Positions 1 through 64,000 of a stretch of DNA of 64,000 nucleotides are shown here, piece after piece. Source of the DNA: an uncultured delta proteobacterium (GTDB taxonomy: Bacteria > Desulfobacterota > Desulfomonilia > UBA1062); NCBI GenBank assembly GCA_963785235.1, contig CAWAUM010000007.1, forward strand, positions 64,001 to 128,000, given 5' to 3'. The translations under genes and the position numbers were made by a program. The notes beneath the pieces are model-generated. The model had not been told where the DNA came from and did no database searches. It saw only the letters and a program-made list of their open reading frames with translations. How positions within the stretch are numbered: the first letter of the stretch is position 1; every line of letters begins with the position of its first letter.

Positions 1-174
1 AGGCAAAAGGTACTCCAGGGCAAAGAGTTGTTTATGGCCCTGATCCGCTCTGTATGGTAGAAGCCATTACAGCCCCGGTCTTTTCTGAAGAATACTGCAA
101 GTCTTTCCAGGATTGACGCATCCATATCATCTTGGATATAAGACCACACCTATGGATTATTTTCTCAACATTAT

Positions 175-2600
<2,426 letters not shown>

Positions 2601-2614
2601 TTGCGGGGGTTATA

Positions 2615-4186
2615 ATGGATAACTTCAAATTAAGGGGGATACTCATCCTTGTAGTGCTGGTTGTTGGGCTGGTCTTTGCCATCCCCAGCTTCCTCGGCAA
2701 GGGAGAGCTGCCCCAGGGATGGATCGGGCCCAAGTCAAAGTTGAAGCTGGGTCTTGACCTCCAGGGCGGCATCCATCTTGTCCTGAGGGTGGATTCGATA
2801 AAGGCCGTGGAACAACGACTGGGCATCATAGCGGGAGATCTCAAACCGCAGATGATAAGTGCACGCATACGTTATAACAAGACCGCTGTTCTTGCACCGG
2901 ACAAGCTTGTCGTCCAGGTCAGGACAAAGGAAGATTCGGATGCGCTGTCAAAGCTCATGCTCGAAGGTTATCCATACCTGACAGAGGTAGACAGCAAGAC
3001 TGACGAGGGTGCGACTGCGTTCACCTATCAGATGAAGTCCCAAGAGGTCCAAAAGTTAAGTGAACAGGCCGTGGCGCAGGCCCTTGAGACCATACGCAAC
3101 CGCGTTGACCAGTTAGGGGTTAGTGAAACATCCATCATCCCTGAGGGAAAGGAGAGGATAATTCTTCAGATCCCAGGACTTACCGATCCCGAGAGGGCCA
3201 AGAAGATTATCGGAAGGACCGCTGCACTCGAATTCAAGCTGGTTGACGAGGAACATTCAGTGGATAAAGCAGTTTCGGGTGATGTCCCTGAGGGCACCTA
3301 TGTTGCGTATATGAAGGATGGGAAGCAGCCCATTCTCCTGAAGCAACAGGCAGTACTGAACGGCAGCATGCTCGATGATGCACGGGTAAGCATCACGTCA
3401 GATAATCAGCCCTATGTCTCAATATCATTCAATCCCGAAGGCGGGCGGATTTTCGAAAGGGTTACTGGTGAGAATGTTGGCAAGAGGCTCGCAATCCTCC
3501 TGGACGGCAGGGTGTACTCGGCACCTGTAATCAGGGATGCTATTGCAGGCGGTAAGGCCATGATCGAGGGAAGGTTCAACGATCAGGAGGCCAAGGATCT
3601 GGCTATCGTGCTCAGGGCAGGAGCGTTGCCGGCCCCGGTGGAGATCCTGGAAGAACGGATTGTGGGCCCATCCATGGGTGATGATTCGATCCGTATGGGG
3701 ATTATGGCCTGCCTCGTAGGGGGATTACTGGTAATCATTTTCATGGCAGTATACTACAAGTTTTCCGGGATGCTGGCCAATCTGGCGCTCATCGGAAACA
3801 TCGTCCTTCTCACCGCGATAATGGCAGCCTTCCACGCAACACTGACCCTGCCCGGTATCGCAGGCATCGTGCTCACCATCGGTATGGCCGTGGATGCAAA
3901 TGTCCTGATCTTTGAACGGATACGGGAGGAGATCAGGCTCGGAAGGACCCCGAAGATGGCAATCGAGGCGGGATATAAAAACGCCATGTCTTCGGTTGTC
4001 GATTCTAACTTAACCACCCTCATCGCCGGGCTCATTCTGTTCCAGTTCGGAACCGGACCTATCAAGGGCTTTGCCGTAACCCTGTGCGTTGGAATCCTGA
4101 CCTCAATGTTCACCGCGCTCATGGTGTGCAGGTGGATCCAGGAATGGCTGGTCAATAACCGGAAGATCGAGCGGATCAGTATCTAG
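2615..4186 (+). CDS. secD: protein translocase subunit SecD
   Basis: KLGLDLQGG, IRNRVDQLGVSE, LRAGALPAP, LTLPGIAGIVLTIGMAVDANVLIFERIREE. Confidence 0.97.
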   Translation: MDNFKLRGILILVVLVVGLVFAIPSFLGKGELPQGWIGPKSKLKLGLDLQGGIHLVLRVDSIKAVEQRLGIIAGDLKPQMISARIRYNKTAVLAPDKLVVQVRTKEDSDALSKLMLEGYPYLTEVDSKTDEGATAFTYQMKSQEVQKLSEQAVAQALETIRNRVDQLGVSETSIIPEGKERIILQIPGLTDPERAKKIIGRTAALEFKLVDEEHSVDKAVSGDVPEGTYVAYMKDGKQPILLKQQAVLNGSMLDDARVSITSDNQPYVSISFNPEGGRIFERVTGENVGKRLAILLDGRVYSAPVIRDAIAGGKAMIEGRFNDQEAKDLAIVLRAGALPAPVEILEERIVGPSMGDDSIRMGIMACLVGGLLVIIFMAVYYKFSGMLANLALIGNIVLLTAIMAAFHATLTLPGIAGIVLTIGMAVDANVLIFERIREEIRLGRTPKMAIEAGYKNAMSSVVDSNLTTLIAGLILFQFGTGPIKGFAVTLCVGILTSMFTALMVCRWIQEWLVNNRKIERISI

Positions 4187-4195
4187 GAGGCTGCA

Positions 4196-5101
4196 ATGGA
4201 ATTCATCAAACCGAATATCTATATTGATTTCATGGGGATGCGAAAGATCAGCCTTGGGGTATCGTTATGCCTTTTCATAGTGAGCATCATTTGCATGATG
4301 CCTTTTGTCCGCGGATTTAATTTCGGGACAGAATTCTCAGGCGGCACGGAGATCCAGGTAGCACTTCCGGGGAGCGTGCAGGCACAGGACGTGAGAAAGG
4401 CCCTGACCCCTCTGAAGCTTGCCGAACTCCGTATCCAGAGCATATCGAGCGAAAAAGGCAATGAGTACCTCATCAGGGTTCCGACTATGAGCGAGTCGGG
4501 AAAGGATATCGCCCAGATGATAGAGAAAAGCCTGAGAGATACCTTTGGCAAGGATAAGGTGGATATCAGGCGGGCTGATATGGTGGGCGCTGCGGTCAGC
4601 AAGGACATCAAAATGAAGGGGCTCCTGTCAATGATCTATGCCTGGATAGGTATCCTTATCTATGTATGGATCAGGTTCGAGTTCAGTTACTCGGTTGGGG
4701 CCATCCTTGCCCTTATTCATGACGCCACCATAACCTTGGGTGTATTTGCCCTCGTGGGCAAGGAGATAAACCTTACCATTGTCGCAGCGATCCTTACCAT
4801 CATCGGTTTTTCCGTAAACGATACCGTCGTGGTCTTCGACCGGATCAGGGAGAACATCAAGAAGAAGAGCGGGTCATTTGACCTCTTCACGGTAATCAAT
4901 GAGAGCACAAGCCAGACGCTCAGCAGGACGATCCTTACCTCCTTTACCGTGTTTCTTGTCGTGGTGGCGCTGTTCTTCCTTGGCGGGAGCGTGATTCACG
5001 ACTTCGCATTTGCCATGATCATCGGGGTAGTTATCGGAACCTACTCGTCCATCTTCATTGCAAGCCCCATCATGGCCATGCTGCATAGAGAAAAGAAATG
5101 A
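4196..5101 (+). CDS. secF: protein translocase subunit SecF
   Basis: FNFGTEFSGG, GFSVNDTVVVFDRIREN, GTYSSIFIASP. Confidence 0.97.
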   Translation: MEFIKPNIYIDFMGMRKISLGVSLCLFIVSIICMMPFVRGFNFGTEFSGGTEIQVALPGSVQAQDVRKALTPLKLAELRIQSISSEKGNEYLIRVPTMSESGKDIAQMIEKSLRDTFGKDKVDIRRADMVGAAVSKDIKMKGLLSMIYAWIGILIYVWIRFEFSYSVGAILALIHDATITLGVFALVGKEINLTIVAAILTIIGFSVNDTVVVFDRIRENIKKKSGSFDLFTVINESTSQTLSRTILTSFTVFLVVVALFFLGGSVIHDFAFAMIIGVVIGTYSSIFIASPIMAMLHREKK

Positions 5102-5105
5102 TTCG

Positions 5106-5134
5106 TGAGGGGGGGGCATTTCAGCCCCCCCTCA
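5106..5134. terminator. GC-rich hairpin between convergent secF and decarboxylase genes
   Basis: TGAGGGGGGGGC-ATTTCA-GCCCCCCCTCA stem-loop right after secF stop; no long U-tract. Confidence 0.6.
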
Positions 5135-5188
5135 TGTTCTCAATCAGTTTATGTAAGAATATGTGAGTTGTGATATAGACAGGATTTG

Positions 5189-6901
5189 TTATGCAGTCTT
5201 GAGAAGTCCTTTAGAATCAAGGCAGCCCCTCTTCATGTTCCGCCACAACTTGATTCCCATGCTTCTGTGCTCATTCAGTATCTGCTTGAGCATGTAACGT
5301 TCCGTGTTAGGGTTGATGGTTATGGCCCTGAGAACTACAATCTTTCTTGGTGCGTATCTTGTAGACTCTATCCTGGTACGGGACACGAAAGACATATCAT
5401 GATCACGTATGGTCTTGTGCAGCTCTATGTTAAGGTTGTTTATAAGCTTGTTGATGGTGGTGATGCGGTCTGAGTTCTTTCTGGGATTCTTCATCAACTC
5501 GTTAAGCAGAGATCTCAACTCCTCAGGGATGAACCGGTAATTAATGATAAAGAGTTCAGGTTTGTTCATCAGCTCGAAAAGAGGGTCCCGTTCGATAAAT
5601 TCTACGAAGGTGTTCTGCAGATCGCGTGCATGGTCAAAGATGAGCTTGTAGCCGTTTTTACCAAAGATCTTTATGGACGCCCATGGTTTGAGGCAAGAAA
5701 AAGATCGTGACCCTTCAATGGTGAATCTGCCCTGGTCCACTGAACCTTCGCGGATGATGTAGTTTGATGTATGGTAGAGAAATTTGGAATCATCCACATC
5801 CTTGAAAACGCATATGCCCAAGCTGTTTGGGACATAAAGGAGCTTATGGGCATCCATGGTTACGGAGTCGGCCTTCTCGATACCCCGCATCATATCACGT
5901 GCGCCATCCATGAGCAGTGCTCCGCCGCCCCATGCGGCATCCACATGGAAATGGGCACCGAGTTGCTGCGCGATTTCAGCCAGAGAATCTAGGTCATCGA
6001 TGTTGCCTGTCTCGGTTGTTCCTGCAATACCGATGATGGCAACGAATTTCGTTGGTTTCCCGACAGTCTTGTCTTCTTTTCTTATCTTCTCTACAATGCA
6101 CTGAAGCTTGTTGATATCAATTTTGTTGATGCAGGGTTGAACAGGAATGTGTATTACACCCTGCTCGCCGATACCGAGTATGGTGCCTGCCTTGCAGATG
6201 GAGTAATGCCCGCGCTTGGAAACGAGGATGACTGCCTGCCTGTAACCGTAGTGATCCAGTGCCCTGGCGAGCCCTTCAACCCTTACCCCCCTGAACCCTT
6301 TGTTATCGGGTGGAAACGCCTTGGCCATGGCAAGGGTCAGCGCAGTGATGTTGGCAACGGTGCCATCTGAGGTGATATTGCCCAGCACAATTTTCGGGTT
6401 CTGGATATTTTTCTTATAGAAATCAGGGGTGCTGTTATAGATGAGCCGGTGAATCCAGCACAGGAACTCCCTTTCTACAAAGGATGATGCCTTGGCGCTC
6501 TCTATCTTCACCTGATTCTGGTTGAGGCTTACGGCAATCATCTCAAGCAGGATCATGAAATAGGGAATAGCACTTGTCATGTGGCCGATATAATAAGGGT
6601 TGGCAACTTTTACCGAATGCTTGACGATGTTATGTTTGATCTCATCAAGGACGTCCTTGATGAGATGAGGATGGCAAGGCATCTCGATATTGTTAAAAAT
6701 ATCTGCTAGATCTTCCATAGATACGGAAGAATGGATACCGCCCTTCTCTTTAAAAAAATCGTGAATAAGGTCGAGCAGATGAACGCCGAACTCCACGAAC
6801 CTGTCCGATGAGTCGGGCATTATGAAGAGCTTCTTCATATATTCCGGAGTGCTTTCGATCATCTTTTCTATCGGCTCCCCGCCGAGCTTAAGTGACTCCA
6901 T
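5189..6901 (-). CDS. panP: group II PLP-dependent decarboxylase, PanP-like (putative aspartate 1-decarboxylase)
   Basis: NPYYIGHMTSAIPYFM, LNQNQVKIESAK, GIAGTTETGNID, FHVDAAWGG, DSVTMDAHK (PLP Lys), EGSR; ORF opens at 6931, ATG at 6901 chosen. Confidence 0.75.
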   Translation of the reverse strand: MESLKLGGEPIEKMIESTPEYMKKLFIMPDSSDRFVEFGVHLLDLIHDFFKEKGGIHSSVSMEDLADIFNNIEMPCHPHLIKDVLDEIKHNIVKHSVKVANPYYIGHMTSAIPYFMILLEMIAVSLNQNQVKIESAKASSFVEREFLCWIHRLIYNSTPDFYKKNIQNPKIVLGNITSDGTVANITALTLAMAKAFPPDNKGFRGVRVEGLARALDHYGYRQAVILVSKRGHYSICKAGTILGIGEQGVIHIPVQPCINKIDINKLQCIVEKIRKEDKTVGKPTKFVAIIGIAGTTETGNIDDLDSLAEIAQQLGAHFHVDAAWGGGALLMDGARDMMRGIEKADSVTMDAHKLLYVPNSLGICVFKDVDDSKFLYHTSNYIIREGSVDQGRFTIEGSRSFSCLKPWASIKIFGKNGYKLIFDHARDLQNTFVEFIERDPLFELMNKPELFIINYRFIPEELRSLLNELMKNPRKNSDRITTINKLINNLNIELHKTIRDHDMSFVSRTRIESTRYAPRKIVVLRAITINPNTERYMLKQILNEHRSMGIKLWRNMKRGCLDSKGLLKTA

Positions 6902-6987
6902 GGTGAGGTCTCTTTCTTCCCTTAGCGGCAAAAAACATATATACCATAAGACAGGTATTGGTAAAAAGGAGAAAGTATTAAAAGTTT

Positions 6988-7818
6988 ATGGATAAATCGA
7001 CTCTGTATTTAGTCCCTACACCCATCGGTAATCTCAAGGATATAACCTTCAGGGCCATTGATATTCTTGAAAAGGTGGATTTAATCCTCTGTGAGGACAC
7101 AAGGCATACGAAAAAGCTCCTTACCCATTATGGAATCAGTAAGCCAATGGTAAGCTGCGAACGTTTCAGTGAGGCAAGGAAAATTGCATATATCCTCGAT
7201 CAACTTGATGGGGGAAAGAATATTGCGCTGGTGAGTGATGCAGGAACACCTACCATTTCAGACCCTGGATCGAGGCTTGTAGCACAGGTACATGCCAAAG
7301 GTGGCAGGGTTGAAGCCTTACCAGGACCATGTGCATGTATCACCGCATTATCGGGATCAGGTTTTGAGGCGCCTTTTCGTTTCATCGGGTTTTTTCCGAG
7401 GCAGAAAGACTTAACTGAAAAAGAGCTTTTAAGGATGAAGGCATCGACAGATGCAACTATCTGCTATGAGTCTCCACGGAGGCTCTTGTCCATGATGAAA
7501 CTCATAAAAGGGTATATGCCTGAGCGGAAATTATGTGTTGCAAGAGAGCTTACCAAGATCCATGAAGAATACATGATTGGAACAGCAGATGAGTTGATCT
7601 CCCTACTGGAAGACCATGAGATCAAGGGAGAGGTGACGTTAATAGTCAGTGGGGCCTCCACCAATGAAATTCTTGATCCTGATTCAATAAAAGACCGCGC
7701 CATGTCTCTGTTGGAATCGGGCCATTCCAGGAAGGATGTCCTCCATGTGCTCTCCCAGGAGACAGGCATCGGAAGGAATGAAATTTATAAAATGCTTATC
7801 GATCTAAAAAAAGATTAA
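6988..7818 (+). CDS. rsmI: 16S rRNA (cytidine1402-2'-O)-methyltransferase
   Basis: LYLVPTPIGNLKDIT, CEDTRHT, LVSDAGTPTISDPG, YESPRR, ARELTKIHEE. Confidence 0.95.
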   Translation: MDKSTLYLVPTPIGNLKDITFRAIDILEKVDLILCEDTRHTKKLLTHYGISKPMVSCERFSEARKIAYILDQLDGGKNIALVSDAGTPTISDPGSRLVAQVHAKGGRVEALPGPCACITALSGSGFEAPFRFIGFFPRQKDLTEKELLRMKASTDATICYESPRRLLSMMKLIKGYMPERKLCVARELTKIHEEYMIGTADELISLLEDHEIKGEVTLIVSGASTNEILDPDSIKDRAMSLLESGHSRKDVLHVLSQETGIGRNEIYKMLIDLKKD

Positions 7819-7842
7819 AGTATTATGAATGGCCACCGATAA
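7816..7842 (+). promoter_or_regulatory. sigma28 (FliA)-type promoter
   Basis: TAAA(7816-7819)-N15-ACCGATAA(7835-7842) versus consensus TAAA-N15-GCCGATAA; 33 nt before the 7875 ATG. Confidence 0.75.
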
Positions 7843-7874
7843 GTTAAAGGTATAACACTTGAAAGGGGACCGCC

Positions 7875-8141
7875 ATGAAGGTCAATCCTGAATTGGGAAA
7901 TGTAATTAATATTATAACGAAAGAGAAAGACTCTGAATTCAAGAAGAGGACACAAGATGTAAGGTCTCAGGACCGGATTGAAGATATTGTGTCAGTTGAG
8001 AATAAACAGGCGGCAGCGTCCCGAGTGGAGAATGTTGAAGAGGCAAAAAAGATTCTCTCTTATGTGACCAAGGGCATTGAAAATGTATCATCAGGGCTTT
8101 ACAGCCTTGATTATCAGCGAGTATCAAAAGTTATCAACTGA
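7875..8141 (+). CDS. 88-aa protein with a flagellin C-terminal-like motif
   Basis: RBS AAAGGGG; ENKQAAASRVENVEEAKK resembles flagellin ENLxAAxSRIxDVDxAxE; sigma28 promoter upstream. Confidence 0.65.
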   Translation: MKVNPELGNVINIITKEKDSEFKKRTQDVRSQDRIEDIVSVENKQAAASRVENVEEAKKILSYVTKGIENVSSGLYSLDYQRVSKVIN

Positions 8142-8158
8142 GTAAGCTTTTTAGTATG

Positions 8159-8180
8159 CCTTTGGGGTAATTCCCAAAGG
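8159..8180. terminator. hairpin between convergent genes
   Basis: CCTTTGGG-GTAATT-CCCAAAGG 8-bp stem. Confidence 0.45.
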
Positions 8181-8318
8181 TAAAAGGATCAAGAGGCATT
8201 TTTTACCAATGCCATTGCCATTAAACTTCGAATACCCTCACCACAAAGAATATCTAATTTAAATAAACCTTGTTTAACGTATAATATTGCCGGGAAAACT
8301 GGAAATGAAAGAAGATTC

Positions 8319-9395
8319 TCAGCTGTTCTGAATAAGATCAGTGCCTTCTTGATCAGGATCAAGCATGACCCTGTGGATGCGTTTCAGATCCCTCGTGATT
8401 TCAGGCGTGAGGATACTCTCTATCTTGGGTTGCTTGTTGATATAACGGTAATAGTCATCACCGATATAAGGGCCCTTAATCTCTTGGGTGAAGTTCTTGG
8501 CTGCAATGTCGGATATGGTCAAGATTGCTAGTTCTTTGATAATATCGTTACAGGATTGGCCGATTTCTCGTAAGGGCCAGAACATGGGCCAGTGATGCTT
8601 CTCAATACACGAGACAAGACGAGGGGGCATACCCCAGCGTTTTGCAAGGACAGCTCCAAGTGTTGCGTGATCAATACCGAAATGATCAATCTCCTGTTTC
8701 AGCCTTTGCCTCGGATCTACCGAGAACGCGTTGGTAGGAGGAGCAAGTGACGTTATCATGATGGTTCGTGCAATATCATGGAGCATGCCAAGAGTAACCA
8801 TTGTTCCTCCCGGCACTCCAAGACGGCTTGTGCTCGCAAGGTAAGCGGCAATGCTAGATGTCAGATTTGCATGTACCCACTGTGCCTTGTCCGGTTTAAT
8901 ACCGATCTTGTGCGTCCTCTCTTCCATAACAATCCGGTAGATCTCGTTATAGCCGAGGATAACAATAGCGTTGAAGATGTTGTCCACCTTCTGTAGAAGG
9001 GCATAATAGGGCGAATTCACACGTTTAAGGATAAAAGAGGTGAGTCCTTGGTCTTGAATAATTATCTTGCTGATTTCTTTTGGGTTTATATCAGGATCAT
9101 TAAGCTTGGATGAAAGTTCGGTGATGAGAGGAGAAATATTTTCGATCTTGTTGACGATCTCTTCAATCTGCGGAGGTATCTGTCTATTTTCGTCACGAAG
9201 AGGTTTCCAGTCCAGGTTATAGGCATCATGAAATGTATTGATAGCATCATCTGTTGGTGCTGTGACATATCTTGCGGGCGATTTCTTAAGGATTGGTTTC
9301 TTTTTTTCGGTCTTTATGCTGGTGAAGGCAATATATACCCCGATGCATGCAGACAGGATTATTAAAGCCCATAGAAACACATTAATATCCATCAA
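8319..9395 (-). CDS. HDOD-domain protein with N-terminal TM anchor
   Basis: DQGLTSFILKRVNSPYY, AIVILGY, GMLHDIAR, FGIDHATLGAVLAKRWGMP, KHH. Confidence 0.85.
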   Translation of the reverse strand: MMDINVFLWALIILSACIGVYIAFTSIKTEKKKPILKKSPARYVTAPTDDAINTFHDAYNLDWKPLRDENRQIPPQIEEIVNKIENISPLITELSSKLNDPDINPKEISKIIIQDQGLTSFILKRVNSPYYALLQKVDNIFNAIVILGYNEIYRIVMEERTHKIGIKPDKAQWVHANLTSSIAAYLASTSRLGVPGGTMVTLGMLHDIARTIMITSLAPPTNAFSVDPRQRLKQEIDHFGIDHATLGAVLAKRWGMPPRLVSCIEKHHWPMFWPLREIGQSCNDIIKELAILTISDIAAKNFTQEIKGPYIGDDYYRYINKQPKIESILTPEITRDLKRIHRVMLDPDQEGTDLIQNS

Positions 9396-9556
9396 AGATC
9401 TTATCGGGATATGCGAAACGGCTCTTTAGGCATAAATTATGAGTAACAATATCGTATAGGTGGATTTCTGGTGAAATAAATCCCGTGTTGCTGTGGCACT
9501 AAAGTCTATGCCTTCATTCTATTAAGTAACATACCCATTATACCGACTGATTTAAT

Positions 9557-10456
9557 GTGAAAGGTAACATTAATCCCGAGACCGAACGGGAACACATCAA
9601 GGAGATCCTGGACAGGGCTCCTGAAATTCTCACCCTGCCCAGCATTATCAATGAGATCATGGATGTGATCTCCAGGAAGAACTCATCCGCTACAGACCTT
9701 ACCAATATCATTGAGAGTGATCCTGCACTTACCACAAGGATTCTCACCGTGGCAAATTCGGCATATTATGGGTTTGTAAAGAAGATTTCCACAATATCTC
9801 ATGCGGTAGTCGTTCTCGGGTTCAAAGAGATTCAGAATATTGCCCTGGGCATGTCTGTGCTCCAGATGTTTAACAGAAAAGGGTCCGAGTTTTCGGAACA
9901 GTTATGGAAGCACAGCTTTTCTGTTGGAGTAGGCACAAAGATGATCGCCCAGTACCTGAATCTGAAGATAGATGGAAAGTACTTTGTTGGAGGGCTTCTT
10001 CATGATGTGGGGAAAATATTCATCTCCCAGTATATGACCGATACCTTCAGCAATCTTCTTGATGCCATTGATGAAGAAGGCAACAATTATAGCTATCATG
10101 CAGTTGAGAAGAGGTTTTTTGGAATTACACACTCAGAAGTCGGTGAGATTTTACTGAATTCATGGATGTTTCCTCCCGACGTAGTGAATGCTGTTGCGCA
10201 TCATCATTCCCCGGTAATGTCAGAGGTCGATCCGATTTTTGCCGTTTGCGTGCATCTGGCCGACGTTATGTGCACGGCAAAGGGGATAACGCCATTGAAA
10301 GACCAACATTTTATTACTGTTGATCGGGATATTTTGCCGATAATACAGGAACGCAGGCATCACTTTACTACTGAAGACATCATATCACTAATGTCCCAGC
10401 TCGATATTGAGATCGAGAGACAGAACAGCTTTATGACAGCCTTTAAAAGAAATTAG
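9557..10456 (+). CDS. HDOD-domain protein
   Basis: DPALTTRILTVANSAYYG, AVVVLGF, GLLHDVGK, GITHSEVG...W.FP, AHHH; GTG start. Confidence 0.9.
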   Translation: MKGNINPETEREHIKEILDRAPEILTLPSIINEIMDVISRKNSSATDLTNIIESDPALTTRILTVANSAYYGFVKKISTISHAVVVLGFKEIQNIALGMSVLQMFNRKGSEFSEQLWKHSFSVGVGTKMIAQYLNLKIDGKYFVGGLLHDVGKIFISQYMTDTFSNLLDAIDEEGNNYSYHAVEKRFFGITHSEVGEILLNSWMFPPDVVNAVAHHHSPVMSEVDPIFAVCVHLADVMCTAKGITPLKDQHFITVDRDILPIIQERRHHFTTEDIISLMSQLDIEIERQNSFMTAFKRN

Positions 10457-10503
10457 TAATCAGGGTATTCCTTTAGCTGCAATAACTCCGGAAATAAAAA
10501 GGG

Positions 10504-11706
10504 TCATGAAGGGGATTTCAAGAGCCTGTTCAGCAACGTATGACCTTCCTCTATAAAGACACCGGTGCTGCGGGCAGTATTCTCTGTGAAACAACGTGGA
10601 CTTTTTATTGTCCGGGTGCTGTCATAGATCACATAAGGCACCGGGTCAGATGTATGGGTTTTTTTGCATATGGGGGTTGGGTGGTCAGGAAGGACCAGAA
10701 GCCTGAAGGAAGCGTTGCTCGCATTCAGTCTTTCAAGTATGCGCCCGACGATCTTGGCATCAAAATCCTCGATGGCCCTGATCTTCTCTTTTAAATGTCC
10801 TCCATGTCCGGCTTCGTCCGGGGACTCCACATGGACATAAACGAAATCATGGCGATTCAGAGCATCTATGGCAGCATCAGCCTTGCCAAGGTAGTTGGTG
10901 TCGATCCAGCCGGTAGCACCAGGTACGTTGATCACCTCCATGCCTCTGAGTCTCCCAAGCCCTTTGAGAAGATCCACCGCAGAGATCATGGCCCCGGATA
11001 TGGTGTATTCTTTCTGAAGGGTAGGGACTTGCATTGCTTTTCCTTCACCCCAGGGCCACAGTGATGTGGCCTGGCGTTTACCCATGTTCAATCTCTTTAT
11101 ATTGATGGGCTGGTCTTTCAAGAATGAAAAAGATTTGTTGATGATATCGACCAGCACGGGATCATTGGGGAGAAACTGATCTATGCGCTCACCGGTTATG
11201 TCATGGGGCGGTGTGGTCTTCAAACCGGGCATATGATAACCATGGATGACCATGAGATGCCGGTACTCGATGCCTGGATACATGGCTATTGACGGATTAT
11301 CGGCCACGATATTTGAGAGATTCACGATGAGTTCATGCGCCTCCTCAGTGGTGATGTGGTCCGAACAGTAGTCCTCCATAATCAGGTGGCCATCTTTTGA
11401 TTTGATTGTTACCAGATTGATTCTGAAGGCGGTATCTTCAGGCGCAAGATCAACACCCATACTCACGGCCTCGATAGGTGCCCGGCCTGTGTAGTATCGG
11501 GAAGGGTCCAGGCCCAGCACAGTCATGTTCGCCACATCGCTACCCGGAGGAAAACCTTTCTTTACTGTCCTTACCATTCCAAATTCTCCCTGGGAGGCAA
11601 GGGAGTCCATAAAGGGTGTATGGGCAACTTCAAGCGGCGTCCTGGTGCCAAGCTCTGCCAAGGGCTCGTCAGCCATTCCATCACCGAGCAGGATAATGCT
11701 TTTCAT
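10504..11706 (-). CDS. apgM: ApgM-type cofactor-independent phosphoglycerate mutase family protein (hom-linked subfamily)
   Basis: LGDGMADEP, TPLEVA.TP.MD, PGSDVAN, YTGRAPIEA, HVESPDEAGHGG, LPDHPTP..HT.DPVP. Confidence 0.88.
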   Translation of the reverse strand: MKSIILLGDGMADEPLAELGTRTPLEVAHTPFMDSLASQGEFGMVRTVKKGFPPGSDVANMTVLGLDPSRYYTGRAPIEAVSMGVDLAPEDTAFRINLVTIKSKDGHLIMEDYCSDHITTEEAHELIVNLSNIVADNPSIAMYPGIEYRHLMVIHGYHMPGLKTTPPHDITGERIDQFLPNDPVLVDIINKSFSFLKDQPINIKRLNMGKRQATSLWPWGEGKAMQVPTLQKEYTISGAMISAVDLLKGLGRLRGMEVINVPGATGWIDTNYLGKADAAIDALNRHDFVYVHVESPDEAGHGGHLKEKIRAIEDFDAKIVGRILERLNASNASFRLLVLPDHPTPICKKTHTSDPVPYVIYDSTRTIKSPRCFTENTARSTGVFIEEGHTLLNRLLKSPS

Positions 11707-11785
11707 GTAATACAGTCTCCTTCAGTACGGTTATCCTTAAAAAAGGAGAACCACCAGTTATAGTGGAATGCCCCCGGGGCACTCT

Positions 11786-13111
11786 TTATTCTGGTTTGTT
11801 CTTAAGTTTCCTGTCCTCAACACGGATCACCACAGGGGTACCTTTCACCTCCTCAAGGGCGGATATGGATACAATGGCCTTTCTTACATTTGATTCCTTA
11901 GCCTCATGCGTCAGCAAGACAACCGGTATGAAATCCTTATCTTCACCCGCCTTTTGGATCACAGAGACAATACTGATGTCCCTCTCTCCAAGTATGCCGG
12001 CAATTTTTGCCAGCACGCCCGGTTTGTCCGAGGCATTTATCCTCAGATAATAATTCGTATGGATGTCGTCAATGGGCATGTATTTTTTTGGATTTGAGAC
12101 GTCCTTGCGATATCCCAGGTGGGGGATACGGCCTGCAATGCCTGCACGGATGTTTCTCCCTATATCTGCAAGGTCGCTCACTACAGCCGAGGCTGTGGGC
12201 ATCATCCCTGCTCCCCTGCCGTAAAAGAGGGTTGAGTCTACAATGTCTCCCCGTACATAAAAGGCGTTGAATACGCCGTCGACCTTGGACATGAGGTAAT
12301 TCAGGGGAACAAGCGTCGGATGTACACGGGCCTCCACCTTGTCGCCTCTGTCAATGGCCAATGCCAGCAGCTTTATCTTATAGCCCAGTTCCCTGGCAAA
12401 GGTTACATCGAGTTTGTCAAGGTTACTAATCCCATCAACATATACACCATGCATATCAGGCGGTACGCCATAGGCAAGGCTGGTTATCAGTGCGAGCTTG
12501 TGCGCTGCGTCAATGCCTTCTATATCTAAGGTGGGGTCGGCCTCTGCATAACCAAGCTTGGAAGCCTGGGCCAAGGCCTCCTGAAAGGATGAGCCTTTCT
12601 CTCCCATCTCGGTGAGGATGTAGTTGCATGTGCCGTTTAATATCCCATAGATAAAGGAGTAGTTGTTTGCAATGAGGGCCTCGCGCAAGGTTTTGATGAT
12701 GGGTATTCCTCCGCCTACTGCGGCCTCATAGTACAGATCTTTCCCATATGTCTGGGCAGCGTCGAACAGTTCTTTGCCATGGGATGCTAGAAGCGCCTTA
12801 TTGGCAGTCACCACATGCTTTCCATTCTTCAGGGCTTTCAGTATGAAGGTCTTTGCTGTTTCTATCCCGCCGATGAGCTCGATTATGATGTGAATCTCAG
12901 GGTCATTAATGAGCTTATTCGCATCCGTGGTGAGCAGTCCTGTGGGGATGCTTATACCACGGTCTTTGGTGATATCGATGTCCGCGATCCCTTTCAGGGT
13001 TAGAGAAAAACCGAGCCGGTCCTCCAGAAGAGCCTTGTTCTCCAACAGGGTCTTGGCGACCCCGGTACCGATGGTGCCTAACCCGATGAGCCCGATATGT
13101 ATCGTATCCAT
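11786..13111 (-). CDS. hom: homoserine dehydrogenase with C-terminal ACT domain
   Basis: GLIGLGTIG, HVVTANKA, YEAAVGGGIP, GILNGTCNYIL, GYAEADPTLD, DKPGVLAKI. Confidence 0.96.
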   Translation of the reverse strand: MDTIHIGLIGLGTIGTGVAKTLLENKALLEDRLGFSLTLKGIADIDITKDRGISIPTGLLTTDANKLINDPEIHIIIELIGGIETAKTFILKALKNGKHVVTANKALLASHGKELFDAAQTYGKDLYYEAAVGGGIPIIKTLREALIANNYSFIYGILNGTCNYILTEMGEKGSSFQEALAQASKLGYAEADPTLDIEGIDAAHKLALITSLAYGVPPDMHGVYVDGISNLDKLDVTFARELGYKIKLLALAIDRGDKVEARVHPTLVPLNYLMSKVDGVFNAFYVRGDIVDSTLFYGRGAGMMPTASAVVSDLADIGRNIRAGIAGRIPHLGYRKDVSNPKKYMPIDDIHTNYYLRINASDKPGVLAKIAGILGERDISIVSVIQKAGEDKDFIPVVLLTHEAKESNVRKAIVSISALEEVKGTPVVIRVEDRKLKNKPE

Positions 13112-13121
13112 GTGTTCTCCT

Positions 13122-14039
13122 TTAATCAAACTTATCCTTACCCATATTGTGCCGTGAATTTCGTATTTCTTTGAGGGCTTCTTTGGCTTGGTAAGAGCTC
13201 CTCACAAACGGTCCTGCTATACAATAGCCTATACCGAGTGATTTCGCAAGATTGGACCAGCTTTCAAAAAATACAGGTTCCCAATAACGTGTCACTGGTA
13301 TCTGTAACATGGCGGGTCTCAGGTACTGGCCTATGGTCACCACATCACATCCAACCTCAGCCAGAGCTCCCAGGAGATCCTTTATCTCGGATTCGGATTC
13401 TCCGAGTCCTACCATGAACCCTGACTTGACGATAGTCCCCGGAGAGATATTTTTGATACTTCTGAGTAAATCGAGGCTCCTTGTCAGGCTCGAGTAGGGC
13501 CTGATTGCAGGATAGAGCCTCTGGGCCGTCTCCACATTATGGCCGAATACATCGGGTTTCTCGTTCAGAACAATCTCCAGCAGGTCCTGCCTGCCGGAAA
13601 AGTCGGGGGTGAGTATTTCAATAGTGCATGCAGGGATAAGATCCCTTATGGCCCGGACTGTCGAAGTAAATCCGCAGGCTCCCTTATCCGGCAAGTCATC
13701 TCGTGTAACCGAGGTGATGACCACATGTTCCAGCCCCATTTCTTCTGCAGTGTGTGCCACAAGGGAAGGTTCATGGAGGTTTACCGGGGCCGGGGTGCCC
13801 TTATGAACTGAACAGAAGGAACAACAACGGGTGCACACATCCCCTAAGATGAGGAATGTGGCAGTGGGTTTAAGGAAACATTCACAGATATTGGGGCACC
13901 TTGCTTCTTCACACACTGTGGAGAGCCCGTAATGCCGGAGTTTTGCCTTCAGGTGGTGCAGCGCCGAGAGGTCTCTGTTTTTTTTCAGCCACCCGGGCAG
14001 CCGGGGTGGCTGATTATGGGGTGCTTCCGGATGGTCCAT
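13122..14039 (-). CDS. lipA: lipoyl synthase
   Basis: TVCEEARCPNICEC, CTRCCSFC, VITSVTRDDL, HNVET, GQYLRP, GPFVRSSY. Confidence 0.95.
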   Translation of the reverse strand: MDHPEAPHNQPPRLPGWLKKNRDLSALHHLKAKLRHYGLSTVCEEARCPNICECFLKPTATFLILGDVCTRCCSFCSVHKGTPAPVNLHEPSLVAHTAEEMGLEHVVITSVTRDDLPDKGACGFTSTVRAIRDLIPACTIEILTPDFSGRQDLLEIVLNEKPDVFGHNVETAQRLYPAIRPYSSLTRSLDLLRSIKNISPGTIVKSGFMVGLGESESEIKDLLGALAEVGCDVVTIGQYLRPAMLQIPVTRYWEPVFFESWSNLAKSLGIGYCIAGPFVRSSYQAKEALKEIRNSRHNMGKDKFD

Positions 14040-14343
14040 CGATATCCCCCGGCGGGGTGAGCGATGTTCTTGCGGCCTTGGCCTGAACAGACCTGTTCTT
14101 GAGATCCTCCAGGTGCTTGTTCGCTCGACGCTCCTCATCTTTCAGGTCGCCTCCCGACATGAAACAAAAGAGGATTGCCGTAATGGTACCTGCAAGGAAA
14201 CAGGCAAAGAGGACAAGGTATAAGGGATAGGATATCGAGTAGTAAGAAAAGACATGTACTGTGGCACTATCCTGGTTGGAAATCCCGAAAAGGATACCGG
14301 TAATGGCCAATAGAAAAAAGATGGCTGCCTTAAGGTATTTCAA
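14014..14343 (-). CDS. LapA-family (DUF1049-like) membrane protein
   Basis: Two TM segments around ILFGISNQDSATV and PLYLVLFACFLAG, then a short coiled tail; TTG start. Confidence 0.7.
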   Translation of the reverse strand: MKYLKAAIFFLLAITGILFGISNQDSATVHVFSYYSISYPLYLVLFACFLAGTITAILFCFMSGGDLKDEERRANKHLEDLKNRSVQAKAARTSLTPPGDIDGPSGSTP

Positions 14344-14807
14344 GGGAGGTTCCCCTTGATCTTGTCCCTAGTGTTTTCGATGTGCTCGGAGATTATATGC
14401 GCCTCACCCAGGACCGGCATGAAGTTGGTGTCACCCTTCCAGCGCGGCACTATGTGCATGTGCAGGTGGTCTGCAATCCCGGCCCCTGCAACATCGCCCA
14501 GGTTGAACCCGACATTGAATCCTTGAGGCTTCAAGGCAGGCTTGATTGCGGAAAGGATCGACTGTGTCATTGTCATGATCTCGGAAAGCTCTTCAGTGCC
14601 CAGATCGGTAAAATCCCCAATATGCCTGTAGGGGGCAACCATACAATGGCCTGTAGTATATGGGAAGAGGTTCATGATGGCAAAACAGAGCCTTCCTGTA
14701 GTGAGTATGAGCCTGTCCTTTGCTTCAGGTGCTGTGCAGAAGACGCAGGAGAGCTCTTTCGGTGAAGTCAAATATTCAATCCTCCATGGCGCCCAGAGAT
14801 TTTTCAT
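14340..14807 (-). CDS. HIT-family hydrolase (Ap4A phosphorylase/FHIT-like)
   Basis: LWAPWR, CVFC, NLFPYTTGH, GFNVGFNLG..AGAGI, HLHMHIVPRW.GDTNFMP. Confidence 0.92.
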   Translation of the reverse strand: MKNLWAPWRIEYLTSPKELSCVFCTAPEAKDRLILTTGRLCFAIMNLFPYTTGHCMVAPYRHIGDFTDLGTEELSEIMTMTQSILSAIKPALKPQGFNVGFNLGDVAGAGIADHLHMHIVPRWKGDTNFMPVLGEAHIISEHIENTRDKIKGNLP

Positions 14808-14847
14808 AGCGCGATACGTTCCCCCTTGATCGTAGATTCCATGCGCT

Positions 14848-16101
14848 TCATAACGTTGCCTCTGCCTGGGGGTAGATGTTTTTCACATCGTACACCACAC
14901 AGTTCTTGGCCTTGATCTTATCCAGGTCAAGGGGTTTGAATTCATCGTGTGCCACGGCCACTATGATGCCTTCGTATGAAGTGAGCTGGTCTATTCGGGA
15001 TATGATATCGATGCCGTACTCGTGCCTTACCTCATCAGGATCCGCCACAGGGTCGAATACTTCCACCGTGCAGTCAAAGTCCTTGAGCTGGTTGATAACG
15101 TCAACGACCCTGGAGTTTCTGATGTCAGGGCAATTCTCCTTGAAGGTAATGCCGAGCACCAGGATCTTCGTGTCTGTGATGCGGTGGCATTTTTTGATCA
15201 TCATCTTGATGAGCTGGGTGGCCACATACCTGCCCATACCATCGTTGATCCTGCGGCCGGCCAGGATCACCTGGGGTATGTACCCGAGGCTCTCGGCCTT
15301 GTGGGTCAGGTAATAAGGATCTACGCCGATACAGTGTCCTCCCACGAGTCCCGGGGAGAAAGGCAGGAAGTTCCATTTTGTCCCTGCCGCGGTGAGTACG
15401 TCAGAGGTTTTGATGTCCATACGGGCGAAGATCATTGCCAGTTCATTGACAAAGGCGATATTGATGTCGCGCTGGGTGTTCTCAATGACCTTGGCCGCCT
15501 CAGCCACCTTGATGGATGGGGCGAGGTGGGTGCCTGCCGTGATAATGGAACGATAGAGTTCATCGACAATCTTGGCGGTTTCAGGGGTGGATCCCGAGGT
15601 GACCTTCATTATATTCGTGACGCGATGGGCCTTGTCGCCAGGGTTTATTCGTTCAGGGCTGTATCCGCAGAAAAAATCGCGGTTGAATATCAGCCCGGAT
15701 GTCTTTTCAATGACCGGCACGCAGTCATCTTCCGTGGCTCCCGGATAAACCGTGGATTCATAGACAACGATATCGCCTTTTTTTATGACCTTTCCCACTG
15801 TCTCACTCGCCTTGAGCAGCAAGGAGATGTCGGGCCTGTTGAATACGTCAATGGGGGTGGGCACTGTGACGATAAAAAATGTACAGGATCTGAGGTCTTC
15901 AGGATTTGTGGTGTAGCTCAAAAGCTTTGCAGCCTGCAGTTCACTGCTGGTCACCTCGAGGGTCTTGTCTGAAAATGACTTGAGCTCGGATATCCTTTTG
16001 CCATTAATATCAAAACCCACGGTTGAGTATTTTTTACCGAACTCAACAGCCAGGGGCAACCCCACATACCCAAGCCCGATGATCCCTATACGGTGTTCCA
16101 T
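14848..16101 (-). CDS. UDP-N-acetylhexosamine 6-dehydrogenase (TviB/WbpO family)
   Basis: [70 protein letters not shown]. Confidence 0.92.
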
Positions 16102-16232
16102 AGCCCCTCCGGACACTAGTAAAGAATTGTGGTCCTTATACTCCAAGGATCGTTTGTATCGCCAGAACAAAAAATATTGCTTGGAAAACTGCTTTAACCC
16201 CGGATAGCGATTAAGATGAGTAAAAAAATTGA

Positions 16233-16318
16233 TCCGTTAAAAGCCTCAATCTTGCAGCCTTTGCGGGATGCTAATTTCCTTAGTCCTTCAAGGCTGCAAG
16301 ATTGAGGCTTTTAACGGA
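16233..16318. repeat. perfect 29-bp inverted repeat with 28-nt spacer (MITE/REP-like)
   Basis: TCCGTTAAAAGCCTCAATCTTGCAGCCTT (16233-16261) and its exact reverse complement at 16290-16318. Confidence 0.85.
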
Positions 16319-16355
16319 CCTGGTTTTATTCATCGTAAACCCAAAATATCCGGGC

Positions 16356-16392
16356 AAAAAAAGGAGAGCAGGCCTATGCTCCTGCTCTCCTT
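16356..16392 (-). terminator. rho-independent terminator of the ompA-family gene
   Basis: Minus strand AAGGAGAGCAGG-AGCATAGG-CCTGCTCTCC followed by T7. Confidence 0.85.
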
Positions 16393-16411
16393 AGATAGTG
16401 TCAGTGTTATG

Positions 16412-17500
16412 TCAGATGGGCTTGAACTCCACCCTCCTGTTCCTGGTCCTGTTTTCATCGGAGTCATTGGGCACAACAGGCTTGCTGAAGCCGAAGCCGT
16501 TTACCTTCAACCTCTCAGGGGCGATCCCTTTGCCAACGATGTACTTTCTCACCGAGTCTGCCCGTTTATAGGATAGTTTCATATTGTACTCAGCCGAGCC
16601 TTTGTTATCCGTGTGGCCCTGAATTTCCATCTTAATGCCCTTGTTTGTCGCCAGATATTCAACAACCTCATCCAGGACAGCAAAAGAGTCCGGTTTGACG
16701 TTCGACTTGTTAAAGTCGAAGAGGATGTTCCTGAAGATGATTGCGCCCTGCTCAGCAGCAGGCGGACAGCCATTGGCATCTACTTTGATCCCCTTCGGCG
16801 TATCCGGGCATTTGTCTATACAGTCAGGGACCCCGTCCCCATCGCTGTCTTTCTTGCACCAGTCTTTTTCTACACAACCATCAGGTCCGCCCGGGCATAG
16901 TTCTTCTTTAAGAGGTTCAACAGGTGCAGGGGGTGCGGGTTCTTCGTCCTCCATGCCGAATTCAAAGGTAAGGCCGGCACTATAGAGCAGATTGTGATGA
17001 AGCTCATTTCCTGTATCGTTTAGAATATATCGTGCATCACCCCTGAGGGCGAAGTTCTTCGAGAGGTAGTGCTTCACGCCGAAACCGGGGTCTAGTATGA
17101 AGTCATAGTTCTTCTGGTTGTCGAGGCCTTTGTTTTTATATGAGGTAAAACCGGCGCCGAGGGAAACATAGGGAACTGTTTTGTCCGAAATGAGTCCAAT
17201 CAGGTGAAGGAGGAGGTCAAACCGATAGAGCAGTATCCTACCGCTATGTCCGCCGCGACTTGAGTCAATTGAGTTAAAGTTGAATTCAGTACCGAGTTTT
17301 TTTGATAAGTTCAAGCCTGCCCCTATTCCCCATTCCATGCCGCTGGAATAGTGCAGACCGCCGTCCACCTTGTATCCGCCAATAGAAGGGGTAATGTTGA
17401 TGGTGCCGGGCTTGATCTCTGCATATGCCCCGGGTGGATTGAGGAGAAAAAGGGTAAGAACGAATAACGCAGCTGCATGTATGATGTGATTGGTTTTCAT
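16412..17500 (-). CDS. OmpA/OprF-family outer membrane protein (beta-barrel, Pro linker, Ca-binding Asp/Cys repeat, PG-binding domain)
   Basis: Signal peptide, DSDGDGVPDCIDKCPDTP, ILFDFNKS, IQGHTDNKG, NMKLSYKRA, NRRVEF; RBS GGAGG before 17500. Confidence 0.92.
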   Translation of the reverse strand: MKTNHIIHAAALFVLTLFLLNPPGAYAEIKPGTINITPSIGGYKVDGGLHYSSGMEWGIGAGLNLSKKLGTEFNFNSIDSSRGGHSGRILLYRFDLLLHLIGLISDKTVPYVSLGAGFTSYKNKGLDNQKNYDFILDPGFGVKHYLSKNFALRGDARYILNDTGNELHHNLLYSAGLTFEFGMEDEEPAPPAPVEPLKEELCPGGPDGCVEKDWCKKDSDGDGVPDCIDKCPDTPKGIKVDANGCPPAAEQGAIIFRNILFDFNKSNVKPDSFAVLDEVVEYLATNKGIKMEIQGHTDNKGSAEYNMKLSYKRADSVRKYIVGKGIAPERLKVNGFGFSKPVVPNDSDENRTRNRRVEFKPI

Positions 17501-17717
17501 AGAGAATACATCCTCCCCGTTCATCACAGCTCTGACAATGTTCAAAAGGAAAATAATATTTAATATCACACGATATTCATAAAAAAGTCAATATTTTGTG
17601 TAACTCCGAGTATTGTATCCCTGAAACGGTGTCGACTTTTCTTGACAGCACTTTGCAAAAGCACTAGACAGATAACCACTTTTTTAACGTTATCAACTGC
17701 GCGAAAGCTGATTCCTC

Positions 17718-18515
17718 ATGGATAAAAAGATCACACGTATCGGAGTGTTTGATTCGGGAATAGGGGGGCTTACGGTCCTCAAGTGTCTTCTGGAGCTGGT
17801 CCCCGGCGTAGACATGGTTTATCTCGGGGACTCGGCCAGGCTGCCCTATGGCACAAAATCGTCCAGGACCATTATCCGCTACAGCCTTCAGTGCGCGCGG
17901 TTTCTTGCATCCATGGACATCGACATGCTGGTGATCGCTTGTAATACGGCAAGTGCCCATGCCATACCCGCATTGAAGGATGAATTTCATATCCCGGTCA
18001 TCGGCGTGGTAGAGGCGGGCGCCCGGGCTGCAATAGAGTGCGGCGGCAGCAGGATCGGGGTTATCGGCACCTCATCAACCATAAAGAGCCATGCATACGA
18101 GGAGACGATGAGGTCCTTGAAACAGGGGCTTTCGATCTTTCCCCAGGCATGCCCACTGTTCGTACCATTGGTGGAAGAGGGCTGGTATGAAGATGAAATC
18201 ACCGAGCAGGTAGCCAGACGTTACCTGAAAGATATTATTCATTCGAGAGTGGATACGCTGCTGCTGGGATGTACCCATTATCCTCTGCTGAAAAATGTTC
18301 TCTCAAAGGTTATGGGAACAGGTGTAACCATCGTGGATTCCGCTCTCTCCACAGCACGGGTGGTCAAGGGGATTGTAGGACATCAAGATGATAGTTCAGG
18401 GAGTCGTGACACCATCTATTACCTTTCAGATTCATCACCGAGGTTCATTGAACTTGGTGAGCACTTTCTCGGACGTGAAATGAAATATGTATATGATATA
18501 GATCTTTGTGTATAA
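17718..18515 (+). CDS. murI: glutamate racemase
   Basis: [42 protein letters not shown]. Confidence 0.96.
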
Positions 18516-18535
18516 TAGGGAGTGTGAGTAGTCCG

Positions 18536-20555
18536 ATGAAAACAAGAAACCTGGCCAGAATGAGGAACATCGGTTTCGTTGCCCATATCGATGCGGGCAA
18601 GACAACGGTAACCGAGCGGGTCCTCTACTATACCGGCAAGATACACCGGATGGGAGAGGTTCACGACGGGCAGGCCACCATGGACTGGATGCCTCAGGAG
18701 CAGGAACGGGGCATCACCATCACATCTGCTGTCACGACCTGTGAATGGAACAACCATGACATCCACATCATCGACACACCCGGCCATGTGGATTTTACCA
18801 TCGAGGTAGAAAGGTCGCTACGGGTGTTAGATGGGGCAGTAGTAATTCTCTGCGCCGTTGGCGGTGTTGAGGCCCAAACCGAGACTGTCTGGCAGCAGTC
18901 CAGGAAATACCATGTCCCAGCCATGGCCTTTATCAACAAGCTGGACCGCATGGGGGCCGATTTCAACTCCGTGCTCGAACAGATCAGGACACGCCTGGAA
19001 GTGACGCCGCTTCCCATCCAGATTCCCTACTATGAAGGCGATACATTCAAGGGCGTCATTGACCTCATAACCATGCAGAGGCTTGTGTGGGACGATGATA
19101 CCTTAGGGGCCAATTTCGTGACATCGCCCATTCCCGAAGAGATCGTCCCGGAGGCTGTCCTGGCCCGTGAAAATATGTTGGAAAGACTCTGCTGATTTTG
19201 ACGACGAGATTATGGAAAAATTTCTTGCCGGTGAACAGCCGGATGAAAAGAAGATAAAACAGGCCGTACGCAAGGTCACGGTAGATGAGAAACTGGTCCC
19301 GGTGCTGTGCGGTTCCGCCCTGAAGAACAAAGGTATCCAGACCTTGATCGATGCAGTGGTAGATTACCTTCCATCACCACTGGAAGTTAAGCCTGTGATA
19401 GCCCATTCAAAGAAATCTTTCGAAGAGGTCCTGATCCATCCGAATCCAAAAGGGCCTCTTGTTGCGTATGTTTTCAAGGTATACATGGATGAAGGCAGGA
19501 GGATGGTATACTTGCGGCTGTATTCCGGAACGCTCCATGTGGGGGACGATATATACAACAGCACACGGGAGATATATGAGAAGATAGCACGTTTGTTCTC
19601 CATGCATGCCCATCAGAAGCAGCGTATTGAGCAGGCATCAGCAGGTGACATTGTTGCCGTGGTAGGCCTGAAAGATTCTGTGACAGGCGACACAATCATG
19701 CTTCCGGCCGAAGCATTGGTGCTTGAGACCATTGATGTACAGAAGCCCGTCATATCGGTTGCAATAGAACCCAAGACCTCGGAATCATCCGAGCGCCTTC
19801 TTGAGGCCATGCGCAAGATCATGGAGGAAGACCCCACAATCAAGGTCCATGAAGACCCTGATACCGGCCAGGTTATCCTTGCCGGAATGGGAGAGCTTCA
19901 CCTGGAGATCGCACTTGATCGATTCAAGACCGCTTTTGGTGTAGACATCAATGTGGGCAAGCCCCAGGTGCTGTATTGTGCATCCATCGATAAGCCTTCA
20001 CAGGCCCAGAAGATATTTGATAAGCTCATTGGTGAAACGGCCCAATACGGTCATGTAGAGCTGAATATAAAACCTGACAAGAGAGGCATGGGAAATTCGT
20101 TCCACCTGGACCAGACACTTGAAGACGGTTTTAAAAATTATCTCATGAACGGCCTTGAAGAGGCATGTCTGGCTGATCCCATGTTCGGGTACGAGGTCGT
20201 GGACATCGAAGTTCACGTGGATAAGGTCGTGCTTACCGACAAAACCACGGGCCAGGGTCTGAAGATTGCCTCTCAGATGGCCCTGCAGGATGCCATGAAA
20301 AAATCCGGTGTAATCCAGCTTGAGCCCATCATGGAGCTTGACGCATTAGCTCCTGAAGACTATGTGGGGGATGTTGTAGGAGATCTATCGGCCCGGAAGG
20401 CGAGCATAGAGGGTGTTGTCATCAAGGGAAAATATCACCAGATAAAGGCATTTGTCCCTTTGTCCAGCACCTTTGGTTATTCAACTGCTCTGCGGTCATT
20501 GACCAGGGGAAGGGGGAGCTTCAGCATGAGGTTCTATGGGTTTGACAAGGTTTAG
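18536..20555 (+). CDS. fusA: elongation factor G paralog; split by one apparent indel near 19190
   Basis: [28 protein letters not shown] in ORF 18506-19195; [36 protein letters not shown] in ORF 19167-20555. Confidence 0.9.
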
Positions 20556-20585
20556 ACGATAGATGGACAGACGCTATAAGATGGA

Positions 20586-21425
20586 TTGCAGACGATTGTG
20601 ATGATCACCTTTTTCATGTGGGTGATTGCAGGAATAATAACCACAATATTCGGCCACGGCCTCTATAATCCGCCCAAGCCCCAGAAGGTTGACCCGGTGG
20701 CCGGCTTAAGCCGGAACAAACCGCTGAAGACCAGGAGCACTTACGACGTCATCTTAACCCGTGACCTCCTCAAGGTTGCCAAGACAGGGACTTCAGGTCA
20801 GGATCAGCCGATCACCGGAGATGCGGAAAGGCCGCTGGCTGAAATGGGGATTTCTCTCAAAGGTACAATAACCGGGCCCAGCGAAATTGCCCGGGCCATC
20901 ATCGAGGAGTCGAATGCTCAAAAACTGTACCGGATCGGTGATACCCTCAAGGGGGCAACTCTCATAGCAATATTCAGAAACAAGGTGATCATGGACGTGA
21001 ACGGCCAGCAGAAAATGCTTGTGGTTGAAGAAGCGAAATCCGGACCAGGTCTTGCTTCAAGGTCCGGGCGGACAAGCAGGAATCCGAGATTCCCTGTTGG
21101 AAATTCAGTTGCAGGCGCCGGCGGCGTGCCGGAGGCCATGAAGAACATGGACCAGTTACTAGGGAATGCCCGGGTGGTCCCATACTATCGTGGAGGTCAG
21201 CCCTATGGGTTCAGGGTCAGCGACGTTACTGAAGGGGCAAAGGTTTATGAGCTCGGTGTGCGTACGGGTGACATAATCAAGTCAATAAACGGCGTACCTA
21301 TCCGCACCCCGCAGGATGCCCTGAATGCCTACCAGGAACTCCAGAGCAACACAAATGTGCAAATGGAGATCGAGCGGCAAGGAACAACCACCACAGTTGA
21401 CTGTGCCGCTGAAGTGACGTTATGA
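20586..21425 (+). CDS. gspC: type II secretion protein GspC-like (TM, HR domain, PDZ)
   Basis: ISLKGTI...ARAIIE...QKLYRIGD, ARVVPYY..G.PYGFRV, LGVRTGDIIKSING; precedes gspD/E; start uncertain. Confidence 0.8.
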   Translation: MQTIVMITFFMWVIAGIITTIFGHGLYNPPKPQKVDPVAGLSRNKPLKTRSTYDVILTRDLLKVAKTGTSGQDQPITGDAERPLAEMGISLKGTITGPSEIARAIIEESNAQKLYRIGDTLKGATLIAIFRNKVIMDVNGQQKMLVVEEAKSGPGLASRSGRTSRNPRFPVGNSVAGAGGVPEAMKNMDQLLGNARVVPYYRGGQPYGFRVSDVTEGAKVYELGVRTGDIIKSINGVPIRTPQDALNAYQELQSNTNVQMEIERQGTTTTVDCAAEVTL

Positions 21426-21434
21426 CTGGGACAG

Positions 21435-22997
21435 ATGAGCATGTTTGAGCAGTACTTCGGATTATCAGAGAACCCTTTCAATGTGACCCCGGATCCGAAG
21501 TTTCTCTTCCTGTCCAAGGCCCACGAGGAGGCACTGTCATATCTGCGCTATGGAATTGATCAGCGCAAAGGCTTCATAATGATAACAGGTGAAGTGGGTG
21601 CAGGCAAAACAACCATCTGCAGGGCCTTACTCGGAAGTCTTCCCAAGACAGTACGTACGGCACTCGTGCTGAACCCTGCACTGTCGGATATTGAGCTTCT
21701 CCAGACCATCAACCAGGATTTCGGCATTGGATGCTTCATCCACCTCGAAAAAGACCCTCCTTGATGAGTCTCTATGAATTTCTTATAAACGTATTCGTTA
21801 CCGGAGAGAATGCCGTACTCATCATCGATGAGTGCCAGAACCTCTCAGTGGATGTCCTCGAGCAGATCCGCATGCTTTCGAATCTGGAGACCGAAAAGGA
21901 GAAACTCCTCCAGGTCGTCCTGGTAGGCCAGCCAGAGCTTGTAAAGGTTCTGGCTTCGCCTAACATGAAGCAACTCGATGACAGGATAGTACTTCGGTAC
22001 CATATCTGGCCCTTGAACCTTAGGGACACAAAAAGTTACATCAATCACAGGCTCATCATATCAGGCGCCCATGGTGATATTTCATTTACTGCCTTGGCAT
22101 TCAGACTCATCTATCATCAATCACGTGGTATACCAAGAAGGATCAATTCAGTAGCAGAGCGCTCGCTGCTCATTGCCTATTTAAAGGCCACAAAGCGGGT
22201 TACTTCACGCATTGTGCTTGGCGCCATCCGGGAACTCCAAGGAAACTATTCCAGACCCACTATCAGACAAAAAATTATCGTGCCTGTGCTCATCAGTGCC
22301 CTGTTGGTATTGACAGCCATCATAGTCTGGCCAGGTGTTTTTTCACACCGCTTTGAAATACCGGGTACTAAGATGAGCGCAAAAGATCAAAAAATAATCG
22401 CTCCGGTTCAGGAGGCATCCGTAACACCGCAGACCCTCGGAAATGTGCCTGCAAAGGAAAATGTACAGCCAAAGCGTGATTCAAAGGACTGGATAATGCC
22501 GGACTATAATGCTGCCTTTGATATCTTGAGCCAGCTGCCCGACGGGCTAGCCGGGCCTGATGCACTGAACCTTCATCCACAGCCGGATTACCTCAAGTAC
22601 CTTCCATCATCGGCAATCGTTTCCATGGATGGCGGATACCTCGTTATGCTCAAGGCAGAGGCGTCCTTTGTCAGGGTGGTTGGAAAAAACAAGGCTGTTA
22701 TCGAGATCCCTTTGGATGAATTCAAGAACCTTTACCGGTGGAATGTCATGGTCCCCTATGCGAAACCTCTGCATGAAACCGTGTATAGCCTTAATATGAC
22801 GGGTAACGATATTGAGAAGATACAGAAAGTCCTGTTCACACCTGGGCATGCTTGCCATCATGCCTGACGGGGTTTACGGGATAGAGACGGTGCAGGGGGT
22901 TGAAAAATTTCAGGAAGTCTTCGGGCTCAAGAGGGATGGCGTAACAGGTCCGGAGACCTTGGTCCTTTTACGTAATATTTCAGAAGGTGTCAGATGA
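21435..22997 (+). CDS. ExeA/GspA-family AAA ATPase with C-terminal peptidoglycan-binding domain; split by several apparent indels
   Basis: YFGLSENPFNVTPDP, Walker A GEVGAGKTT, Walker B IIDECQ, LVGQPEL, GIPRRIN, C-terminal DGVYG.ET...V..FQ...GL..DGVTGPET across ORFs 21435-21764, 21731-22867, 22812-22997. Confidence 0.85.
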
Positions 22998-23713
22998 GCT
23001 CTATTTACGAAGCCCTCAAGAGGACCCAGATGAACAGGAATGTTTCGTCCAGTGCCGATGTGACTGAAGGTGTTCGGTCACCCAGGATCTACTGGATTAT
23101 CATTATGGCGATCCTTTTGAGTTCGGCACTCACCACGGCCGTGCTCTACGGTATCGGGATTATAGGCAAGGCCCGAACGGCCGGCCATGAAGTGGAACAA
23201 CCGGTCAAGGAGGATTCCAGCCGGATCATCGATCTCATGAATAAAGCAGACAGGCTGCACTCCAAGGGACAGATGACTGACGCCATCAATCTCTATTCTC
23301 AGGTCATCTCCAGGAATCCCGCATTTGTTGAGGCATACCTGAAACTCGGCAGCCTCTACTATGAGCTCAAGATCTATGATAAGGCATTTGAAACCTATAC
23401 GAGCGTTAAGAAACTTACGCCGAATGATGCGCGGTTATTGAATAATATGGGGAGTGTGCTATTAGCTAAAGGAGATCCTGCAAAGGCGTTGACATTTTTC
23501 GTCCAGGCCCGGAGATGTTCGGCAGACTATGTGGAACCTTTCTACAACATGGCCTGTGCCTATGCGAGACTGAAAAAGAATGATGCGGCGCTTTCATCTT
23601 TACGGCAGGCATGCAGCATGCAGCCTGAGGCGAGGCTATGGGCCAGGCGTGATCCGGACCTGGCTTCGCTCAAAGGCACTAAAGAATTTGAAGACATTAT
23701 TCGCGCGCAGTGA
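22994..23713 (+). CDS. TPR protein with GspB-like N-terminus
   Basis: MSSIYEALKR start typical of ExeB/GspB partners, one TM, TPR helices (AYLKLG, LLNNMG, FYNMACAYA). Confidence 0.7.
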   Translation: MSSIYEALKRTQMNRNVSSSADVTEGVRSPRIYWIIIMAILLSSALTTAVLYGIGIIGKARTAGHEVEQPVKEDSSRIIDLMNKADRLHSKGQMTDAINLYSQVISRNPAFVEAYLKLGSLYYELKIYDKAFETYTSVKKLTPNDARLLNNMGSVLLAKGDPAKALTFFVQARRCSADYVEPFYNMACAYARLKKNDAALSSLRQACSMQPEARLWARRDPDLASLKGTKEFEDIIRAQ

Positions 23714-23729
23714 TGAATAAGGGGGGAAC

Positions 23730-25986
23730 ATGGATATTCACAGGGTCATTTCTGTTGCTGTTCTGATCTTGCTTTTGTGCGTCTCCGGGCTATGGGCCGC
23801 CAGGCTCATCCAGGATGATGTGCCTGCACCTGTACAGAAGCAGATCACGCCGAGCCAGACAAAGGCTGCAATCCCGGTAAGGCAGCCGGCCATACAGAAA
23901 TCAAAGGCCGGAACAAACAGCAGTACCCCTGGTGAGGCCCTTAACCCCCAGGAAAAGAAATCAGATTCCCGGATGAATTTGCCCCCCCAGGGTGAAACAT
24001 CAGCAACCACGGCTGACGCCACGACAAGGCAACCGATCATAAAAAACGCAGCAGACTCCGGCGGGCAGTTCATAACCATGGACTTTGACGGGGTGGATAT
24101 CAAGGTTTTTATCAAGTTCATCGCTGACATTACCGGCAAAAATTTTATCATTGATGACAAGGTTACCGGCAAGATTACCGTTATTTCTCCAAGGAAAATG
24201 TCATTGGACGAGGCTTACCGGGTATTCCTGAGTGTGCTGGAGGTGAACGGATTCGGCACTGTGGATATGGGCGGGGTGACCAAAGTTGTCAGGTCCGCAG
24301 ATGCCATAACCAAGAGCCTGGAAACCACCATGGAACCTCCGCAGCAGAAAGACGACACCATGATCACCCAGATCATCCAGCTCAAGTATGTAGATGCCAA
24401 TGACATTAAAAACCTGCTCTCGCCGCTCATGTCCAAGGCCTCATCCCAGCTCCTGTCATACCCCCAGAGCAATGTCCTGATCGTCACGGACAACAAGTCG
24501 AACATCAGGAAACTCATGGATATACTCAAGGTAGTCGATGTGGCCGGGTTTGCGCAGGAAGTGAAAATATTCCCGCTCACCTATGCCTCGGCGACGGACC
24601 TTGCATCCAAGCTCAATGACATCCTCTCCGAGGGGAAGCAGGAAGATGTGCAGCGGTTGAGGGCCATGCGCCAGCAGGATGTGGCCGGGTCGAAAACTGC
24701 AACCAAGATCATCCCCTATGAGCGGACCAATTCACTCATCGTGCTTGCGCCGCCTACTGATGTAAGTGGTATCGAAGAGCTCATAAAGAAACTCGATATC
24801 CCTACCCCATCAGGAAAAGAGGATATTCACGTATTCTATCTCCAGTATGCCAATGCAGAGGACATGGCCAAGGTCTTGACTGAAATCCCAACCCCCGAGA
24901 ACCCGGAGGCCCCGGTAGCGTCCTTGGCAGGTCAGAAGGGAGCGACACAGCAACCGTTGGCAACCAGGACAATGCCAAATACTTCACTGAAGGAAAAGAA
25001 CATCAAGATCAGCCCGGACAAGGAGACGAATTCTCTCATCATCTATGCAGACCCCTATGCCTACAAGAGCCTGATAGAGACTATCAAGTATCTCGACATC
25101 CCACGCAAACAGGTCTATGTCAAGTGCCTGATCATGGAGGTGGACACCAACCGCGACTTCAATTTCGGGGTGGAGTGGACTATTGCAAGCGATTTTAAAT
25201 ATGATGGTGATAACAAGACAGGGGCGGTGATCGGTAGAACCGGGGAAAGCTTCCTAACCAGCACCAGCAGTCTTCCTGCCGGTCCGTTGCTGGGTGTGGT
25301 CGGTGAGGCCATCACCATCAAACAAGGCAGTACGACCCTTACGCTTCCAAATATGTCCGCATTCATTCATGCAATGGCCAATGACTCGGATGTGAACGTT
25401 CATTTCCACAGCCCAGGTCCTCACCATGGACAACAAGGAGGCGGAGATCAAGGTAGGTAAGAATGTCCCTTATCTTACGAATACGACACAAGACACGGCT
25501 AATCTGAACAATACGACACGCACGTTCGATTACCGCGATGTGGGGGTTACCCTGAAGCTTACCCCGCAGATCAATCAACAAGGCGATATACGCATGAAGC
25601 TCTTCACGGAAATTTCTACTCTTGTGCAAGGCACTGGAGAGCAGCAGTTCGCCCCGACGACCCTGAAACGGTCTGCCTCCACAACGGTGAACATGCACGA
25701 CGGCACCACCATGGTCATCGGCGGTCTCATAGGTGATACCCTTTCGGTGAGCGATTACCGGGTGCCGTTTTTAGGAGACATACCCATACTGGGCTATCTG
25801 TTTAAATCCATCAGCAGGACAAAGGAGAAGACCAATCTCTATATTTTCTTCACACCCTACATCATTGACACCAATGATAAGGCGCAGGCACTATACCGAG
25901 AGAAAAGCCGTGAAGCTGAAATGATAAAAGATGCGTTGGACTCCTCCAAAAAAAATGGGAAGGCAGATGAGAAGAACAAGCCTTGA
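23730..25986 (+). CDS. gspD: type II secretion secretin GspD; split by one apparent indel near 25400
   Basis: ITMDFDGVDI, ITGKNFIID..V.GKITV, N-domain TNSLI repeats, LDIPRKQV; MDNKEAEIKVG, YRDVGVTLKLTPQI, VPFLGDIPILGYLF. Confidence 0.92.
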
Positions 25987-27664
25987 GAACGTGCTGTTCG
26001 AAATGCAGCTCCTTGATGAGGCCTCACTCGAGAAGGCCAGGTCTGTCCAGAGTGAACGCGGCATTGGACTGAAAGACGCCCTGGTGCTTACCGGCGCGGT
26101 AAGCGATCATGACATGATCAGTGCGCTTTCAAGGCAGTGGGACATCCCTTCAGTCCAGACCATCAGTGCATTGGAGGTAGACCCATCCGTGCTTGACAAA
26201 CTGCCGGTGAGCTATCTCAGAAAGTACGCCATGGTCCCGGTAAGGATGCAGCAGGACACCATGATAGTGGCAGTACACGACCCTGTGGAGCAGGAGGCCT
26301 TTTTCGACATCTCGCGCATCATGCACCTCAAGGACATCAAGCGAGTACTTGCACCGAAACAGGAAATCCTGAGCGCCATCAACCGGCTCATCGAGATGAA
26401 GGATGACAGCGCAAAGGACATCATGGATGATATCGAGGAGGAAGAAGACGAGATCCTCAAAGACCTCGAAAGCATCCAGGACATCACGGCCATGGAAACC
26501 GAGGCCCCCATCATCCGCCTGGTGAACCGGCTCATGGTACAGGCGTTTCGGGAAAGGGCATCCGATATTCATGTGGAACCGTATCCCAATGACATGAAGA
26601 TCCGTTTCAGGGTGGACGGCATCCTGCACGACGTTCTGAACCTCCCCAAAAGGCTCCATCCTGCAGTGGTATCACGCATCAAGGTTATGGCGACCCTGAA
26701 CATCGCAGAGAAGCGCCTGCCCCAGGACGGCAGGATCGGCATCAAGCTCGGCGATCACTCCATAGACCTGAGGATCTCCACGGTTCCCACAGTGAACGGC
26801 GAGCGGGTCGTCATGAGGATACTCGACAAGACTTCAGTCCTGTTGGGCTTAGAAGAGCTCGGATATTATCCCGATGACCTCGCCATCATAGAGCACCTCA
26901 TAAAACAGGAGCACGGCATCATCCTGGTGACCGGGCCCACAGGTTCAGGCAAGACGACATCATTGTATTCCATGCTCAACAAGATCAATTCACCGGACAA
27001 GAACATCCTCACCATAGAAGACCCCATCGAGTACCAGCTCAAGGGTATCGGCCAGATACCGGTGAACGTGAAGGTCGGGCTCACCTTTGCCTCGGGACTG
27101 AGGTCCATAGTCCGTCAGGACCCCGATGTTATCCTGGTGGGAGAAATCCGCGACCTGGAGACTGCCGAGATCGCCATCCAGGCCGCACTCACCGGTCACC
27201 TGGTCTTTTCAACCCTGCATACCAATGATTCAGCGAGCGCCATAACAAGACTTATAGACATGGGCATTGAGCCATTCCTCGTGACCTCGTCCGTCAATGC
27301 CATTGTTGCCCAGAGGCTGGCCCGCAAGATCTGCCCTGTGTGCAAACAGCAGTACTTCCCGGAAAGCGAGACCCTTTTGGAAATAGGCCTGTCCCAGGAG
27401 ATGCTCGGCAAAGAAGGGTTTCTCTGGCGGGGAGCCGGATGCAAGGATTGCCTCGGAACAGGTTACAAGGGCAGGACCGGCATCTACGAAATCCTTACGA
27501 TCAGTGACTCCATCAAGACCACCATCCTCAAGAGCTCTGACTCCAATATCATCAAAAAACAGGGCGTGGCCGAGGGGCTCCATACACTGCGGGAAGACGG
27601 AGCGCGAAAGGTGGAGGATGGGATCACCACCATTGAAGAGGTCCTGCGGGTCACCCAGCAGTAA
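25967..27664 (+). CDS. gspE: type II secretion ATPase GspE
   Basis: RASDIHVEP, NIAEKRLPQDG, GPTGSGKTT, TIEDPIEY, RQDPDVILVGEIRD, TGHLVFSTLHTN, CxxC pairs. Confidence 0.95.
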   Translation: MRRTSLENVLFEMQLLDEASLEKARSVQSERGIGLKDALVLTGAVSDHDMISALSRQWDIPSVQTISALEVDPSVLDKLPVSYLRKYAMVPVRMQQDTMIVAVHDPVEQEAFFDISRIMHLKDIKRVLAPKQEILSAINRLIEMKDDSAKDIMDDIEEEEDEILKDLESIQDITAMETEAPIIRLVNRLMVQAFRERASDIHVEPYPNDMKIRFRVDGILHDVLNLPKRLHPAVVSRIKVMATLNIAEKRLPQDGRIGIKLGDHSIDLRISTVPTVNGERVVMRILDKTSVLLGLEELGYYPDDLAIIEHLIKQEHGIILVTGPTGSGKTTSLYSMLNKINSPDKNILTIEDPIEYQLKGIGQIPVNVKVGLTFASGLRSIVRQDPDVILVGEIRDLETAEIAIQAALTGHLVFSTLHTNDSASAITRLIDMGIEPFLVTSSVNAIVAQRLARKICPVCKQQYFPESETLLEIGLSQEMLGKEGFLWRGAGCKDCLGTGYKGRTGIYEILTISDSIKTTILKSSDSNIIKKQGVAEGLHTLREDGARKVEDGITTIEEVLRVTQQ

Positions 27665-29019
27665 TGGCCAAGCCTAAAAAAGTCTTTCGCTGCTCATCGT
27701 GCGGATTTACGCACCCACAGTTTATGGGAAGATGCACCCAGTGCGGTCTATGGAACACCCTTGAAGAAGACTTTATCGAGGAAGAGAAGAACATCAGTCA
27801 CCGCAAGACCTGCCAGGCAAGACCCATCAATCTCAAAGACATTTCGACCCAAGAATCCTGCAGGAGGGCATGCGGGATCGGCGAGCTCGACCGTGTGCTC
27901 GGCGGAGGGGTTGTTGACGGATCATTTGTGCTTATCGGTGGTGATCCGGGCATAGGCAAGTCCACGCTCATGCTCCAGATGGCACACCGGCTGGCCTCCT
28001 CAGGCATGAAGATCCTTTATGTAAGCGGTGAAGAGTCGGCCCCGCAGCTGAAGTTGCGCGCACACAGGCTGGGCATTGATTCTGACGGGATCATGGTATA
28101 CCCGGAAGTGGTCCTGGAGCGGATCAGGGATGAGATAGACGGCATGAACAGTGATATCGTCATCATCGATTCCATCCAGTCCATCTTTTCATCCTCAATA
28201 GAGGCCCCTCCCGGAGGCGTTTCGCAGATAAGGCACTGTGCCGGGATATTGATGGAGATTGCCAAGGGAAAAGGTGTGAGCGTCTTCATTGTAGGCCATG
28301 TGACAAAGGATGGCTGGATAGCCGGGCCCAAGATGCTGGAACACATGGTGGACACCGTGCTGACCTTTGAGGGCGACGATACCGGTGCATACCGTATCGT
28401 GCGCACCGTGAAGAACCGCTTCGGCACCAGCGGCGAGATCGGCGTATTCGAGATGAAGGCCAGCGGCCTTTCCGAGGTGAAAGACCCTTCATCCATTTTT
28501 ATCCATGGCCTGGGAGGAGAGGTTTCCGGCAGCGCTGTCATGGCAACCATCGAGGGCAGCAGGGCCTTTGTGGTGGAGGTCCAGGCCCTGGTGAGCAGGA
28601 CGACATTCAGCATGCCCCGCAGGATCTCCCTGGGCTCGGACCAGTCCCGCCTGGCAGTCCTCCTGGCAGTGCTTGAAAAGAGGGCAGGCATCTTTCTGGC
28701 CCAGTCGGACATCGTGGTGAACATTGCCGGCGGGTTCAAGGTCACCGAGCCTGCAGTGGACCTTGCCCTTGTCATGGCAGTGGCGTCGAGCGCATTTGAT
28801 AAACCCGTTCCCAAGGGGACGGTATTCATTGGCGAGATCGGCCTTTCCGGGGAACTCAGGCCGGTAAACCACATGGAGTCGCGCATCCGGGAGGCAATGA
28901 AAATGGGCTTCACCCAGGCTGTCATCCCTGATGCCAACCGGGATACCCTTTCAGAACAGGGCGCTATGAAGATCATCGCCTGTGAGCATGTGAAGGCAGC
29001 GTTAAAGATCCTGGCCTGA
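27664..29019 (+). CDS. radA: DNA repair protein RadA/Sms
   Basis: C4 Zn finger CSSCG...CTQC, GGDPGIGKST, KNRFG, Lon-like C-terminus GEIGLSGELR. Confidence 0.97.
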   Translation: MAKPKKVFRCSSCGFTHPQFMGRCTQCGLWNTLEEDFIEEEKNISHRKTCQARPINLKDISTQESCRRACGIGELDRVLGGGVVDGSFVLIGGDPGIGKSTLMLQMAHRLASSGMKILYVSGEESAPQLKLRAHRLGIDSDGIMVYPEVVLERIRDEIDGMNSDIVIIDSIQSIFSSSIEAPPGGVSQIRHCAGILMEIAKGKGVSVFIVGHVTKDGWIAGPKMLEHMVDTVLTFEGDDTGAYRIVRTVKNRFGTSGEIGVFEMKASGLSEVKDPSSIFIHGLGGEVSGSAVMATIEGSRAFVVEVQALVSRTTFSMPRRISLGSDQSRLAVLLAVLEKRAGIFLAQSDIVVNIAGGFKVTEPAVDLALVMAVASSAFDKPVPKGTVFIGEIGLSGELRPVNHMESRIREAMKMGFTQAVIPDANRDTLSEQGAMKIIACEHVKAALKILA

Positions 29020-29023
29020 GCCT

Positions 29024-29133
29024 ATTGCAAAACTCCCAGTTTGTCATTCCCGCGGAAGCGGGAATCCAGTTTTTATAAGAACTTATGGACCCCCGCCTTC
29101 GCAGGGGAGACAACTCTTTTCGAGTTTTGCAAT
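29024..29133. repeat. REP/MITE-like composite palindromic element
   Basis: Outer IR ATTGCAAAACTC (29024-29035)/GAGTTTTGCAAT (29122-29133) enclosing GTCATTCCCGCGGAAGCGGGAATCCAG and an inverted partner TGGACCCCCGCCTTCGCAGGGGAGAC. Confidence 0.85.
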
Positions 29134-29208
29134 GAACTTGCCTGATAACTATTATTGAGACGCCTGTATACCTCTCCGAGTACATTGTTGCGGGTGGAAA
29201 AAACCTTA

Positions 29209-29259
29209 CCTGTTCAAATCATGCATCTCGGTAAAGCCGAGATGCATGATTTGAACAGG
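29209..29259. repeat. perfect 23-bp hairpin with 5-nt loop
   Basis: CCTGTTCAAATCATGCATCTCGG-TAAAG-CCGAGATGCATGATTTGAACAGG. Confidence 0.9.
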
Positions 29260-29424
29260 CCAATTTTTTAGTTTGCATGTAAAAAATTAATTTTATGCAG
29301 CAATGATCTTAAGTATTTCAGTCTTTATCGTCATTGACTTTTGCCGGTTCGCCGTTAACTTTACGAATATAAAGCGGTGTAAATCAGACTCAAGGCCGAA
29401 GTTTCAGGTGACGATAAGAAATAG

Positions 29425-29772
29425 ATGAGAAGATATAACATCCAGGTAACCGTACCTTCCTCGGGGAGGTATGAAATCATCAAGGAAAACGCTAATCCAA
29501 CCGGGATCCAGGAAGAGGATTACTGGAATGAGTGCTTCACCTGGGAAGACCTTAAGGAAATAACCCCGCGTATGCGTGCGCTCAGGTGGAAACTGAAGAT
29601 CGATCCCATTGACCAGGAGGATCTGGCAGGAAAGATGCACCTGTTCCCATTCACCTACGGGGTGAACCACGAGGTGAAGATGGTCAAGATTTCCCAGATA
29701 AAGGTTATCATGACACGCGATATGGGCCTGTTAGCCTTTCCAATGCATTCCTATCATCCATTTGGATATTGA
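29425..29772 (+). CDS. hypothetical protein
   Basis: 115-aa ORF with plausible composition; no recognised motif. Confidence 0.45.
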   Translation: MRRYNIQVTVPSSGRYEIIKENANPTGIQEEDYWNECFTWEDLKEITPRMRALRWKLKIDPIDQEDLAGKMHLFPFTYGVNHEVKMVKISQIKVIMTRDMGLLAFPMHSYHPFGY

Positions 29773-29865
29773 CCTGTAAACCATACCGCATCCGTCTGCA
29801 GCCTGGTCACATGAACCGGCGAATATTTCCAACCGTGCCGTTTTTCACTCAATGCTCCTAGCCGT

Positions 29866-30192
29866 TCACTTCAGCAAGATGGAAATATTAAGCCCGTATA
29901 GCTTTTCTTTAGCTGTGTCCCTGTGATAAAAGCTTGCCTTGGCATCCACCACGGAACTGATACCCAAGGCCAATCCGCAGGCAAAACCCACACCGGCCCC
30001 GACGCTCGCATAGGTGTTATAATGATCCTCTGGGTGTTTTGAGAAAAGGCTTGCAAGATATCCTGCAAAGGCACCTATGGTGATCCCCACGAGGGGGGTG
30101 GTAAAGATCGGGCCTACATCTTCGGCACTGGACCTGCAGGGCAGAAAGGCTATAGCAGACACAAGGACGAGTACGACAAGAGGCCTCTTCAT
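29866..30192 (-). CDS. hypothetical exported/membrane protein (glycine-rich TM helices)
   Basis: RBS GGAGGG, signal-like MKRPLVVLVLVSAIAF, GITIGAFAGY and GAGVGFACGLALG. Confidence 0.65.
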   Translation of the reverse strand: MKRPLVVLVLVSAIAFLPCRSSAEDVGPIFTTPLVGITIGAFAGYLASLFSKHPEDHYNTYASVGAGVGFACGLALGISSVVDAKASFYHRDTAKEKLYGLNISILLK

Positions 30193-30400
30193 ATTCCCCT
30201 CCCTGACGTTGCTTTTCAAGGATTCGAAATGCAACATTCTTTATAATTATATAAGGGCTCCAAGGCAAAAGGAAATCAGAATTGATTCCTGAGACGGTGA
30301 TTTCACCCGAATACCCCTCCAGTTCAGATCTTCATTTGCAGTGCATGGTGAAGGCAATGAACTGGTATCGGTGGATATACATCCAGCTAAACTGTTTTCC

Positions 30401-30575
30401 AGGCATCATGCGTTCCAACAAACCAATGCCTAATTAACGACTTTTGCCTATATATTGGCATATGAATATTGTTTTTCCGTGTTGACCGCACACCCTTTCT
30501 ATCATCAAAACCCTTTAAAATAGGGGCATTACAATATAATCGTTCCCCGATATTTTCCCTGGCTCATATTTCGCA
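30401..30575 (+). promoter_or_regulatory. duplicated enhancer + sigma54 promoter module upstream of the AsmA-family gene
   Basis: Palindrome TGCCTATATATTGGCA (30445-30460) and -24/-12 TGGCTCATATTTCGCA (30560-30575); visibly homologous to 40727-40901 with the same 115-bp spacing. Confidence 0.75.
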
Positions 30576-30918
30576 CTCTTCCAGGTGACCTGGCCTGTTT
30601 TTATGAACCCTCCATTACCGCCGGCTTGGTGATTGGATCGAATATGTCCCGAACGCTTGATTGACCGACCCACCCGGGATCAAGATACACAAGGGCTATT
30701 CCTTTTCATGGCAGATAATCTTAAAATAGCGTTATCTGTCTGTTCGAGATATTGAAGGAGTACGAAAGGCGCAACAGCGGTAGAAATTTACGATCCACAT
30801 TATTATTTCATGGCAATGACATGAAGTGGTTTTTGCAGCTGCTCCTATTGAATTGGAAAGGCATTCACAGGACCCATCACCATGTACGAGCTTATGATCG
30901 CATGAATGGACACGGAAG

Positions 30919-33900
30919 ATGAGACGGAACACAAAACTGGTTTTTTCTGCTATCAGCGTATTGACGCTGATAGTCCTGATAACCGCATCTGTCATCATTG
31001 CGGTGTTCGCTTTTGATGAAGAAGACTCACGGGCTCTTCTCGGCTGGGCAATCAAGCAGTTCAGCGGGTATACCGTGACAATACAGGGACCGCTTTCTTT
31101 CGATCTCTCCATGACGCCGTCTCTGAAGGCTTCGAAAATTCTCATCGAACCTCCCGAGGGGACGACGTCCATGAAGATATCCCGTATCGAGAGGATTCAT
31201 GCACGTATTGCACTGTTCCCCTTGGTTCACGGGAGGATACACATCCTGAATCTCGGGGTTGATGGCGCTACCGTATCCTGGGATCCGTGGAAAAAAGAAC
31301 CCGCGTCTACCTGGAAGAAATACGAGGCCCCTGATGAGGCCACATTGAGAAATATTACCCTGCTCATACCCCCCCATGGACATATGAGCGCCTTGAATAT
31401 CTCCGCAGGCAGCCTGCAGCTTCAACATGTCCGTAAAACAAATTCTCTGCTGATCAAGGGAGCAGGCACCATAAACAACAACCCAATCAGCATCAACGGC
31501 CTTTTTGGAATGTTCGCCGCGTCTTCCAACCCGGGAAAGACCTATCCGGTGGATTTCGGTTTGCAGATAGCAGACCTGGACATGAAGATCCAAGGGACAA
31601 TCGATGATTCAAAACAGTTGCAGGGCATGCATCTGTTCGTGGACATGAAAGAACAAGAAGTTGCAACGCTCCTGCATATGCTTGGGATCTCCTCAGGCCC
31701 CATGGGGCAGGTGCATGTCAAGGCAAAGCTCGGCGGGAGCTTTGAATCACCGGGAATAACTGATATCTCCATTGTCAGTACAGGAAGCCCGCTTCTTTCA
31801 TTGTCCGTCACCGGCACCATCCCGGACCTGAAAAACGGGGACGGTGCGTTCCTGAAGATATCCGGGGCATGTACGGATAAAGCGCTTCTCCATGTTCTGT
31901 CCCCGGAGGAGTTCATGATAACGGCAATCGATTTCAAAGGGAATCTGCACGGAACCCGCCAGGGTTTAAGCGTGGAGAACGTCCATGCTTCAGCAGTTAC
32001 CGACAGGCAGGTACGCGTACAGGCACAGGGGAAAATCCACTTGGGTTCATGGCCCTATCCTGTTTCAGCATGGGCGTTTTCTCTGAATGGAGACCTTGTA
32101 TCCCCCACCACCAGAGCCCTTTTAACCGCCCGTGAACAATCCATGCCCGAGATGGGTCCTTTTCGAGCGAAATTCCATATCATGGGCACTTCCGGCCGGT
32201 TTGCACTTGAGGATATGGATATTTCTCTCGGGAACAGACAATCGCTGAGCTATGGGCTGTTCAGGGCGTATCGGCAAGGTGGAGCCGGGCGGTGTTACCC
32301 TTTTATCTTCAGTAAATCTGACGGGGTCCCTCGATGCAGCAACCATTGCCAGCCTTGGCCCTTTTGTTAAAGGGGCCCTTCCTGATCTCGGGCCGCTTTC
32401 CGCCCGCTGCGACCTCATGGACCGAAATGGCGGCTACGCCCTTGAGAACATGCGGATCATCCTGGGGAAAGCAGAGGCCTTCAGGGTGGAGGCTACGGGC
32501 ACAATGAACACCGGTATGCGTGAAAAAAGGATCTCCCTGGACAGGGTCGCACTGCACTGCAGGGTAAGTGCGGCTGACCCGAGCCAGATGGAAAAGCTCT
32601 TTGGTCTGGAAGAGCCGTATCTCGATTCTCTCGAAGGGTCGTTCGACCTGTCGGGAAGCCCCCGGGAGCTCTCGGTTTCCAAGGCCCACGTGTCTGCGGG
32701 CGTTGCCCAGGAAATGAATGCAACACTGGACGGCGGCATCAGGCGGGTCAACCTCATGGCCATACGATCAATAAAAGAACAAGACCGCAAAGGCCTGGAT
32801 GGGAAAAATGCTGCCATGGAAGGTGTTGATCTGCGCTGCACTGTCAAGGCCTCCGGCACGCACAAGCTGATGCAGCGGTTCGGATTCAAGAAAACATATA
32901 TCGAATCGTTTGAGGGATCGTTCAACCTCACAGGCAGCCCTGATAACCTCTCCATCACCCAGGCCATTGTTGAGGCCGGCATGCTGGAGAGGTGGGAATA
33001 TAACCCTCACAGGCTCCATAGACCATCTCGATGTCAAGGATCCTCAAGCGGTTAAAGGCGTTGTCTTCAACCTCACGGGTTCCACCCCTGACTCGGAGTT
33101 CCTTTCAAAGCTCACAGGCCGCGACTTTCCGGAGCTGGGTGCCATTTCCGTCAATGCCCACCTGGGAGACAAAGAAGGGACACTTGAATTGAATCCCTTT
33201 GAATTACATGCCGAAAAGGCCGGGAAAGAGGTGCTGATCATAAACGGACACATCCATGATGTTCTGAACGCTGAAAAGTTTCTCCTGGATGCCGACTTCA
33301 TAACATCATCGAAGGCAGTGTTTGATAACAGCCTTCAAAAGCCTCAGAAACAGTCCTTCCCCATAAGCGGGAAAATCAAGATCCAAGGCGATGGCGACCA
33401 GATCCATATCCAGGAACTTCAGGTGACATCCCCGACGGCCGATGCCCTGTTCATAGATGTTAAAGGAAACATTGAAGACATGTCAGAGGAGCCGACATTT
33501 ACCGGAACGCTTTTATCAGACATCCTGGACCTCTCGCTCATCGCACCCGGTGCTGGTGCTTCGTTGGCATCTCTCGGAGCTCTCCACGCAGATGGACAGA
33601 TCATGATCAAGAAGGACAACATTGCCTTCAACGGTGCAATGAATCTCGGCCGGACCCAGTTCATGACAGACATGTTTGCATCATCTGCAGAAAAACGACC
33701 CCGCATCGTTGCCAAGATCCATGCGCCGACAATCTATCTCGATAATCGCGATGCTCCCCCCAAGGCCCCCTCCACGCCTCAGGCACCCTTAAAGCCCACA
33801 CGTAAAACTGCAAAGAAGCGGATCTTCGATACGACTCCGCTCCACATTGATATACCCCAGGCAATGGATGCTTCCATAAGCATTACCGCTGATACCGTAC

Positions 33901-34739
33901 ACGATCGCTCAACTATGCATTCCTTTCATGATGTCAGGCTTGGGGCATCACTTGAAAAAGGTTCTCTGCAGCTCAGCCCCATAACCTTTCAGTATGCGGG
34001 GGGCTCTGTCACAATGGACATTGCAATCGAATCCCATGGCAAAACCCCGGATATGAAGATGTGGCTCACAGCAGATGATATGGACATCGTCACGCTCGAA
34101 GATTATCTTCACAAACCGCATATCCTCGACGGGAAGATGTCCGTCTCTGCATACCTGCATGGGCAGGGCAACTCAGCACACGAGATCGCATCGGCCCTGG
34201 AGGGTGATATCGGCTTCGCCATCGAGAAGGGTGCCATCAATCGTAATGTCGAGATCCTTGGATCTGACGGGGTGGATGTGGTGCTTTCCTTTACCGGAAG
34301 CATTACCGGAGATGCACTCGACCTGGTGCTCCCCTCTGATGAAGAAAAGAAATATACAGCATTGAACTGCATGGTTACCCGGTTCGCTTTTCAGGATGGT
34401 GTGGGCCTCAGCAGTGTCATCGCGTATGACACAACTGACTACAAAGTGAGCGGGCTTGGCACGCTGAATCTCAATAAAGAGACAATGGAGCTGGTGATCA
34501 AGCCCAGATCCAAGAAAAAAATTTACGACTGGTCATCATCGCCCATATATATTTCAGGACCCATAAACAATCCCTCACTCAAGAAGATCCCTATACGGGA
34601 AGCAGCCCGTTTATCCGGAGAGATATTTGCGCCCTATGTCTTTCTGCCTGTCCGGGGTGTGGGATACCTCTGGTATCTTCTGAACAAGGATACCGACAAA
34701 GATTCTTCATGCGCACAACTGAATCTGGACGACAGGTGA
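30919..34739 (+). CDS. large AsmA-family protein; split by two apparent indels (~32260, ~32995)
   Basis: N-terminal TM + AsmA-like start (GYTVTIQGPL.FDLSMTPSL); repeated 'PELG.IS....L' beta units; C-terminal AsmA_2-like LNCMVTRFAFQDG, G.GTLNLNKETMEL, IYISGPINNP; ORFs 30919-32370, 32252-33055, 32910-34739. Confidence 0.78.
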
Positions 34740-34910
34740 TATTTTCCACAGAGGAACTCAGTGCAAAATGGATAGATACCGAACCTGTCCGGGTCACCTT
34801 CACCCTTGTTCTTCGGCTCCGCCAGAGGGTTTCTAATTCCGCATTACCAGGGTATATATTAATAAGAATCCTACTTGACATTTGGTCGTCTCAATGTCAA
34901 TTTTATTGCC

Positions 34911-36068
34911 ATGATCAACCGCCCGTTCTGGACTCAACGCATTCAGGAATCCTGGAATAAACGGCCGATTGTCTGGCTTTCCGGGGTACGCAGGTCAGGA
35001 AAAACAACAATTGCCCGGATGTTTCCCAATGCATCCTATCAGAACTGCGACCTGCCGTCGGTAATGCGCCAGCTTGTCGATCCTGAACCTTTTTATGACA
35101 GTCTCGCTACAGGCACGATTGTCATCTTCGATGAAATCCATCGCCTGGAAGACCCGAGTCTGGTATTGAAAATAGCTGCTGATGCATATCCACATTTAAA
35201 GATTCTTGCCACCGGATCTTCCACTCTGGCGGCTACCCGTAAGTTTCGCGACAGCCTGACCGGCAGGAAACAGACGATCTATCTTCCCCCGGTACTCTGG
35301 AGTGAATGCACCGATGAATTCGACATAAAGGATCTGGACCACAGGCTTCTCCATGGCGGACTGCCGGAACCCTTGCTTGAAACAACAAAAGACATGACCT
35401 TTTTTTCAGAATGGATAGATAGCTTTTATGCCCGTGATATTCAGGAGCTTTTCGATATACGCAACCGGACCGGCTTCATGAAGCTGCTGCATCTCCTGTT
35501 ACGCCAGAGCAGTGGCCTCCTGGACTATACCAATCTGGCGCAACTCAGCGATTTGAGCCGCCATACGGTGAAGGCCCATATCGAAGCCATGCGTATTGCC
35601 CATGCAGTTTTCTTGCTGCCTCCATTTGAGGGTGGTGGTCGTCGTGAAATCACACACAGGCCTAAATGCTATGCCTTTGATACCGGGTTTGTAACATTTG
35701 TCCGCGGATGGGAAAGCATCCGCGAGGATGATCGCGGTCTCTTGTGGGAACACATCGTCCTTGATTGCCTGCGTTCGGTAGTTGATGAAACCAATCTCCT
35801 GTACTGGAGGGACAAATCCGGTCGCGAAGTGGATTTTGTCGTCAGACAGGGGAGACAACAGGTGGATGCCATTGAATGCAAAATCAATCCCGATGGGTTT
35901 GATCCTGCTAATCTCCGAGTCTTTCGTACGTACTATCCAAAGGGGCATAATTTGGTCATCAGCCCCAATGTGAAAACCCCTTATCAACGTAGATATGGCG
36001 ATCAAACGGTCGATTTCATCTCCGTGCAGAAAATGCGGAAAGCGTTGATTATGGATGTTGTCAAATAA
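34911..36068 (+). CDS. AAA+ ATPase (AAA_14) with DUF4143 / PD-(D/E)xK-like C-terminus
   Basis: GVRRSGKTT, IFDEIH, ATGSS, SLTGR, HGGLPE, PKCYAFDTG, GLLWEH, YWRDKSGREVDFV, IECK. Confidence 0.88.
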   Translation: MINRPFWTQRIQESWNKRPIVWLSGVRRSGKTTIARMFPNASYQNCDLPSVMRQLVDPEPFYDSLATGTIVIFDEIHRLEDPSLVLKIAADAYPHLKILATGSSTLAATRKFRDSLTGRKQTIYLPPVLWSECTDEFDIKDLDHRLLHGGLPEPLLETTKDMTFFSEWIDSFYARDIQELFDIRNRTGFMKLLHLLLRQSSGLLDYTNLAQLSDLSRHTVKAHIEAMRIAHAVFLLPPFEGGGRREITHRPKCYAFDTGFVTFVRGWESIREDDRGLLWEHIVLDCLRSVVDETNLLYWRDKSGREVDFVVRQGRQQVDAIECKINPDGFDPANLRVFRTYYPKGHNLVISPNVKTPYQRRYGDQTVDFISVQKMRKALIMDVVK

Positions 36069-36150
36069 GAAGTAATTGTGGATCACTCATTGTAGAAGTA
36101 ATTAATTGAATATACTATGTTATAATGCAAGATCTGACCCTCAATCCTCT

Positions 36151-36198
36151 GTGAACAGGAACGAGAAAAGAGAATCTGAGAGATTACAAGGAGAGTGA
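36151..36198 (+). pseudogene. possible remnant of a BrnT-type toxin C-terminus
   Basis: Reads VNRNEKRESERLQGE-stop just before the antitoxin start, like BrnT tails (..SARDMNRKERxxYE); rest of the toxin absent. Confidence 0.35.
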
Positions 36199-36205
36199 TG
36201 CAGTC

Positions 36206-36547
36206 ATGAAAAAGACCTCTAAGATCCCGGTCCCGAAGTTTACCTCTGAAGACGAAGAACGTGAATTCTGGGCAACTGCCGATTCTACCAGGTACATAGA
36301 TTGGAATAAAGCAAAGCGATCTATATTCCCTGACCTGAAACCATCTCTCAGATCTATATCATTGAGGCTGCCTGAGTTGTTGATAGCCAATGTGAAGGTC
36401 TTGGCTAACAAGAGAGATATACCCTATCAGACACTCTTGAAGAGCTTTCTGGCCGAGAGGGTTGAAAAGGAAATGAGATCGATCCAGGAGCAGGGGACTC
36501 CTGACAAGAGAAAGACCGGCAGAGTGCCAGGAGCAGGCAGGAGATAA
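36206..36547 (+). CDS. CopG/BrnA-like antitoxin
   Basis: PKFTSEDEEREFWAT, LKPS.RSISLRLP, LANKRDIPYQTLLK. Confidence 0.85.
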   Translation: MKKTSKIPVPKFTSEDEEREFWATADSTRYIDWNKAKRSIFPDLKPSLRSISLRLPELLIANVKVLANKRDIPYQTLLKSFLAERVEKEMRSIQEQGTPDKRKTGRVPGAGRR

Positions 36548-36899
36548 AATCTGTCATCCTATTCATAATAGAGAGAGGGTGTCAGATAGAGATGACATAG
36601 TTTTCTAATAAGTCCTGGCCCTTTGATTCTGTACGTGTTTACAGGATGGGGATCTGTTTAAAAAAAGAGTACCAGATGTAATTTGTCAGTATTGTGTAAG
36701 ACCTGCTGTCGATAGATTATGATCCGGATTTGAGTCTTCACGGCGTTTCAAAAAAACCTCGAATACTATCTTAATAGGGTTGCTTAAAGAACAGTATTCA
36801 TTATATAATTAATAGATTAAGATTAAAGGCTCTTGTTGTTGCCACGCACAATTCTTAGAACATATCTTGAACAAGGAACTAAGAGCCTTGTGAGGTCGA

Positions 36900-39777
36900 A
36901 TGCAGTTTGGGCAGAGGGAAACAGATGAAAAGAGCCTGAAAAGACGTCTCCGTTTTGAAGAGATGCTCTCGGAGCTTTCTGCGCGGTTCATGGCAACTAC
37001 GTTCGATCAGGTCGACAGCGAGATCGAAAATGCCTTGAGGCAGATCATGGAATTCTTCCAGGTCGATCTGTGTGCCCTGCTGGAAGTCCACGAGGACAGG
37101 TCCTTTGCCAGAATCTCCCATGCCGTGTACGGCGAAGGCGTTGAGCAGATACCGAAAGACATAAACCTCGTAGAACTGTATCCGTGGACCTACCAGAAAC
37201 TGATGCGGGGGGAGCTTATCAACATCACCCGGATGGAAGATTATCCTGAAGAAGCCCTGATAGACAGGCAATCTAATTTGGCAATGGGTACAATATCCAG
37301 ATTGGCCTTTCCTGTGGCCGTTGACGGCGGCATTTCGAGAATAATCACTATACATCAGAGACACCGGCATCAGGCCTGGCCCGAAGAGTATATCCCCCGG
37401 CTGCGGCTGCTGGGTGAGATCCTTGTCAATGCCCTGGAGCGCAGGCAGGACAGGGTGCACTTGGAGGAACAGCTCAGCCTTTGAGATGCTCCTGGCTGAG
37501 ATCTCGGGGCGTTTTGTCAACCTGAGAGCCGACCAGGTAGACAGCGAAATAGTAGATGCCCAGCGCCGTATCTGTGAATGCCTGGGGCTGGATCTTTCCG
37601 CGCTCTGGCAGTGGTCGATGGAAACTCCCCGCATCCTCAGAATGACTCACATATACCGACCCCTTGGAGGCCCGCCGCTTCCCGAACCCATGTATGCCCA
37701 TGAGCATTTTCCCTGGTGCCAGCAGGAACTGGAGGCAGGCAGGATAGTTATCGTTTCAAGCATGGAGGATGTTCCGGCCGAGGCGGCCCGTGACCAGGAG
37801 GTCTGGCGCCAGCTCGGCATCAAGACCTCGTTGACCTTCCCGCTATCGCTAGGGGGAGGCCGATCATCGGTGCATTGTCCTTCAATGACATGCTGGCCGA
37901 ACGCACCTGGTCGGAACCGATCATTGCAACGTCTTCAACTGGTCGCCCAGATATTCAGCAATGCGCTCGCCCGCAAGCAGACCGAAACCGCGTTGCGTGA
38001 AAGCGAGGCGCGTCTGAGTCTGGCTACTGAAGCCGTGGGGGCAGGCCTGTGGATCATGGATGTCGACACGAAAAAGGTATGGGTTTCGCAAAAGAGCCGG
38101 GAGCTGTTTCATTTTGCCCCGGATGAAGAGATTACCTATGAAAGTTACTTCAGAGTGATCCATCCCGAGGACAGGGACCGGGTCAACCAGGAGGTGCAGC
38201 ACGCACTCCGGTCCGGAGAGCATCTTCTCTGCGATTACCGGATCGTGCTCCCTGATGGAAGCATCAGATGGATTGTGGCCCGCGGACAGCGGTATCTGAA
38301 ATCGACCGGAGAGCCGGATCGCATCATGGGCCTGTCGTTTGACATAACCGAGCGCAAAGGAATGGAGCTGCAGCTGAGCGAGTCACAGACCACGCTCGCT
38401 TCACTGGTCAACTCTACCTCCGATCTGATCTGGTCGGTGGATGCAGAGCGCTTCGGTCTTCTCACCTTCAACCGCGGCCTTACCGAATACTTCTTCAATA
38501 ACCATGGCATTCATACCAAGGTCGGCATGCGTCCGGAAGACCTCCTGCCTGCAGGCTATGCTCAGCAGTGGCAGAAGTTCTATCAACAAGCTCTGGAGAA
38601 GGGATCTTTCACAACAGAGTACCGGGCGTCCGGGGGAAGCCGGGTGCTGCGGCTGAATATCAACAGCCTCAGGGACGGTGATAATATGTTCGGCGTATCG
38701 GTATTCGCCCAGGACATCACCGAGCGCAAGCAGTTGGAGGAGCAGCTCAGAGAACGTCTCAATGAGATCGAGGTGCTCAAACAGCGGCTCGAAAGAGAGA
38801 ATATCTATCTGCGCGAGGAGGTCAGACTCCTGGTTGAGCATACAGACATCGTGGGGCAAAGCCTAGCCATGAAGAGGGTCCTGAGCCAGGCGGAACAGGT
38901 TGCAAAAACAGATGCTACGGTTCTCCTCACGGGGGAAACCGGAACAGGAAAAGAGCTGCTTGCCCGGGCGATCCACAGCATGAGCACCAGGAAAGACCGG
39001 ACCCTTGTAGTGGTCAACTGCGCCTCGTTGCCGCCCACCCTCATCGAGAGCGAACTCTTCGGCCGGGAAAAGGGCGCCTTCACCGGTGCGCTCACCCGGA
39101 TGACCGGGCGTTTCGAGCTTGCCGACGGGTCTACCCTGTTCCTGGACGAGATCGGGGAACTCCCCCTTGACCTGCAGAGCAAACTGCTCAGGGTGCTTGA
39201 ACAGGGGCAGTTCGAACGGCTGGGGTCCAGCAGGACCACCAAGGTCAATGTCCGCATCATTGCCGCCACCAACCGGGACATCGAGCAGGCGGTGAAGGAC
39301 GGCACATTCAGACGGGACCTTTTCTATAGGCTGAATGTGTTTCCCATTGTGATTCCGCCGCTGCGTGAGCGTGCCGGAGATATACCTCTCCTGGTCCGAT
39401 CGATCGTCAGGGAGTTTCAGAAGAGGATGGGGAAAGAGGTAGAAAGCATCCCGAAGAAGACCATGGAGGCCCTGCAATCCTATTCCTGGCCGGGTAACGT
39501 CCGGGAGCTCAGGAATATGATCGAACACGCCATGATCCTGAGCACGGGTAAAACACTGGATGTACACGTGCCCAAGCGTGCACCTTCAGAAACAGACACG
39601 ACCGGCAACCTCCAAGATATGGAGCGGATACATTTGATGACCGTGCTGGAGAAGACCGGCTGGCGCATTTCCGGACAGGGTGGCGCTGCCGAGGTTCTTG
39701 GTCTGAAGAGAACAACCCTCCAGGCGAAGATGAAGAAATTAGGCATCAAGCGTTCCAGCAAGCCAATGCCGCACTAA
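36900..39777 (+). CDS. sigma54-dependent activator, GAF-GAF-PAS-PAS-AAA+-HTH; indel near 37480 and a compensating pair at ~37860-37925
   Basis: Two related GAF starts ([19 protein letters not shown] / [19 protein letters not shown]); PAS IHPEDR, DITERK twice; [53 protein letters not shown]. Confidence 0.92.
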
Positions 39778-39790
39778 CGTCTTTTGCCCA
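39731..39790 (+). repeat. 60-bp direct repeat, copy 1 (3' end of the activator gene)
   Basis: 56/60 identical to 40717-40776 by manual alignment. Confidence 0.9.
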
Positions 39791-39862
39791 ATATATCATC
39801 AGTTTCTTGGGACTTGGGGGGGCTGATCATGTGTTACTTCTTGCAAATAGTTAAATCAAACC

Positions 39863-39908
39863 TTGACAGTTAGCTGGATGAATCTTATAATCTAGACAGA
39901 CTAGACAG
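39863..39908 (+). promoter_or_regulatory. consensus sigma70 promoter and probable autoregulatory operator of the TA module
   Basis: TTGACA(39863)-17 nt-TATAAT(39886) followed by tandem CTAGACAG at 39892 and 39901. Confidence 0.85.
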
Positions 39909-39921
39909 GAGGAAATGAAGA

Positions 39922-40176
39922 ATGAAACGTACATGGCAGATACAAGAAGCGAAGAATAAACTGAGCGAGGTAGTTGATGAAGCAGTCCATCATGGACCAC
40001 AGGTTATTACCAAGCGGGGTGTTGAAGTTGCTGTTATGCTATCCTATTGTGAATATCGTAAAATGATCTCCTTGCAGAAGAAGCTCTCCACTTTCTTTCG
40101 CGAATCTCCTCTTGTGGGGGTCGACCTCGATCTCAGTCGAGATAGGACCGGAATGCGTGAGGATGTCTCGCTATGA
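39922..40176 (+). CDS. Phd/YefM-family antitoxin
   Basis: WQIQEAKNKLSEVVDEA..GPQVITKRG; RBS AGGAGG; overlaps the toxin start. Confidence 0.92.
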   Translation: MKRTWQIQEAKNKLSEVVDEAVHHGPQVITKRGVEVAVMLSYCEYRKMISLQKKLSTFFRESPLVGVDLDLSRDRTGMREDVSL

Positions 40177-40592
40177 AGTATCTTCTCGATACGTGTGTAA
40201 TCTCAGAACTGGTCGCTAAAAAACCCAATCCCCTAGTACTCAACTGGATAGACAGCATAGACCCGGACAGCGCTTATCTGAGTGTGATCACCATAGGAGA
40301 AATAAGAAAGGGGATAGAGAAACTACCTGACTCGAGGCGTAAAACCACTCTCAATTCATGGCTGATCGAGGAGCTGATGGCTCGATTTAGTGGCAAGATC
40401 CTCCCAATTGATGCTGAAGTTGTGCTCATGTGGGGTCAGCTGATAGGTTCTCTGGAATCAGATGGGAAGAAAATGGCAGCAATAGATTCTCTTATAGCGG
40501 CCACAGCACTTTATAACCACTGCAGCTTAGTAACAAGGAATGAAGCTGACTTCAAACATACCGGCATAGCGATTATTAATCCTTGGGAGTAA
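40173..40592 (+). CDS. vapC: VapC/PIN-domain toxin
   Basis: YLLDTCVISE, SVITIGEI.KG, DSLIAATA, LVTRN..DF, INPW. Confidence 0.93.
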   Translation: MKYLLDTCVISELVAKKPNPLVLNWIDSIDPDSAYLSVITIGEIRKGIEKLPDSRRKTTLNSWLIEELMARFSGKILPIDAEVVLMWGQLIGSLESDGKKMAAIDSLIAATALYNHCSLVTRNEADFKHTGIAIINPWE

Positions 40593-40716
40593 CTGTGGCT
40601 TCTGACAAAGTCGTTGCCTGTATGTTCTCCGAATTCAGATTGCGATAAATCATCGGTTTTTTGAACCCAAGGATCAATAAGAAAACTCCCGAGATTCAGC
40701 GCAGAGGAAACTTATC

Positions 40717-40776
40717 TGAAGAAATTAGGCATCCAGCGTTCCAGCAAGCCTATGCCGCATTAACGTCTATTGCCCA
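40717..40776 (+). repeat. 60-bp direct repeat, copy 2
   Basis: Matches 39731-39790 and continues into the intact palindrome TGCCCATATATTGGCA. Confidence 0.9.
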
Positions 40777-40901
40777 TATATTGGCAGATAATCTCGCTCC
40801 TTCTGCTTTGTCCGTCACACCTTTTTTTATTGAAATCCTCATAACAACAGCGCCTTGACAACATAATCGTCCTCCGCCTTTTTCTTGGCCCGTATCTGGC
40901 A
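40771..40901 (+). promoter_or_regulatory. upstream activating palindrome + sigma54 promoter of the GRE operon
   Basis: TGCCCATATATTGGCA (40771-40786); TGGCCCGTATCTGGCA (40886-40901) has GG and GC at -24/-12 spacing; adjacent sigma54 activator. Confidence 0.75.
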
Positions 40902-41020
40902 ATCTCTTTTCTGTGACATTGAAAACATCCATGAATTAATTTCGATGAAGGCATTGAGGAGTTTCTACCCGGAAGAAGCACAGGCGATCCTTCAGCAATA
41001 TCATAAAAAGGGAGAAGCAT

Positions 41021-41359
41021 ATGATCCTCGCAACCATTAGGATGGCGATACCACCCCAAAAGCGAGCTGAGGCATTGAAAATCATCAGATTGATAGCTGA
41101 TCGATGCAGTGACGATACCGGCTGTCTCGGGTTCCACCTCTATGAGGACCTGCAGGAAAAAAACGTCATCATGCTCGAAGAGGTCTGGAAGGCCCAGGAA
41201 GACCTGGACCTTCATCTTCGCTCGGACGAATACCACAACCTGCTCATGGTTCTGGAAATGGCAGTCAAACAGCCCGAGATCAGGTTCGACACCATCTCCA
41301 GTTCCACGGGCATCGAGACCATTGAAAAGGCAAGGAGCAATGCGAGACAAATATTCTGA
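41021..41359 (+). CDS. ABM (antibiotic biosynthesis monooxygenase / YgiN-like) family protein
   Basis: GCLGFHLYED....N...LEEVW....DL..HLRS pattern of dimeric alpha-beta barrel proteins. Confidence 0.8.
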   Translation: MILATIRMAIPPQKRAEALKIIRLIADRCSDDTGCLGFHLYEDLQEKNVIMLEEVWKAQEDLDLHLRSDEYHNLLMVLEMAVKQPEIRFDTISSSTGIETIEKARSNARQIF

Positions 41360-41450
41360 CATCACCCTCCTTGGAGGGGTGGCTGTGGTGAAATTACTTC
41401 ACGTATTTAGCGAAGTGAAAATATAAGTCAATAATAGGAGGAACATCATT

Positions 41451-42647
41451 ATGGCTAAGGAAACAGAGAAGATTAAAGAGACAACTTTCAAAAACACGAA
41501 ACTGAACCTTGTGAAGCTGGATTGGAAAGAGGTTTACTACACCAACTGTCCGCTGGTGTCTGCCAGCAATGTGGATGAAGGCCTGGGCTTGACCAAGAAG
41601 GAGTTCAAGAAGATCGGCGTGAAGTTTGCCTACATGCGTTCGACCCCTGAAACCGATTGGTATCCCCACTACATTCACAATCAGGAAAATCTTATCCGCT
41701 TCGGCGGTTTGTTTCCGCCCATCGAGGTTCACGCGGACATCCGCCGGACCCGGCTGCTGGGGGTTACGCAGATGCCGGCAGAAGGCGGTGTCATGATGGT
41801 GCGCGCCAAGGACGACATCTACCGGATGGTCGATCTGAAGGGCAAGAAGATCGGCATTTCCAAGAGCATGAACAAGATCAAGAACGACTGGTGGCGCATC
41901 CAGGAGCACCAGGGTATCGAGCTCATGCTCCGGATGAACGGCATGACCATGGACGACATCGAGCTCGTCGAGTTCCCTTACGCGGACGACTGGTATAACG
42001 ATCCGGCGATGATGGTCGCAACCATGGACCTCTCGATTGATCTGTGGCTGAAGCGTGACCACAAGCGCGACTTGGCCTTCCGTCCACTGGAAACCGCACT
42101 GGAAAAGAGGATCATCGATGCGATGTACATGCAAACCAAGCCGCTCCAGCAAGTCTCCGAGGCGACGGGCAAGTTCGCGGCGATCGAGGACCTCTCCCGC
42201 TATCCGGACTGGCGTTTGCAGGTCGCCAACATCCCCGCGGCCATTACGTGCACCGACGTCATGGCCAAGCAGCACCCCGAACTCGCCGTCACGTTCATGA
42301 AAGGCATGATCCGCGCCGGGCGCTGGGCCAACGAGAACAAACGCGCCGCGGCGGAAATCCTCGACCAACAGACCTTCTACAGAGACATCGAGCACACCTA
42401 CCAGGGAATCAGGGACGTGGACTTGGTGCCCAACCTGTCACCACTCAACCTGGCTGCTGTCGAGATCGGCAAGAACTTCATGCTGAGCCACGGCTACATC
42501 AAGAACGACTTCGATGTGCAGAAGTGGGCCGCGCCGGAGTTCCTGGAGAAGGCAGCCAGAGAACTGCTGGAAGAAGAATGGAAGAAAAGAACCACAGCAA
42601 AACTTCCCAAGACGGCTGCGCCGCTTACGGGAGAACGGCTCGGGTAG
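41451..42647 (+). CDS. DszB (aryl-sulfinate desulfinase)-like cytoplasmic protein, SsuA/THI5 periplasmic-binding fold
   Basis: YYTNCPL (Cys33), His73 and Arg83 in RFGG..PP, RTRLLGVT, DLKGKKIGIS, WAAPEFL match recalled DszB motifs; no signal peptide. Confidence 0.78.
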   Translation: MAKETEKIKETTFKNTKLNLVKLDWKEVYYTNCPLVSASNVDEGLGLTKKEFKKIGVKFAYMRSTPETDWYPHYIHNQENLIRFGGLFPPIEVHADIRRTRLLGVTQMPAEGGVMMVRAKDDIYRMVDLKGKKIGISKSMNKIKNDWWRIQEHQGIELMLRMNGMTMDDIELVEFPYADDWYNDPAMMVATMDLSIDLWLKRDHKRDLAFRPLETALEKRIIDAMYMQTKPLQQVSEATGKFAAIEDLSRYPDWRLQVANIPAAITCTDVMAKQHPELAVTFMKGMIRAGRWANENKRAAAEILDQQTFYRDIEHTYQGIRDVDLVPNLSPLNLAAVEIGKNFMLSHGYIKNDFDVQKWAAPEFLEKAARELLEEEWKKRTTAKLPKTAAPLTGERLG

Positions 42648-42752
42648 TCGGGAAGACGCTCGGCACAGGGTGCACGTGCGAGGCAACTGAAGAATCAGCC
42701 ATAATCGCCGACCCGGTGAAGCCAAAATAAAACTGATGAAGGAGGAAACATA

Positions 42753-45185
42753 ATGGAAAAGGCAAAGGATGCAAAGAAGATTTCCACAGGCCGCGTCAAG
42801 GCCGACAAAGACCGGATCGACCGGCTGAAAGAACAACTCAGGAGCACCCCTGCCGAGGTTGATTTTGAGCGGATCAGGATCATGGAGGAGGTTTACGCGG
42901 CCACTCAGGGCGACCAGAATATCATGCGTCGAGCCAAGTTCTATGCCACCCTGCTGGAGCGGAAGAAGATCTACATCGACGACAACTGCTTTGTGGGCAG
43001 CATGGCCGGCACCGTCAACGGCATCTACACGTATCCGGAATGGAACATCGATTGGATGAAGGACGATAATACCGTCGAGAAGTGCAAGGATCCGGTGGAC
43101 AAGAAGGCGAACCAGTGGGCACTCGACTACTGGGACAAGCGCGCCCTGAAACCCCGCACCCTGGAGATCTTCGAGAAGAAGTATGGTTTCGATCCGAAAC
43201 CCTGCTATGAGTCCGGCTTTGTCGTCAGTTTCTTTGACTGGCCGGGTGGTGGCGGCAATCTGAACTACCCCCGGATTTACAACCATGGGCTGGCCGCCAT
43301 GATCAAGGAGGTCGAGGAGCGGCAGGCGGCCCTCGACATGCGGCTGCCCAATGCCAGCAAGCTCTACTTCTATGAAGCCAGCCTCATCGTCATGAGGGCC
43401 ATTGTGCGCCTGGCTCATCGCTATGCCGAGCTGGCCCGGGAAATGGCGAAAAAGGAAAAGAATGAAACCCGCAAGGCAGAGCTGATTGCCATCGCCGAAA
43501 CCATGGAACGAGTTCCCGAGCATCCGGCCCGGAACCTGAGAGAGGCCATCCAATGCCACTTCTTCTGTCACATTTGTGCGGAGCTCGAGCAGGTTGGCTG
43601 CGGTTACTCCGAGGCCTATCTGGGCCAGAACCTTGAGCCCTACTATCAACGCGACAAAGCGGCGGGTCTGGTCGATTACGAACAAGCGACGTTCATGTTC
43701 CAGAATCTCGTGATCAAGCTGAACGAGATCGGCTATTACTTTGGAGAGAAGGTCGCCCTGCAGAACTCGGCCGACCTCGGGCAGAGCGTCTCCCTGGGAG
43801 GCTTTACCGAGGATGGGGAGGATGCCACCGCGGAAATGGACTATGTGGTTCTGGATGCATGCAACTATCTCCACCTGCCGCAGCCTCCGCTGACTTGCGT
43901 CTACACGGAGAGGATGAGCGGCAAATTCCTCGAGAAGGTCCTGGATGTCATCGGCACCGGTATCGGCATGCCTCAGTTGGTAAACGGCAATGTGATGATC
44001 AAACGGGCACTCAATCTATTCGGTGACTCCAAAAAGGGCATCACCCTCGAAAAAGCCAGGCGCACCTGCATCGGCGCATGTGTGGGTTCTTACCCCCCCT
44101 ACGAGACCGGTCACCCGGTGGAAGGCCAGCCCAACCTGGGCAAGGTCATCGAGCTGGTGATGAACAATGGCTTCGATCCTCGCACCAAGAAGCAGGTCGG
44201 ACCCAAGACCGGTGATCCCGAGACCTTCAAAACCTTCGAAGAACTCTACGCGGCATTCCAAAAGCAGATCGATTTCAATGAAGAGGTCCTCCGCCGGGGT
44301 GCCTGGATCGCCAGCATGTTGTGCGCCGACTTCCTCCCGGTTCCTTGGCGCTCGCTCCTGACCGGGGGCTGCATTGAAACGGGCACCGAGGTGTGGAACG
44401 GCGGGGCCAATTACTACACCGTTGCCCAGATTGTGGTGGGGGGCATCGACGCGGCCAACTGTCTCATGGCGGTGAAGAAACTGGTCTACGACGACAAGAA
44501 GATCACCATGGCCGAACTCAAGAAAGCCCTGGCCGCCAACTGGGAGGGGGAATACGAGAAGATTCGGAAGCTGTGTTACGAAGCTCCCAAGCACGGCAAC
44601 GACATCCCTGAAATGAACAGGATGGCGTACAGGGTGTACGAAAGCATCTTCAAGGCTTTCAACAATGTTGACGGCGGCGGCAACTACCTCAGCAAAGACA
44701 TCAAATCAGCGCCGGATGCCTATACCAAGAGCATCCACAACCTGATGGGTATGGTGACCGGGGCTCTGCCCAACGGCAAGAGAGCCGGAGTGGCACTCAC
44801 CGATGGAAGTCTGTCGGCCATGCCGGGAACCGATGTCAGCGGTCCTACCGCGTTGGTGATGTCTGCGGCGAAGGCTCAGGATGCCATCAAGTACACCGCA
44901 ACCCACATGAACATGAAACTCCCGCCTGATCAGCTGAAGACACGCAAGGGCCGGGATAATGTGCTGCGTCTGGTCAAAACCCTGTTTGATAACGATGGCT
45001 ATCACATCCAGTTCAACGTCCTGGATACCAACATCCTCAGGGATGCGCAGAAGCACCCGGAAAACTACCGTGACCTCGTGGTCCGGGTAGCCGGTTTCAG
45101 TGCCTTCTTCACCGCACTGGCTAAGGGCGTACAGGACGAGGTCATTGAGCGCACTTTGCAGTCGTTTGACGGTCAGATGTGCTGA
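42753..45185 (+). CDS. glycyl radical enzyme (PFL-like family), substrate unknown
   Basis: C-terminal HIQFNV...AQKHPENYRDLVVRVAGFS (Gly781); Cys loop CIGACVG (Cys443); APKHGND; GALPNGK; activase nearby. Confidence 0.95.
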   Translation: MEKAKDAKKISTGRVKADKDRIDRLKEQLRSTPAEVDFERIRIMEEVYAATQGDQNIMRRAKFYATLLERKKIYIDDNCFVGSMAGTVNGIYTYPEWNIDWMKDDNTVEKCKDPVDKKANQWALDYWDKRALKPRTLEIFEKKYGFDPKPCYESGFVVSFFDWPGGGGNLNYPRIYNHGLAAMIKEVEERQAALDMRLPNASKLYFYEASLIVMRAIVRLAHRYAELAREMAKKEKNETRKAELIAIAETMERVPEHPARNLREAIQCHFFCHICAELEQVGCGYSEAYLGQNLEPYYQRDKAAGLVDYEQATFMFQNLVIKLNEIGYYFGEKVALQNSADLGQSVSLGGFTEDGEDATAEMDYVVLDACNYLHLPQPPLTCVYTERMSGKFLEKVLDVIGTGIGMPQLVNGNVMIKRALNLFGDSKKGITLEKARRTCIGACVGSYPPYETGHPVEGQPNLGKVIELVMNNGFDPRTKKQVGPKTGDPETFKTFEELYAAFQKQIDFNEEVLRRGAWIASMLCADFLPVPWRSLLTGGCIETGTEVWNGGANYYTVAQIVVGGIDAANCLMAVKKLVYDDKKITMAELKKALAANWEGEYEKIRKLCYEAPKHGNDIPEMNRMAYRVYESIFKAFNNVDGGGNYLSKDIKSAPDAYTKSIHNLMGMVTGALPNGKRAGVALTDGSLSAMPGTDVSGPTALVMSAAKAQDAIKYTATHMNMKLPPDQLKTRKGRDNVLRLVKTLFDNDGYHIQFNVLDTNILRDAQKHPENYRDLVVRVAGFSAFFTALAKGVQDEVIERTLQSFDGQMC

Positions 45186-45197
45186 GATTCAAGTCAA

Positions 45198-45232
45198 CCG
45201 GCACGACGTGGCATAGCGCCACGCCGTGCCGG
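45198..45232 (+). other. intergenic stem-loop after the GRE gene (mRNA stabiliser/attenuator)
   Basis: CCGGCACGACGTGGC-ATAGC-GCCACGCCGTGCCGG, 15-bp stem with one mismatch, no U-tract. Confidence 0.65.
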
Positions 45233-45314
45233 AAGTTCCAAGATGAGTACCAAGGCTCTGCAGGGCGCGAGGCTATTGATGCCTATACAGGAAAATTCAC
45301 ACAGGAGGATTATT

Positions 45315-46490
45315 ATGAGTAAAGAAATAGGTCATGCCAGTTTTCAACGACGCATTGCCATCAATGTGGGTGCCGGCTACGTGCCCGGTATAAATGCTGT
45401 GATAATGGGCGCAAGCCTTGCTGCGAACAAACTGGGATGGGAGATAGTCGGCATCATGGACGGGTTTGAGGGGCTGTTGCACCGGCCTAGCTACCCCAAC
45501 GGCGGGCTGGTGTCACTCAGCCCGCAAATGATTGAGAACCTGGATCCGTCTGCCGGGGGAATCCTGGGCCAAGCGTTGCGGATCGATCCGTTTCATGTCC
45601 GTCGCGTAAATGAAGACGACATGGTAGAAGAAGTCGACGTATCCGATGAACTGATTAGAATACTTCAGGACGAGCAGATCGACGCATTGATTTCAGTTGT
45701 TGGGGGTCAAGGATTAAGTATTCTTTATAAGCTCCATCGTAAAGGGCTCAATACGGTTTGCATCCCCAGATCGATTGAGAACGACATCGCTGCCACAGCG
45801 GTCTCCTTCGGGTTCAACAGCGCCCTGAGTTTTACTATCGAAATGCTGGATCGGGCTCTTCAGGCGGCCCGGGCAGCCCGCAAAATCGCGGTAGTGGAGG
45901 TCTTGGGAGAACAGGCCGGTTGGATTGCATTACAGGCCGGCATTGCAGTTTGTGCCGATGTAGTGCTGATTCCCGAAGTTCCCTGCGATCTGAATGCGGT
46001 TGCATCCAGATTGAAAGAAAAGATGCGATTCAGAAATCATTACGGACTTGTGGTGGTGGCCGAAGGGGCGAAGTTTGTCGATAATACGCAAAGCCAGGCG
46101 GATCCCTCCTCCCTGAAAGCTACTCTCTCGCCGCTGGCAACGGGTGAGGCAAGTGAACATGTCATTTCGCAATCAGGCCAGGCCGCCGCGACAGTGGCAA
46201 CCAGGTTGCAGTTACTGATCGCCGAGGAAATCTATCCGCTGGTAATTGGTCCCTGGGTCAGGGGTGGTACCCCCACTGCTGTCGACCGGCAACTGGGGAT
46301 GGCCTACGGCGCCGGAGCCATTCAGGCGCTGAAAGCCGGGAAAAACGGCGCAATGGTTGCTTTTAATCCACCAGCCATCGAATTTCTGCCTTTGGCAGAA
46401 GCGATCAATAAAGTCAGAACGGTGCCCACAGACAGCCTGTTCGTGAAAATCGCCCAATCGCTCGGCATCTTTCTAGGGAGGGAATTATGA
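45315..46490 (+). CDS. 6-phosphofructokinase-fold protein with non-canonical catalytic motifs
   Basis: [74 protein letters not shown]; RBS AGGAGG. Confidence 0.85.
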
Positions 46491-47450
46491 AAAAACAAAA
46501 CATCAACCCCTCCGATATAACAGGCACAGTGCTGAATATCCAACGATATTGCAGCCACGACGGTCCGGGCATCCGGACAACGGTTTTTCTCAAGGGCTGC
46601 TCTTTGCGCTGCAAATGGTGCGGCAATCCCGAAAGCATTAGCCTGAAGCCGGAAATGTCCTACGACTCCAGGAAGTGCACCGGCAAGAAGTGCGGCCTCT
46701 GCCTGAAGCCGCCGTTTCCTGAAGGCGCCTTCTATTTTGTGGAGGGGGATGATGACCAAAGTAAAAGTCAACTGGCACCTGGCCATGGACATAAATAACG
46801 AACTGGTTTCGCTCTGCCCGACCGGTGCGCTCGAAATGTTCGGCAAACGGATGACCGTCAACGAGGTGCTCGACGAGGTGGAGAAGGATGCCTCCATCTA
46901 CCGCAGTACCGGTGGCGGCATGACGATAAGCGGCGGTGAAGTCATGCTGCAACCCGACTTTGCGGCAGCTTTGCTGCAGGAAGCACACAATCGCGGCCTC
47001 AATACGGCTATAGAAACAGCCTGCAATGCGCCATGGTCCTTCCTTGAAAAAGTACTTCCCCACGTGGATACGATGCTTCACGACAACAAACTGATGAATT
47101 CGGAACGGCACAAAAAGTGGACCGGCGTAGGCAATGAAAGAATTCTGGCGAACTTCAAAAAAGCCTACGAAACGTTCCCCCATGTGGAGTTTATTACCCG
47201 CACACCGCTGATTCCCGGCGTAAACGCCGATGAAGAGCACGTCCGGGCCGTGCTGGCATTCATCAAGCCATATAAAAACGTGATCGACTATGAGCTCTTG
47301 CCCTATCACCGCTTTGGTCTGGGCAAGTATGAACTGTTGGGAGAGGTGTATGAACTGGATGATTACAAAACGCCGTCTGCCGACCTGGTCGCGCACCTGC
47401 AGGCCATCATCGACGAAGCCTTTGGCCGCAGCGGGCCGCAAACAAAATAG
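46487..47450 (+). CDS. glycyl-radical enzyme activase (radical SAM); split by one apparent indel near 46755
   Basis: [27 protein letters not shown]; [37 protein letters not shown]. Confidence 0.93.
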
Positions 47451-47463
47451 AAAGGAAACAATC

Positions 47464-48720
47464 ATGGCCAGACAGAAAGAGAAAAAAAGCATGAAAACTG
47501 AAGGCCGCCAAACACCTCCGAAGAAGCCGGGAGCCGGGAACGGTTCGGGCCGGACAGATGACATTTACGAGCGCCTGGCGGACGCGCTGGACGCGCTTCC
47601 GAGTGGCTTTCCCAGGACGAAATCCGGGGTGGAAATGAAACTGATCAAGATGGCGTTTACGCCCGAGGAGGTAGCCCTTGCCGGTCAGTTGACCCGCTTT
47701 CCCGAGACCGCTGCCGAGATCGCCAAACGGGTCGGCATGGATGAGGCTGACGTAACCGTGTTGTGCGAGAGCTTGATCCCCAGGCGCCTGGTACGTCTCG
47801 ACTCGCCCGGGTATGACATGGCCGGTCAAGATCAGGGTGATGGGGCGAAGAAGTACCGGCTGGGCATGTTCCTGGTTGGCTGGTATGAAGCCAATATGCG
47901 GCTGCTGGGTAAGGAATTTGCCGAGCTCTTCGAGCAATATGTTATTGAAGGCGGCGGTGAAAGAATACTTGCTCCTCGGCCTGGGGTTCTTGGTGTTGTT
48001 CCCGTTCGGGGGTCACTATCGCCAGAACAGATCAAAGTGATGGAACCCCATCTTGATATCGACGCGCATTTCAAACGGCACGAACGATTTGTTGTGTTTG
48101 GCTGCGTATGTAAAAGGGAGCAGGAATTATTGCATGGCCACAGCTGCGATATGCCGATGAAACGCTGCGGTTTTGTAGGCGTCCCACCCCAGACGCCACT
48201 TTCGGAAAACGTGCTTGACCGGGAAGAGGCGGACAAGCTTCTTCGTGAACTGGAGGACATGGGACACGTTCACCTCGCGGCCTATGGATACGTCATGGGC
48301 GCGGAGACTCCTCAGTTTGTCGGAGGGTGTAACTGCTGCGGCTGTTGTTGCGGGGTCCTTCACAGCCAGAAACTCTCCGGCATTTCGGAAGCGGCACAGC
48401 GTTCGAACTACCGCGCCGTCATTGATTCGGAAAAATGCATTTCCTGCGGTCTGTGCATCAAGCGTTGCCCGGTGGACGCCATCTTCGAGGGCCCGAAGCG
48501 CTTGCCCACAGGGCCTCTCTGTGCGGCCGTGGAATTGGAGCCCGGCAAGTCCGAGGTGGACCGGGCCAAGTGCATCGGCTGCGGCGTGTGCGTGATCAAA
48601 TGCCCGACGAATGCGATCGAACTTGTGCCGGTATCGAAAGAAGAATGGTTCCATACTCCTGCCAGCATGGCGGAATGGGAAGAGATGCGCCTTGCGTTTC
48701 TGGCAGCGGAAAAGAAGTAA
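47464..48720 (+). CDS. Cys-rich 4Fe-4S protein (N-terminal winged-helix-like region, CNCCGCCC motif, 2x[4Fe-4S] C-terminus)
   Basis: IYERLADALDALPSGFP, CVCK, GCNCCGCCCGVL, CISCGLCIKRCP, CIGCGVCVIKCP. Confidence 0.85.
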   Translation: MARQKEKKSMKTEGRQTPPKKPGAGNGSGRTDDIYERLADALDALPSGFPRTKSGVEMKLIKMAFTPEEVALAGQLTRFPETAAEIAKRVGMDEADVTVLCESLIPRRLVRLDSPGYDMAGQDQGDGAKKYRLGMFLVGWYEANMRLLGKEFAELFEQYVIEGGGERILAPRPGVLGVVPVRGSLSPEQIKVMEPHLDIDAHFKRHERFVVFGCVCKREQELLHGHSCDMPMKRCGFVGVPPQTPLSENVLDREEADKLLRELEDMGHVHLAAYGYVMGAETPQFVGGCNCCGCCCGVLHSQKLSGISEAAQRSNYRAVIDSEKCISCGLCIKRCPVDAIFEGPKRLPTGPLCAAVELEPGKSEVDRAKCIGCGVCVIKCPTNAIELVPVSKEEWFHTPASMAEWEEMRLAFLAAEKK

Positions 48721-48787
48721 AGCCTGGGCAAACAGGCGGGATGGAAGAACGGCTTCGTTTCGCGAAGGGAATAGGAGGAGAAGCAAG

Positions 48788-50089
48788 ATGAACACAACCG
48801 ACTTGATTACGGCGGAAGTACTGGCCGGGCGGCTCAAGATGGCCGCCGAAGGCATCAAGCAGAAGCCCGGCTTAATGAAGTCCGCCATAGGCTATATGGA
48901 ACTGGTTTATAAGTACGTGGAGCGGATCGTGACGGCCAAAGAAAAGGGCAAATATGTGGTTACCCATGGCACCCAGCAGCCCCTCGAAATTTACGAAGCT
49001 ATGGACATCGTGTGCCTCTTCAACGAGTTCTGGGGTGTCATCTCGGATGTCGTGAACACGGATTCCGTCCCCGCGGCCATGAATATTTCGGCTTCGACCG
49101 GCACACCGCAGGAGGTCTGCTCCTTCTTCCGGAACATGGACGGCCTGCTGCATGCCGGGAAGTGGCCGCATACGGACATGTTTGTCTACGCCACCTCCTC
49201 GTGCGATAACGTTAAGGCGTTCCACACGCTGGGCCGGCGATACGGCATCCCCAGTTTCGGCATGGAGCGGCCCTATTACCCGTTCACACCCCATGCGATG
49301 GAACACTGGAAGAACGAGCACAAGCGTTTGATCGCCTTCCTGGAAGAGCAGACGGGGAAGAGGATGGACTATGACCGTCTCAATGAGACGTTACGCCTCT
49401 CTTACCGTCTTACCGAGATCGCCTGCGAGATCGACAAGCTGGTAGCCCATGTCCCAACTCCCATGTCCCCCGAATGCTTTGGGGGAGTACTGCTGGCGAT
49501 CCGCCTGATGTGCGGGACCCAGGAGGCTGTGGACTACCTGGAATCGCTGAAGGCGGAACTCGAGGAACGGGTGTCCAAGGGCATCGCCGCCGTCGAGCCG
49601 GAACGCTTCCGGGTGATGTGGAGCAGTTTCACCCCGTTCTGGGACCCGGGAATCATGGCCTTCATGCAGGAGAAGTACGGAGCGGTCTCGGTGTGCGAGG
49701 TGCTGCAGCGCTGGCGCGGGGAGGCGAACTGGATGCTGGATCCGGATGATCCGTTGGGCAACCTCGCTTACAAAACTCAGGTCGCACCCGGAAACTGTCA
49801 ATACTCGCCCTCCTTAGATTGGGCCGGGGAAGTCGTCGCGCAGGCCCGCAAATACAAGCCGGACGTGGCGATCTTCAACAACAACCGGGGCTGCAAGCAG
49901 GCTGCGGGCTTGGAACCAATCATCAGGGACGAGCTGCTGCGTCAATGCGGCGTGCCGACCCTCACGCTTGCCGTGGATGTGATTGATGCAACTTTTACCA
50001 GCCGGGCAGAGGTCGAAAGGCAGTTGGACGGCTTTTTTGAAATGATCGAGGGAAGCGAAGCTTACCAGGAAAGGAGGGCAAACGCATGA
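48788..50089 (+). CDS. 2-hydroxyacyl-CoA dehydratase / benzoyl-CoA reductase catalytic subunit (HgdA/FldB/BcrB-like)
   Basis: QEVCSF, TSSCD, IAFLEEQTGKRMDYDRL, ELEERV..G, DDPL..LA, NRGCK, GVPTL....D.ID; RBS AGGAGG. Confidence 0.85.
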   Translation: MNTTDLITAEVLAGRLKMAAEGIKQKPGLMKSAIGYMELVYKYVERIVTAKEKGKYVVTHGTQQPLEIYEAMDIVCLFNEFWGVISDVVNTDSVPAAMNISASTGTPQEVCSFFRNMDGLLHAGKWPHTDMFVYATSSCDNVKAFHTLGRRYGIPSFGMERPYYPFTPHAMEHWKNEHKRLIAFLEEQTGKRMDYDRLNETLRLSYRLTEIACEIDKLVAHVPTPMSPECFGGVLLAIRLMCGTQEAVDYLESLKAELEERVSKGIAAVEPERFRVMWSSFTPFWDPGIMAFMQEKYGAVSVCEVLQRWRGEANWMLDPDDPLGNLAYKTQVAPGNCQYSPSLDWAGEVVAQARKYKPDVAIFNNNRGCKQAAGLEPIIRDELLRQCGVPTLTLAVDVIDATFTSRAEVERQLDGFFEMIEGSEAYQERRANA

Positions 50090-51231
50090 ACCCCCAACTG
50101 CAAGTTCTGAACGAAATGCGGAAAGCGACCTCTCCATTCCCGGAGAGCGTAACCGTCAAGGACTGGAAAGCCTCTGGCCGAAAGGTGATCGGCTGTGTCA
50201 ACCCCTACGTCCCGGAGGAGATCATCCACGCGGCCGGGATGCTTCCATTCAAGATCACCGGTGACAACGAGCCGGTCGAGATGCAGGGGGCCGAGGCCTA
50301 CATCCTCTCCAATACCTGCTCCTACATTCGCACCTGCTGGCAGCTGCAGCTCGACGGCAAGTACGGTTTCCTGGACGGCCTGGTCTTCTCCAACATGTGC
50401 GACCAGGATAAGCGGCTGTACAGCGTGTGGGAGTACTATAAGAAGCTTCCCTACATGGACATCCTCTACGCGCCGCGCAAGCGCGACGAGGAGGCTGTCA
50501 AGCTGTACCTGGCCGATCTCGAGGACTTCAGGGACAGGTTCTCGCTGTACCGGCTGAGCAGGATCACCGACCGGGACGTCGCGGACGCCATCCGCGTCTA
50601 CAACCGGGGACGTGAGCTCATGCATCGTCTCTACGAACTGCGCAAGCGTGATCGCCCACCTGTGACAGGTGCCGAGGCCCTGGAAGTAAGCAAGGCTGCC
50701 GCACGCCTGCCGCGTGAGCGTTTCAACGAGCTGATGGAGCAACTGCTTGACGAGATCCAGCGCACCGGGCGCGAGATCAAGAAGGCCAGGCGCCTGATGG
50801 TCATCGGCAACGATATTCACAACACCAACCAGGTCGCCGCGTTCGAGGAAATGGACGCGCTGGTCGTCGTGGACGAGATGAATTGCGGCATCCGGCAAGC
50901 CCTGGGCCAGGTGGACACCAAGATGCCGCCGATGGAGGCTCTGGCCCGCTACTACGTGATGGGCCGTCCGGTCGACATGCACAACTGGAATTCCGACGGG
51001 CGACTCGCGTTCATTGGCCAGATGGTTGAACAATACAGGGTTGACGGGATTGTGTCCGAGATCGTTCGCTTCTGCACCTACAACGGCTGGGACAAGTTCG
51101 ATCTCAAGAAGCAGATGGAACAGCGCGGCATTCCCATCCTGGATATCGACCTCGAGTACGGCCATCCGGCTGGAGCGCAGGTGAAGACCCGCGCCGAGGC
51201 GTTCATGGAGATGCTGGAAAGCCGAGCCTGA
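50086..51231 (+). CDS. 2-hydroxyacyl-CoA dehydratase / benzoyl-CoA reductase catalytic subunit (HgdB/FldC/BcrC-like)
   Basis: KVIGC...YVPEEIIHAAGMLP, NTCSY, SNMCD, RFC, GIPIL.IDLEY, QVKTRAEAFMEML. Confidence 0.88.
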   Translation: MNPQLQVLNEMRKATSPFPESVTVKDWKASGRKVIGCVNPYVPEEIIHAAGMLPFKITGDNEPVEMQGAEAYILSNTCSYIRTCWQLQLDGKYGFLDGLVFSNMCDQDKRLYSVWEYYKKLPYMDILYAPRKRDEEAVKLYLADLEDFRDRFSLYRLSRITDRDVADAIRVYNRGRELMHRLYELRKRDRPPVTGAEALEVSKAAARLPRERFNELMEQLLDEIQRTGREIKKARRLMVIGNDIHNTNQVAAFEEMDALVVVDEMNCGIRQALGQVDTKMPPMEALARYYVMGRPVDMHNWNSDGRLAFIGQMVEQYRVDGIVSEIVRFCTYNGWDKFDLKKQMEQRGIPILDIDLEYGHPAGAQVKTRAEAFMEMLESRA

Positions 51232-51295
51232 TTTGCAGCAAACACCTCATGACCACGGGTCTGACGAGGCGCAAAAAAGCAGAAGGAGAATTGAA

Positions 51296-51512
51296 ATGGC
51301 AAAGTTAGACGTGAAATTCATTGCCGGAAATGAGGCCCGCCAAGTCAGAAGTGATTCGGGACAAGTGCATCGGCTGCGGGGTCTGCGTGACGGGTTGCCC
51401 AGAGGAGGCGATCGAACTTGTGCCTGTATCGAAAGAAGAATGGTTCCATACTCCCGCCAGCATGGCGGAATGGGAAGAGTTGCGACTGCAGAATATGGCA
51501 TCGAAAAAGTAA
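51296..51512 (+). CDS. small ferredoxin-like paralog of the C-terminus of 47464-48720; probable indel near 51317
   Basis: RBS AAGGAG + ATG at 51296; frame 51321-51512 gives KSEVIRDKCIGCGVCVTGCP..AIELVPVSKEEWFHTPASMAEWEE. Confidence 0.65.
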
Positions 51513-51597
51513 CGAGGTACCCAAAAGCCACGGTTGTGTAATGCCGTTGCTTCGGGAAGGGAAAAGGGGGACCACATACCATGTCAAGGAGAAACAT

Positions 51598-53284
51598 ATG
51601 AAAGTAATAATTGTCGGCGGAGTGGCGGGTGGCGCGTCGTGTGCGGCGCGCCTGCGGAGATTGGATGAAAAGGCGGAAATACTCATGGTGGAACGCGGGC
51701 CGTATGTCTCCTACGCGAACTGCGGGCTTCCCTACCATATCAGCGGCGTGATCGAAAAAGAGGCATGCCTCCTGGTGGCCACGGAAGCGACGTTCCGTGA
51801 GCAGTTCGCAGTGGATTGCCGCACGAACTGCGAGGCGGTCGGGATTGATGCGAAAAAGAAGACCGTGGAGCTGAAGAACCACGCCACCGGCGAGGTGTCC
51901 ACCGAGCACTACGACAAGCTCGTGCTTTCTCCCGGGTCGGCGCCGATCCGTCCGCCACTGCCGGGTATCGACCTCCCGGGGATCTTTTCGGTGCGGACCG
52001 TGCCGGACGCCCGAGACATACGCGCCTGGATTGGACGCAACGACGTGCCGGACCATTCGGAAACAGGCTACCAGGCCGTGACGCCAGCCAAGCGCGCGGT
52101 GGTGATCGGCGGCGGATTCATCGGACTTGAGATGGCCGAGAACCTGGTGCACCTCGGGCTCGAGGTCACCGTGGTTGAGATGCTCGATCAGGTCATGCCC
52201 CCGCTTGATCCGGAAATGGCACGCCTGGTCGAGTCCCACCTGGAGAAGCATGGTGTCCGCCTGGCGCTGGGCGACGCGGTGGCCGGCTTCAGGCAGGCGG
52301 AGCATGGTTCGCTCGAGGTGCTCACGAAATCAGGGAAAACGCATCCGGCGGACATCGTGATCATGGCCATCGGTGTGCGTCCTGAGACTGAGCTGGCAAA
52401 GATGGCCGCCATCGAGATCGGGGAGCGCGGGGGGATCCGCGTGGACGAGCATATGCGCACGAGCGACCCGGATATTTTCGCCGTGGGAGATGCCGTCGAG
52501 GTAAGGGATTTCGTTACAGGCCAGTGGTCGCTCATCCCGCTTGCAGGGCCTGCGAACCGTCAGGGCCGCATCGCGGCTGATGTGATCGTCGGGCGCGACT
52601 CGCGTTACCGGGGCACGCAGGGCACTTCCATCTGTCTCGTCTTCGATGCAGCGGTGGCCTCGACCGGAGTCAGTGAAAAGATCCTTATCAGACTGGGCGA
52701 CACGGATTACGAAAAGATCTATCTCTACCCGAACTCGCACGCAGGGTATTACCCGGGCGCCAAGCTGCTCGCAATAAAAGTCCTGTTCCGGAAATCCGAC
52801 GGCCGTCTCCTGGGCGCGCAGGTGCTCGGCCAGGACGGCGTTACCAAGCGGATCGATTCCTTTGCCATGGCTATCCAGATGGGATGCACCATTTACGACC
52901 TGGAAGAGGCCGAGCTGAGCTACGCGCCCCCGTTCGGCAGCGCCAAGGACCCGGTCAACTTCGCCGGGATGGTGGCCGCTAATATCTTGCGCGGCGACAT
53001 GCCGGTGTGCCCACTGGGATGCGGCGCAGGGAGGGTTCCTCCTCGATGTGCGCAATCCGCCCGAACTGGCCGTTGAGCAGGCGCCGGGTGTGGTCAACAT
53101 ACCGCTGCCGGAGCTCCGTGCACGCCTGGGCGAGCTGCCCCGCGAGCGCGAGATTTTCGTGATCTGCCGCTCGGCCCAGCGCGCCTACTATGCGACGCGC
53201 ATCCTGCTGCAGAACGGGTTCAAGGCCCGCAACATCTCCGGCGGCATGCTGGTGCGTTCGCACCTGGCGGTGGGATGGAAATAA
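51598..53284 (+). CDS. CoA-disulfide/persulfide reductase with C-terminal rhodanese domain (CoADR-RHD/Npsr-like); indel near 53010
   Basis: GGVAGGAS, SYANCGLPY, GGGFIGLEMAE, FAVGDA, LAGPANRQG, HAGYYPG, YAPPFGSAKDP; rhodanese CRSAQR in ORF 53048-53284. Confidence 0.9.
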
Positions 53285-53307
53285 ATAGTGAACGCAAGGA
53301 GCACAAT

Positions 53308-53817
53308 ATGACTGAACAAAATCTTCCCAAAGGAAAACAGACGGTGCTGGGGCTCTATGTGACGGCAAAGGAGGCCTACGAGAAGTGGAAGGCCGAGCCG
53401 GACAGGGTGATGATCCTCGACGTACGCACACCGGAAGAGTACCTCTTCATCGGCCACCCGGCCATGGCCTGGAAGATCCCCATCGCGGCCCAGGAGTATG
53501 AGTGGGACGCCGGCAAGGGGAAGTTCCCCATGAAGCTCCTCACCGATTTCGTTGAGCGGGTGAGCTCCGTGGCCGGGCCAGATGACACGATCCTCGTCAC
53601 GTGTCGCTCCGGCGGCCGCAGCGCCATTGCCGCCAACCTGCTTGCCCAGGCCGGGTACAAGAAGGTCTACAACATCATCGACGGCGTGGAAGGGGACGCG
53701 GTTGAAGATCCTGACAGCGTCTTCCTGGGTCAGCGCCTGAAGAACGGATGGAAGAACTCGGGATGTCCGTGGACATACAAGCTCACGCCCGACAGACTGC
53801 TGCTTCCAAAAGCATGA
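53308..53817 (+). CDS. single-domain rhodanese / sulfurtransferase
   Basis: ILDVRTPEEY..IGH, TCRSGGRS, YNIIDGVEG, GWKNSG.PW. Confidence 0.9.
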   Translation: MTEQNLPKGKQTVLGLYVTAKEAYEKWKAEPDRVMILDVRTPEEYLFIGHPAMAWKIPIAAQEYEWDAGKGKFPMKLLTDFVERVSSVAGPDDTILVTCRSGGRSAIAANLLAQAGYKKVYNIIDGVEGDAVEDPDSVFLGQRLKNGWKNSGCPWTYKLTPDRLLLPKA

Positions 53818-53941
53818 TAGGCGGGCTTGCAGGAGGGACAACAACTTGAAAGGAAAGGGACCATGAGCGATGTAAGGCAGTTCCTTCAGCCCACAGGCCA
53901 TTTAACAGCAATGCATTTTATAATTTGAAAGGAAAAAGATT

Positions 53942-54816
53942 ATGGACATTATGACTTGGTTCAACATCACAGTGGTCGTGTTTACCGTGGCTAATCTGAT
54001 GGCCGGGGGCCTTGAGTGCGATCTGAAAGAAGCGGTCAAGTTGTTGAAAAGCCCCACGCTCTTCGTGCCGACCCTTTTTTGGGGCTGGGTGGCCGGGCCG
54101 GCCCTTGCCTGGCTGATCATCCAAGTGCTTCCGCTGTCGGCGGGACATGCCGCCGGGCTGATGTTGTGCAGCTTGGCGCCCATTGCGCCGTTCCTGCCGC
54201 TGGCGGCGATGAAGGCCCGTGGCGACATGACCTTCACCGGAGCCTACATCCTGCTGGGGACGGTCGTTACCGTCTTGTTGATGCCGCTGATGGCACCTCT
54301 GCTGATCAAGGGGCTGACCTTGAGCACCTGGCCGCTCGCGAAGCCGCTCATCATATTGGTGCTGATTCCTTTGCTGCTTGGCATTGTCATCCGGTTTTAC
54401 AAGCCGGCAGTGGCCGCCAAGATATTTAAACCGGTCAAGAAAACCGGCGGCATCTTCCTGCTGCTCTGCCTGGGGACGTGCCTGTGGATCTACGGCATGC
54501 AAATGCTCGGCACGGTGGGCAGCTTTGCCACGGCCGCTTGGGTCATCTTCATGGTCGTGATGGCCGTGCTGCCGTATCTGATTGGCTTCGGCATGAAACA
54601 GAATCAGCGCAGCGTCATGGCAATCGGCCAGAGCTCGCGGAATATTTCGGCCGGGTTCGTGGCGTTCTTTGGTATTACCAACCCGCCCGAGGGGATGTTC
54701 CTGATGGTTGTGCTGGTGGTTCCGCTGCACGTCATCATCGGGCTCTTATCGGTGCCGCCCATATTCGCCAGGCTGGCCGGCAAGACCGTGAAACCGCTGA
54801 GGAAGTTGCGGCATGA
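53942..54816 (+). CDS. bile acid:sodium symporter (BASS/SBF) family transporter; indel near 54790 hides the stop
   Basis: Multi-TM; MAGGLE, SLAPIAPFLP, LIPLLLG, GQSSRNIS; adding one base restores VETAEEVAA-stop at 54816. Confidence 0.8.
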
Positions 54817-54929
54817 ACATCATCCGGAAGATCTCCAGCCTGCTGCAGCGCGATTTTCCTGGAGTGAGGCACACAAGCATTACGATGAATCTCGAAAAGC
54901 ACAGAAGCTCAGAAATATGGAGGTATGCA

Positions 54930-55757
54930 ATGAGTACGTTCAAATCGACAATGGTCCTGATGGTGTTCCTGGCAACGGCTCTGGCGGCATGGGCGCAGGA
55001 GCCTGCCACGGAAGGGGCAAGCGCGCAGCAGGATCAGGCGGCGGAACTGGCGAAAAAGGCGCAGAATCCGGTAGCGGACCTGATGATCATGCCGCTGCAG
55101 TACAACATCGATTTCGGCATCGGCCCTGCGGACGCGTCCCAGCAGACGCTGAAATTCATGCCGGTCATTCCGTTTTCGCTGGGCACGGAGTGGAACCTGA
55201 TCACCCGCACCATCATACCATGGATCGATGCGGAGTCGCCGGTGGAAGGCGGCGAGGACTATTCCGGTCTGGGCGACATCCAGCAGAGCTTCTTCTTCAC
55301 GCCCAAAGAGCCGGTGGGTGGATGGATCATGGGAGCGGGACCGATCATCCAGTACCCGTCGGCCACCGAAGATGCGCTCGGCAGCGAGAAGTGGGGCGCA
55401 GGGCCCTCGTTCATTGTGCTGAAGCAGAAGAACGGATGGACCATTGGCATGCTCGCGAACCACGTCTGGTCGTTCGCCGGGAATGACGACCGGGAAAATG
55501 TCAACGTGACGTTCCTGCAGCCGTTCCTCGCCAAGACAACGAAGACCTATACGACGTTGTCCGTGAACACGGAGTCGATCTATGACTGGAAAAACAGCCA
55601 GTGGACGGTCCCCATCAACGTCTCCCTCGGACAGATGATCAAGGTCGGGAAGCTACCCATCAGTCTGGAGCTCGGCTACCGCTATTACGCGGAAAAGCCC
55701 GACGGCGGCCCGGATTGGGGGCTGCGCGCCTTCGTCAAGTTCCTGTTCCCGAAATAG
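54930..55757 (+). CDS. outer-membrane beta-barrel channel (AELAKKAQNPVADL family, MetA-pathway/CoxB-like)
   Basis: Signal peptide, PVIPFSL..EWNLITRTIIP, GLGDIQQSFFF, LGSEKWGAGP, WTVPIN, ends FLFPK; RBS GGAGG. Confidence 0.8.
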   Translation: MSTFKSTMVLMVFLATALAAWAQEPATEGASAQQDQAAELAKKAQNPVADLMIMPLQYNIDFGIGPADASQQTLKFMPVIPFSLGTEWNLITRTIIPWIDAESPVEGGEDYSGLGDIQQSFFFTPKEPVGGWIMGAGPIIQYPSATEDALGSEKWGAGPSFIVLKQKNGWTIGMLANHVWSFAGNDDRENVNVTFLQPFLAKTTKTYTTLSVNTESIYDWKNSQWTVPINVSLGQMIKVGKLPISLELGYRYYAEKPDGGPDWGLRAFVKFLFPK

Positions 55758-55782
55758 GCTTACGAGTAAAGGAGACTTTTCG

Positions 55783-58512
55783 ATGAATGCCGAACAGACC
55801 CGTCTTGAAGAAGCCCGGAAGAAGAAGGCCCCCTGGAAGAAATGGGGACCTTACCTGAGCGAGCGTCAGTGGGGAACCGTCCGCGAGGACTACAGCGAAA
55901 GCGGGGACGCCTGGAACTACTTCACCCATGACCATGCCCGTTCGCGGGCCTACCGCTGGGGCGAAGACGGCCTTGCCGGCATTTCCGATGAAAAACAGAT
56001 CCTGTGCTTCGCGCTGGCCCTGTGGAACGGCGAAGACCCTATCCTGAAAGAACGCCTGTTCGGGCTCACCGGCGGCGAGGGGAATCACGGCGAGGATGTG
56101 AAGGAATACTACTTCTATCTCGATTCCACACCCACCCACTCGTACATGAAGTACCTCTACAAATACCCCCAGGCCGCCTATCCCTATGACAATCTGGTCG
56201 CCACGAACCGTGACCGCGGCCGGGGCAAACCGGAATACGAACTGCTCGACACGGGCGTGTTTGACCAGGACCGCTATTTTGACGTCTTTGTGGAATACGC
56301 CAAGGCCTCCCCCGAAGACCTGCTCATTCAGGTCACCGTGCACAACCGCGGCCCGGAAACCGCCACGCTCCAGCTCCTGCCCACCCTCTGGTTCCGCAAT
56401 GACTGGTCGTGGGGGCAGGATGTTGCGCGGCCTGTCCTTTGTCAGTTGGCCCATGATAAGACCGGCGGGATCGTCGAGCTTTCGCATCAAAATCTCGGTG
56501 AGCGCTTCTTTTTCGCAGAGGGTGCAACTGATCTCCTGTTCACGGAGAATGAAACCAATACGGAGCGCCTCGTCGGCATGCCCAATCCATCACCGTACGT
56601 GAAAGACGGCATCAACAACTATATCGTTCATGGTAAAAAAGATGCAGTCAATCCCGGGAATAAGGGGACGAAAGTATCGGCCCATTACCCGCTCACACTT
56701 AAGGCCGGTGAATCGCGCACGATCCGCCTGCGGCTCAGCGATCAGCCGGTGAAGGGCTCAAAAAAAGCCCTTGGTCAACTTTTCGGCAAGGCCTTTGAAT
56801 CCGTATTCAAGGCCCGGCTCGCCGAGGCTGATGAGTTCTATGCAACCGTCATTCCCCCCTCGCTGGACACCGACCAAGCCCTGGTCATGCGGCAGGCCCT
56901 GGCCGGGATGCTCTGGTCCAAGCAGTTCTATTTCTTTGACGTGGGCAAATGGCTCAAACAGCACGGCATTCAACCATACAAGGTGAATCAGCGTTCCATA
57001 CGCAACGACCACTGGGGACACATGGTCAATGCAGACGTTATCTCCATGCCGGACAAATGGGAATATCCCTGGTACGCCGCCTGGGACCTGGCCTTCCATG
57101 TCACGGCCCTGACCCTGGTGGATCAGGACTTCGGCAAGGAGCAGCTTGAACTCTTCCTGAAGGCCCGTTATCTTCACCCCAGCGGCCAGATCCCGGCCTA
57201 TGAGTGGAACTTCGGCGACGTCAACCCCCCGGTCCATGCCTGGTCAACGATCTACACCTACCTGACGGAGAAGGCTCATGATGGCAAGGGTGATATCGCC
57301 TGGCTCGAGCGCTGTTTCCACATGCTGCTGTTCAACTTCAACTGGTGGGTGAACAGAAAGGACCGCAACGGGAACAATGCCTTCGAAGGGGGCTTCCTGG
57401 GGCTGGACAATATCGGGGTCTTCGACCGGTCCGCGCCTCTTCCCACCGGCGGATATCTTGAACAGGCAGACGGCACGGCCTGGATGGCGCTGTTCTGCCA
57501 GAACATGGTCGAGATCAGCGCGGAGCTTGCGATAACCAATCCGGCCTATATGAATCTCACCTTGAGATTTTTAAGACACTTCCTCCTGATCGCTTCGGGC
57601 ATGATCCGGCCGGGCGAGGAAGCCGGTATGTGGGACGAGCAGGACGGTTTCTTCTACGATGTGCTTCGCTTGCCGGACGGGCGGTGCGAACGTCTGAAGG
57701 TCCGCTCCATGGTCGGGCTGCTGCCGTTATGCGCGGTGACTATTTTCGAAGGGAAGTTGTTGACCAAATACCCTGAGGCCGCCTCGGCCATGCGTGGGTA
57801 TCTCCAGGCATACCCCGAGCTGATGGCTTTCATCCATGACCCGGCCAAGCCCGGGCACAAAGACCGACGCCTGGGATCGATCCTGAATGAAGACAATCTC
57901 AGAAGGGTGCTGAAGATCATGCTGGATGAGAAGGAATTCCTGAGCCCCTTCGGGATCCGGGCCATCTCGCGCATTCACCAGGATCACCCCTTTTCCTATC
58001 GGGTCGGCGATCAGGAGTACCGGGTGTCGTATCTTCCAGGGGAGTCGGACAACGCCATGTTCGGAGGCAATTCCAACTGGCGCGGCCCCATCTGGATGCC
58101 GGTCAACATGCTGATCCTCCGCGCGCTGCTTCAGTACTACCTGTATTACGGGGACTCATTCACCATCGAGTGCCCGACTGGGTCGGGCAAGCAGATGAAC
58201 CTCTACCAGGTGGCCCAGGAGATCGGGAGCCGGCTGGCCACTATCTTCCTGAAGGATAAGAACGGGAAGCGGCCCGTGCACGGGGCGGAGCGAAAATTCC
58301 AGGAAGATCCACACTGGAAAGATTATCCCCTGTTCTACGAATACTTCCACGGTGACACCGGCGTCGGCGTCGGCGCGAGCCACCAGACAGGATGGACCGG
58401 GGCGATCGCGCGCATAATGCATCTGTTTGCGTCTTACGATGCGGGCACTATGCTTGAGAGCGGCAAGGAAAAAGTCATGGCCGAGGACCATCACCCAGGG
58501 AGAAAGAAGTGA
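55783..58512 (+). CDS. glycoside hydrolase family 63 (MGH1-like) glucosidase
   Basis: WGPYLSERQWGTVREDYS, MPDKWEYPWYAAWD, AYEWNFGDVNPP, GGFLGLDNIG, GNSNWRGPIW, FYEYFHGD, ASHQTGWTG. Confidence 0.9.
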   Translation: MNAEQTRLEEARKKKAPWKKWGPYLSERQWGTVREDYSESGDAWNYFTHDHARSRAYRWGEDGLAGISDEKQILCFALALWNGEDPILKERLFGLTGGEGNHGEDVKEYYFYLDSTPTHSYMKYLYKYPQAAYPYDNLVATNRDRGRGKPEYELLDTGVFDQDRYFDVFVEYAKASPEDLLIQVTVHNRGPETATLQLLPTLWFRNDWSWGQDVARPVLCQLAHDKTGGIVELSHQNLGERFFFAEGATDLLFTENETNTERLVGMPNPSPYVKDGINNYIVHGKKDAVNPGNKGTKVSAHYPLTLKAGESRTIRLRLSDQPVKGSKKALGQLFGKAFESVFKARLAEADEFYATVIPPSLDTDQALVMRQALAGMLWSKQFYFFDVGKWLKQHGIQPYKVNQRSIRNDHWGHMVNADVISMPDKWEYPWYAAWDLAFHVTALTLVDQDFGKEQLELFLKARYLHPSGQIPAYEWNFGDVNPPVHAWSTIYTYLTEKAHDGKGDIAWLERCFHMLLFNFNWWVNRKDRNGNNAFEGGFLGLDNIGVFDRSAPLPTGGYLEQADGTAWMALFCQNMVEISAELAITNPAYMNLTLRFLRHFLLIASGMIRPGEEAGMWDEQDGFFYDVLRLPDGRCERLKVRSMVGLLPLCAVTIFEGKLLTKYPEAASAMRGYLQAYPELMAFIHDPAKPGHKDRRLGSILNEDNLRRVLKIMLDEKEFLSPFGIRAISRIHQDHPFSYRVGDQEYRVSYLPGESDNAMFGGNSNWRGPIWMPVNMLILRALLQYYLYYGDSFTIECPTGSGKQMNLYQVAQEIGSRLATIFLKDKNGKRPVHGAERKFQEDPHWKDYPLFYEYFHGDTGVGVGASHQTGWTGAIARIMHLFASYDAGTMLESGKEKVMAEDHHPGRKK

Positions 58513-58596
58513 CGAAACTTCAAAACCCATCGCTCTGCCAGGTCAACACACGGGTCTGAAGGCGATTACCCTAGAACGTAAAAAGGAGGTTACCCT

Positions 58597-59643
58597 ATGA
58601 AAGCGATTACAGTAGAACCCGGAAAGGCCGGGACAGTCCGGTACGAAGATTTTCCGGAGCCCGATGTGCGTGAGGGCTCGGTCCTGGTTGAAGCCATTGC
58701 CGCCGCTGTCTGTGGGACAGACATCGAGATTGCCGAAGGGAAATACGGCTGGGCGCCTCCGGGAAATACGCGTCTGATACTGGGACATGAATCGCTGGGC
58801 CGCGTCATCGATCCGGGTCCAAACAGCTCATTCAAAAAGGGTGACCTGGTGTCCGGGATGGTCCGGCGACCGGACCCGGTTCCCTGCCCCAATTGTGCGG
58901 TAGGCGAGGCTGATATGTGCAGCAACGGCCAGTACACCGAGCGGGGAATCAAGGAAATCCACGGGTTCATGTCGGAACGGTGGCGCATCGAACCGGAATA
59001 CGCCATCAAGGTGGACCCAACGCTGGGAATCCTCGGCGTGCTTCTCGAGCCGACAACGGTGATCATAAAAGCATTGGAGCAGGTCCAAGCGGTGGGACAA
59101 CGATCCTTCTGGGAACCCAAGACCCTGCTCGTGACCGGAGCGGGACCGATTGGTCTCCTGGCGGCCGCTGTAGTAAGTCTTACAGAAATCGAGGTCCATG
59201 TCCTCGATCGTAACAAAACCGGACCGAAGCCGGAACTCGTGGCCGCCCTCGGTGCGACGTATCACTCCGGGAGCATGTTGGATCTCGGATTCGAGCCGGA
59301 CGTCATCGTCGAGTGTACGGGTGCGGGATCGGTGATTGCGGACTCGATCCAGAAGATCGGAGCGGGCGGGATCGTCTGCCTCACCGGCGTCGGAGCGGGC
59401 GGTGTCGCCAGCCGGGCCGTAGGGGACGTCGCGGCGGCAGCGGTCCTGAAGAACAATGTGATTGTCGGCAGCGTGAATGCCAACAAGCGCCACTGGTACA
59501 AGGCGAATGACAGGTTGGGCCGACTGGACCGGGCATGGCTGAGCCGCCTGATCACCCGCTATGAAAAGCCGGAGAATTTCAGTCAGGCCCTGAAGAGAGG
59601 ACCCGATGACATCAAAATTGTCATAGAGTTTTCAAAGATATGA
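58597..59643 (+). CDS. Zn-dependent MDR glucose 1-dehydrogenase-like protein
   Basis: CGTD, GHESLG, VRRP..CPNC...C, YTERGI, LLEP, GAGPIG, GSVNAN. Confidence 0.85.
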   Translation: MKAITVEPGKAGTVRYEDFPEPDVREGSVLVEAIAAAVCGTDIEIAEGKYGWAPPGNTRLILGHESLGRVIDPGPNSSFKKGDLVSGMVRRPDPVPCPNCAVGEADMCSNGQYTERGIKEIHGFMSERWRIEPEYAIKVDPTLGILGVLLEPTTVIIKALEQVQAVGQRSFWEPKTLLVTGAGPIGLLAAAVVSLTEIEVHVLDRNKTGPKPELVAALGATYHSGSMLDLGFEPDVIVECTGAGSVIADSIQKIGAGGIVCLTGVGAGGVASRAVGDVAAAAVLKNNVIVGSVNANKRHWYKANDRLGRLDRAWLSRLITRYEKPENFSQALKRGPDDIKIVIEFSKI

Positions 59644-60448
59644 TGGAAGATTCAAACGACCGGCGTATCCCCTGGGCGCTTTTCGCCTCTGAACTGATCG
59701 GGACGGCAGTGCTCGTTCTGGTCGGCCTGTCTCTGGTCATCTTCATGTTTGGAGCCGGCACCCCTATGGCGCGCCTGATCCCAGGCGAAGGGCTGAGGCG
59801 CCTGATCACCGGTTTTCTCTTCGGTACAACAGGCGCCTGCATTGCGCTCTCTCCGGTTGGGAAGGTGAGCGGAGCGCATATCAACCCGGTCGTAACACTC
59901 GGGTTCCGGCTCATGGGCAAACTCGACGTGCAGACAACCCTCGGATATATCGCGGCTCAGCTGCTCGGCGCGGTCGTGGGGTCGCTGCCGCTTCTTTTAT
60001 GGGGAGCGATGGGGAAAAGCGTGGCCTTTGGAGCGACCTTACCGGGTTCCGACTGCACCCTCTCGGACAGTCTTCCTGGGCGAAGTGATCACCACGTTTA
60101 TGATGGTCGCCCTGCTCTGTGTCTTTCTTGGTTTCCGGACAATCCGTCCCTTCACGCCGGCAATCTTCCCCCCTCTCTACGCGATCATGGTGTGGGCTGA
60201 GGCGCCGATCTCGGGCACCAGCACAAATCCCGCACGCAGCCTTGGCCCGTCGGTCATCTCCGGGCAGTGGCAGGACTGGTGGATCTACTGGATCGGGCCC
60301 ATGGCCGGAATGCTTCTGGCCGTTATCGCCTGCAGTTTCCTTGCGAAGCGCATCGAAGTCGCCAAACTGTACTACTTCGACAGCGACCGCGACCGATCTG
60401 TTTCGCCGCATGGCCATGCCCAGGCCGCCCGGAGGTGCAGACATATGA
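59640..60448 (+). CDS. MIP/aquaporin-family channel; indel near 60060, 3' end uncertain
   Basis: SELIGT, SGAHINPVVT in ORF 59640-60200; GEVITTF, GTSTNPARSLGP, WIYWIGP in ORF 60028-60498. Confidence 0.85.
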
Positions 60449-60508
60449 ACGGCCTGTGGTTTGTGAATCAGTTTGAAAAAAGCTCAATAAAACTTTAAAG
60501 GAAGTACT

Positions 60509-61642
60509 ATGGATGAGGAACGAACGGACTTGACAGAGAGCCAAAACACTGTCACCCCAGGCGGACAGCGGTTCGTCGTTATCTGGGCGGTCTGCCTGCT
60601 GCTCATGTATGTGGTGGGCGCTTCCTTCGGGGTAGCCAAACTCCGCGGCTATGCAGCAGAGTCTGCCAAAACCAGGGAGGCCCGGATTGCGTCTCCGACC
60701 ATGGAGCTGAACGCCAAGGCACCCGATCTTAAGTTCCCGTCCAGTGCAAGACAGGTGGATGTGCTGGTGGGGGGCAGCATCAACCGTATCGGGGAATTCT
60801 CCCTGAGGGAGTCGGCCATGACCGCAGACTTCAACCTCTGGTTCAGCTGGAACAGTGATGCGGTGAACCCGGGCAAGGGCTTCCGCATCGTGAACGGCCA
60901 GATCCTGCAGCAGGAGAACGTGGAGAGCTCCCACAGCGGCAAGGAGCACTATGCGGAGTATCGCATTGTGGCGCGGATGACGGAAGATTTCGACTCCTCT
61001 CGTTTCCCGTTCGGCGAAAATGGGCTGTTTATCCAGGTGGAGGATGACACCCATGGGGCAGAGGCCCTCCGCTATGTTGCGGACAAACAGGGAAGCAGGA
61101 TAGACCCTGAGGCAATGCCGCGCGGACTGAAGCTTACCAGGTTTCTGGCAGCCACCAAGACCGGCATCCACAAATCCGGGCAGAAAAGCCCCGGCCCTGC
61201 GGGCAATAATTGGAAGACCCGCTCCCAGTTCATCCTGGCCATGCTGGTAATGCCCGACGGCATAGGAATCTATCAGAAGTTGTTCCAGGCGCTCTTCGCC
61301 TCCGTTGCCGTGGCCCTGATCGCCCTGTTCATCAAGCCCACCCACGTCGACTGCCGCTTCGGGCTCCCGGTGGGCGGCTTCTTCACCAGCGTGGGCAACA
61401 ACATTTTTGTCGGCACGCTTCTGCCCCATTCAGACCGCCTCGCACTCACCGATATGGTGAACGCCACCGGCCTGTTCACCATCTTCTTTATCCTGCTTCA
61501 GTCGGTGATCTCGCTGCACATCTATGACACCATGGGCAACGAGCGGCTGTCCCGTTTCTTTGACCGGGTTTCATTCGCGGTGTTTCTGCTCGGGTACATG
61601 GCCGTCAACCTGGCCCTGCCCCTCGCGGCAAGGCCGTTATGA
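60509..61642 (+). CDS. prokaryotic pentameric ligand-gated ion channel-like protein with N-terminal TM
   Basis: ADFNLWFSW, Pro-loop FDSSRFPFG, four C-terminal TM segments with RFGL..G (M2 start), LPHS..L.LTD (M2-M3), LSRFFDR..F (M4). Confidence 0.65.
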   Translation: MDEERTDLTESQNTVTPGGQRFVVIWAVCLLLMYVVGASFGVAKLRGYAAESAKTREARIASPTMELNAKAPDLKFPSSARQVDVLVGGSINRIGEFSLRESAMTADFNLWFSWNSDAVNPGKGFRIVNGQILQQENVESSHSGKEHYAEYRIVARMTEDFDSSRFPFGENGLFIQVEDDTHGAEALRYVADKQGSRIDPEAMPRGLKLTRFLAATKTGIHKSGQKSPGPAGNNWKTRSQFILAMLVMPDGIGIYQKLFQALFASVAVALIALFIKPTHVDCRFGLPVGGFFTSVGNNIFVGTLLPHSDRLALTDMVNATGLFTIFFILLQSVISLHIYDTMGNERLSRFFDRVSFAVFLLGYMAVNLALPLAARPL

Positions 61643-61732
61643 GAGGTGGTGCCATGACAACAGGATATCAAAATGACTGGTTCCGCTTCGATCAAGCAGG
61701 GTTGTTAGTAAACAAGAACAGGAGGTAGGACA

Positions 61733-62125
61733 ATGCCGGAGATTCGCGAATTGATGGAACTCGCTTCCCTGGGTGTAGAGATTCTGGCCGTGGTTATCAT
61801 GGTTTCCTTCATCGTCATCGGGACCACGCGATGGGTAGTTCAATCCACGAGGAAGCTCGGAGATGCCCCCGTGGAGAAGGTCAGAATTGCCTACGAGGGG
61901 TATCGCCTCATGCTCGGGAAATCGATGCTTGTCGGGCTCGAGCTCCTTGTGGCAGCCGACATCATCCGTACCGTGGCCCTCGATTTGACCCTGATAAATA
62001 TCGAACTGCTGGGGGCTCTCGTGGTGGTGCGGACCTTCCTGGGGTGGTCGATTGTTGTTGAGCTTGAGGGCCGCTGGCCTTGGCAGAAAAAGAAGGAATC
62101 AGGCTCCGCTACGGGTGTGGAGTAG
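61733..62125 (+). CDS. DUF1622-family membrane protein
   Basis: YRLMLGKSMLVGLELLVAADIIRTV, VVVRTFLGWSIVVELEGRWPWQ. Confidence 0.88.
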   Translation: MPEIRELMELASLGVEILAVVIMVSFIVIGTTRWVVQSTRKLGDAPVEKVRIAYEGYRLMLGKSMLVGLELLVAADIIRTVALDLTLINIELLGALVVVRTFLGWSIVVELEGRWPWQKKKESGSATGVE

Positions 62126-62200
62126 GCAGAAGGAACTGCACCTTGATGTGAGAAGGCGAGAGAGAGACAAACGAGAGCACACAGAATAGAGAGGACTGCA

Positions 62201-62593
62201 ATGGAAGATATGCTAACGAGATTCTTTGAGAACCTGGCCGGCCGGGTGAGCGGGCCCATGAAATTCCGGTTGGTCCTCCAGCCGCTCATGGCAATCATTT
62301 TTGCCATCAAGGACATAAGGAAGGACGCCCGTGAAGGGCAACCGGCCTATTTATGGGCACTGTACACCGGTGCGGGGCACCGGCGAGACATTATGAAAAG
62401 CGGATGGAAGTCGGTGGGCAAGGTGTTCGTCCTCGCCATTGTCCTCGATGCGGTCTACCAGTATATACAGATCAGATGGTTCTACCCGGTCGAGGCCATG
62501 CTGGTGGCATTCATCCTGGCGATCATCCCCTACGTCGTGATCAGGGGTCCTATAAGCCGCCTCATGCCTAAAAAAGGAGGAAGCTATGAATGA
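62201..62593 (+). CDS. hypothetical membrane protein
   Basis: GPMKFRLVLQPLMA, three hydrophobic segments, operonic position. Confidence 0.75.
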   Translation: MEDMLTRFFENLAGRVSGPMKFRLVLQPLMAIIFAIKDIRKDAREGQPAYLWALYTGAGHRRDIMKSGWKSVGKVFVLAIVLDAVYQYIQIRWFYPVEAMLVAFILAIIPYVVIRGPISRLMPKKGGSYE

Positions 62594-63035
62594 AGAGAAC
62601 AATAACCAGACACCCAAGGATGCCCCGGGCAAGCCGGACAAACCAGGTGCCAAGCCCGGCGATGTCGCCACGAACCTCGCCATGGACCGGAACTACATGG
62701 CAGCTGAACGCACCCTCATGGCCTGGATCCGCACGGCACTTTCCATGATCAGCTTCGGGTTCACCATAGGCAAGCTCGGGCAGGTCGTGCGTTCCATTGA
62801 AGTGAAGAGTCTTCTTTTGGGTCATACCAGGATGTTGGGTGTGGAAAGCATTGCCTACTTTCTCGTTATCCTCGGGACCCTGGCGCTCCTCCTGGCCTCT
62901 ATTCAGCACCGGGTCCGCCTGTACCAGCTCTACGCCATGGGCCTCCGCCGCCAGATCAGCACCTCGTTCGTCGTGGCGGTGCTGCTGATCGTGGTGGGTG
63001 GTTTCGCGCTGAGCTCCCTGGTTATGGCGCTATGA
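62586..63035 (+). CDS. DUF202 (YidH) family membrane protein
   Basis: LAMDRNYMAAERTLMAWIRTALSMISFGF. Confidence 0.9.
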   Translation: MNEENNNQTPKDAPGKPDKPGAKPGDVATNLAMDRNYMAAERTLMAWIRTALSMISFGFTIGKLGQVVRSIEVKSLLLGHTRMLGVESIAYFLVILGTLALLLASIQHRVRLYQLYAMGLRRQISTSFVVAVLLIVVGGFALSSLVMAL

Positions 63036-63046
63036 AATACGGATCA

Positions 63047-63074
63047 CTGGATTCTAAGCTTCCGCGGGAATGGC
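63047..63074 (-). repeat. degenerate copy of the REP-like unit at 29043
   Basis: CTGGATTCTAAGCTTCCGCGGGAATGGC versus reverse complement of the 29043 unit CTGGATTCCCGCTTCCGCGGGAATGAC. Confidence 0.65.
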
Positions 63075-63181
63075 AATCTCGGATGGTTGATGGATGAACA
63101 CAAGAGATGACAACAGGTATGAATCAAGGGTATTAAGATTGAATAACAACAGATAAAATAGCAGAAGAAAAAGGAGTAGAT

Positions 63182-63973
63182 ATGAGAAGGATACTTTTTG
63201 GAGCTTTGATTGCAGCGATGGTCGCTCTGTGTTCCGGCATGCCTTTATATGCCGAAGAAGGAACGGACAGCGCCTGGAAGGTGTCAGTGACGCCCTATGC
63301 CTGGCTTATCGGCATGAAAGGCACGGTGAAGGTCAAGGGACGCAGTGCAGATATGAACATGAATATGAGTGATGTCCTCGACAAACTGGATGCTGCGGCG
63401 ACTCTTCAGATCGAGGCGGGCAATAGTAAATGCGGCGTGTTTGTCCAGCCGAACTATATGAAGTTGTCTGAAGACGCCACCGCCACGTTGCCCGTTTCCG
63501 GTGCCGAGGTCAAAGCCGAGCTCACCATGACGTCCACGTTCATTGAATTCGGCGGGTTCTCCCGGCTTGTGGACATCAAGCGAGCCACCGGAGGGCACAA
63601 CACCATCGACCTACTCGGGGGCCTGCGGTACTGGGACATGTGCAACGAGGTGAAGTTGAAAGTTCCCGCTGCAGAGCTTAGCCGCAAGGCTGATAAGGAC
63701 CTAAATCTTCTTGACCCGTTCGTGGGACTGCGCATGAAGGCATACATGGCTGACAAGTGTCCTATACAGCCTGAGAGCGGATATCGGCGGGCTGAACACC
63801 GGATCGTCTTCCAACTTCACCTACAACCTCCTGGCGATGTTGGGCTACGATGTGACCCAAACATCACCATGTTCGGCGGGTATCGTGTCCTGTACTTAGA
63901 CTATGGCGGGTCAGAGGCCGGCTTTGATCTTATGAGCCATGGTCCGTTTGTGGGGGCACAGTTTACATTTTAA
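63182..63973 (+). CDS. outer-membrane beta-barrel protein; probable compensating indels at ~63760-63850
   Basis: Signal peptide, W.VSVTPYAWL, LLGGLRYW, DPFVGLR, GGYRVL..DY, GPFVGAQFTF terminal Phe; out-of-frame DIGGL..GSSSNFTYN segment. Confidence 0.8.
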   Translation: MRRILFGALIAAMVALCSGMPLYAEEGTDSAWKVSVTPYAWLIGMKGTVKVKGRSADMNMNMSDVLDKLDAAATLQIEAGNSKCGVFVQPNYMKLSEDATATLPVSGAEVKAELTMTSTFIEFGGFSRLVDIKRATGGHNTIDLLGGLRYWDMCNEVKLKVPAAELSRKADKDLNLLDPFVGLRMKAYMADKCPIQPESGYRRAEHRIVFQLHLQPPGDVGLRCDPNITMFGGYRVLYLDYGGSEAGFDLMSHGPFVGAQFTF

Positions 63974-64000
63974 TTGTGCCGGATATATATTTGAAGAGTA

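Follow-up and report, generated by a model that had tools for sequence, protein, structure and literature searches.

The window (the whole 64,000-nt stretch of DNA analysed here) carries a co-directional gene array around a glycyl radical enzyme (GRE; Table 1). The initial annotation named 13 genes, from an ABM-domain protein to an outer-membrane channel, and all of them are present on the + strand in the order it gave, with neighbouring genes overlapping by 4 bases at the closest and standing about 125 nt apart at the widest. The array extends beyond 55757 to about 60498, with a GH63-like gene that starts 25 nt 3' of the channel gene, a Zn-dependent dehydrogenase gene a further 84 nt 3', and a split MIP channel gene. 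We compare it with 75 fetched loci, of which 69 carry a GRE of the same family (at least 60% identity) and have record titles from about ten phyla, and with a long-flank set of 39 loci whose flanks reach 8 kb or more on each side of the GRE. A sigma54 activator and a sigma54 promoter had been proposed upstream: the activator is clear (Sigma54_activat 241 bits, PAS_3 63 bits, HTH_8 35 bits), whereas for the promoter a GG-N10-GC element exists, and of ten related loci three (L008, L037, and L038) have a similar element at positions -113 to -132 relative to the ABM gene, but the loose pattern is not enriched in the window (67 found versus 65 expected from shuffles). With a threshold of at least 30% identity and at least half coverage, regulators homologous to the activator are encoded 5' of the GRE in 9 of the 69 loci; clustering gives 20 loci. 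The short GAF-domain ORF is matched by the longer regulators of loci L008 and L021 in a different frame from 37414-39777 (tblastn), and may be a detached N-terminus of the activator or a duplicated sensor domain. A Phd/PIN toxin-antitoxin pair sits between the activator and the array.

Table 1. Features of the array and its upstream region (window positions).
Feature	Position	Strand	Evidence or remark
GAF-domain ORF, 194 aa	36900..37484	+	weak Pfam GAF match, E 7e-4
sigma54-dependent activator (PAS, AAA+ sigma54-interaction, Fis-type HTH)	37414..39777	+	Pfam
sigma54-type -24/-12-like element TGGCCCGTATCTGGCA, GG-N10-GC	40886..40901	+	135 nt 5' of ABM start
ABM-domain protein, 112 aa	41021..41359	+	PF03992, 44 bits
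DszB-like protein, putative desulfinase, 398 aa	41451..42647	+	cytoplasmic, without signal peptide
Glycyl radical enzyme (GRE)	42753..45185	+	PFL-like 485 bits, Gly_radical 95 bits
PFK-fold protein without kinase motifs (pseudo-PFK)	45243..46490	+	PF00365, 204 bits; under every NCBIfam cut-off
GRE activase (radical SAM), two frames (46487-46798, 46737-47450)	46487..47450	+	Pfam, NCBIfam
Cys-rich Fe-S protein (helical N-terminal domain, six conserved Cys, two 4Fe-4S motifs)	47464..48720	+	Fer4 families
HgdA/BcrB-like subunit, accessory	48788..50089	+	PF06050, 189 bits
HgdB/BzdN-like subunit, accessory	50086..51231	+	PF06050, 266 bits; best PDB match BzdN 8s02, E 2e-40
'Mini-ferredoxin', 63-aa Fer4 ORF	51321..51512	+	duplicated 3' end of Fe-S gene
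CoADR-rhodanese (Npsr/CoA-persulfide-reductase type)	51598..53284	+	CoADR 51598-53076, rhodanese domain 53009-53284
Single-domain rhodanese	53275..53817	+	PF00581, 53 bits; active-site loop CRSGGRS
BASS-family anion symporter	53942..54787, end uncertain	+	PF01758, 60 bits
Secreted outer-membrane beta-barrel, COG4313-type channel	54813..55757, probable start 54930	+	fold match
GH63/MGH1-like glycoside hydrolase, 909 aa	55783..58512	+	PF22422 67 bits, PF03200 30 bits
Zn-dependent dehydrogenase, glucose-dehydrogenase type	58597..59643	+	PF16912, 203 bits
MIP-family channel, two frames, break ~60050	59640..60498	+	TIGR00861; tblastn with L025 protein

The GRE belongs to a compact family. All 159 sequences are at least 76% identical to the window's enzyme (76-97% across related loci), and C272, C283, C443, C540, and C608 are invariant, C443 being the thiyl cysteine, in a loop that reads A-C-V-G, while the glycyl radical is placed at G781 (RVAGF). 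The enzyme lies outside every characterised cluster, as its initial description as part of a new system had assumed: its highest-scoring NCBIfam equivalog, HypD, gives 488 of the 1100 bits required, and the scores stay below half of every NCBIfam cut-off. With the PFL2-type GREs (HypD, glycerol and propanediol dehydratases, CutC, HpyG/HpzG, HplG, YbiW, and PflD) it shares fold, length, the glycyl radical motif, the catalytic cysteine, and a radical-SAM activase of its own with a ferredoxin-like insert; the closest solved structure is HypD (6vxc, E 1.3e-119), followed by CutC, diol dehydratase, HpzG (8iof), and glycerol dehydratase. The cysteine loop, in contrast, reads C-V-G where PFL2-type eliminases and isomerases have C-X-E, a motif that, according to excerpts of one review (PMC13450708), is kept in all known GRE eliminases and isomerases. 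Aligned with HypD, whose H160, D278, D339, and E436 are described in part of the source paper as essential acid/base residues (PMC7077986), the window's GRE has G168, C283, a gap, and G445; in this one pairwise alignment the second invariant cysteine, C283, thus takes the position of the catalytic Asp278.

The protein encoded next had been called an altered PFK, and this description holds: the PFK fold is present and the kinase motifs are lost. It resembles the PfkA-family (ATP or PPi) phosphofructokinases over its whole length (1zxx, E 3e-30), but GGD has become GAG[YF], GGDG has become GG[QRK..]G, PGTIDND has become PRSI[ED]ND, MGR has become [LQI]G-x, and GH..RGG has become GPW.RGG. These replacements hold in 69 of 69 sequences examined, none of which has GGD or GGDG, and an ordinary PFK, 30% identical to the PFK-like protein, is encoded elsewhere in the host genome. 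Unlike genes of the PfkA family, the PFK-like gene always adjoins a gene for an Fe-S protein; of 58 loci, 55 have it immediately 5' of the activase, and in 44 of 56 it follows the GRE. No such obligatory neighbour is reported in the literature for any of the PFL2-type GREs, and a term search of the full text of a GRE review of June 2026 returned no PFK, sulfinate, or rhodanese partner. The PFK-like protein may be a non-catalytic helper of the Fe-S proteins, namely the activase and the Cys-rich protein.

The activase reads in two frames that change at about 46755, in a G5 run, and the intact activase of locus L054 aligns with the window over residues 1-91 in one frame and 91-318 in the next (tblastn). 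The CoADR-rhodanese also changes frame, at about 53006, with its rhodanese loop VICRSAQRA in the next frame, whereas in other loci it is a single ORF of about 564 aa. These changes, with that at about 60050 and perhaps one in the regulator, could mark a decaying remnant, in which the window's copy of the island would no longer be functional. We consider this highly improbable: the breaks lie in or beside short homopolymers, a single base at 46754 or 46756 is absent from metagenome contigs of two DNA runs, many of the metagenome-assembled loci that we fetched are split in a similar way, and all other genes are full length, the GRE being 97% identical to that of L054. The frame breaks are probably assembly errors, with some support, from these contigs, for the activase break only.

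Downstream of the activase, the Cys-rich Fe-S protein has six invariant cysteines (C214, C216, C235, C289, C291, and C296) beyond its eight ferredoxin cysteines, which are likewise invariant among 31 sequences, and a PFK-like gene, often a separate paralogue, adjoins its gene in 20 of 31 loci. The Hgd/Bcr pair that follows had been read as part of the conserved set, but was found in only 2 of 69 other loci and is a lineage-specific add-on; the locus contains no activator ATPase for it, and 16 BcrAD_BadFG matches lie elsewhere in the genome. A 184-nt direct repeat (48531-48714 and 51326-51509, 82% identical) derived from the 3' end of the Fe-S gene brackets the pair, and therefore the 'mini-ferredoxin', initially taken for a gene of its own, is a remnant of this duplication. 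L054 has the same layout of an Fe-S duplicate beside an Hgd insertion.

The GRE cysteines C443 and C283 invite a comparison with class III ribonucleotide reductase, whose active-site cysteine pair is re-reduced by formate or thioredoxin, as excerpts of PMC13450708 describe. A reductive GRE of this kind seems to us quite improbable. In it, C443 and C283 would form a redox pair that each turnover oxidises and that either the Cys-rich Fe-S protein, together with its PFK-like partner, or a CoADR-type flavoprotein re-reduces; overall, a leaving group (sulfur or oxygen) would be removed by reduction. Such an enzyme would account for a second invariant cysteine at a catalytic position where there is no acid/base glutamate, for an Fe-S protein of its own with six additional conserved cysteines (25 of 39 loci), and for a pyridine-nucleotide disulfide reductase in 23 of 39. 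Yet the spatial closeness of C283 and C443 rests on one pairwise alignment, the relatives of the CoADR-rhodanese reduce small persulfides and not protein disulfides, and the predicted model of the Fe-S protein (pLDDT 55) is too poor for interpretation.

Sulfur-handling genes surround the core of GRE, PFK-like protein, and activase. The DszB-like protein, called 'ABC transporter substrate-binding protein' in public databases, has DszB (2de2 and 2de3) as its only PDB match, a weak one limited to two short stretches (E 1.2e-12). The two share a cytoplasmic periplasmic-binding-protein fold, and H73 and R83 align to H60 and R70 of DszB. Across 24 family members, conservation is 90% or higher for the motifs TNCP (C33), PHY (H73), and RFGG (R83), and the TNCP cysteine, which is invariant, is the putative counterpart of DszB Cys27, the proton donor according to part of a published account (PMC6100217). 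DszB is the 2'-hydroxybiphenyl-2-sulfinate desulfinase of the aerobic 4S pathway and is encoded beside the DszA and DszC monooxygenases, whereas the DszB-like gene lies beside a GRE, in anaerobes. The CoADR-rhodanese matches its namesakes strongly and over its full length (3icr, E 1.7e-141; 3ntd, E 3.9e-139; 8a56, E 1.1e-124), with both redox cysteine loops, although in the window the gene reads in two frames and scores 461 bits against TIGR03385, under the cut-off of 578.8. Of 17 loci with both, six have the single-domain rhodanese gene no more than 400 nt from the DszB-like gene, and in 5 of 9 loci with both the ABM gene lies up to 400 nt 5' of the GRE. The BASS symporter is 90% identical to the 294-aa protein of L021 over residues 1-282, and its frame stays open to a first stop at 55486; the protein is not ACR3-like. 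For the channel, which has no match in a Pfam search, the AlphaFold model (pLDDT 77.5) predicts a signal helix followed by about 14 strands, and the best fold match of this model is the COG4313 channel 4rl8 (TM 0.62, E 1e-7).

These partners recur with the GRE across phyla, as the initial annotation would lead one to expect. The gene order goes beyond a chance mosaic: the PFK-like gene and the activase gene are each present in 61 of 69 loci, and within the long-flank set we find the DszB-like gene in 22 of 39 loci, the Cys-rich Fe-S protein in 25, CoADR in 23, a rhodanese domain in 25, BASS in 21, and the channel in 16; a SulP permease occurs in 23 loci. A sister GRE clade (L062, 49% identity) has the same partner set. 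The loci are not independent samples, given the high GRE identity across phyla, and the partners could travel with the GRE merely through block movement of the island. Sugar genes also recur, the GH63-like gene in 9 and the dehydrogenase gene in 12 of the 39 long-flank loci, alongside the MIP gene, and a sulfur-only reading leaves them unexplained.

The GRE, its activase, and the pseudo-PFK are the center of a real, horizontally spread gene island. The family GRE is present in 3 of 401 genomes of the window's own phylum and was not found in either of two genomes of the same genus; the DszB-like gene is present in neither of the other two same-phylum genomes with the GRE. The island's G+C content (55-61%) exceeds the genome mean, which is 51.6% (sd 3.8), and relative to L054 the window is a mosaic with nucleotide identities of 97%, 75%, and 96% along the locus. 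Our literature search found no paper describing a GRE/PFK-like/activase island, and within that literature the initial label of an undescribed operon stands.

Two groups of known GREs offer precedents for its chemistry. IslA/IseG and HpsG, which free sulfite from organosulfonates without O2, are homologous to the window's GRE (7kq3, 5ymr, and 6lon; E 1e-76 to 1e-85) and share with the island a sulfur-related neighbourhood. They use an Arg/Gln/Arg sulfonate clamp together with the CXE glutamate, and differ in that this glutamate is missing here and that they have no PFK-like, DszB-like, or CoADR-rhodanese partners. Sulfite respiration, the pathway that they supply, was rejected as the island's role: dsrA was found in only 5 of 44 host genomes and not in the other 39, among them the window's own genome (93% complete). 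The arylacetate decarboxylases (HPAD, AAD, PhdB, and IAD) are less alike (2y8n, E 2e-69); excerpts of PMC13450708 describe how their thiyl radical removes CO2 from a benzylic carbon in a Kolbe-type one-electron step. By analogy, a sulfinate would lose SO2 in the sulfur counterpart of this decarboxylation. HPAD resembles the island in its Fe-S accessory subunits and differs from the window's GRE in its use of Glu505 and Glu637.

We propose that the locus as a whole is best explained, with a probability of about 0.5, as a horizontally spread sulfur island that cleaves the C-S bond of an organosulfur anion without O2. Our account of this chemistry draws throughout on gene neighbours and motifs: a radical-enzyme core stands amid sulfur-handling genes, and O2-free sulfur stripping is therefore probable. 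An amphiphilic or aromatic organosulfur anion would enter through the channel and a carrier; the COG4313-type fold and the likeness to DszB incline us toward an aromatic or otherwise inert organosulfur acid. Its C-S bond would be broken without O2, the GRE performing a radical step with no requirement for a glutamate base, for example sulfinate desulfination or the beta-scission of a sulfonate with no hydroxyl next to it, and the DszB-like enzyme a hydrolytic desulfination. The rhodaneses and the CoADR-rhodanese would then hand on sulfite and sulfane sulfur, which the cell would keep or detoxify and not respire. By such a route, sediment and soil bacteria probably strip sulfur from an organic compound anaerobically.

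Alternatively, the GRE could have a chemistry unrelated to sulfur, the sulfur genes and anion carriers being a co-transferred module against stress from sulfide, persulfide, or sulfite that happens to share the mobile island. None of the sulfur genes accompanies the GRE everywhere (17 of 39 long-flank loci have no DszB-like gene), and gene order around the core is highly variable: a DszB-like gene directly 5' of the GRE, the arrangement initially listed, recurs in 1 of 34 loci with both. The DszB-like family is also huge (3024 homologous clusters, of which the best 120 are 76-94% identical), and the PDB relatives of the CoADR-rhodanese are named persulfide reductases. We nevertheless judge this explanation unlikely. 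In 30 of 39 long-flank loci, one or more of the sulfur enzymes (DszB-like, CoADR, or rhodanese) are encoded within 10 kb of the GRE, nearly always on its strand; the island encodes nothing that would process a carbon product of the GRE, and the partner set persists in the sister clade.

C-S cleavage must also be weighed against a sulfosugar or other sugar pathway, which we regard as distinctly unlikely. Here the GH63-like hydrolase, which has no PDB or NCBIfam match, would release a sugar, for example sulfoquinovose, from a glycerol glycoside. This sugar would then be the substrate of the glucose-dehydrogenase-like enzyme and of the GRE, and the PFK-like protein would bind or phosphorylate a 6-sulfo analogue of fructose 6-phosphate. 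The PFK-like family, however, is without ATP and Mg motifs in every sequence, the sugar genes are missing from about three-quarters of the long-flank loci, no sulfoglycolysis isomerase or aldolase lies within the window, and no such system is named among the papers listed by a literature search joining GRE, PFK, and sulfoquinovose. Excerpts of PMC13450708 describe GREs with sugar-phosphate substrates (YbiW and PflD), but the known sugar-acting GREs keep the CXE motif, which is absent from the window's GRE. On the other side stands the position of the hydrolase and dehydrogenase genes, close behind the channel gene and on its strand. Locus L025 has GH63-like, dehydrogenase, and MIP genes between its Fe-S gene and CoADR, and putative G6PDH-like ORFs, read from N-terminal sequences, occur in four loci and PGI-like ones in three.

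The glycyl radical enzyme (GRE) of the window and the genes around it form a system that is real, conserved, mobile, and undescribed, and the removal of sulfur from an organosulfur anion is the best available, if unproven, reading of what it does. An ORF and family search places these genes in one co-directional array (see the table), for which Pfam and NCBIfam models bear out the gene names and order of the initial annotation. The anatomy drawn there stands overall and needs correction in the Hgd pair, the mini-ferredoxin, the frame breaks, and the downstream end: the array had been closed at 55757, where a GH63/MGH1-like hydrolase, a Zn dehydrogenase, and an MIP channel follow. The 63-aa 'mini-ferredoxin' is not a gene of its own and belongs to a 184-nt direct repeat, of which the 3' end of the Fe-S protein gene is the first copy and this ORF the second (82% identical). 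This repeat brackets the two Hgd-like genes, with an identical layout in the related locus L054, and the pair is an insertion, flanked on its two sides by copies of one gene end. Both HGD-D subunits are present and belong to the BzdN/HadC/double-cubane family; found in 1/39 loci with at least 8 kb on either side (the long-flank set), the pair falls out of the set of partners to which it had been assigned. The window's locus has no BcrAD/BadFG-type activator ATPase, and 16 BcrAD/BadFG matches lie elsewhere in the same genome. In L043 (17370-18947), the sole actinomycete locus with an Hgd-like pair, the pair is followed by a BcrAD/BadFG ATPase that has a rhodanese fragment at its end.

Features of the array and its surroundings, in window numbering, with the frequency of each partner in the long-flank set
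Feature	Position	Remark	Long-flank loci
Sigma54 activator	37414-39777	upstream of array	
Phd/PIN pair	39922-40592	between sigma54 activator and array	
GG-N10-GC element	40886-40901	similar element at equal distance from the ABM gene in 3/10 related loci	
Co-directional array	41021 to about 60498	+ strand	
ABM protein		first gene of array	
DszB-like protein	41451-42647	398 aa, weak NMT1/SsuA likeness	22/39
GRE	42753-45185	810 aa	
PFK-fold (PFK-like) protein	45243-46490		
GRE activase			
Fe-S protein	47464-48720	Cys-rich, ferredoxin domain	25/39
Two HGD-D subunits			
Fer4 ORF		63 aa	
CoADR-type flavoprotein		with rhodanese domain	23/39
Rhodanese			25/39 (rhodanese domain)
BASS carrier			21/39
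Secreted protein		outer-membrane channel	16/39
GH63/MGH1-like hydrolase	25 nt past 55757		9/39
Glucose-dehydrogenase-type Zn enzyme		after the hydrolase	12/39 (dehydrogenase)
MIP channel		after the dehydrogenase	

Upstream, the sigma54 activator and a candidate promoter element of the initial annotation are both there, with two qualifications. The sigma54 consensus with two mismatches gives 67 matches against 65 expected, a chance level at which the pattern alone proves nothing, and a toxin-antitoxin pair intervenes, made up of a Phd/YefM-type antitoxin ORF of 84 aa and a PIN-domain toxin of 139 aa (PF01850, 59 bits), which is absent from the equivalent place in every related locus. A promoter and terminator scan of 40700-60650 gave counts at the level of shuffled sequence, with no prominent intergenic terminator. 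Just beyond the island, at 62586-63035, is the gene of a DUF202 (YidH-like) membrane protein; in six other loci, its relatives are part of the island itself.

The enzyme is a GRE yet falls outside every studied class by their defining motifs, because the radical residues G781 and C443 are present, the CXE glutamate and the HypD residues are absent, and its scores lie below the cut-offs. Superfamily membership is clear (PF02901, 485 bits; PF01228, 95 bits). The glycyl radical site RVAGF, with G781, is kept in 159 family sequences, and the thiyl cysteine C443, aligned to HypD Cys434, is invariant in 159/159; it sits in a loop A-C443-V-G445 whose GACVGSY is likewise invariant and from which the CXE glutamate is missing. 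According to a 2026 review, CXE is kept by all C-O, C-N, and C-S eliminases and isomerases, and C-S lyase GREs hold the sulfonate by an Arg/Gln/Arg clamp (PMC13450708). HypD His160, Asp278, Asp339, and Glu436, essential by mutagenesis (PMC7077986), correspond in a phmmer alignment (HypD chain numbering there is native + 20) to G168, within an invariant WPGGGGN loop, to C283, to a gap, and to G445; in place of the HypD carboxylate ligands Ser334, Tyr450, and Thr645, the enzyme has S339, Q459, and K659. From its spacing to the catalytic cysteine, we estimate that the K659 position is also the site of IslA Arg678. Four cysteines, C272, C283, C540, and C608, are invariant in 159/159 sequences, and C439, on the Cys loop four residues before C443, is found in 131/159. 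A rival reading, which draws on one alignment, is a reductive mechanism like that of RNR with C283 and C443 as the redox pair; under it, the Fe-S protein and the flavoprotein would each have a function.

The view that the GRE lies outside characterized clusters is upheld by the family models, since every NCBIfam equivalog stays far short of its cut-off: HypD (NF043068) scores highest, at 488 bits against 1100, followed by indoleacetate decarboxylase (420/1100), HpsG-type (413/1000), and CutC (395/1050). The closest solved relatives are HypD (6vxc, E 1.3e-119), then CutC, diol dehydratase, HpzG (8iof), and glycerol dehydratase. Pyruvate formate-lyase has two adjacent loop cysteines, whereas here an alanine precedes C443 and TIGR01255 gives 87 bits against a cut-off of 994. 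X-succinate synthases come with two kinds of small subunit, beta and gamma, and with an activase of BssD type; we found no such small-subunit genes beside the GRE, and its activase scores 116 bits with TIGR04003 against a cut-off of 496. Nor did titles, abstracts, and a term search of the 2026 GRE review yield any account of a GRE that is partnered by a PFK-like protein, a DszB-like protein, or a rhodanese, in line with the earlier impression that the system is undescribed.

The partner proteins largely keep the identities first proposed for them. For the DszB-like protein, DszB is the sole solved relative (E 1.2e-12), and H73 and R83 align to the DszB active-site residues His60 and Arg70, with conservation of 90% or more among 24 members. 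A cysteine in a TNCP motif, C33, is invariant and lies 40 residues before H73; the printed DszB alignment begins past C33, and we take the motif around the proton donor of DszB, Cys27, to be like TNCP. The family comprises 3024 clusters, the best 120 of which are 76-94% identical, and its public names are those of transporter binding proteins only. The CoADR-rhodanese, read from the start as a persulfide-handling enzyme, matches Bacillus anthracis CoADR-RHD, Shewanella 3ntd, and the CoA-persulfide reductase 8a56 (E 1e-141 to 1e-124) and has both cysteine loops of the class, SYANCGLPY and VICRSAQRA, in a fusion broken by a frame change at about 53006. The model of the Cys-rich Fe-S protein (mean pLDDT 55) is too poor for a fold search, and in a protein atlas its N-terminal part falls in unnamed or ferredoxin clusters only. 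The proposed outer-membrane channel is modelled with a signal helix and a beta-barrel (pLDDT 77.5) and is of COG4313 (Phenol_MetA_deg) type by fold, with 4rl8 as best match (TM 0.62-0.64, E 1e-7); by sequence there is no Pfam match (E up to 10), and BLASTP against a PF13557 member of the related locus L009 gave nothing. COG4313-type channels, 12-stranded beta-barrels that carry a signal peptide, have been proposed for hydrophobic solutes. The BASS carrier has an SBF domain (PF01758, 60 bits) and scores 27 bits with TIGR00841 against a cut-off of 326. An arsenic reading, with an ACR3-like carrier, an aquaglyceroporin, and a rhodanese, was rejected: the carrier matches only the BASS model, and there is no ars-type family.

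The 'altered PFK' is altered throughout its family. Its fold is kept, and, relative to canonical letters taken from aligned PDB kinases, GGD/GGDG occurs in 0/69 sequences and TIDND, MGR, and GH..RGG are replaced family-wide, so that nucleotide, Mg, and catalytic motifs are replaced in 69/69. The protein scores below the cut-off of every NCBIfam PFK model and lacks the PfkA-family motifs; an ordinary PFK homologue is encoded elsewhere in the genome. Complex prediction for the activase and PFK-like protein of L054, each entered as an alignment, gave scores of 0.44, 0.50, and 0.40, compared with 0.59 for one unrelated control, and so counts neither for nor against a complex. A sugar or sulfosugar pathway is weakened by these dead kinase motifs and by the absence of the GH63-like, dehydrogenase, and MIP trio from most loci; the recurrence of that trio keeps it alive.

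Scanning a single genome for each species yielded 75 loci, 69 of them with a GRE at least 60% identical to that of the window. By record titles, the carriers are Deltaproteobacteria and Desulfobacteraceae, Acidobacteriota, Bacteroidota, Verrucomicrobiota, Chloroflexota, Actinomycetota, Beta- and Gammaproteobacteria, Ignavibacteriota, Calditrichia, and Hydrogenedentes, about ten phyla in all. The partners do co-occur across genomes: the PFK-like and activase genes are each present in 61/69 loci, always on the strand of the GRE, and the DszB-like, CoADR, and other genes recur as in the last column of the table, counts that overstate selection because the loci share recent common ancestry and are not independent samples. 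The PFK-like gene precedes the activase in 55/58 loci and follows the GRE in 44/56. In many Bacteroidales and Chloroflexia loci, an Fe-S protein gene is immediately preceded by an additional PFK-like paralogue, the second or third of its locus. When all ORFs were clustered without bias, a SulP permease (above the TIGR00815 cut-off) came up in 23 loci, along with LuxR-type regulators and other clusters. Since no sulfur gene is universal, the sulfur genes may possibly be a co-transferred stress module unrelated to the GRE. Beyond the core, gene order is highly variable: the DszB-like gene stands directly before the GRE, as in the window, in 1/34 loci, and a rhodanese gene adjoins the DszB-like gene in 6/17. 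Single metagenome contigs show other junctions, in which CoADR begins where the DszB-like gene ends (42647/51586) or the GRE begins where CoADR-rhodanese ends (53251/42803), so that other island gene orders coexist in the same sediments. Seven loci, including L029, L030, and L040, have an ORF no more than a few genes away from the activase whose N-terminus, read by eye, resembles SAM synthetase, and a small cupin ORF was seen in four.

A sister GRE clade of 49-50% identity is represented by the related locus L062 (4325-13713) and by contig C445 of another genome (G117). In L062 it is accompanied by a PFK-like protein (52% identity), activase, DszB-like protein (65%), rhodanese, BASS, GH63-like hydrolase, and dehydrogenase, so that the partner set must predate the strongly conserved clade.

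The island is mobile. Across phyla, the GRE keeps an identity of 76-97% (159 sequences), and in the window's own phylum it was found in 3/401 sampled genomes and in 0/2 genomes of the same genus. The two other carriers in that phylum have the PFK-like gene beside the GRE, and the DszB-like gene was not found in them. The island has a G+C content of 55-61%, whereas the genome averages 51.6% (sd 3.8, 5-kb windows). Nucleotide identity to L054 is 97% in the GRE, 75% in the PFK-like and activase genes (45303-47434), and 96% in the Fe-S and Hgd genes, a pattern that points to a recombination mosaic between island variants.

Several genes of the window are split between frames. Residues 1-91 of the intact L054 activase match one frame and residues 91-318 the next; the break is at a run of five G, one base is missing at 46754 or 46756 in contigs of two sediment DNA runs, and the activase is a single ORF in 54 other loci (median about 321 aa). 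This break is probably, though not provably, an assembly error. CoADR and its rhodanese domain are divided near 53006, where the metagenome contigs compared with the window had no insertion or deletion, and the MIP channel is divided near 60050. GRE or PFK-like genes are split into two ORFs in many metagenome-assembled loci (for example, L014, L016, L043, L047, and L061), and frame breaks seem common in metagenome assemblies of such loci; decay, by which this copy of the island would no longer be functional, is unlikely. Contigs from two RNA libraries (X17 and X18), at least 90% alike to the window, cover 30/30 bins, which is not proof of transcription or co-transcription because the contigs come from mixed relatives and may include DNA carry-over; their depths are unfit to rank genes.

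IslA serves sulfite respiration in Bilophila. The island does not serve that purpose, given that dsrA is present in 5/44 host genomes (four above the cut-off, one split) and absent from the window's own genome, which is 93% complete. The island contains parts for anion uptake (the COG4313-type channel, BASS, SulP), persulfide-handling enzymes, and two candidate C-S cleaving enzymes, the GRE and the DszB-like protein, and no enzyme for a carbon product. From these contents, we infer that an organosulfur anion is stripped of its sulfur without O2, either as a sulfur supply or for detoxification. A GRE lacking the glutamate base fits a substrate that needs no hydroxyl deprotonation. From a sulfinate, abstraction of one electron or a hydrogen atom could be followed by loss of SO2, a proposed sulfur analogue of the Kolbe-type decarboxylation by HPAD described in the review (PMC13450708); from a sulfonate, a sulfite radical could be lost by beta-scission. 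The rhodanese beside the DszB-like protein might convert thiosulfonate to sulfinate or trap sulfite as thiosulfate. To the fullest form of the organosulfur reading, we give about one chance in five: the GRE would found a mechanistic class of its own, in which a radical C-S lyase or desulfinase works without a glutamate and releases SO2 or sulfite from sulfinates or from sulfonates without a neighbouring hydroxyl, either as the sulfur counterpart of the Kolbe-type arylacetate decarboxylases or by a beta-scission that frees a sulfite radical; the kinase-dead PFK-fold protein would be a new accessory subunit, docking on the ferredoxin-like parts of the activase and the Fe-S protein; and, together with the DszB-like desulfinase and the persulfide enzymes, they would provide a widespread means of drawing on refractory organic sulfur without O2 where soils and sediments are anoxic and low in sulfate.

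In aerobes, the oxygen-dependent SsuD, TauD, and Dsz systems account for the recovery of sulfonate and sulfinate sulfur. For anaerobes, we know of few GRE sulfite-lyases, all acting on small hydroxy-sulfonates. With 76-97% identity over about ten phyla, none of the catalytic glutamate found in all studied relatives, and a desulfinase look-alike and persulfide enzymes alongside, the GRE clade is a concrete candidate for this missing anaerobic chemistry, and radical-SAM activases would have in its PFK-fold partner a helper of a new type. The naming of PFK-fold genes as phosphofructokinase and of DszB-like genes as transporter binding proteins is a warning for annotation. Flavihumibacter profundi KCTC 62290 (L029) is a cultured carrier, with which the question becomes testable.

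More distant GREs occur in other settings. Desulfosarcina alkanivorans PL12 (L060) has two paralogues, 48-49% identical, with a sigma54 activator and an activase and no PFK-like gene within 10 kb. The window's own genome has at least seven further GRE paralogues of about 30% identity besides the 16 BcrAD/BadFG matches (contigs C1, C7, C9, C12, and C13); together, they suggest an anaerobe with a large stock of radical enzymes and of ATP-driven reductive ones.

Follow-up and report, generated by a model that had tools for sequence, protein, structure and literature searches.

Glycyl radical enzymes (GREs) catalyze difficult chemistry in the absence of oxygen, and newly assigned classes have opened the pathways from choline to TMA and those of hydroxyproline, isethionate and anhydroglucitol. 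In one GRE, BSS, the Cys loop lacks a Glu. According to the accessible text of PMC13450708, the C-terminal glycine fingerprint of the superfamily is RVxG[FWY], all eliminases and isomerases retain CXE in the Cys loop, and CC is confined to PFL/TdcE. The same text lists the loop Glu as retained in HPAD and IAD, Gln484 among the essential residues of PAD, for which no required acidic residue is known, and accessory subunits that bind Fe-S or Fe in the X-succinate synthases BSS and MASS. In HypD, His160, Asp278 and Glu436 are each essential by mutagenesis (PMC7077986, accessible part).

The window, by which we mean the whole 64,000-nucleotide stretch of DNA analyzed, encodes a GRE of 810 amino acids at 42753..45185 (+), beginning with ATG. 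It comprises a PFL-like domain (Pfam, E 4.5e-145, residues 20–638) and a Gly_radical domain (PF01228, E 3.6e-27, residues 686–787), the latter containing Gly781 within VVRVAGFSA, which conforms to the superfamily fingerprint as RVAGF. Cys439, Cys443 and Gly445 lie within TCIGACVGSY. The AF2 model has a pLDDT of 95.3, and Foldseek aligns it to HypD, GD, PD and CutC with a TM score of 0.91; both the catalytic Cys and the 10-stranded barrel of PFL-like GREs are present. A cognate radical-SAM activase is encoded at 46487–47450, frameshifted in this genome. The ORF is almost certainly a genuine GRE of an undescribed family. Literature searches pairing GREs with phosphofructokinase, desulfinase, sulfonate or rhodanese found no description of this family, the phosphofructokinase set being judged by title.

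The initial annotation placed the radical glycine in RVAGF and the catalytic cysteine in GACVG, with a Gly at +2, and both the translation and an HMMER alignment to HypD confirm this. Cys443 is invariant in an alignment of 140 sequences covering the family and distant GREs, and G441, A442, C443, V444 and G445 are invariant among 22 family members. The second cysteine noted initially, Cys439, is present in this protein but is not family-wide, falling outside both the invariant columns and those conserved in at least 90% of the 22 members. The conserved second cysteine of the family is instead Cys283.

HypD (6VXC/6VXE) and the PFL2-type 1,2-eliminases (GD, PD, CutC and HpyG/HpzG) are the best match in both sequence and fold. 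The family shares with HypD its length, Gly loop, catalytic Cys position and possession of its own radical-SAM activase, whereas its phosphofructokinase-like and Fe-S proteins, described below, have no HypD counterpart. A characterized GRE of high identity, which would have spoken against the novelty claimed for this protein, was not found: HypD itself, the nearest, is ~31% identical (E 1.3e-119). When compared with the NCBIfam equivalog models, each with a curated cut-off, the protein reaches none, scoring best with HypD (NF043068, 487.9 bits versus 1100), 413 bits with the DHPS-acting enzyme (cut-off 1000) and 86.8 bits with PFL (TIGR01255, cut-off 994), from which it also differs in having GACVG rather than CC. 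The Glu-less loop is like that of BSS/MASS, but the sequence and fold scores are lower (BSS E 2.3e-78, MASS E 1.3e-84), genes for beta and gamma subunits are absent, and the neighbors differ, forming a sulfur rather than a hydrocarbon/fumarate context.

The family spans at least nine phyla at 64–97% identity, with loci labeled Acidobacteriota, Bacteroidota, Verrucomicrobiota, Chloroflexota, Actinomycetota, Pseudomonadota, Desulfobacterota-type, Ignavibacteriota and Calditrichota. Metagenomes from soils, lakes and sediments commonly contain it, and it is clearly mobile. Relatives provide little functional guidance, with one of the 61 nearest 50%-cluster representatives (a HypD) reaching an NCBIfam equivalog cut-off and no NCBIfam hit at E <= 1e-220 for the 13 nearest. 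A sister GRE family, 47–49% identical, is accompanied by genes for a TRAP transporter, a rhodanese and an Fe-S protein.

The family has lost the eliminase catalytic set. Our residue mapping, which consists of sequence alignments at ~30% identity and in which the Cys283–Cys443 distance is deduced, places Cys443 opposite the catalytic Cys of the HypD motif GCVE (HMMER alignment, 6vxc) and Gly445 opposite its Glu, Glu436. HypD His160 corresponds to Gly168, Asp278 to Cys283 and Asp339 to a gap. Gly168, Cys283 and Gly445 are all invariant among the 22 family members, as is, in the family, Lys659, which stands opposite the substrate-binding Thr645 of HypD. The CXE rule of GRE 1,2-eliminases and isomerases thus does not hold here, the loop being C443-V-G445 in all 22. 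With Gly168, Cys283 and Gly445 at the eliminase acid/base positions, Glu-assisted ketyl elimination would therefore be impossible, and on these sequence grounds a mechanism other than the eliminase type seems likely.

As claimed initially, the Cys loop is unlike that of any class characterized in the accessible text of PMC13450708. It is less exceptional among uncharacterized GREs, in which Glu-less loops are common: 72 of 136 full-length GRE representatives lack CxE, and six have CxG. The absent residues and the gene context point toward the new chemistry that was also proposed, as an indication rather than a demonstration.

The C-S lyase GREs IslA, IseG and HpsG combine CXE with an Arg/Gln/Arg triad that binds sulfonate. 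Like IslA/IseG and HpsG/HpfG, the present family occurs in a sulfur-related gene context. In contrast to them, it has no CXE and does not retain the triad, as judged by an approximate pairwise mapping to a DHPS-type GRE that is only 28% identical. In that mapping, Lys659 adjoins the beta8 Arg, and the beta1 Arg/Gln stand opposite a run of glycines, G165–G168. Arg533 and Cys283 co-occur in the six nearest clusters only.

Between the GRE and its activase lies a degenerate phosphofructokinase-like protein (pseudo-PFK; 45243..46490 (+), Pfam PFK E 2.7e-60), which probably begins only near 45315, like its counterpart in locus L006. In phosphofructokinases, GGD and GGDGS serve the nucleotide and Mg, and MGR and the His of GHxQRGG serve fructose-6-phosphate. 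In 33 intact copies of the pseudo-PFK these motifs have become AG[YF], GG[RKQ]GL, [QL]GE and GPWVRGG, respectively. With the motifs lost and all NCBIfam PFK models below cut-off, 45243–46490 does not qualify as an ATP- or PPi-dependent phosphofructokinase. The TIDND acidic residues and the QRGG Arg do persist. In the PFK that the genome itself encodes on contig C10, MGR is preserved, as are the His in QRGG and the second TIDND Asp; the remaining motifs read GGGD and GGEDT and are likewise non-canonical.

The pseudo-PFK gene is directly upstream of the activase gene in all 57 of 57 loci. In two other genomes, a different GRE, which has the loop GCCE and shares 28% identity with that of the window, is followed by a pseudo-PFK (59–63% identical) and an activase (63%). 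This second GRE scores 1014.5 with the NCBIfam model for the DHPS-acting enzyme, above the cut-off of 1000; the pair is thus common to both GRE types. A role as sulfofructose or sugar kinase was considered and rejected, given that both nucleotide/Mg motifs are lost and that the protein accompanies the activase whichever of two unrelated GRE types is present. Among 301 genomes of the phylum, the pseudo-PFK profile scores at least 555 bits in only four, and no activase lies beside the weaker matches (26 loci examined, 245–324 bits). A pseudo-PFK is missing from the nearest sister family, and such GREs therefore do not require it as such.

Complex prediction for pseudo-PFK and activase gave an ipSAE of 0.52 (runs 0.52, 0.54 and 0.48), compared with 0.02 for the best control. 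At least 46% of contacts were common to the runs, partner pLDDT was at least 82, and the verdict of the tool was "weak support". In calibration, 58 of 80 solved complexes scored this high, as did 2 of 110 mismatched pairs, yet scores of 0.60 or under comprised only 7 of those 80 complexes and both mismatches; the tool rates predictions in this band as wrong in most cases, except where the interaction was already probable a priori. We consider it fairly probable that the pseudo-PFK binds the activase. The accessible text of PMC13450708 describes no accessory protein of this kind for radical-SAM activases.

The surrounding genes were compared across 41 long loci, each of at least 16 kb. Upstream, a sigma-54-dependent activator with PAS domains (37414..39777 (+); Sigma54_activat E 6.5e-72, PAS_3, HTH_8) is the likely regulator. 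It has homologs in 13 of the 41 loci, and the sister family also has a sigma-54-dependent activator, 63–66% identical in its C-terminal part. A candidate sigma-54-like promoter, TGGCCCGTATCTGGCA (GG-N10-GC), was recognized by eye at 40886..40901 (+) with two consensus mismatches; a strict pattern allowing one mismatch has no match upstream of the operon and four in the window, where 4.85 are expected. This is followed by an ABM-domain protein (41021..41359 (+); tblastn 45% identity to the Pfam ABM protein of locus L018), found in 7 of 41 loci.

The gene immediately preceding the GRE encodes a cytoplasmic DszB-like protein with a putative desulfinase fold (41451..42647 (+)), present in 23 of 41 loci, in which no signal peptide was seen. 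Its only PDB matches are to DszB (2DE2/2DE3, E 1.2e-12), the likewise cytoplasmic 2'-hydroxybiphenyl-2-sulfinate desulfinase whose catalytic residues are Cys27, His60 and Arg70, within RXGG (PMC6100217). Identity is ~25% over partial alignments, in which the equivalents of H60, R70 and G73 are kept (HMMER alignment: H73 for H60, R83-F-G85-G86 for RXGG). A putative equivalent of the catalytic cysteine is recognizable by a Thr-x-Cys motif: T31-N32-C33 is invariant in 11 homologs, and Cys33, part of an invariant TNCP, is spaced as expected but falls outside the displayed DszB alignment. An AF2 model built from 11 sequences reached a pLDDT of only 55.7, too low for it to be used. Unlike the DszB system, the window contains neither DszA nor DszC, and the DszB-like protein occurs here in an anaerobe, with a rhodanese and a CoA-disulfide-reductase-like (CoADR-like) flavoprotein as partners.

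Downstream of the activase is an Fe-S protein (47539..48720 (+), 23 of 41 loci) with a weak wHTH-like N terminus, a Cys run, CNCCGCCCG, and a 2x[4Fe-4S] ferredoxin domain; a Protein Atlas look-up returned unnamed 4Fe-4S clusters only. In many loci there is a second copy, preceded by a second PFK-like paralog. Next is a pair resembling 2-hydroxyacyl-CoA dehydratase, benzoyl-CoA reductase or double-cubane proteins (48611..51231 (+); HGD-D E 1.9e-55 and 7.6e-79, all NCBIfam models below cut-off), found in only one of the 41 loci and sharing 68% and 78% identity with their counterparts on a Rhizobium plasmid, a pair adjoining a DszB-like gene. The CoADR-like flavoprotein (51418..53076 (+); Pyr_redox_2 E 1.9e-67, TIGR03385 460 bits versus 579) occurs in 22 of 41 loci, some copies carrying a fused rhodanese. 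A separate rhodanese (53263..53814 (+); tblastn 73% identity to the Rhizobium rhodanese) occurs in 13 of 41, and the ORF at 53188–53901 (-) is its antisense shadow. A BASS/SBF-family anion transporter (53942..55486 (+); SBF E 2.6e-16) is found in 21 of 41 loci and SulP in 9 of 41. Loosely linked to the cassette are a GH63-like glycosidase and a glucose-dehydrogenase-like Zn-ADH (55783..59643 (+)), each in 8 of 41 loci.

The DszB-like, rhodanese, CoADR-like and BASS genes are a module of their own, also found without a GRE on the Rhizobium plasmid, where the DszB-like module is accompanied by an HGD-like pair and two activases instead. Because the sulfur module also occurs without the GRE, co-location may reflect a shared mobile island rather than a single pathway.

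Considered as a whole, the data lead us to favor a radical C-S reaction that needs no base and acts on an anionic organosulfur compound, with the pseudo-PFK as activase partner, a proposal to which we assign a probability of roughly 0.4. By homology, the activase puts a radical on Gly781, which in turn produces a thiyl radical on Cys443; the complex prediction weakly suggests that the pseudo-PFK acts as a non-kinase partner in the first of these steps. The ensuing reaction would most likely need no general base, and we prefer either beta-scission of the C-S bond or Kolbe-like SOx loss. The substrate would probably be a sulfonate or sulfinate, with Lys659, Arg533 and the Gly-rich loop of beta1 holding it in place and Cys283 as hydrogen donor or sulfur acceptor. 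The DszB-like protein, rhodanese, CoADR-like flavoprotein and anion transporters may then process the sulfur product. For the family to have an organosulfur substrate at all, we would give even odds. The full combination, in which a base-free C-S-cleaving GRE class with a second active-site Cys has a dead PFK as an obligatory activase subunit, is a good deal more doubtful.

Several observations weigh against the proposal. Besides the lost sulfonate triad, the sister family that lacks a pseudo-PFK and the frameshifted activase of this genome, the sulfur genes are missing from roughly half of the 41 long loci, and the GH63-like and Zn-ADH neighbors (8 of 41) could indicate a sugar substrate.

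One alternative, which we regard as unlikely, is that the GRE is a reductase in which Cys443 and Cys283 form a redox pair as in ribonucleotide reductases, re-reduced via the Fe-S protein and/or the CoADR-like flavoprotein; a sulfonate, for example, would be converted to a sulfinate that the DszB-like protein then cleaves. The second cysteine is indeed invariant at a catalytic position, a DszB-like protein would require a sulfinate, and the Rhizobium DszB-like module accompanies an ATP-driven reductase-type pair, the HGD-like proteins with their activases, rather than a GRE. The Fe-S protein with its Cys run and the CoADR-like disulfide reductase are each widespread (23 and 22 of 41), but both are absent from nearly half of the long loci, and the classes in the accessible text of PMC13450708 include no PFL-like GRE reductase.

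We also think it improbable that the enzyme is a decarboxylase, Kolbe-like or HAT, whose substrate is an arylacetate or another organic acid, with the sulfur genes as unrelated island neighbors. The initial annotation had noted a likeness to the arylacetate decarboxylases (IAD, HPAD, PAD and AAD), and this holds in part: within a set of 19 rows (support 92), FastTree places the 14-row clade of the family together with a clade of IAD-like sequences, leaving the branching between the two unresolved, whereas the best matches in sequence score and superposition are HypD and the eliminases. Lys659 and Arg533 could bind a carboxylate, PAD offers a precedent for an essential Gln without a known acidic residue, and the TRAP transporter of the sister family is typical of organic acids. 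However, the IAD and HPAD models score 420.5 and 367.3 bits, far under their cut-offs of 1100 and 1150, and the loop lacks the Glu. As stated initially, no HPAD-like small-subunit gene adjoins the GRE; the accessory genes found there are those of the PFK-like and Fe-S proteins. The sulfur genes, moreover, turn up at about half of the loci, and the sister family has such genes too.

It is very unlikely, in our view, that the enzyme is an eliminase or isomerase of a sugar-derived substrate whose own phosphate, carboxylate or amine replaces Glu as the base, the PFK-like protein binding or delivering the sugar. The GH63-like and Zn-ADH genes of the window are also found beside the DHPS-type GRE with pseudo-PFK in the two other genomes, and in the Rhizobium island, but they are missing from 33 of the 41 long loci. 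The TIDND acidic residues and QRGG Arg kept by the PFK-like protein would suit sugar binding, yet the protein tracks the activase and not the GRE type. Sugar phosphates are isomerized by the GREs YbiW and PflD; these two and HplG, however, all keep CXE (PMC13450708, accessible text).

The activase (46487..47450 (+)) lies in two reading frames, 46487–46798 and 46737–47450, with one extra base near 46756 and a stop at 46798. It has CX3CX2C and only four conserved Cys in its ferredoxin insert, and its N-terminal piece scores best with the activase of the DHPS enzyme. The orthologue at L006:4216-5187 is intact (323 aa), as are 14 other aligned orthologues, all with CX3CX2C. Locus L052, from the isolate Flavihumibacter profundi KCTC 62290, likewise has unbroken frames. 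Contigs of relatives from three metagenome runs lack one base at 46754–46756, and the extra base, and with it the frameshift, is therefore probably an assembly error. Across public runs, the share of activase-stretch words that were present peaked at 0.44, under one half in every run. One RNA run has contigs over this stretch; contigs from RNA libraries are no proof of transcription. That the activase is truly frameshifted and the system dead in this genome, as the two frames and the stop would imply, is highly improbable, given not only those contigs but also the similar splits in other window genes (EF-G, AsmA, GspD) and in many loci from long-read MAGs, the intact GRE and PFK-like frames, and some six other activase-like genes in the genome.

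The pairing of pseudo-PFK and activase could be of practical help with a bottleneck noted in the accessible text of PMC13450708, that of activases which, expressed alone, are insoluble or inactive. Once the substrate is assigned, the anaerobic cycling of sulfur or carbon would probably gain a step. If the more doubtful full combination described above were true, many bacteria of soils, lakes and sediments would be capable of an oxygen-independent desulfonation of sulfoquinovose or a sulfoquinovose-derived sulfonate.

The glycyl radical enzyme (GRE) encoded on the plus strand at 42753–45185 is an 810 amino acid protein with PFL-like (E = 4.5e-145) and Gly_radical (E = 3.6e-27) domains. Its translation places the radical-site Gly781 in the glycine loop VVRVAGFSA, and Cys439, Cys443, and Gly445 in the Cys loop TCIGACVGSY. 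In a HMMER alignment with trans-4-hydroxy-L-proline dehydratase (HypD; PDB 6VXC; E = 1.3e-119), the catalytic Cys of the HypD GCVE motif lies opposite Cys443 and its Glu opposite Gly445. When 140 sequences of the family (homologs at 64%–97% identity) and of distant GREs are aligned, Cys443 is one of eight columns that do not vary, and G441-A-C-V-G445 is invariant in 22 family members, as are E451, H454, and E457 shortly downstream. Translation, alignment, and conservation together confirm the atypical loop (CIGACVGSY), Gly781, and Cys443 of the initial annotation. Its second cysteine, Cys439, is present in the window GRE but is not conserved among the 22 members, in which the conserved second cysteine is instead Cys283. 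Homology shows that Gly781 holds the radical installed by the radical-SAM activating enzyme (activase), with Cys443 as the working thiyl.

We used the same alignment, in which construct numbering is native plus 20, to map the residues described as essential or substrate-binding in the available text of the HypD structure paper (PMC7077986). His160, Asp278, Ser334, Glu436, Tyr450, and Thr645 of HypD correspond to Gly168, Cys283, Ser339, Gly445, Gln459, and Lys659, respectively, and Asp339/Phe340 to a gap following Gly343. The residues replacing those of HypD are all invariant in the 22 family members, so that the three eliminase acid/base positions are Gly, Cys, and Gly in this enzyme. Its AF2 model (pLDDT 95.3, pTM 0.94) superposes on HypD, GD, PD, HpzG, and CutC with TM scores of ∼0.9 at 29%–31% identity; as modeled, the fold is ordinary and the active site unusual. 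In an approximate pairwise comparison at 28% identity, the β1 Arg/Gln of the DHPS-type (sulfonate-cleaving) GRE fall at Gly165–Gly168, and its β8 Arg adjoins Lys659.

Twelve NCBIfam models match the GRE, and none of their cut-offs is reached: it scores 488 bits against 1100 for HypD, 472 against 678 for PFL2/3, 420 against 1100 for the arylacetate decarboxylase IAD, 413 against 1000 for the DHPS enzyme, 395 against 1050 for CutC, and 367 against 1150 for the second arylacetate decarboxylase, HPAD. In the available text of a June 2026 GRE review (PMC13450708), CXE is kept in all 1,2-eliminases and isomerases, two cysteines occur in PFL and TdcE only, many clades are still unannotated, and no class with a C-x-G loop is listed, which upholds the earlier placement of this loop outside the known classes. 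CxE is found in 64 of 136 full-length rows and is missing from the other 72; six rows have CxG. The Glu-less loop is therefore common among uncharted GREs and absent from every studied class.

Outside the family, identity falls sharply to 50%, 46%, and then ≤41% in an exhaustive search against 50%-identity representatives. One of the 61 nearest representatives, a HypD, reaches an equivalog cut-off, and the 13 nearest have no NCBIfam match at E ≤ 1e-220. Cys283 and Arg533 occur together only in the six nearest clusters, and Lys659 in the three nearest. In the representative tree (FastTree only, midpoint root), the GRE falls in a starred four-row clade with P0124, P0125, and P0127, all of which have a CVS loop and Cys283; this clade is nested in a starred 14-row clade of mixed loops, which joins an IAD-like clade in a 19-row set (support 92) whose internal order is not resolved. 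The suggested resemblance to arylacetate decarboxylases holds for this grouping and fails at the IAD and HPAD cut-offs; a decarboxylase is a less probable rival assignment for the GRE.

A word-indexed search returned at least 120 homologs at 76%–91% identity among the matches listed, and the genome collection contains 59 loci at 64%–97% identity. Labels of the latter include delta proteobacteria, Bacteroidales, Hydrogenedentes, Actinomycetes, Calditrichia, Verrucomicrobiota, Acidobacteriota, Chloroflexia, Ignavibacteria, Methylobacter, Burkholderiales, and the isolate Flavihumibacter profundi. A FastTree tree of 41 intact copies mixes the phyla and has very short end branches (median 0.032); a Desulfobacteraceae and an Ignavibacteria copy, for instance, are sisters (support 96*). 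Intermixing and short branches fit repeated horizontal transfer under strong constraint. In the literature searched, neither this family nor a phosphofructokinase-like (PFK-like) activase partner is described.

The surrounding cassette lies on the plus strand. A sigma-54/PAS activator gene (37414–39777) is followed by an inserted Phd/YefM antitoxin and PIN (VapC-like) toxin pair (39922–40592), then by genes for an ABM protein, a DszB-like (desulfinase-fold) protein, the GRE, the PFK-like protein (45243–46490), the activase (46487–47450), and an Fe-S protein. These precede an HGD/BCR-like (2-hydroxyacyl-CoA dehydratase/benzoyl-CoA reductase-like) pair, a CoA-disulfide-reductase-like (CoADR-like) flavoprotein, a rhodanese (53263–53814), a BASS transporter, a GH63-like glycosidase, a Zn-ADH, and a MIP channel. 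The antitoxin–toxin pair thereby separates the activator from the operon probably under its control. A minus-strand ORF at 53188–53901 was rejected as an antisense shadow of the rhodanese gene, whose product shares 73% identity with a rhodanese from a Rhizobium plasmid.

Among the loci for which ≥16 kb of sequence is available (n = 41; tblastn, ≥30% identity, ≥40% query coverage), the GRE, PFK-like protein, and activase are each present in all 41. The Fe-S protein and DszB-like protein follow in 23 each, the CoADR-like protein in 22, BASS in 21, rhodanese and the sigma-54 activator in 13 each, SulP in nine, GH63 and Zn-ADH in eight each, ABM in seven, and the HGD pair in one. As less probable rivals, the GRE could be a two-cysteine reductase supplied by the Fe-S protein, or could act on a sugar-derived substrate. 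A second GH63-like copy (59%–78% identical) lies outside the window, ∼21 kb downstream of the first (143547–146289 of contig C7). The 3.9 Mb genome carries approximately nine GRE and seven activase-like genes (contigs C1, C7, C9, C12, and C13) and many HGD/BCR-like pairs with their ATPase activators, making this an anaerobe unusually rich in radical enzymes.

In the window, the activase gene is split over two frames (46487–46798 and 46737–47450). The closest relative, L006 (GRE 97%–99% identical), has an intact gene for a protein of 323 amino acids, and comparison with it reveals one extra base near 46756 (gaCCaaag). One base at 46754–46756 is also absent from contigs of three metagenome runs (≥90% likeness), which come from relatives rather than the source sample; half of the words of this stretch occurred in no run searched. 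The genes for EF-G, GspD, and AsmA (18506–20555, 23730–25986, and 30919–34739) are likewise each broken into two or three ORFs that overlap, and these splits look like indel errors of long-read assembly. Many long-read MAG loci show comparable splits, and the activase frameshift is very probably an assembly error. Fifteen intact orthologs keep CX3CX2C, and just four cysteines are conserved in their ferredoxin-like insert, which would suffice for one auxiliary cluster, not two. Four loci (L049, L050, L052, and L053; Chloroflexia and Flavihumibacter) carry a SAM synthetase gene, MetK, right after the activase.

The PFK-like protein matches Pfam PFK (E = 2.7e-60) yet falls under every NCBIfam PFK cut-off. 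In PFK, GGD and GGDGS are nucleotide/Mg motifs, and MGR and the His of GHxQRGG serve fructose-6-phosphate. Read against solved PFKs, the 33 intact copies have AG[YF], GG[RKQ]GL, [QL]GE, and GPWVRGG at these positions, and retain the TIDND acidic pair and the QRGG Arg. In the genome's own PFK (contig C10), MGR, the second Asp of TIDND, and the His of QRGG are retained, and the two remaining motifs, GGGD and GGEDT, are likewise non-canonical.

In all 57 loci with a GRE and an activase N terminus, the end of this pseudo-PFK gene is separated from the start of the activase by −3 to 85 nt, and the adjacency persists in the one locus with the Fe-S gene between GRE and pseudo-PFK. Many Bacteroidales loci have a second paralog ahead of a second Fe-S protein. 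Among 301 genomes of the window's phylum, the family profile reaches at least 555 bits in only four, and none of 26 weaker loci examined has an adjacent activase. In two of the four, the pseudo-PFK (59%–63% identical, same degenerate motifs) and activase (63%) are preceded by a different GRE, 28% identical to that of the window, with a GCCE loop and an SDR gene downstream; this GRE scores above the NCBIfam cut-off for the DHPS-acting enzyme (1014.5 versus 1000). In the nearest sister family (47%–49% identical to the GRE), the activase gene immediately follows that of the GRE, and there is no PFK-like gene. The pseudo-PFK is therefore tied to the activase type, not to one GRE chemistry. Predicted from the L006 pair with family alignments, an activase–pseudo-PFK complex gives an ipSAE of 0.52 (runs 0.52, 0.54, and 0.48; best control 0.02), a mark that 58 of 80 solved complexes attain and 2 of 110 mismatched pairs, with only seven of those 80 but both mismatches lying at ≤0.60. 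At least 46% of contacts are common to the runs, and partner pLDDT is at least 82; the prediction as a whole gives weak support for binding of the two proteins. One DHPS-type operon (L099, G290:C14:50000–68000, at 6208–14915) encodes the GRE (GCCE loop), SDR, pseudo-PFK, an activase whose ferredoxin insert is of the full two-cluster kind, a CMD-family protein, a GH63 remnant, and Zn-ADH, then a transposase.

The DszB-like protein (398 amino acids, no signal peptide found) has only DszB structures as solved relatives (E = 1.2e-12). With residue roles from the available text of PMC6100217, its H73 aligns with DszB H60 and its R83-F-G-G with the RXGG motif that includes R70 and G73; T31-N32-C33, invariant in 11 homologs, sits at the place of S25-x-C27, in a region beyond the printed alignments. 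A Rhizobium leguminosarum plasmid island (NZ_CP030763.1, 394000–428948; L060 and L102) encodes HGD-like α and β subunits (68% and 78% identical to those of the window), a DszB-like protein (69%), two acyl-CoA-dehydratase activases, BASS, two rhodaneses, and SulP, then GH63 (83%), GH13, glucose 1-dehydrogenase, and an FAD oxidoreductase, with no GRE. The DszB-like/rhodanese/transporter set is therefore an independent mobile module, whose partner may be a GRE system, an ATP-driven HGD/BCR-type system, or, in the window, both. The island's host is a pure-culture strain, and its plasmid HGD/BCR-like proteins are of an oxygen-sensitive type. Sister GRE family loci carry a TRAP transporter, a rhodanese, and an Fe-S protein.

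The GRE is genuine; its fold is ordinary, and its active site and set of partners are exceptional. Without Glu, His, and Asp, the base-assisted ketyl radical of eliminases would be impossible. Cys283, Lys659, Arg533, Ser339, Gln459, and the Gly-rich loop would instead form a roomy, positive site with a second thiol. Because of this pocket, the sulfur genes, and the activase module shared with the DHPS enzyme, we infer an anionic organosulfur substrate, to which we give an even chance. Turnover would be a radical step needing no acid/base help: either C-S β-scission to a sulfite-type or thiyl-type radical, followed by H atom transfer from a Cys, or loss of SO2 or CO2 after a sulfinate or carboxylate has been oxidized by one electron. 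Cys283 could act as hydrogen donor or sulfur acceptor; the DszB-like protein, rhodanese, and CoADR-like enzyme may handle sulfinate, sulfite, or persulfide products, and BASS and SulP may transport anions. Considered together, these data are tentatively consistent (probability of roughly 0.4) with a model in which the family would perform base-free radical chemistry on anionic organosulfur compounds, with products processed by the neighboring sulfur genes.
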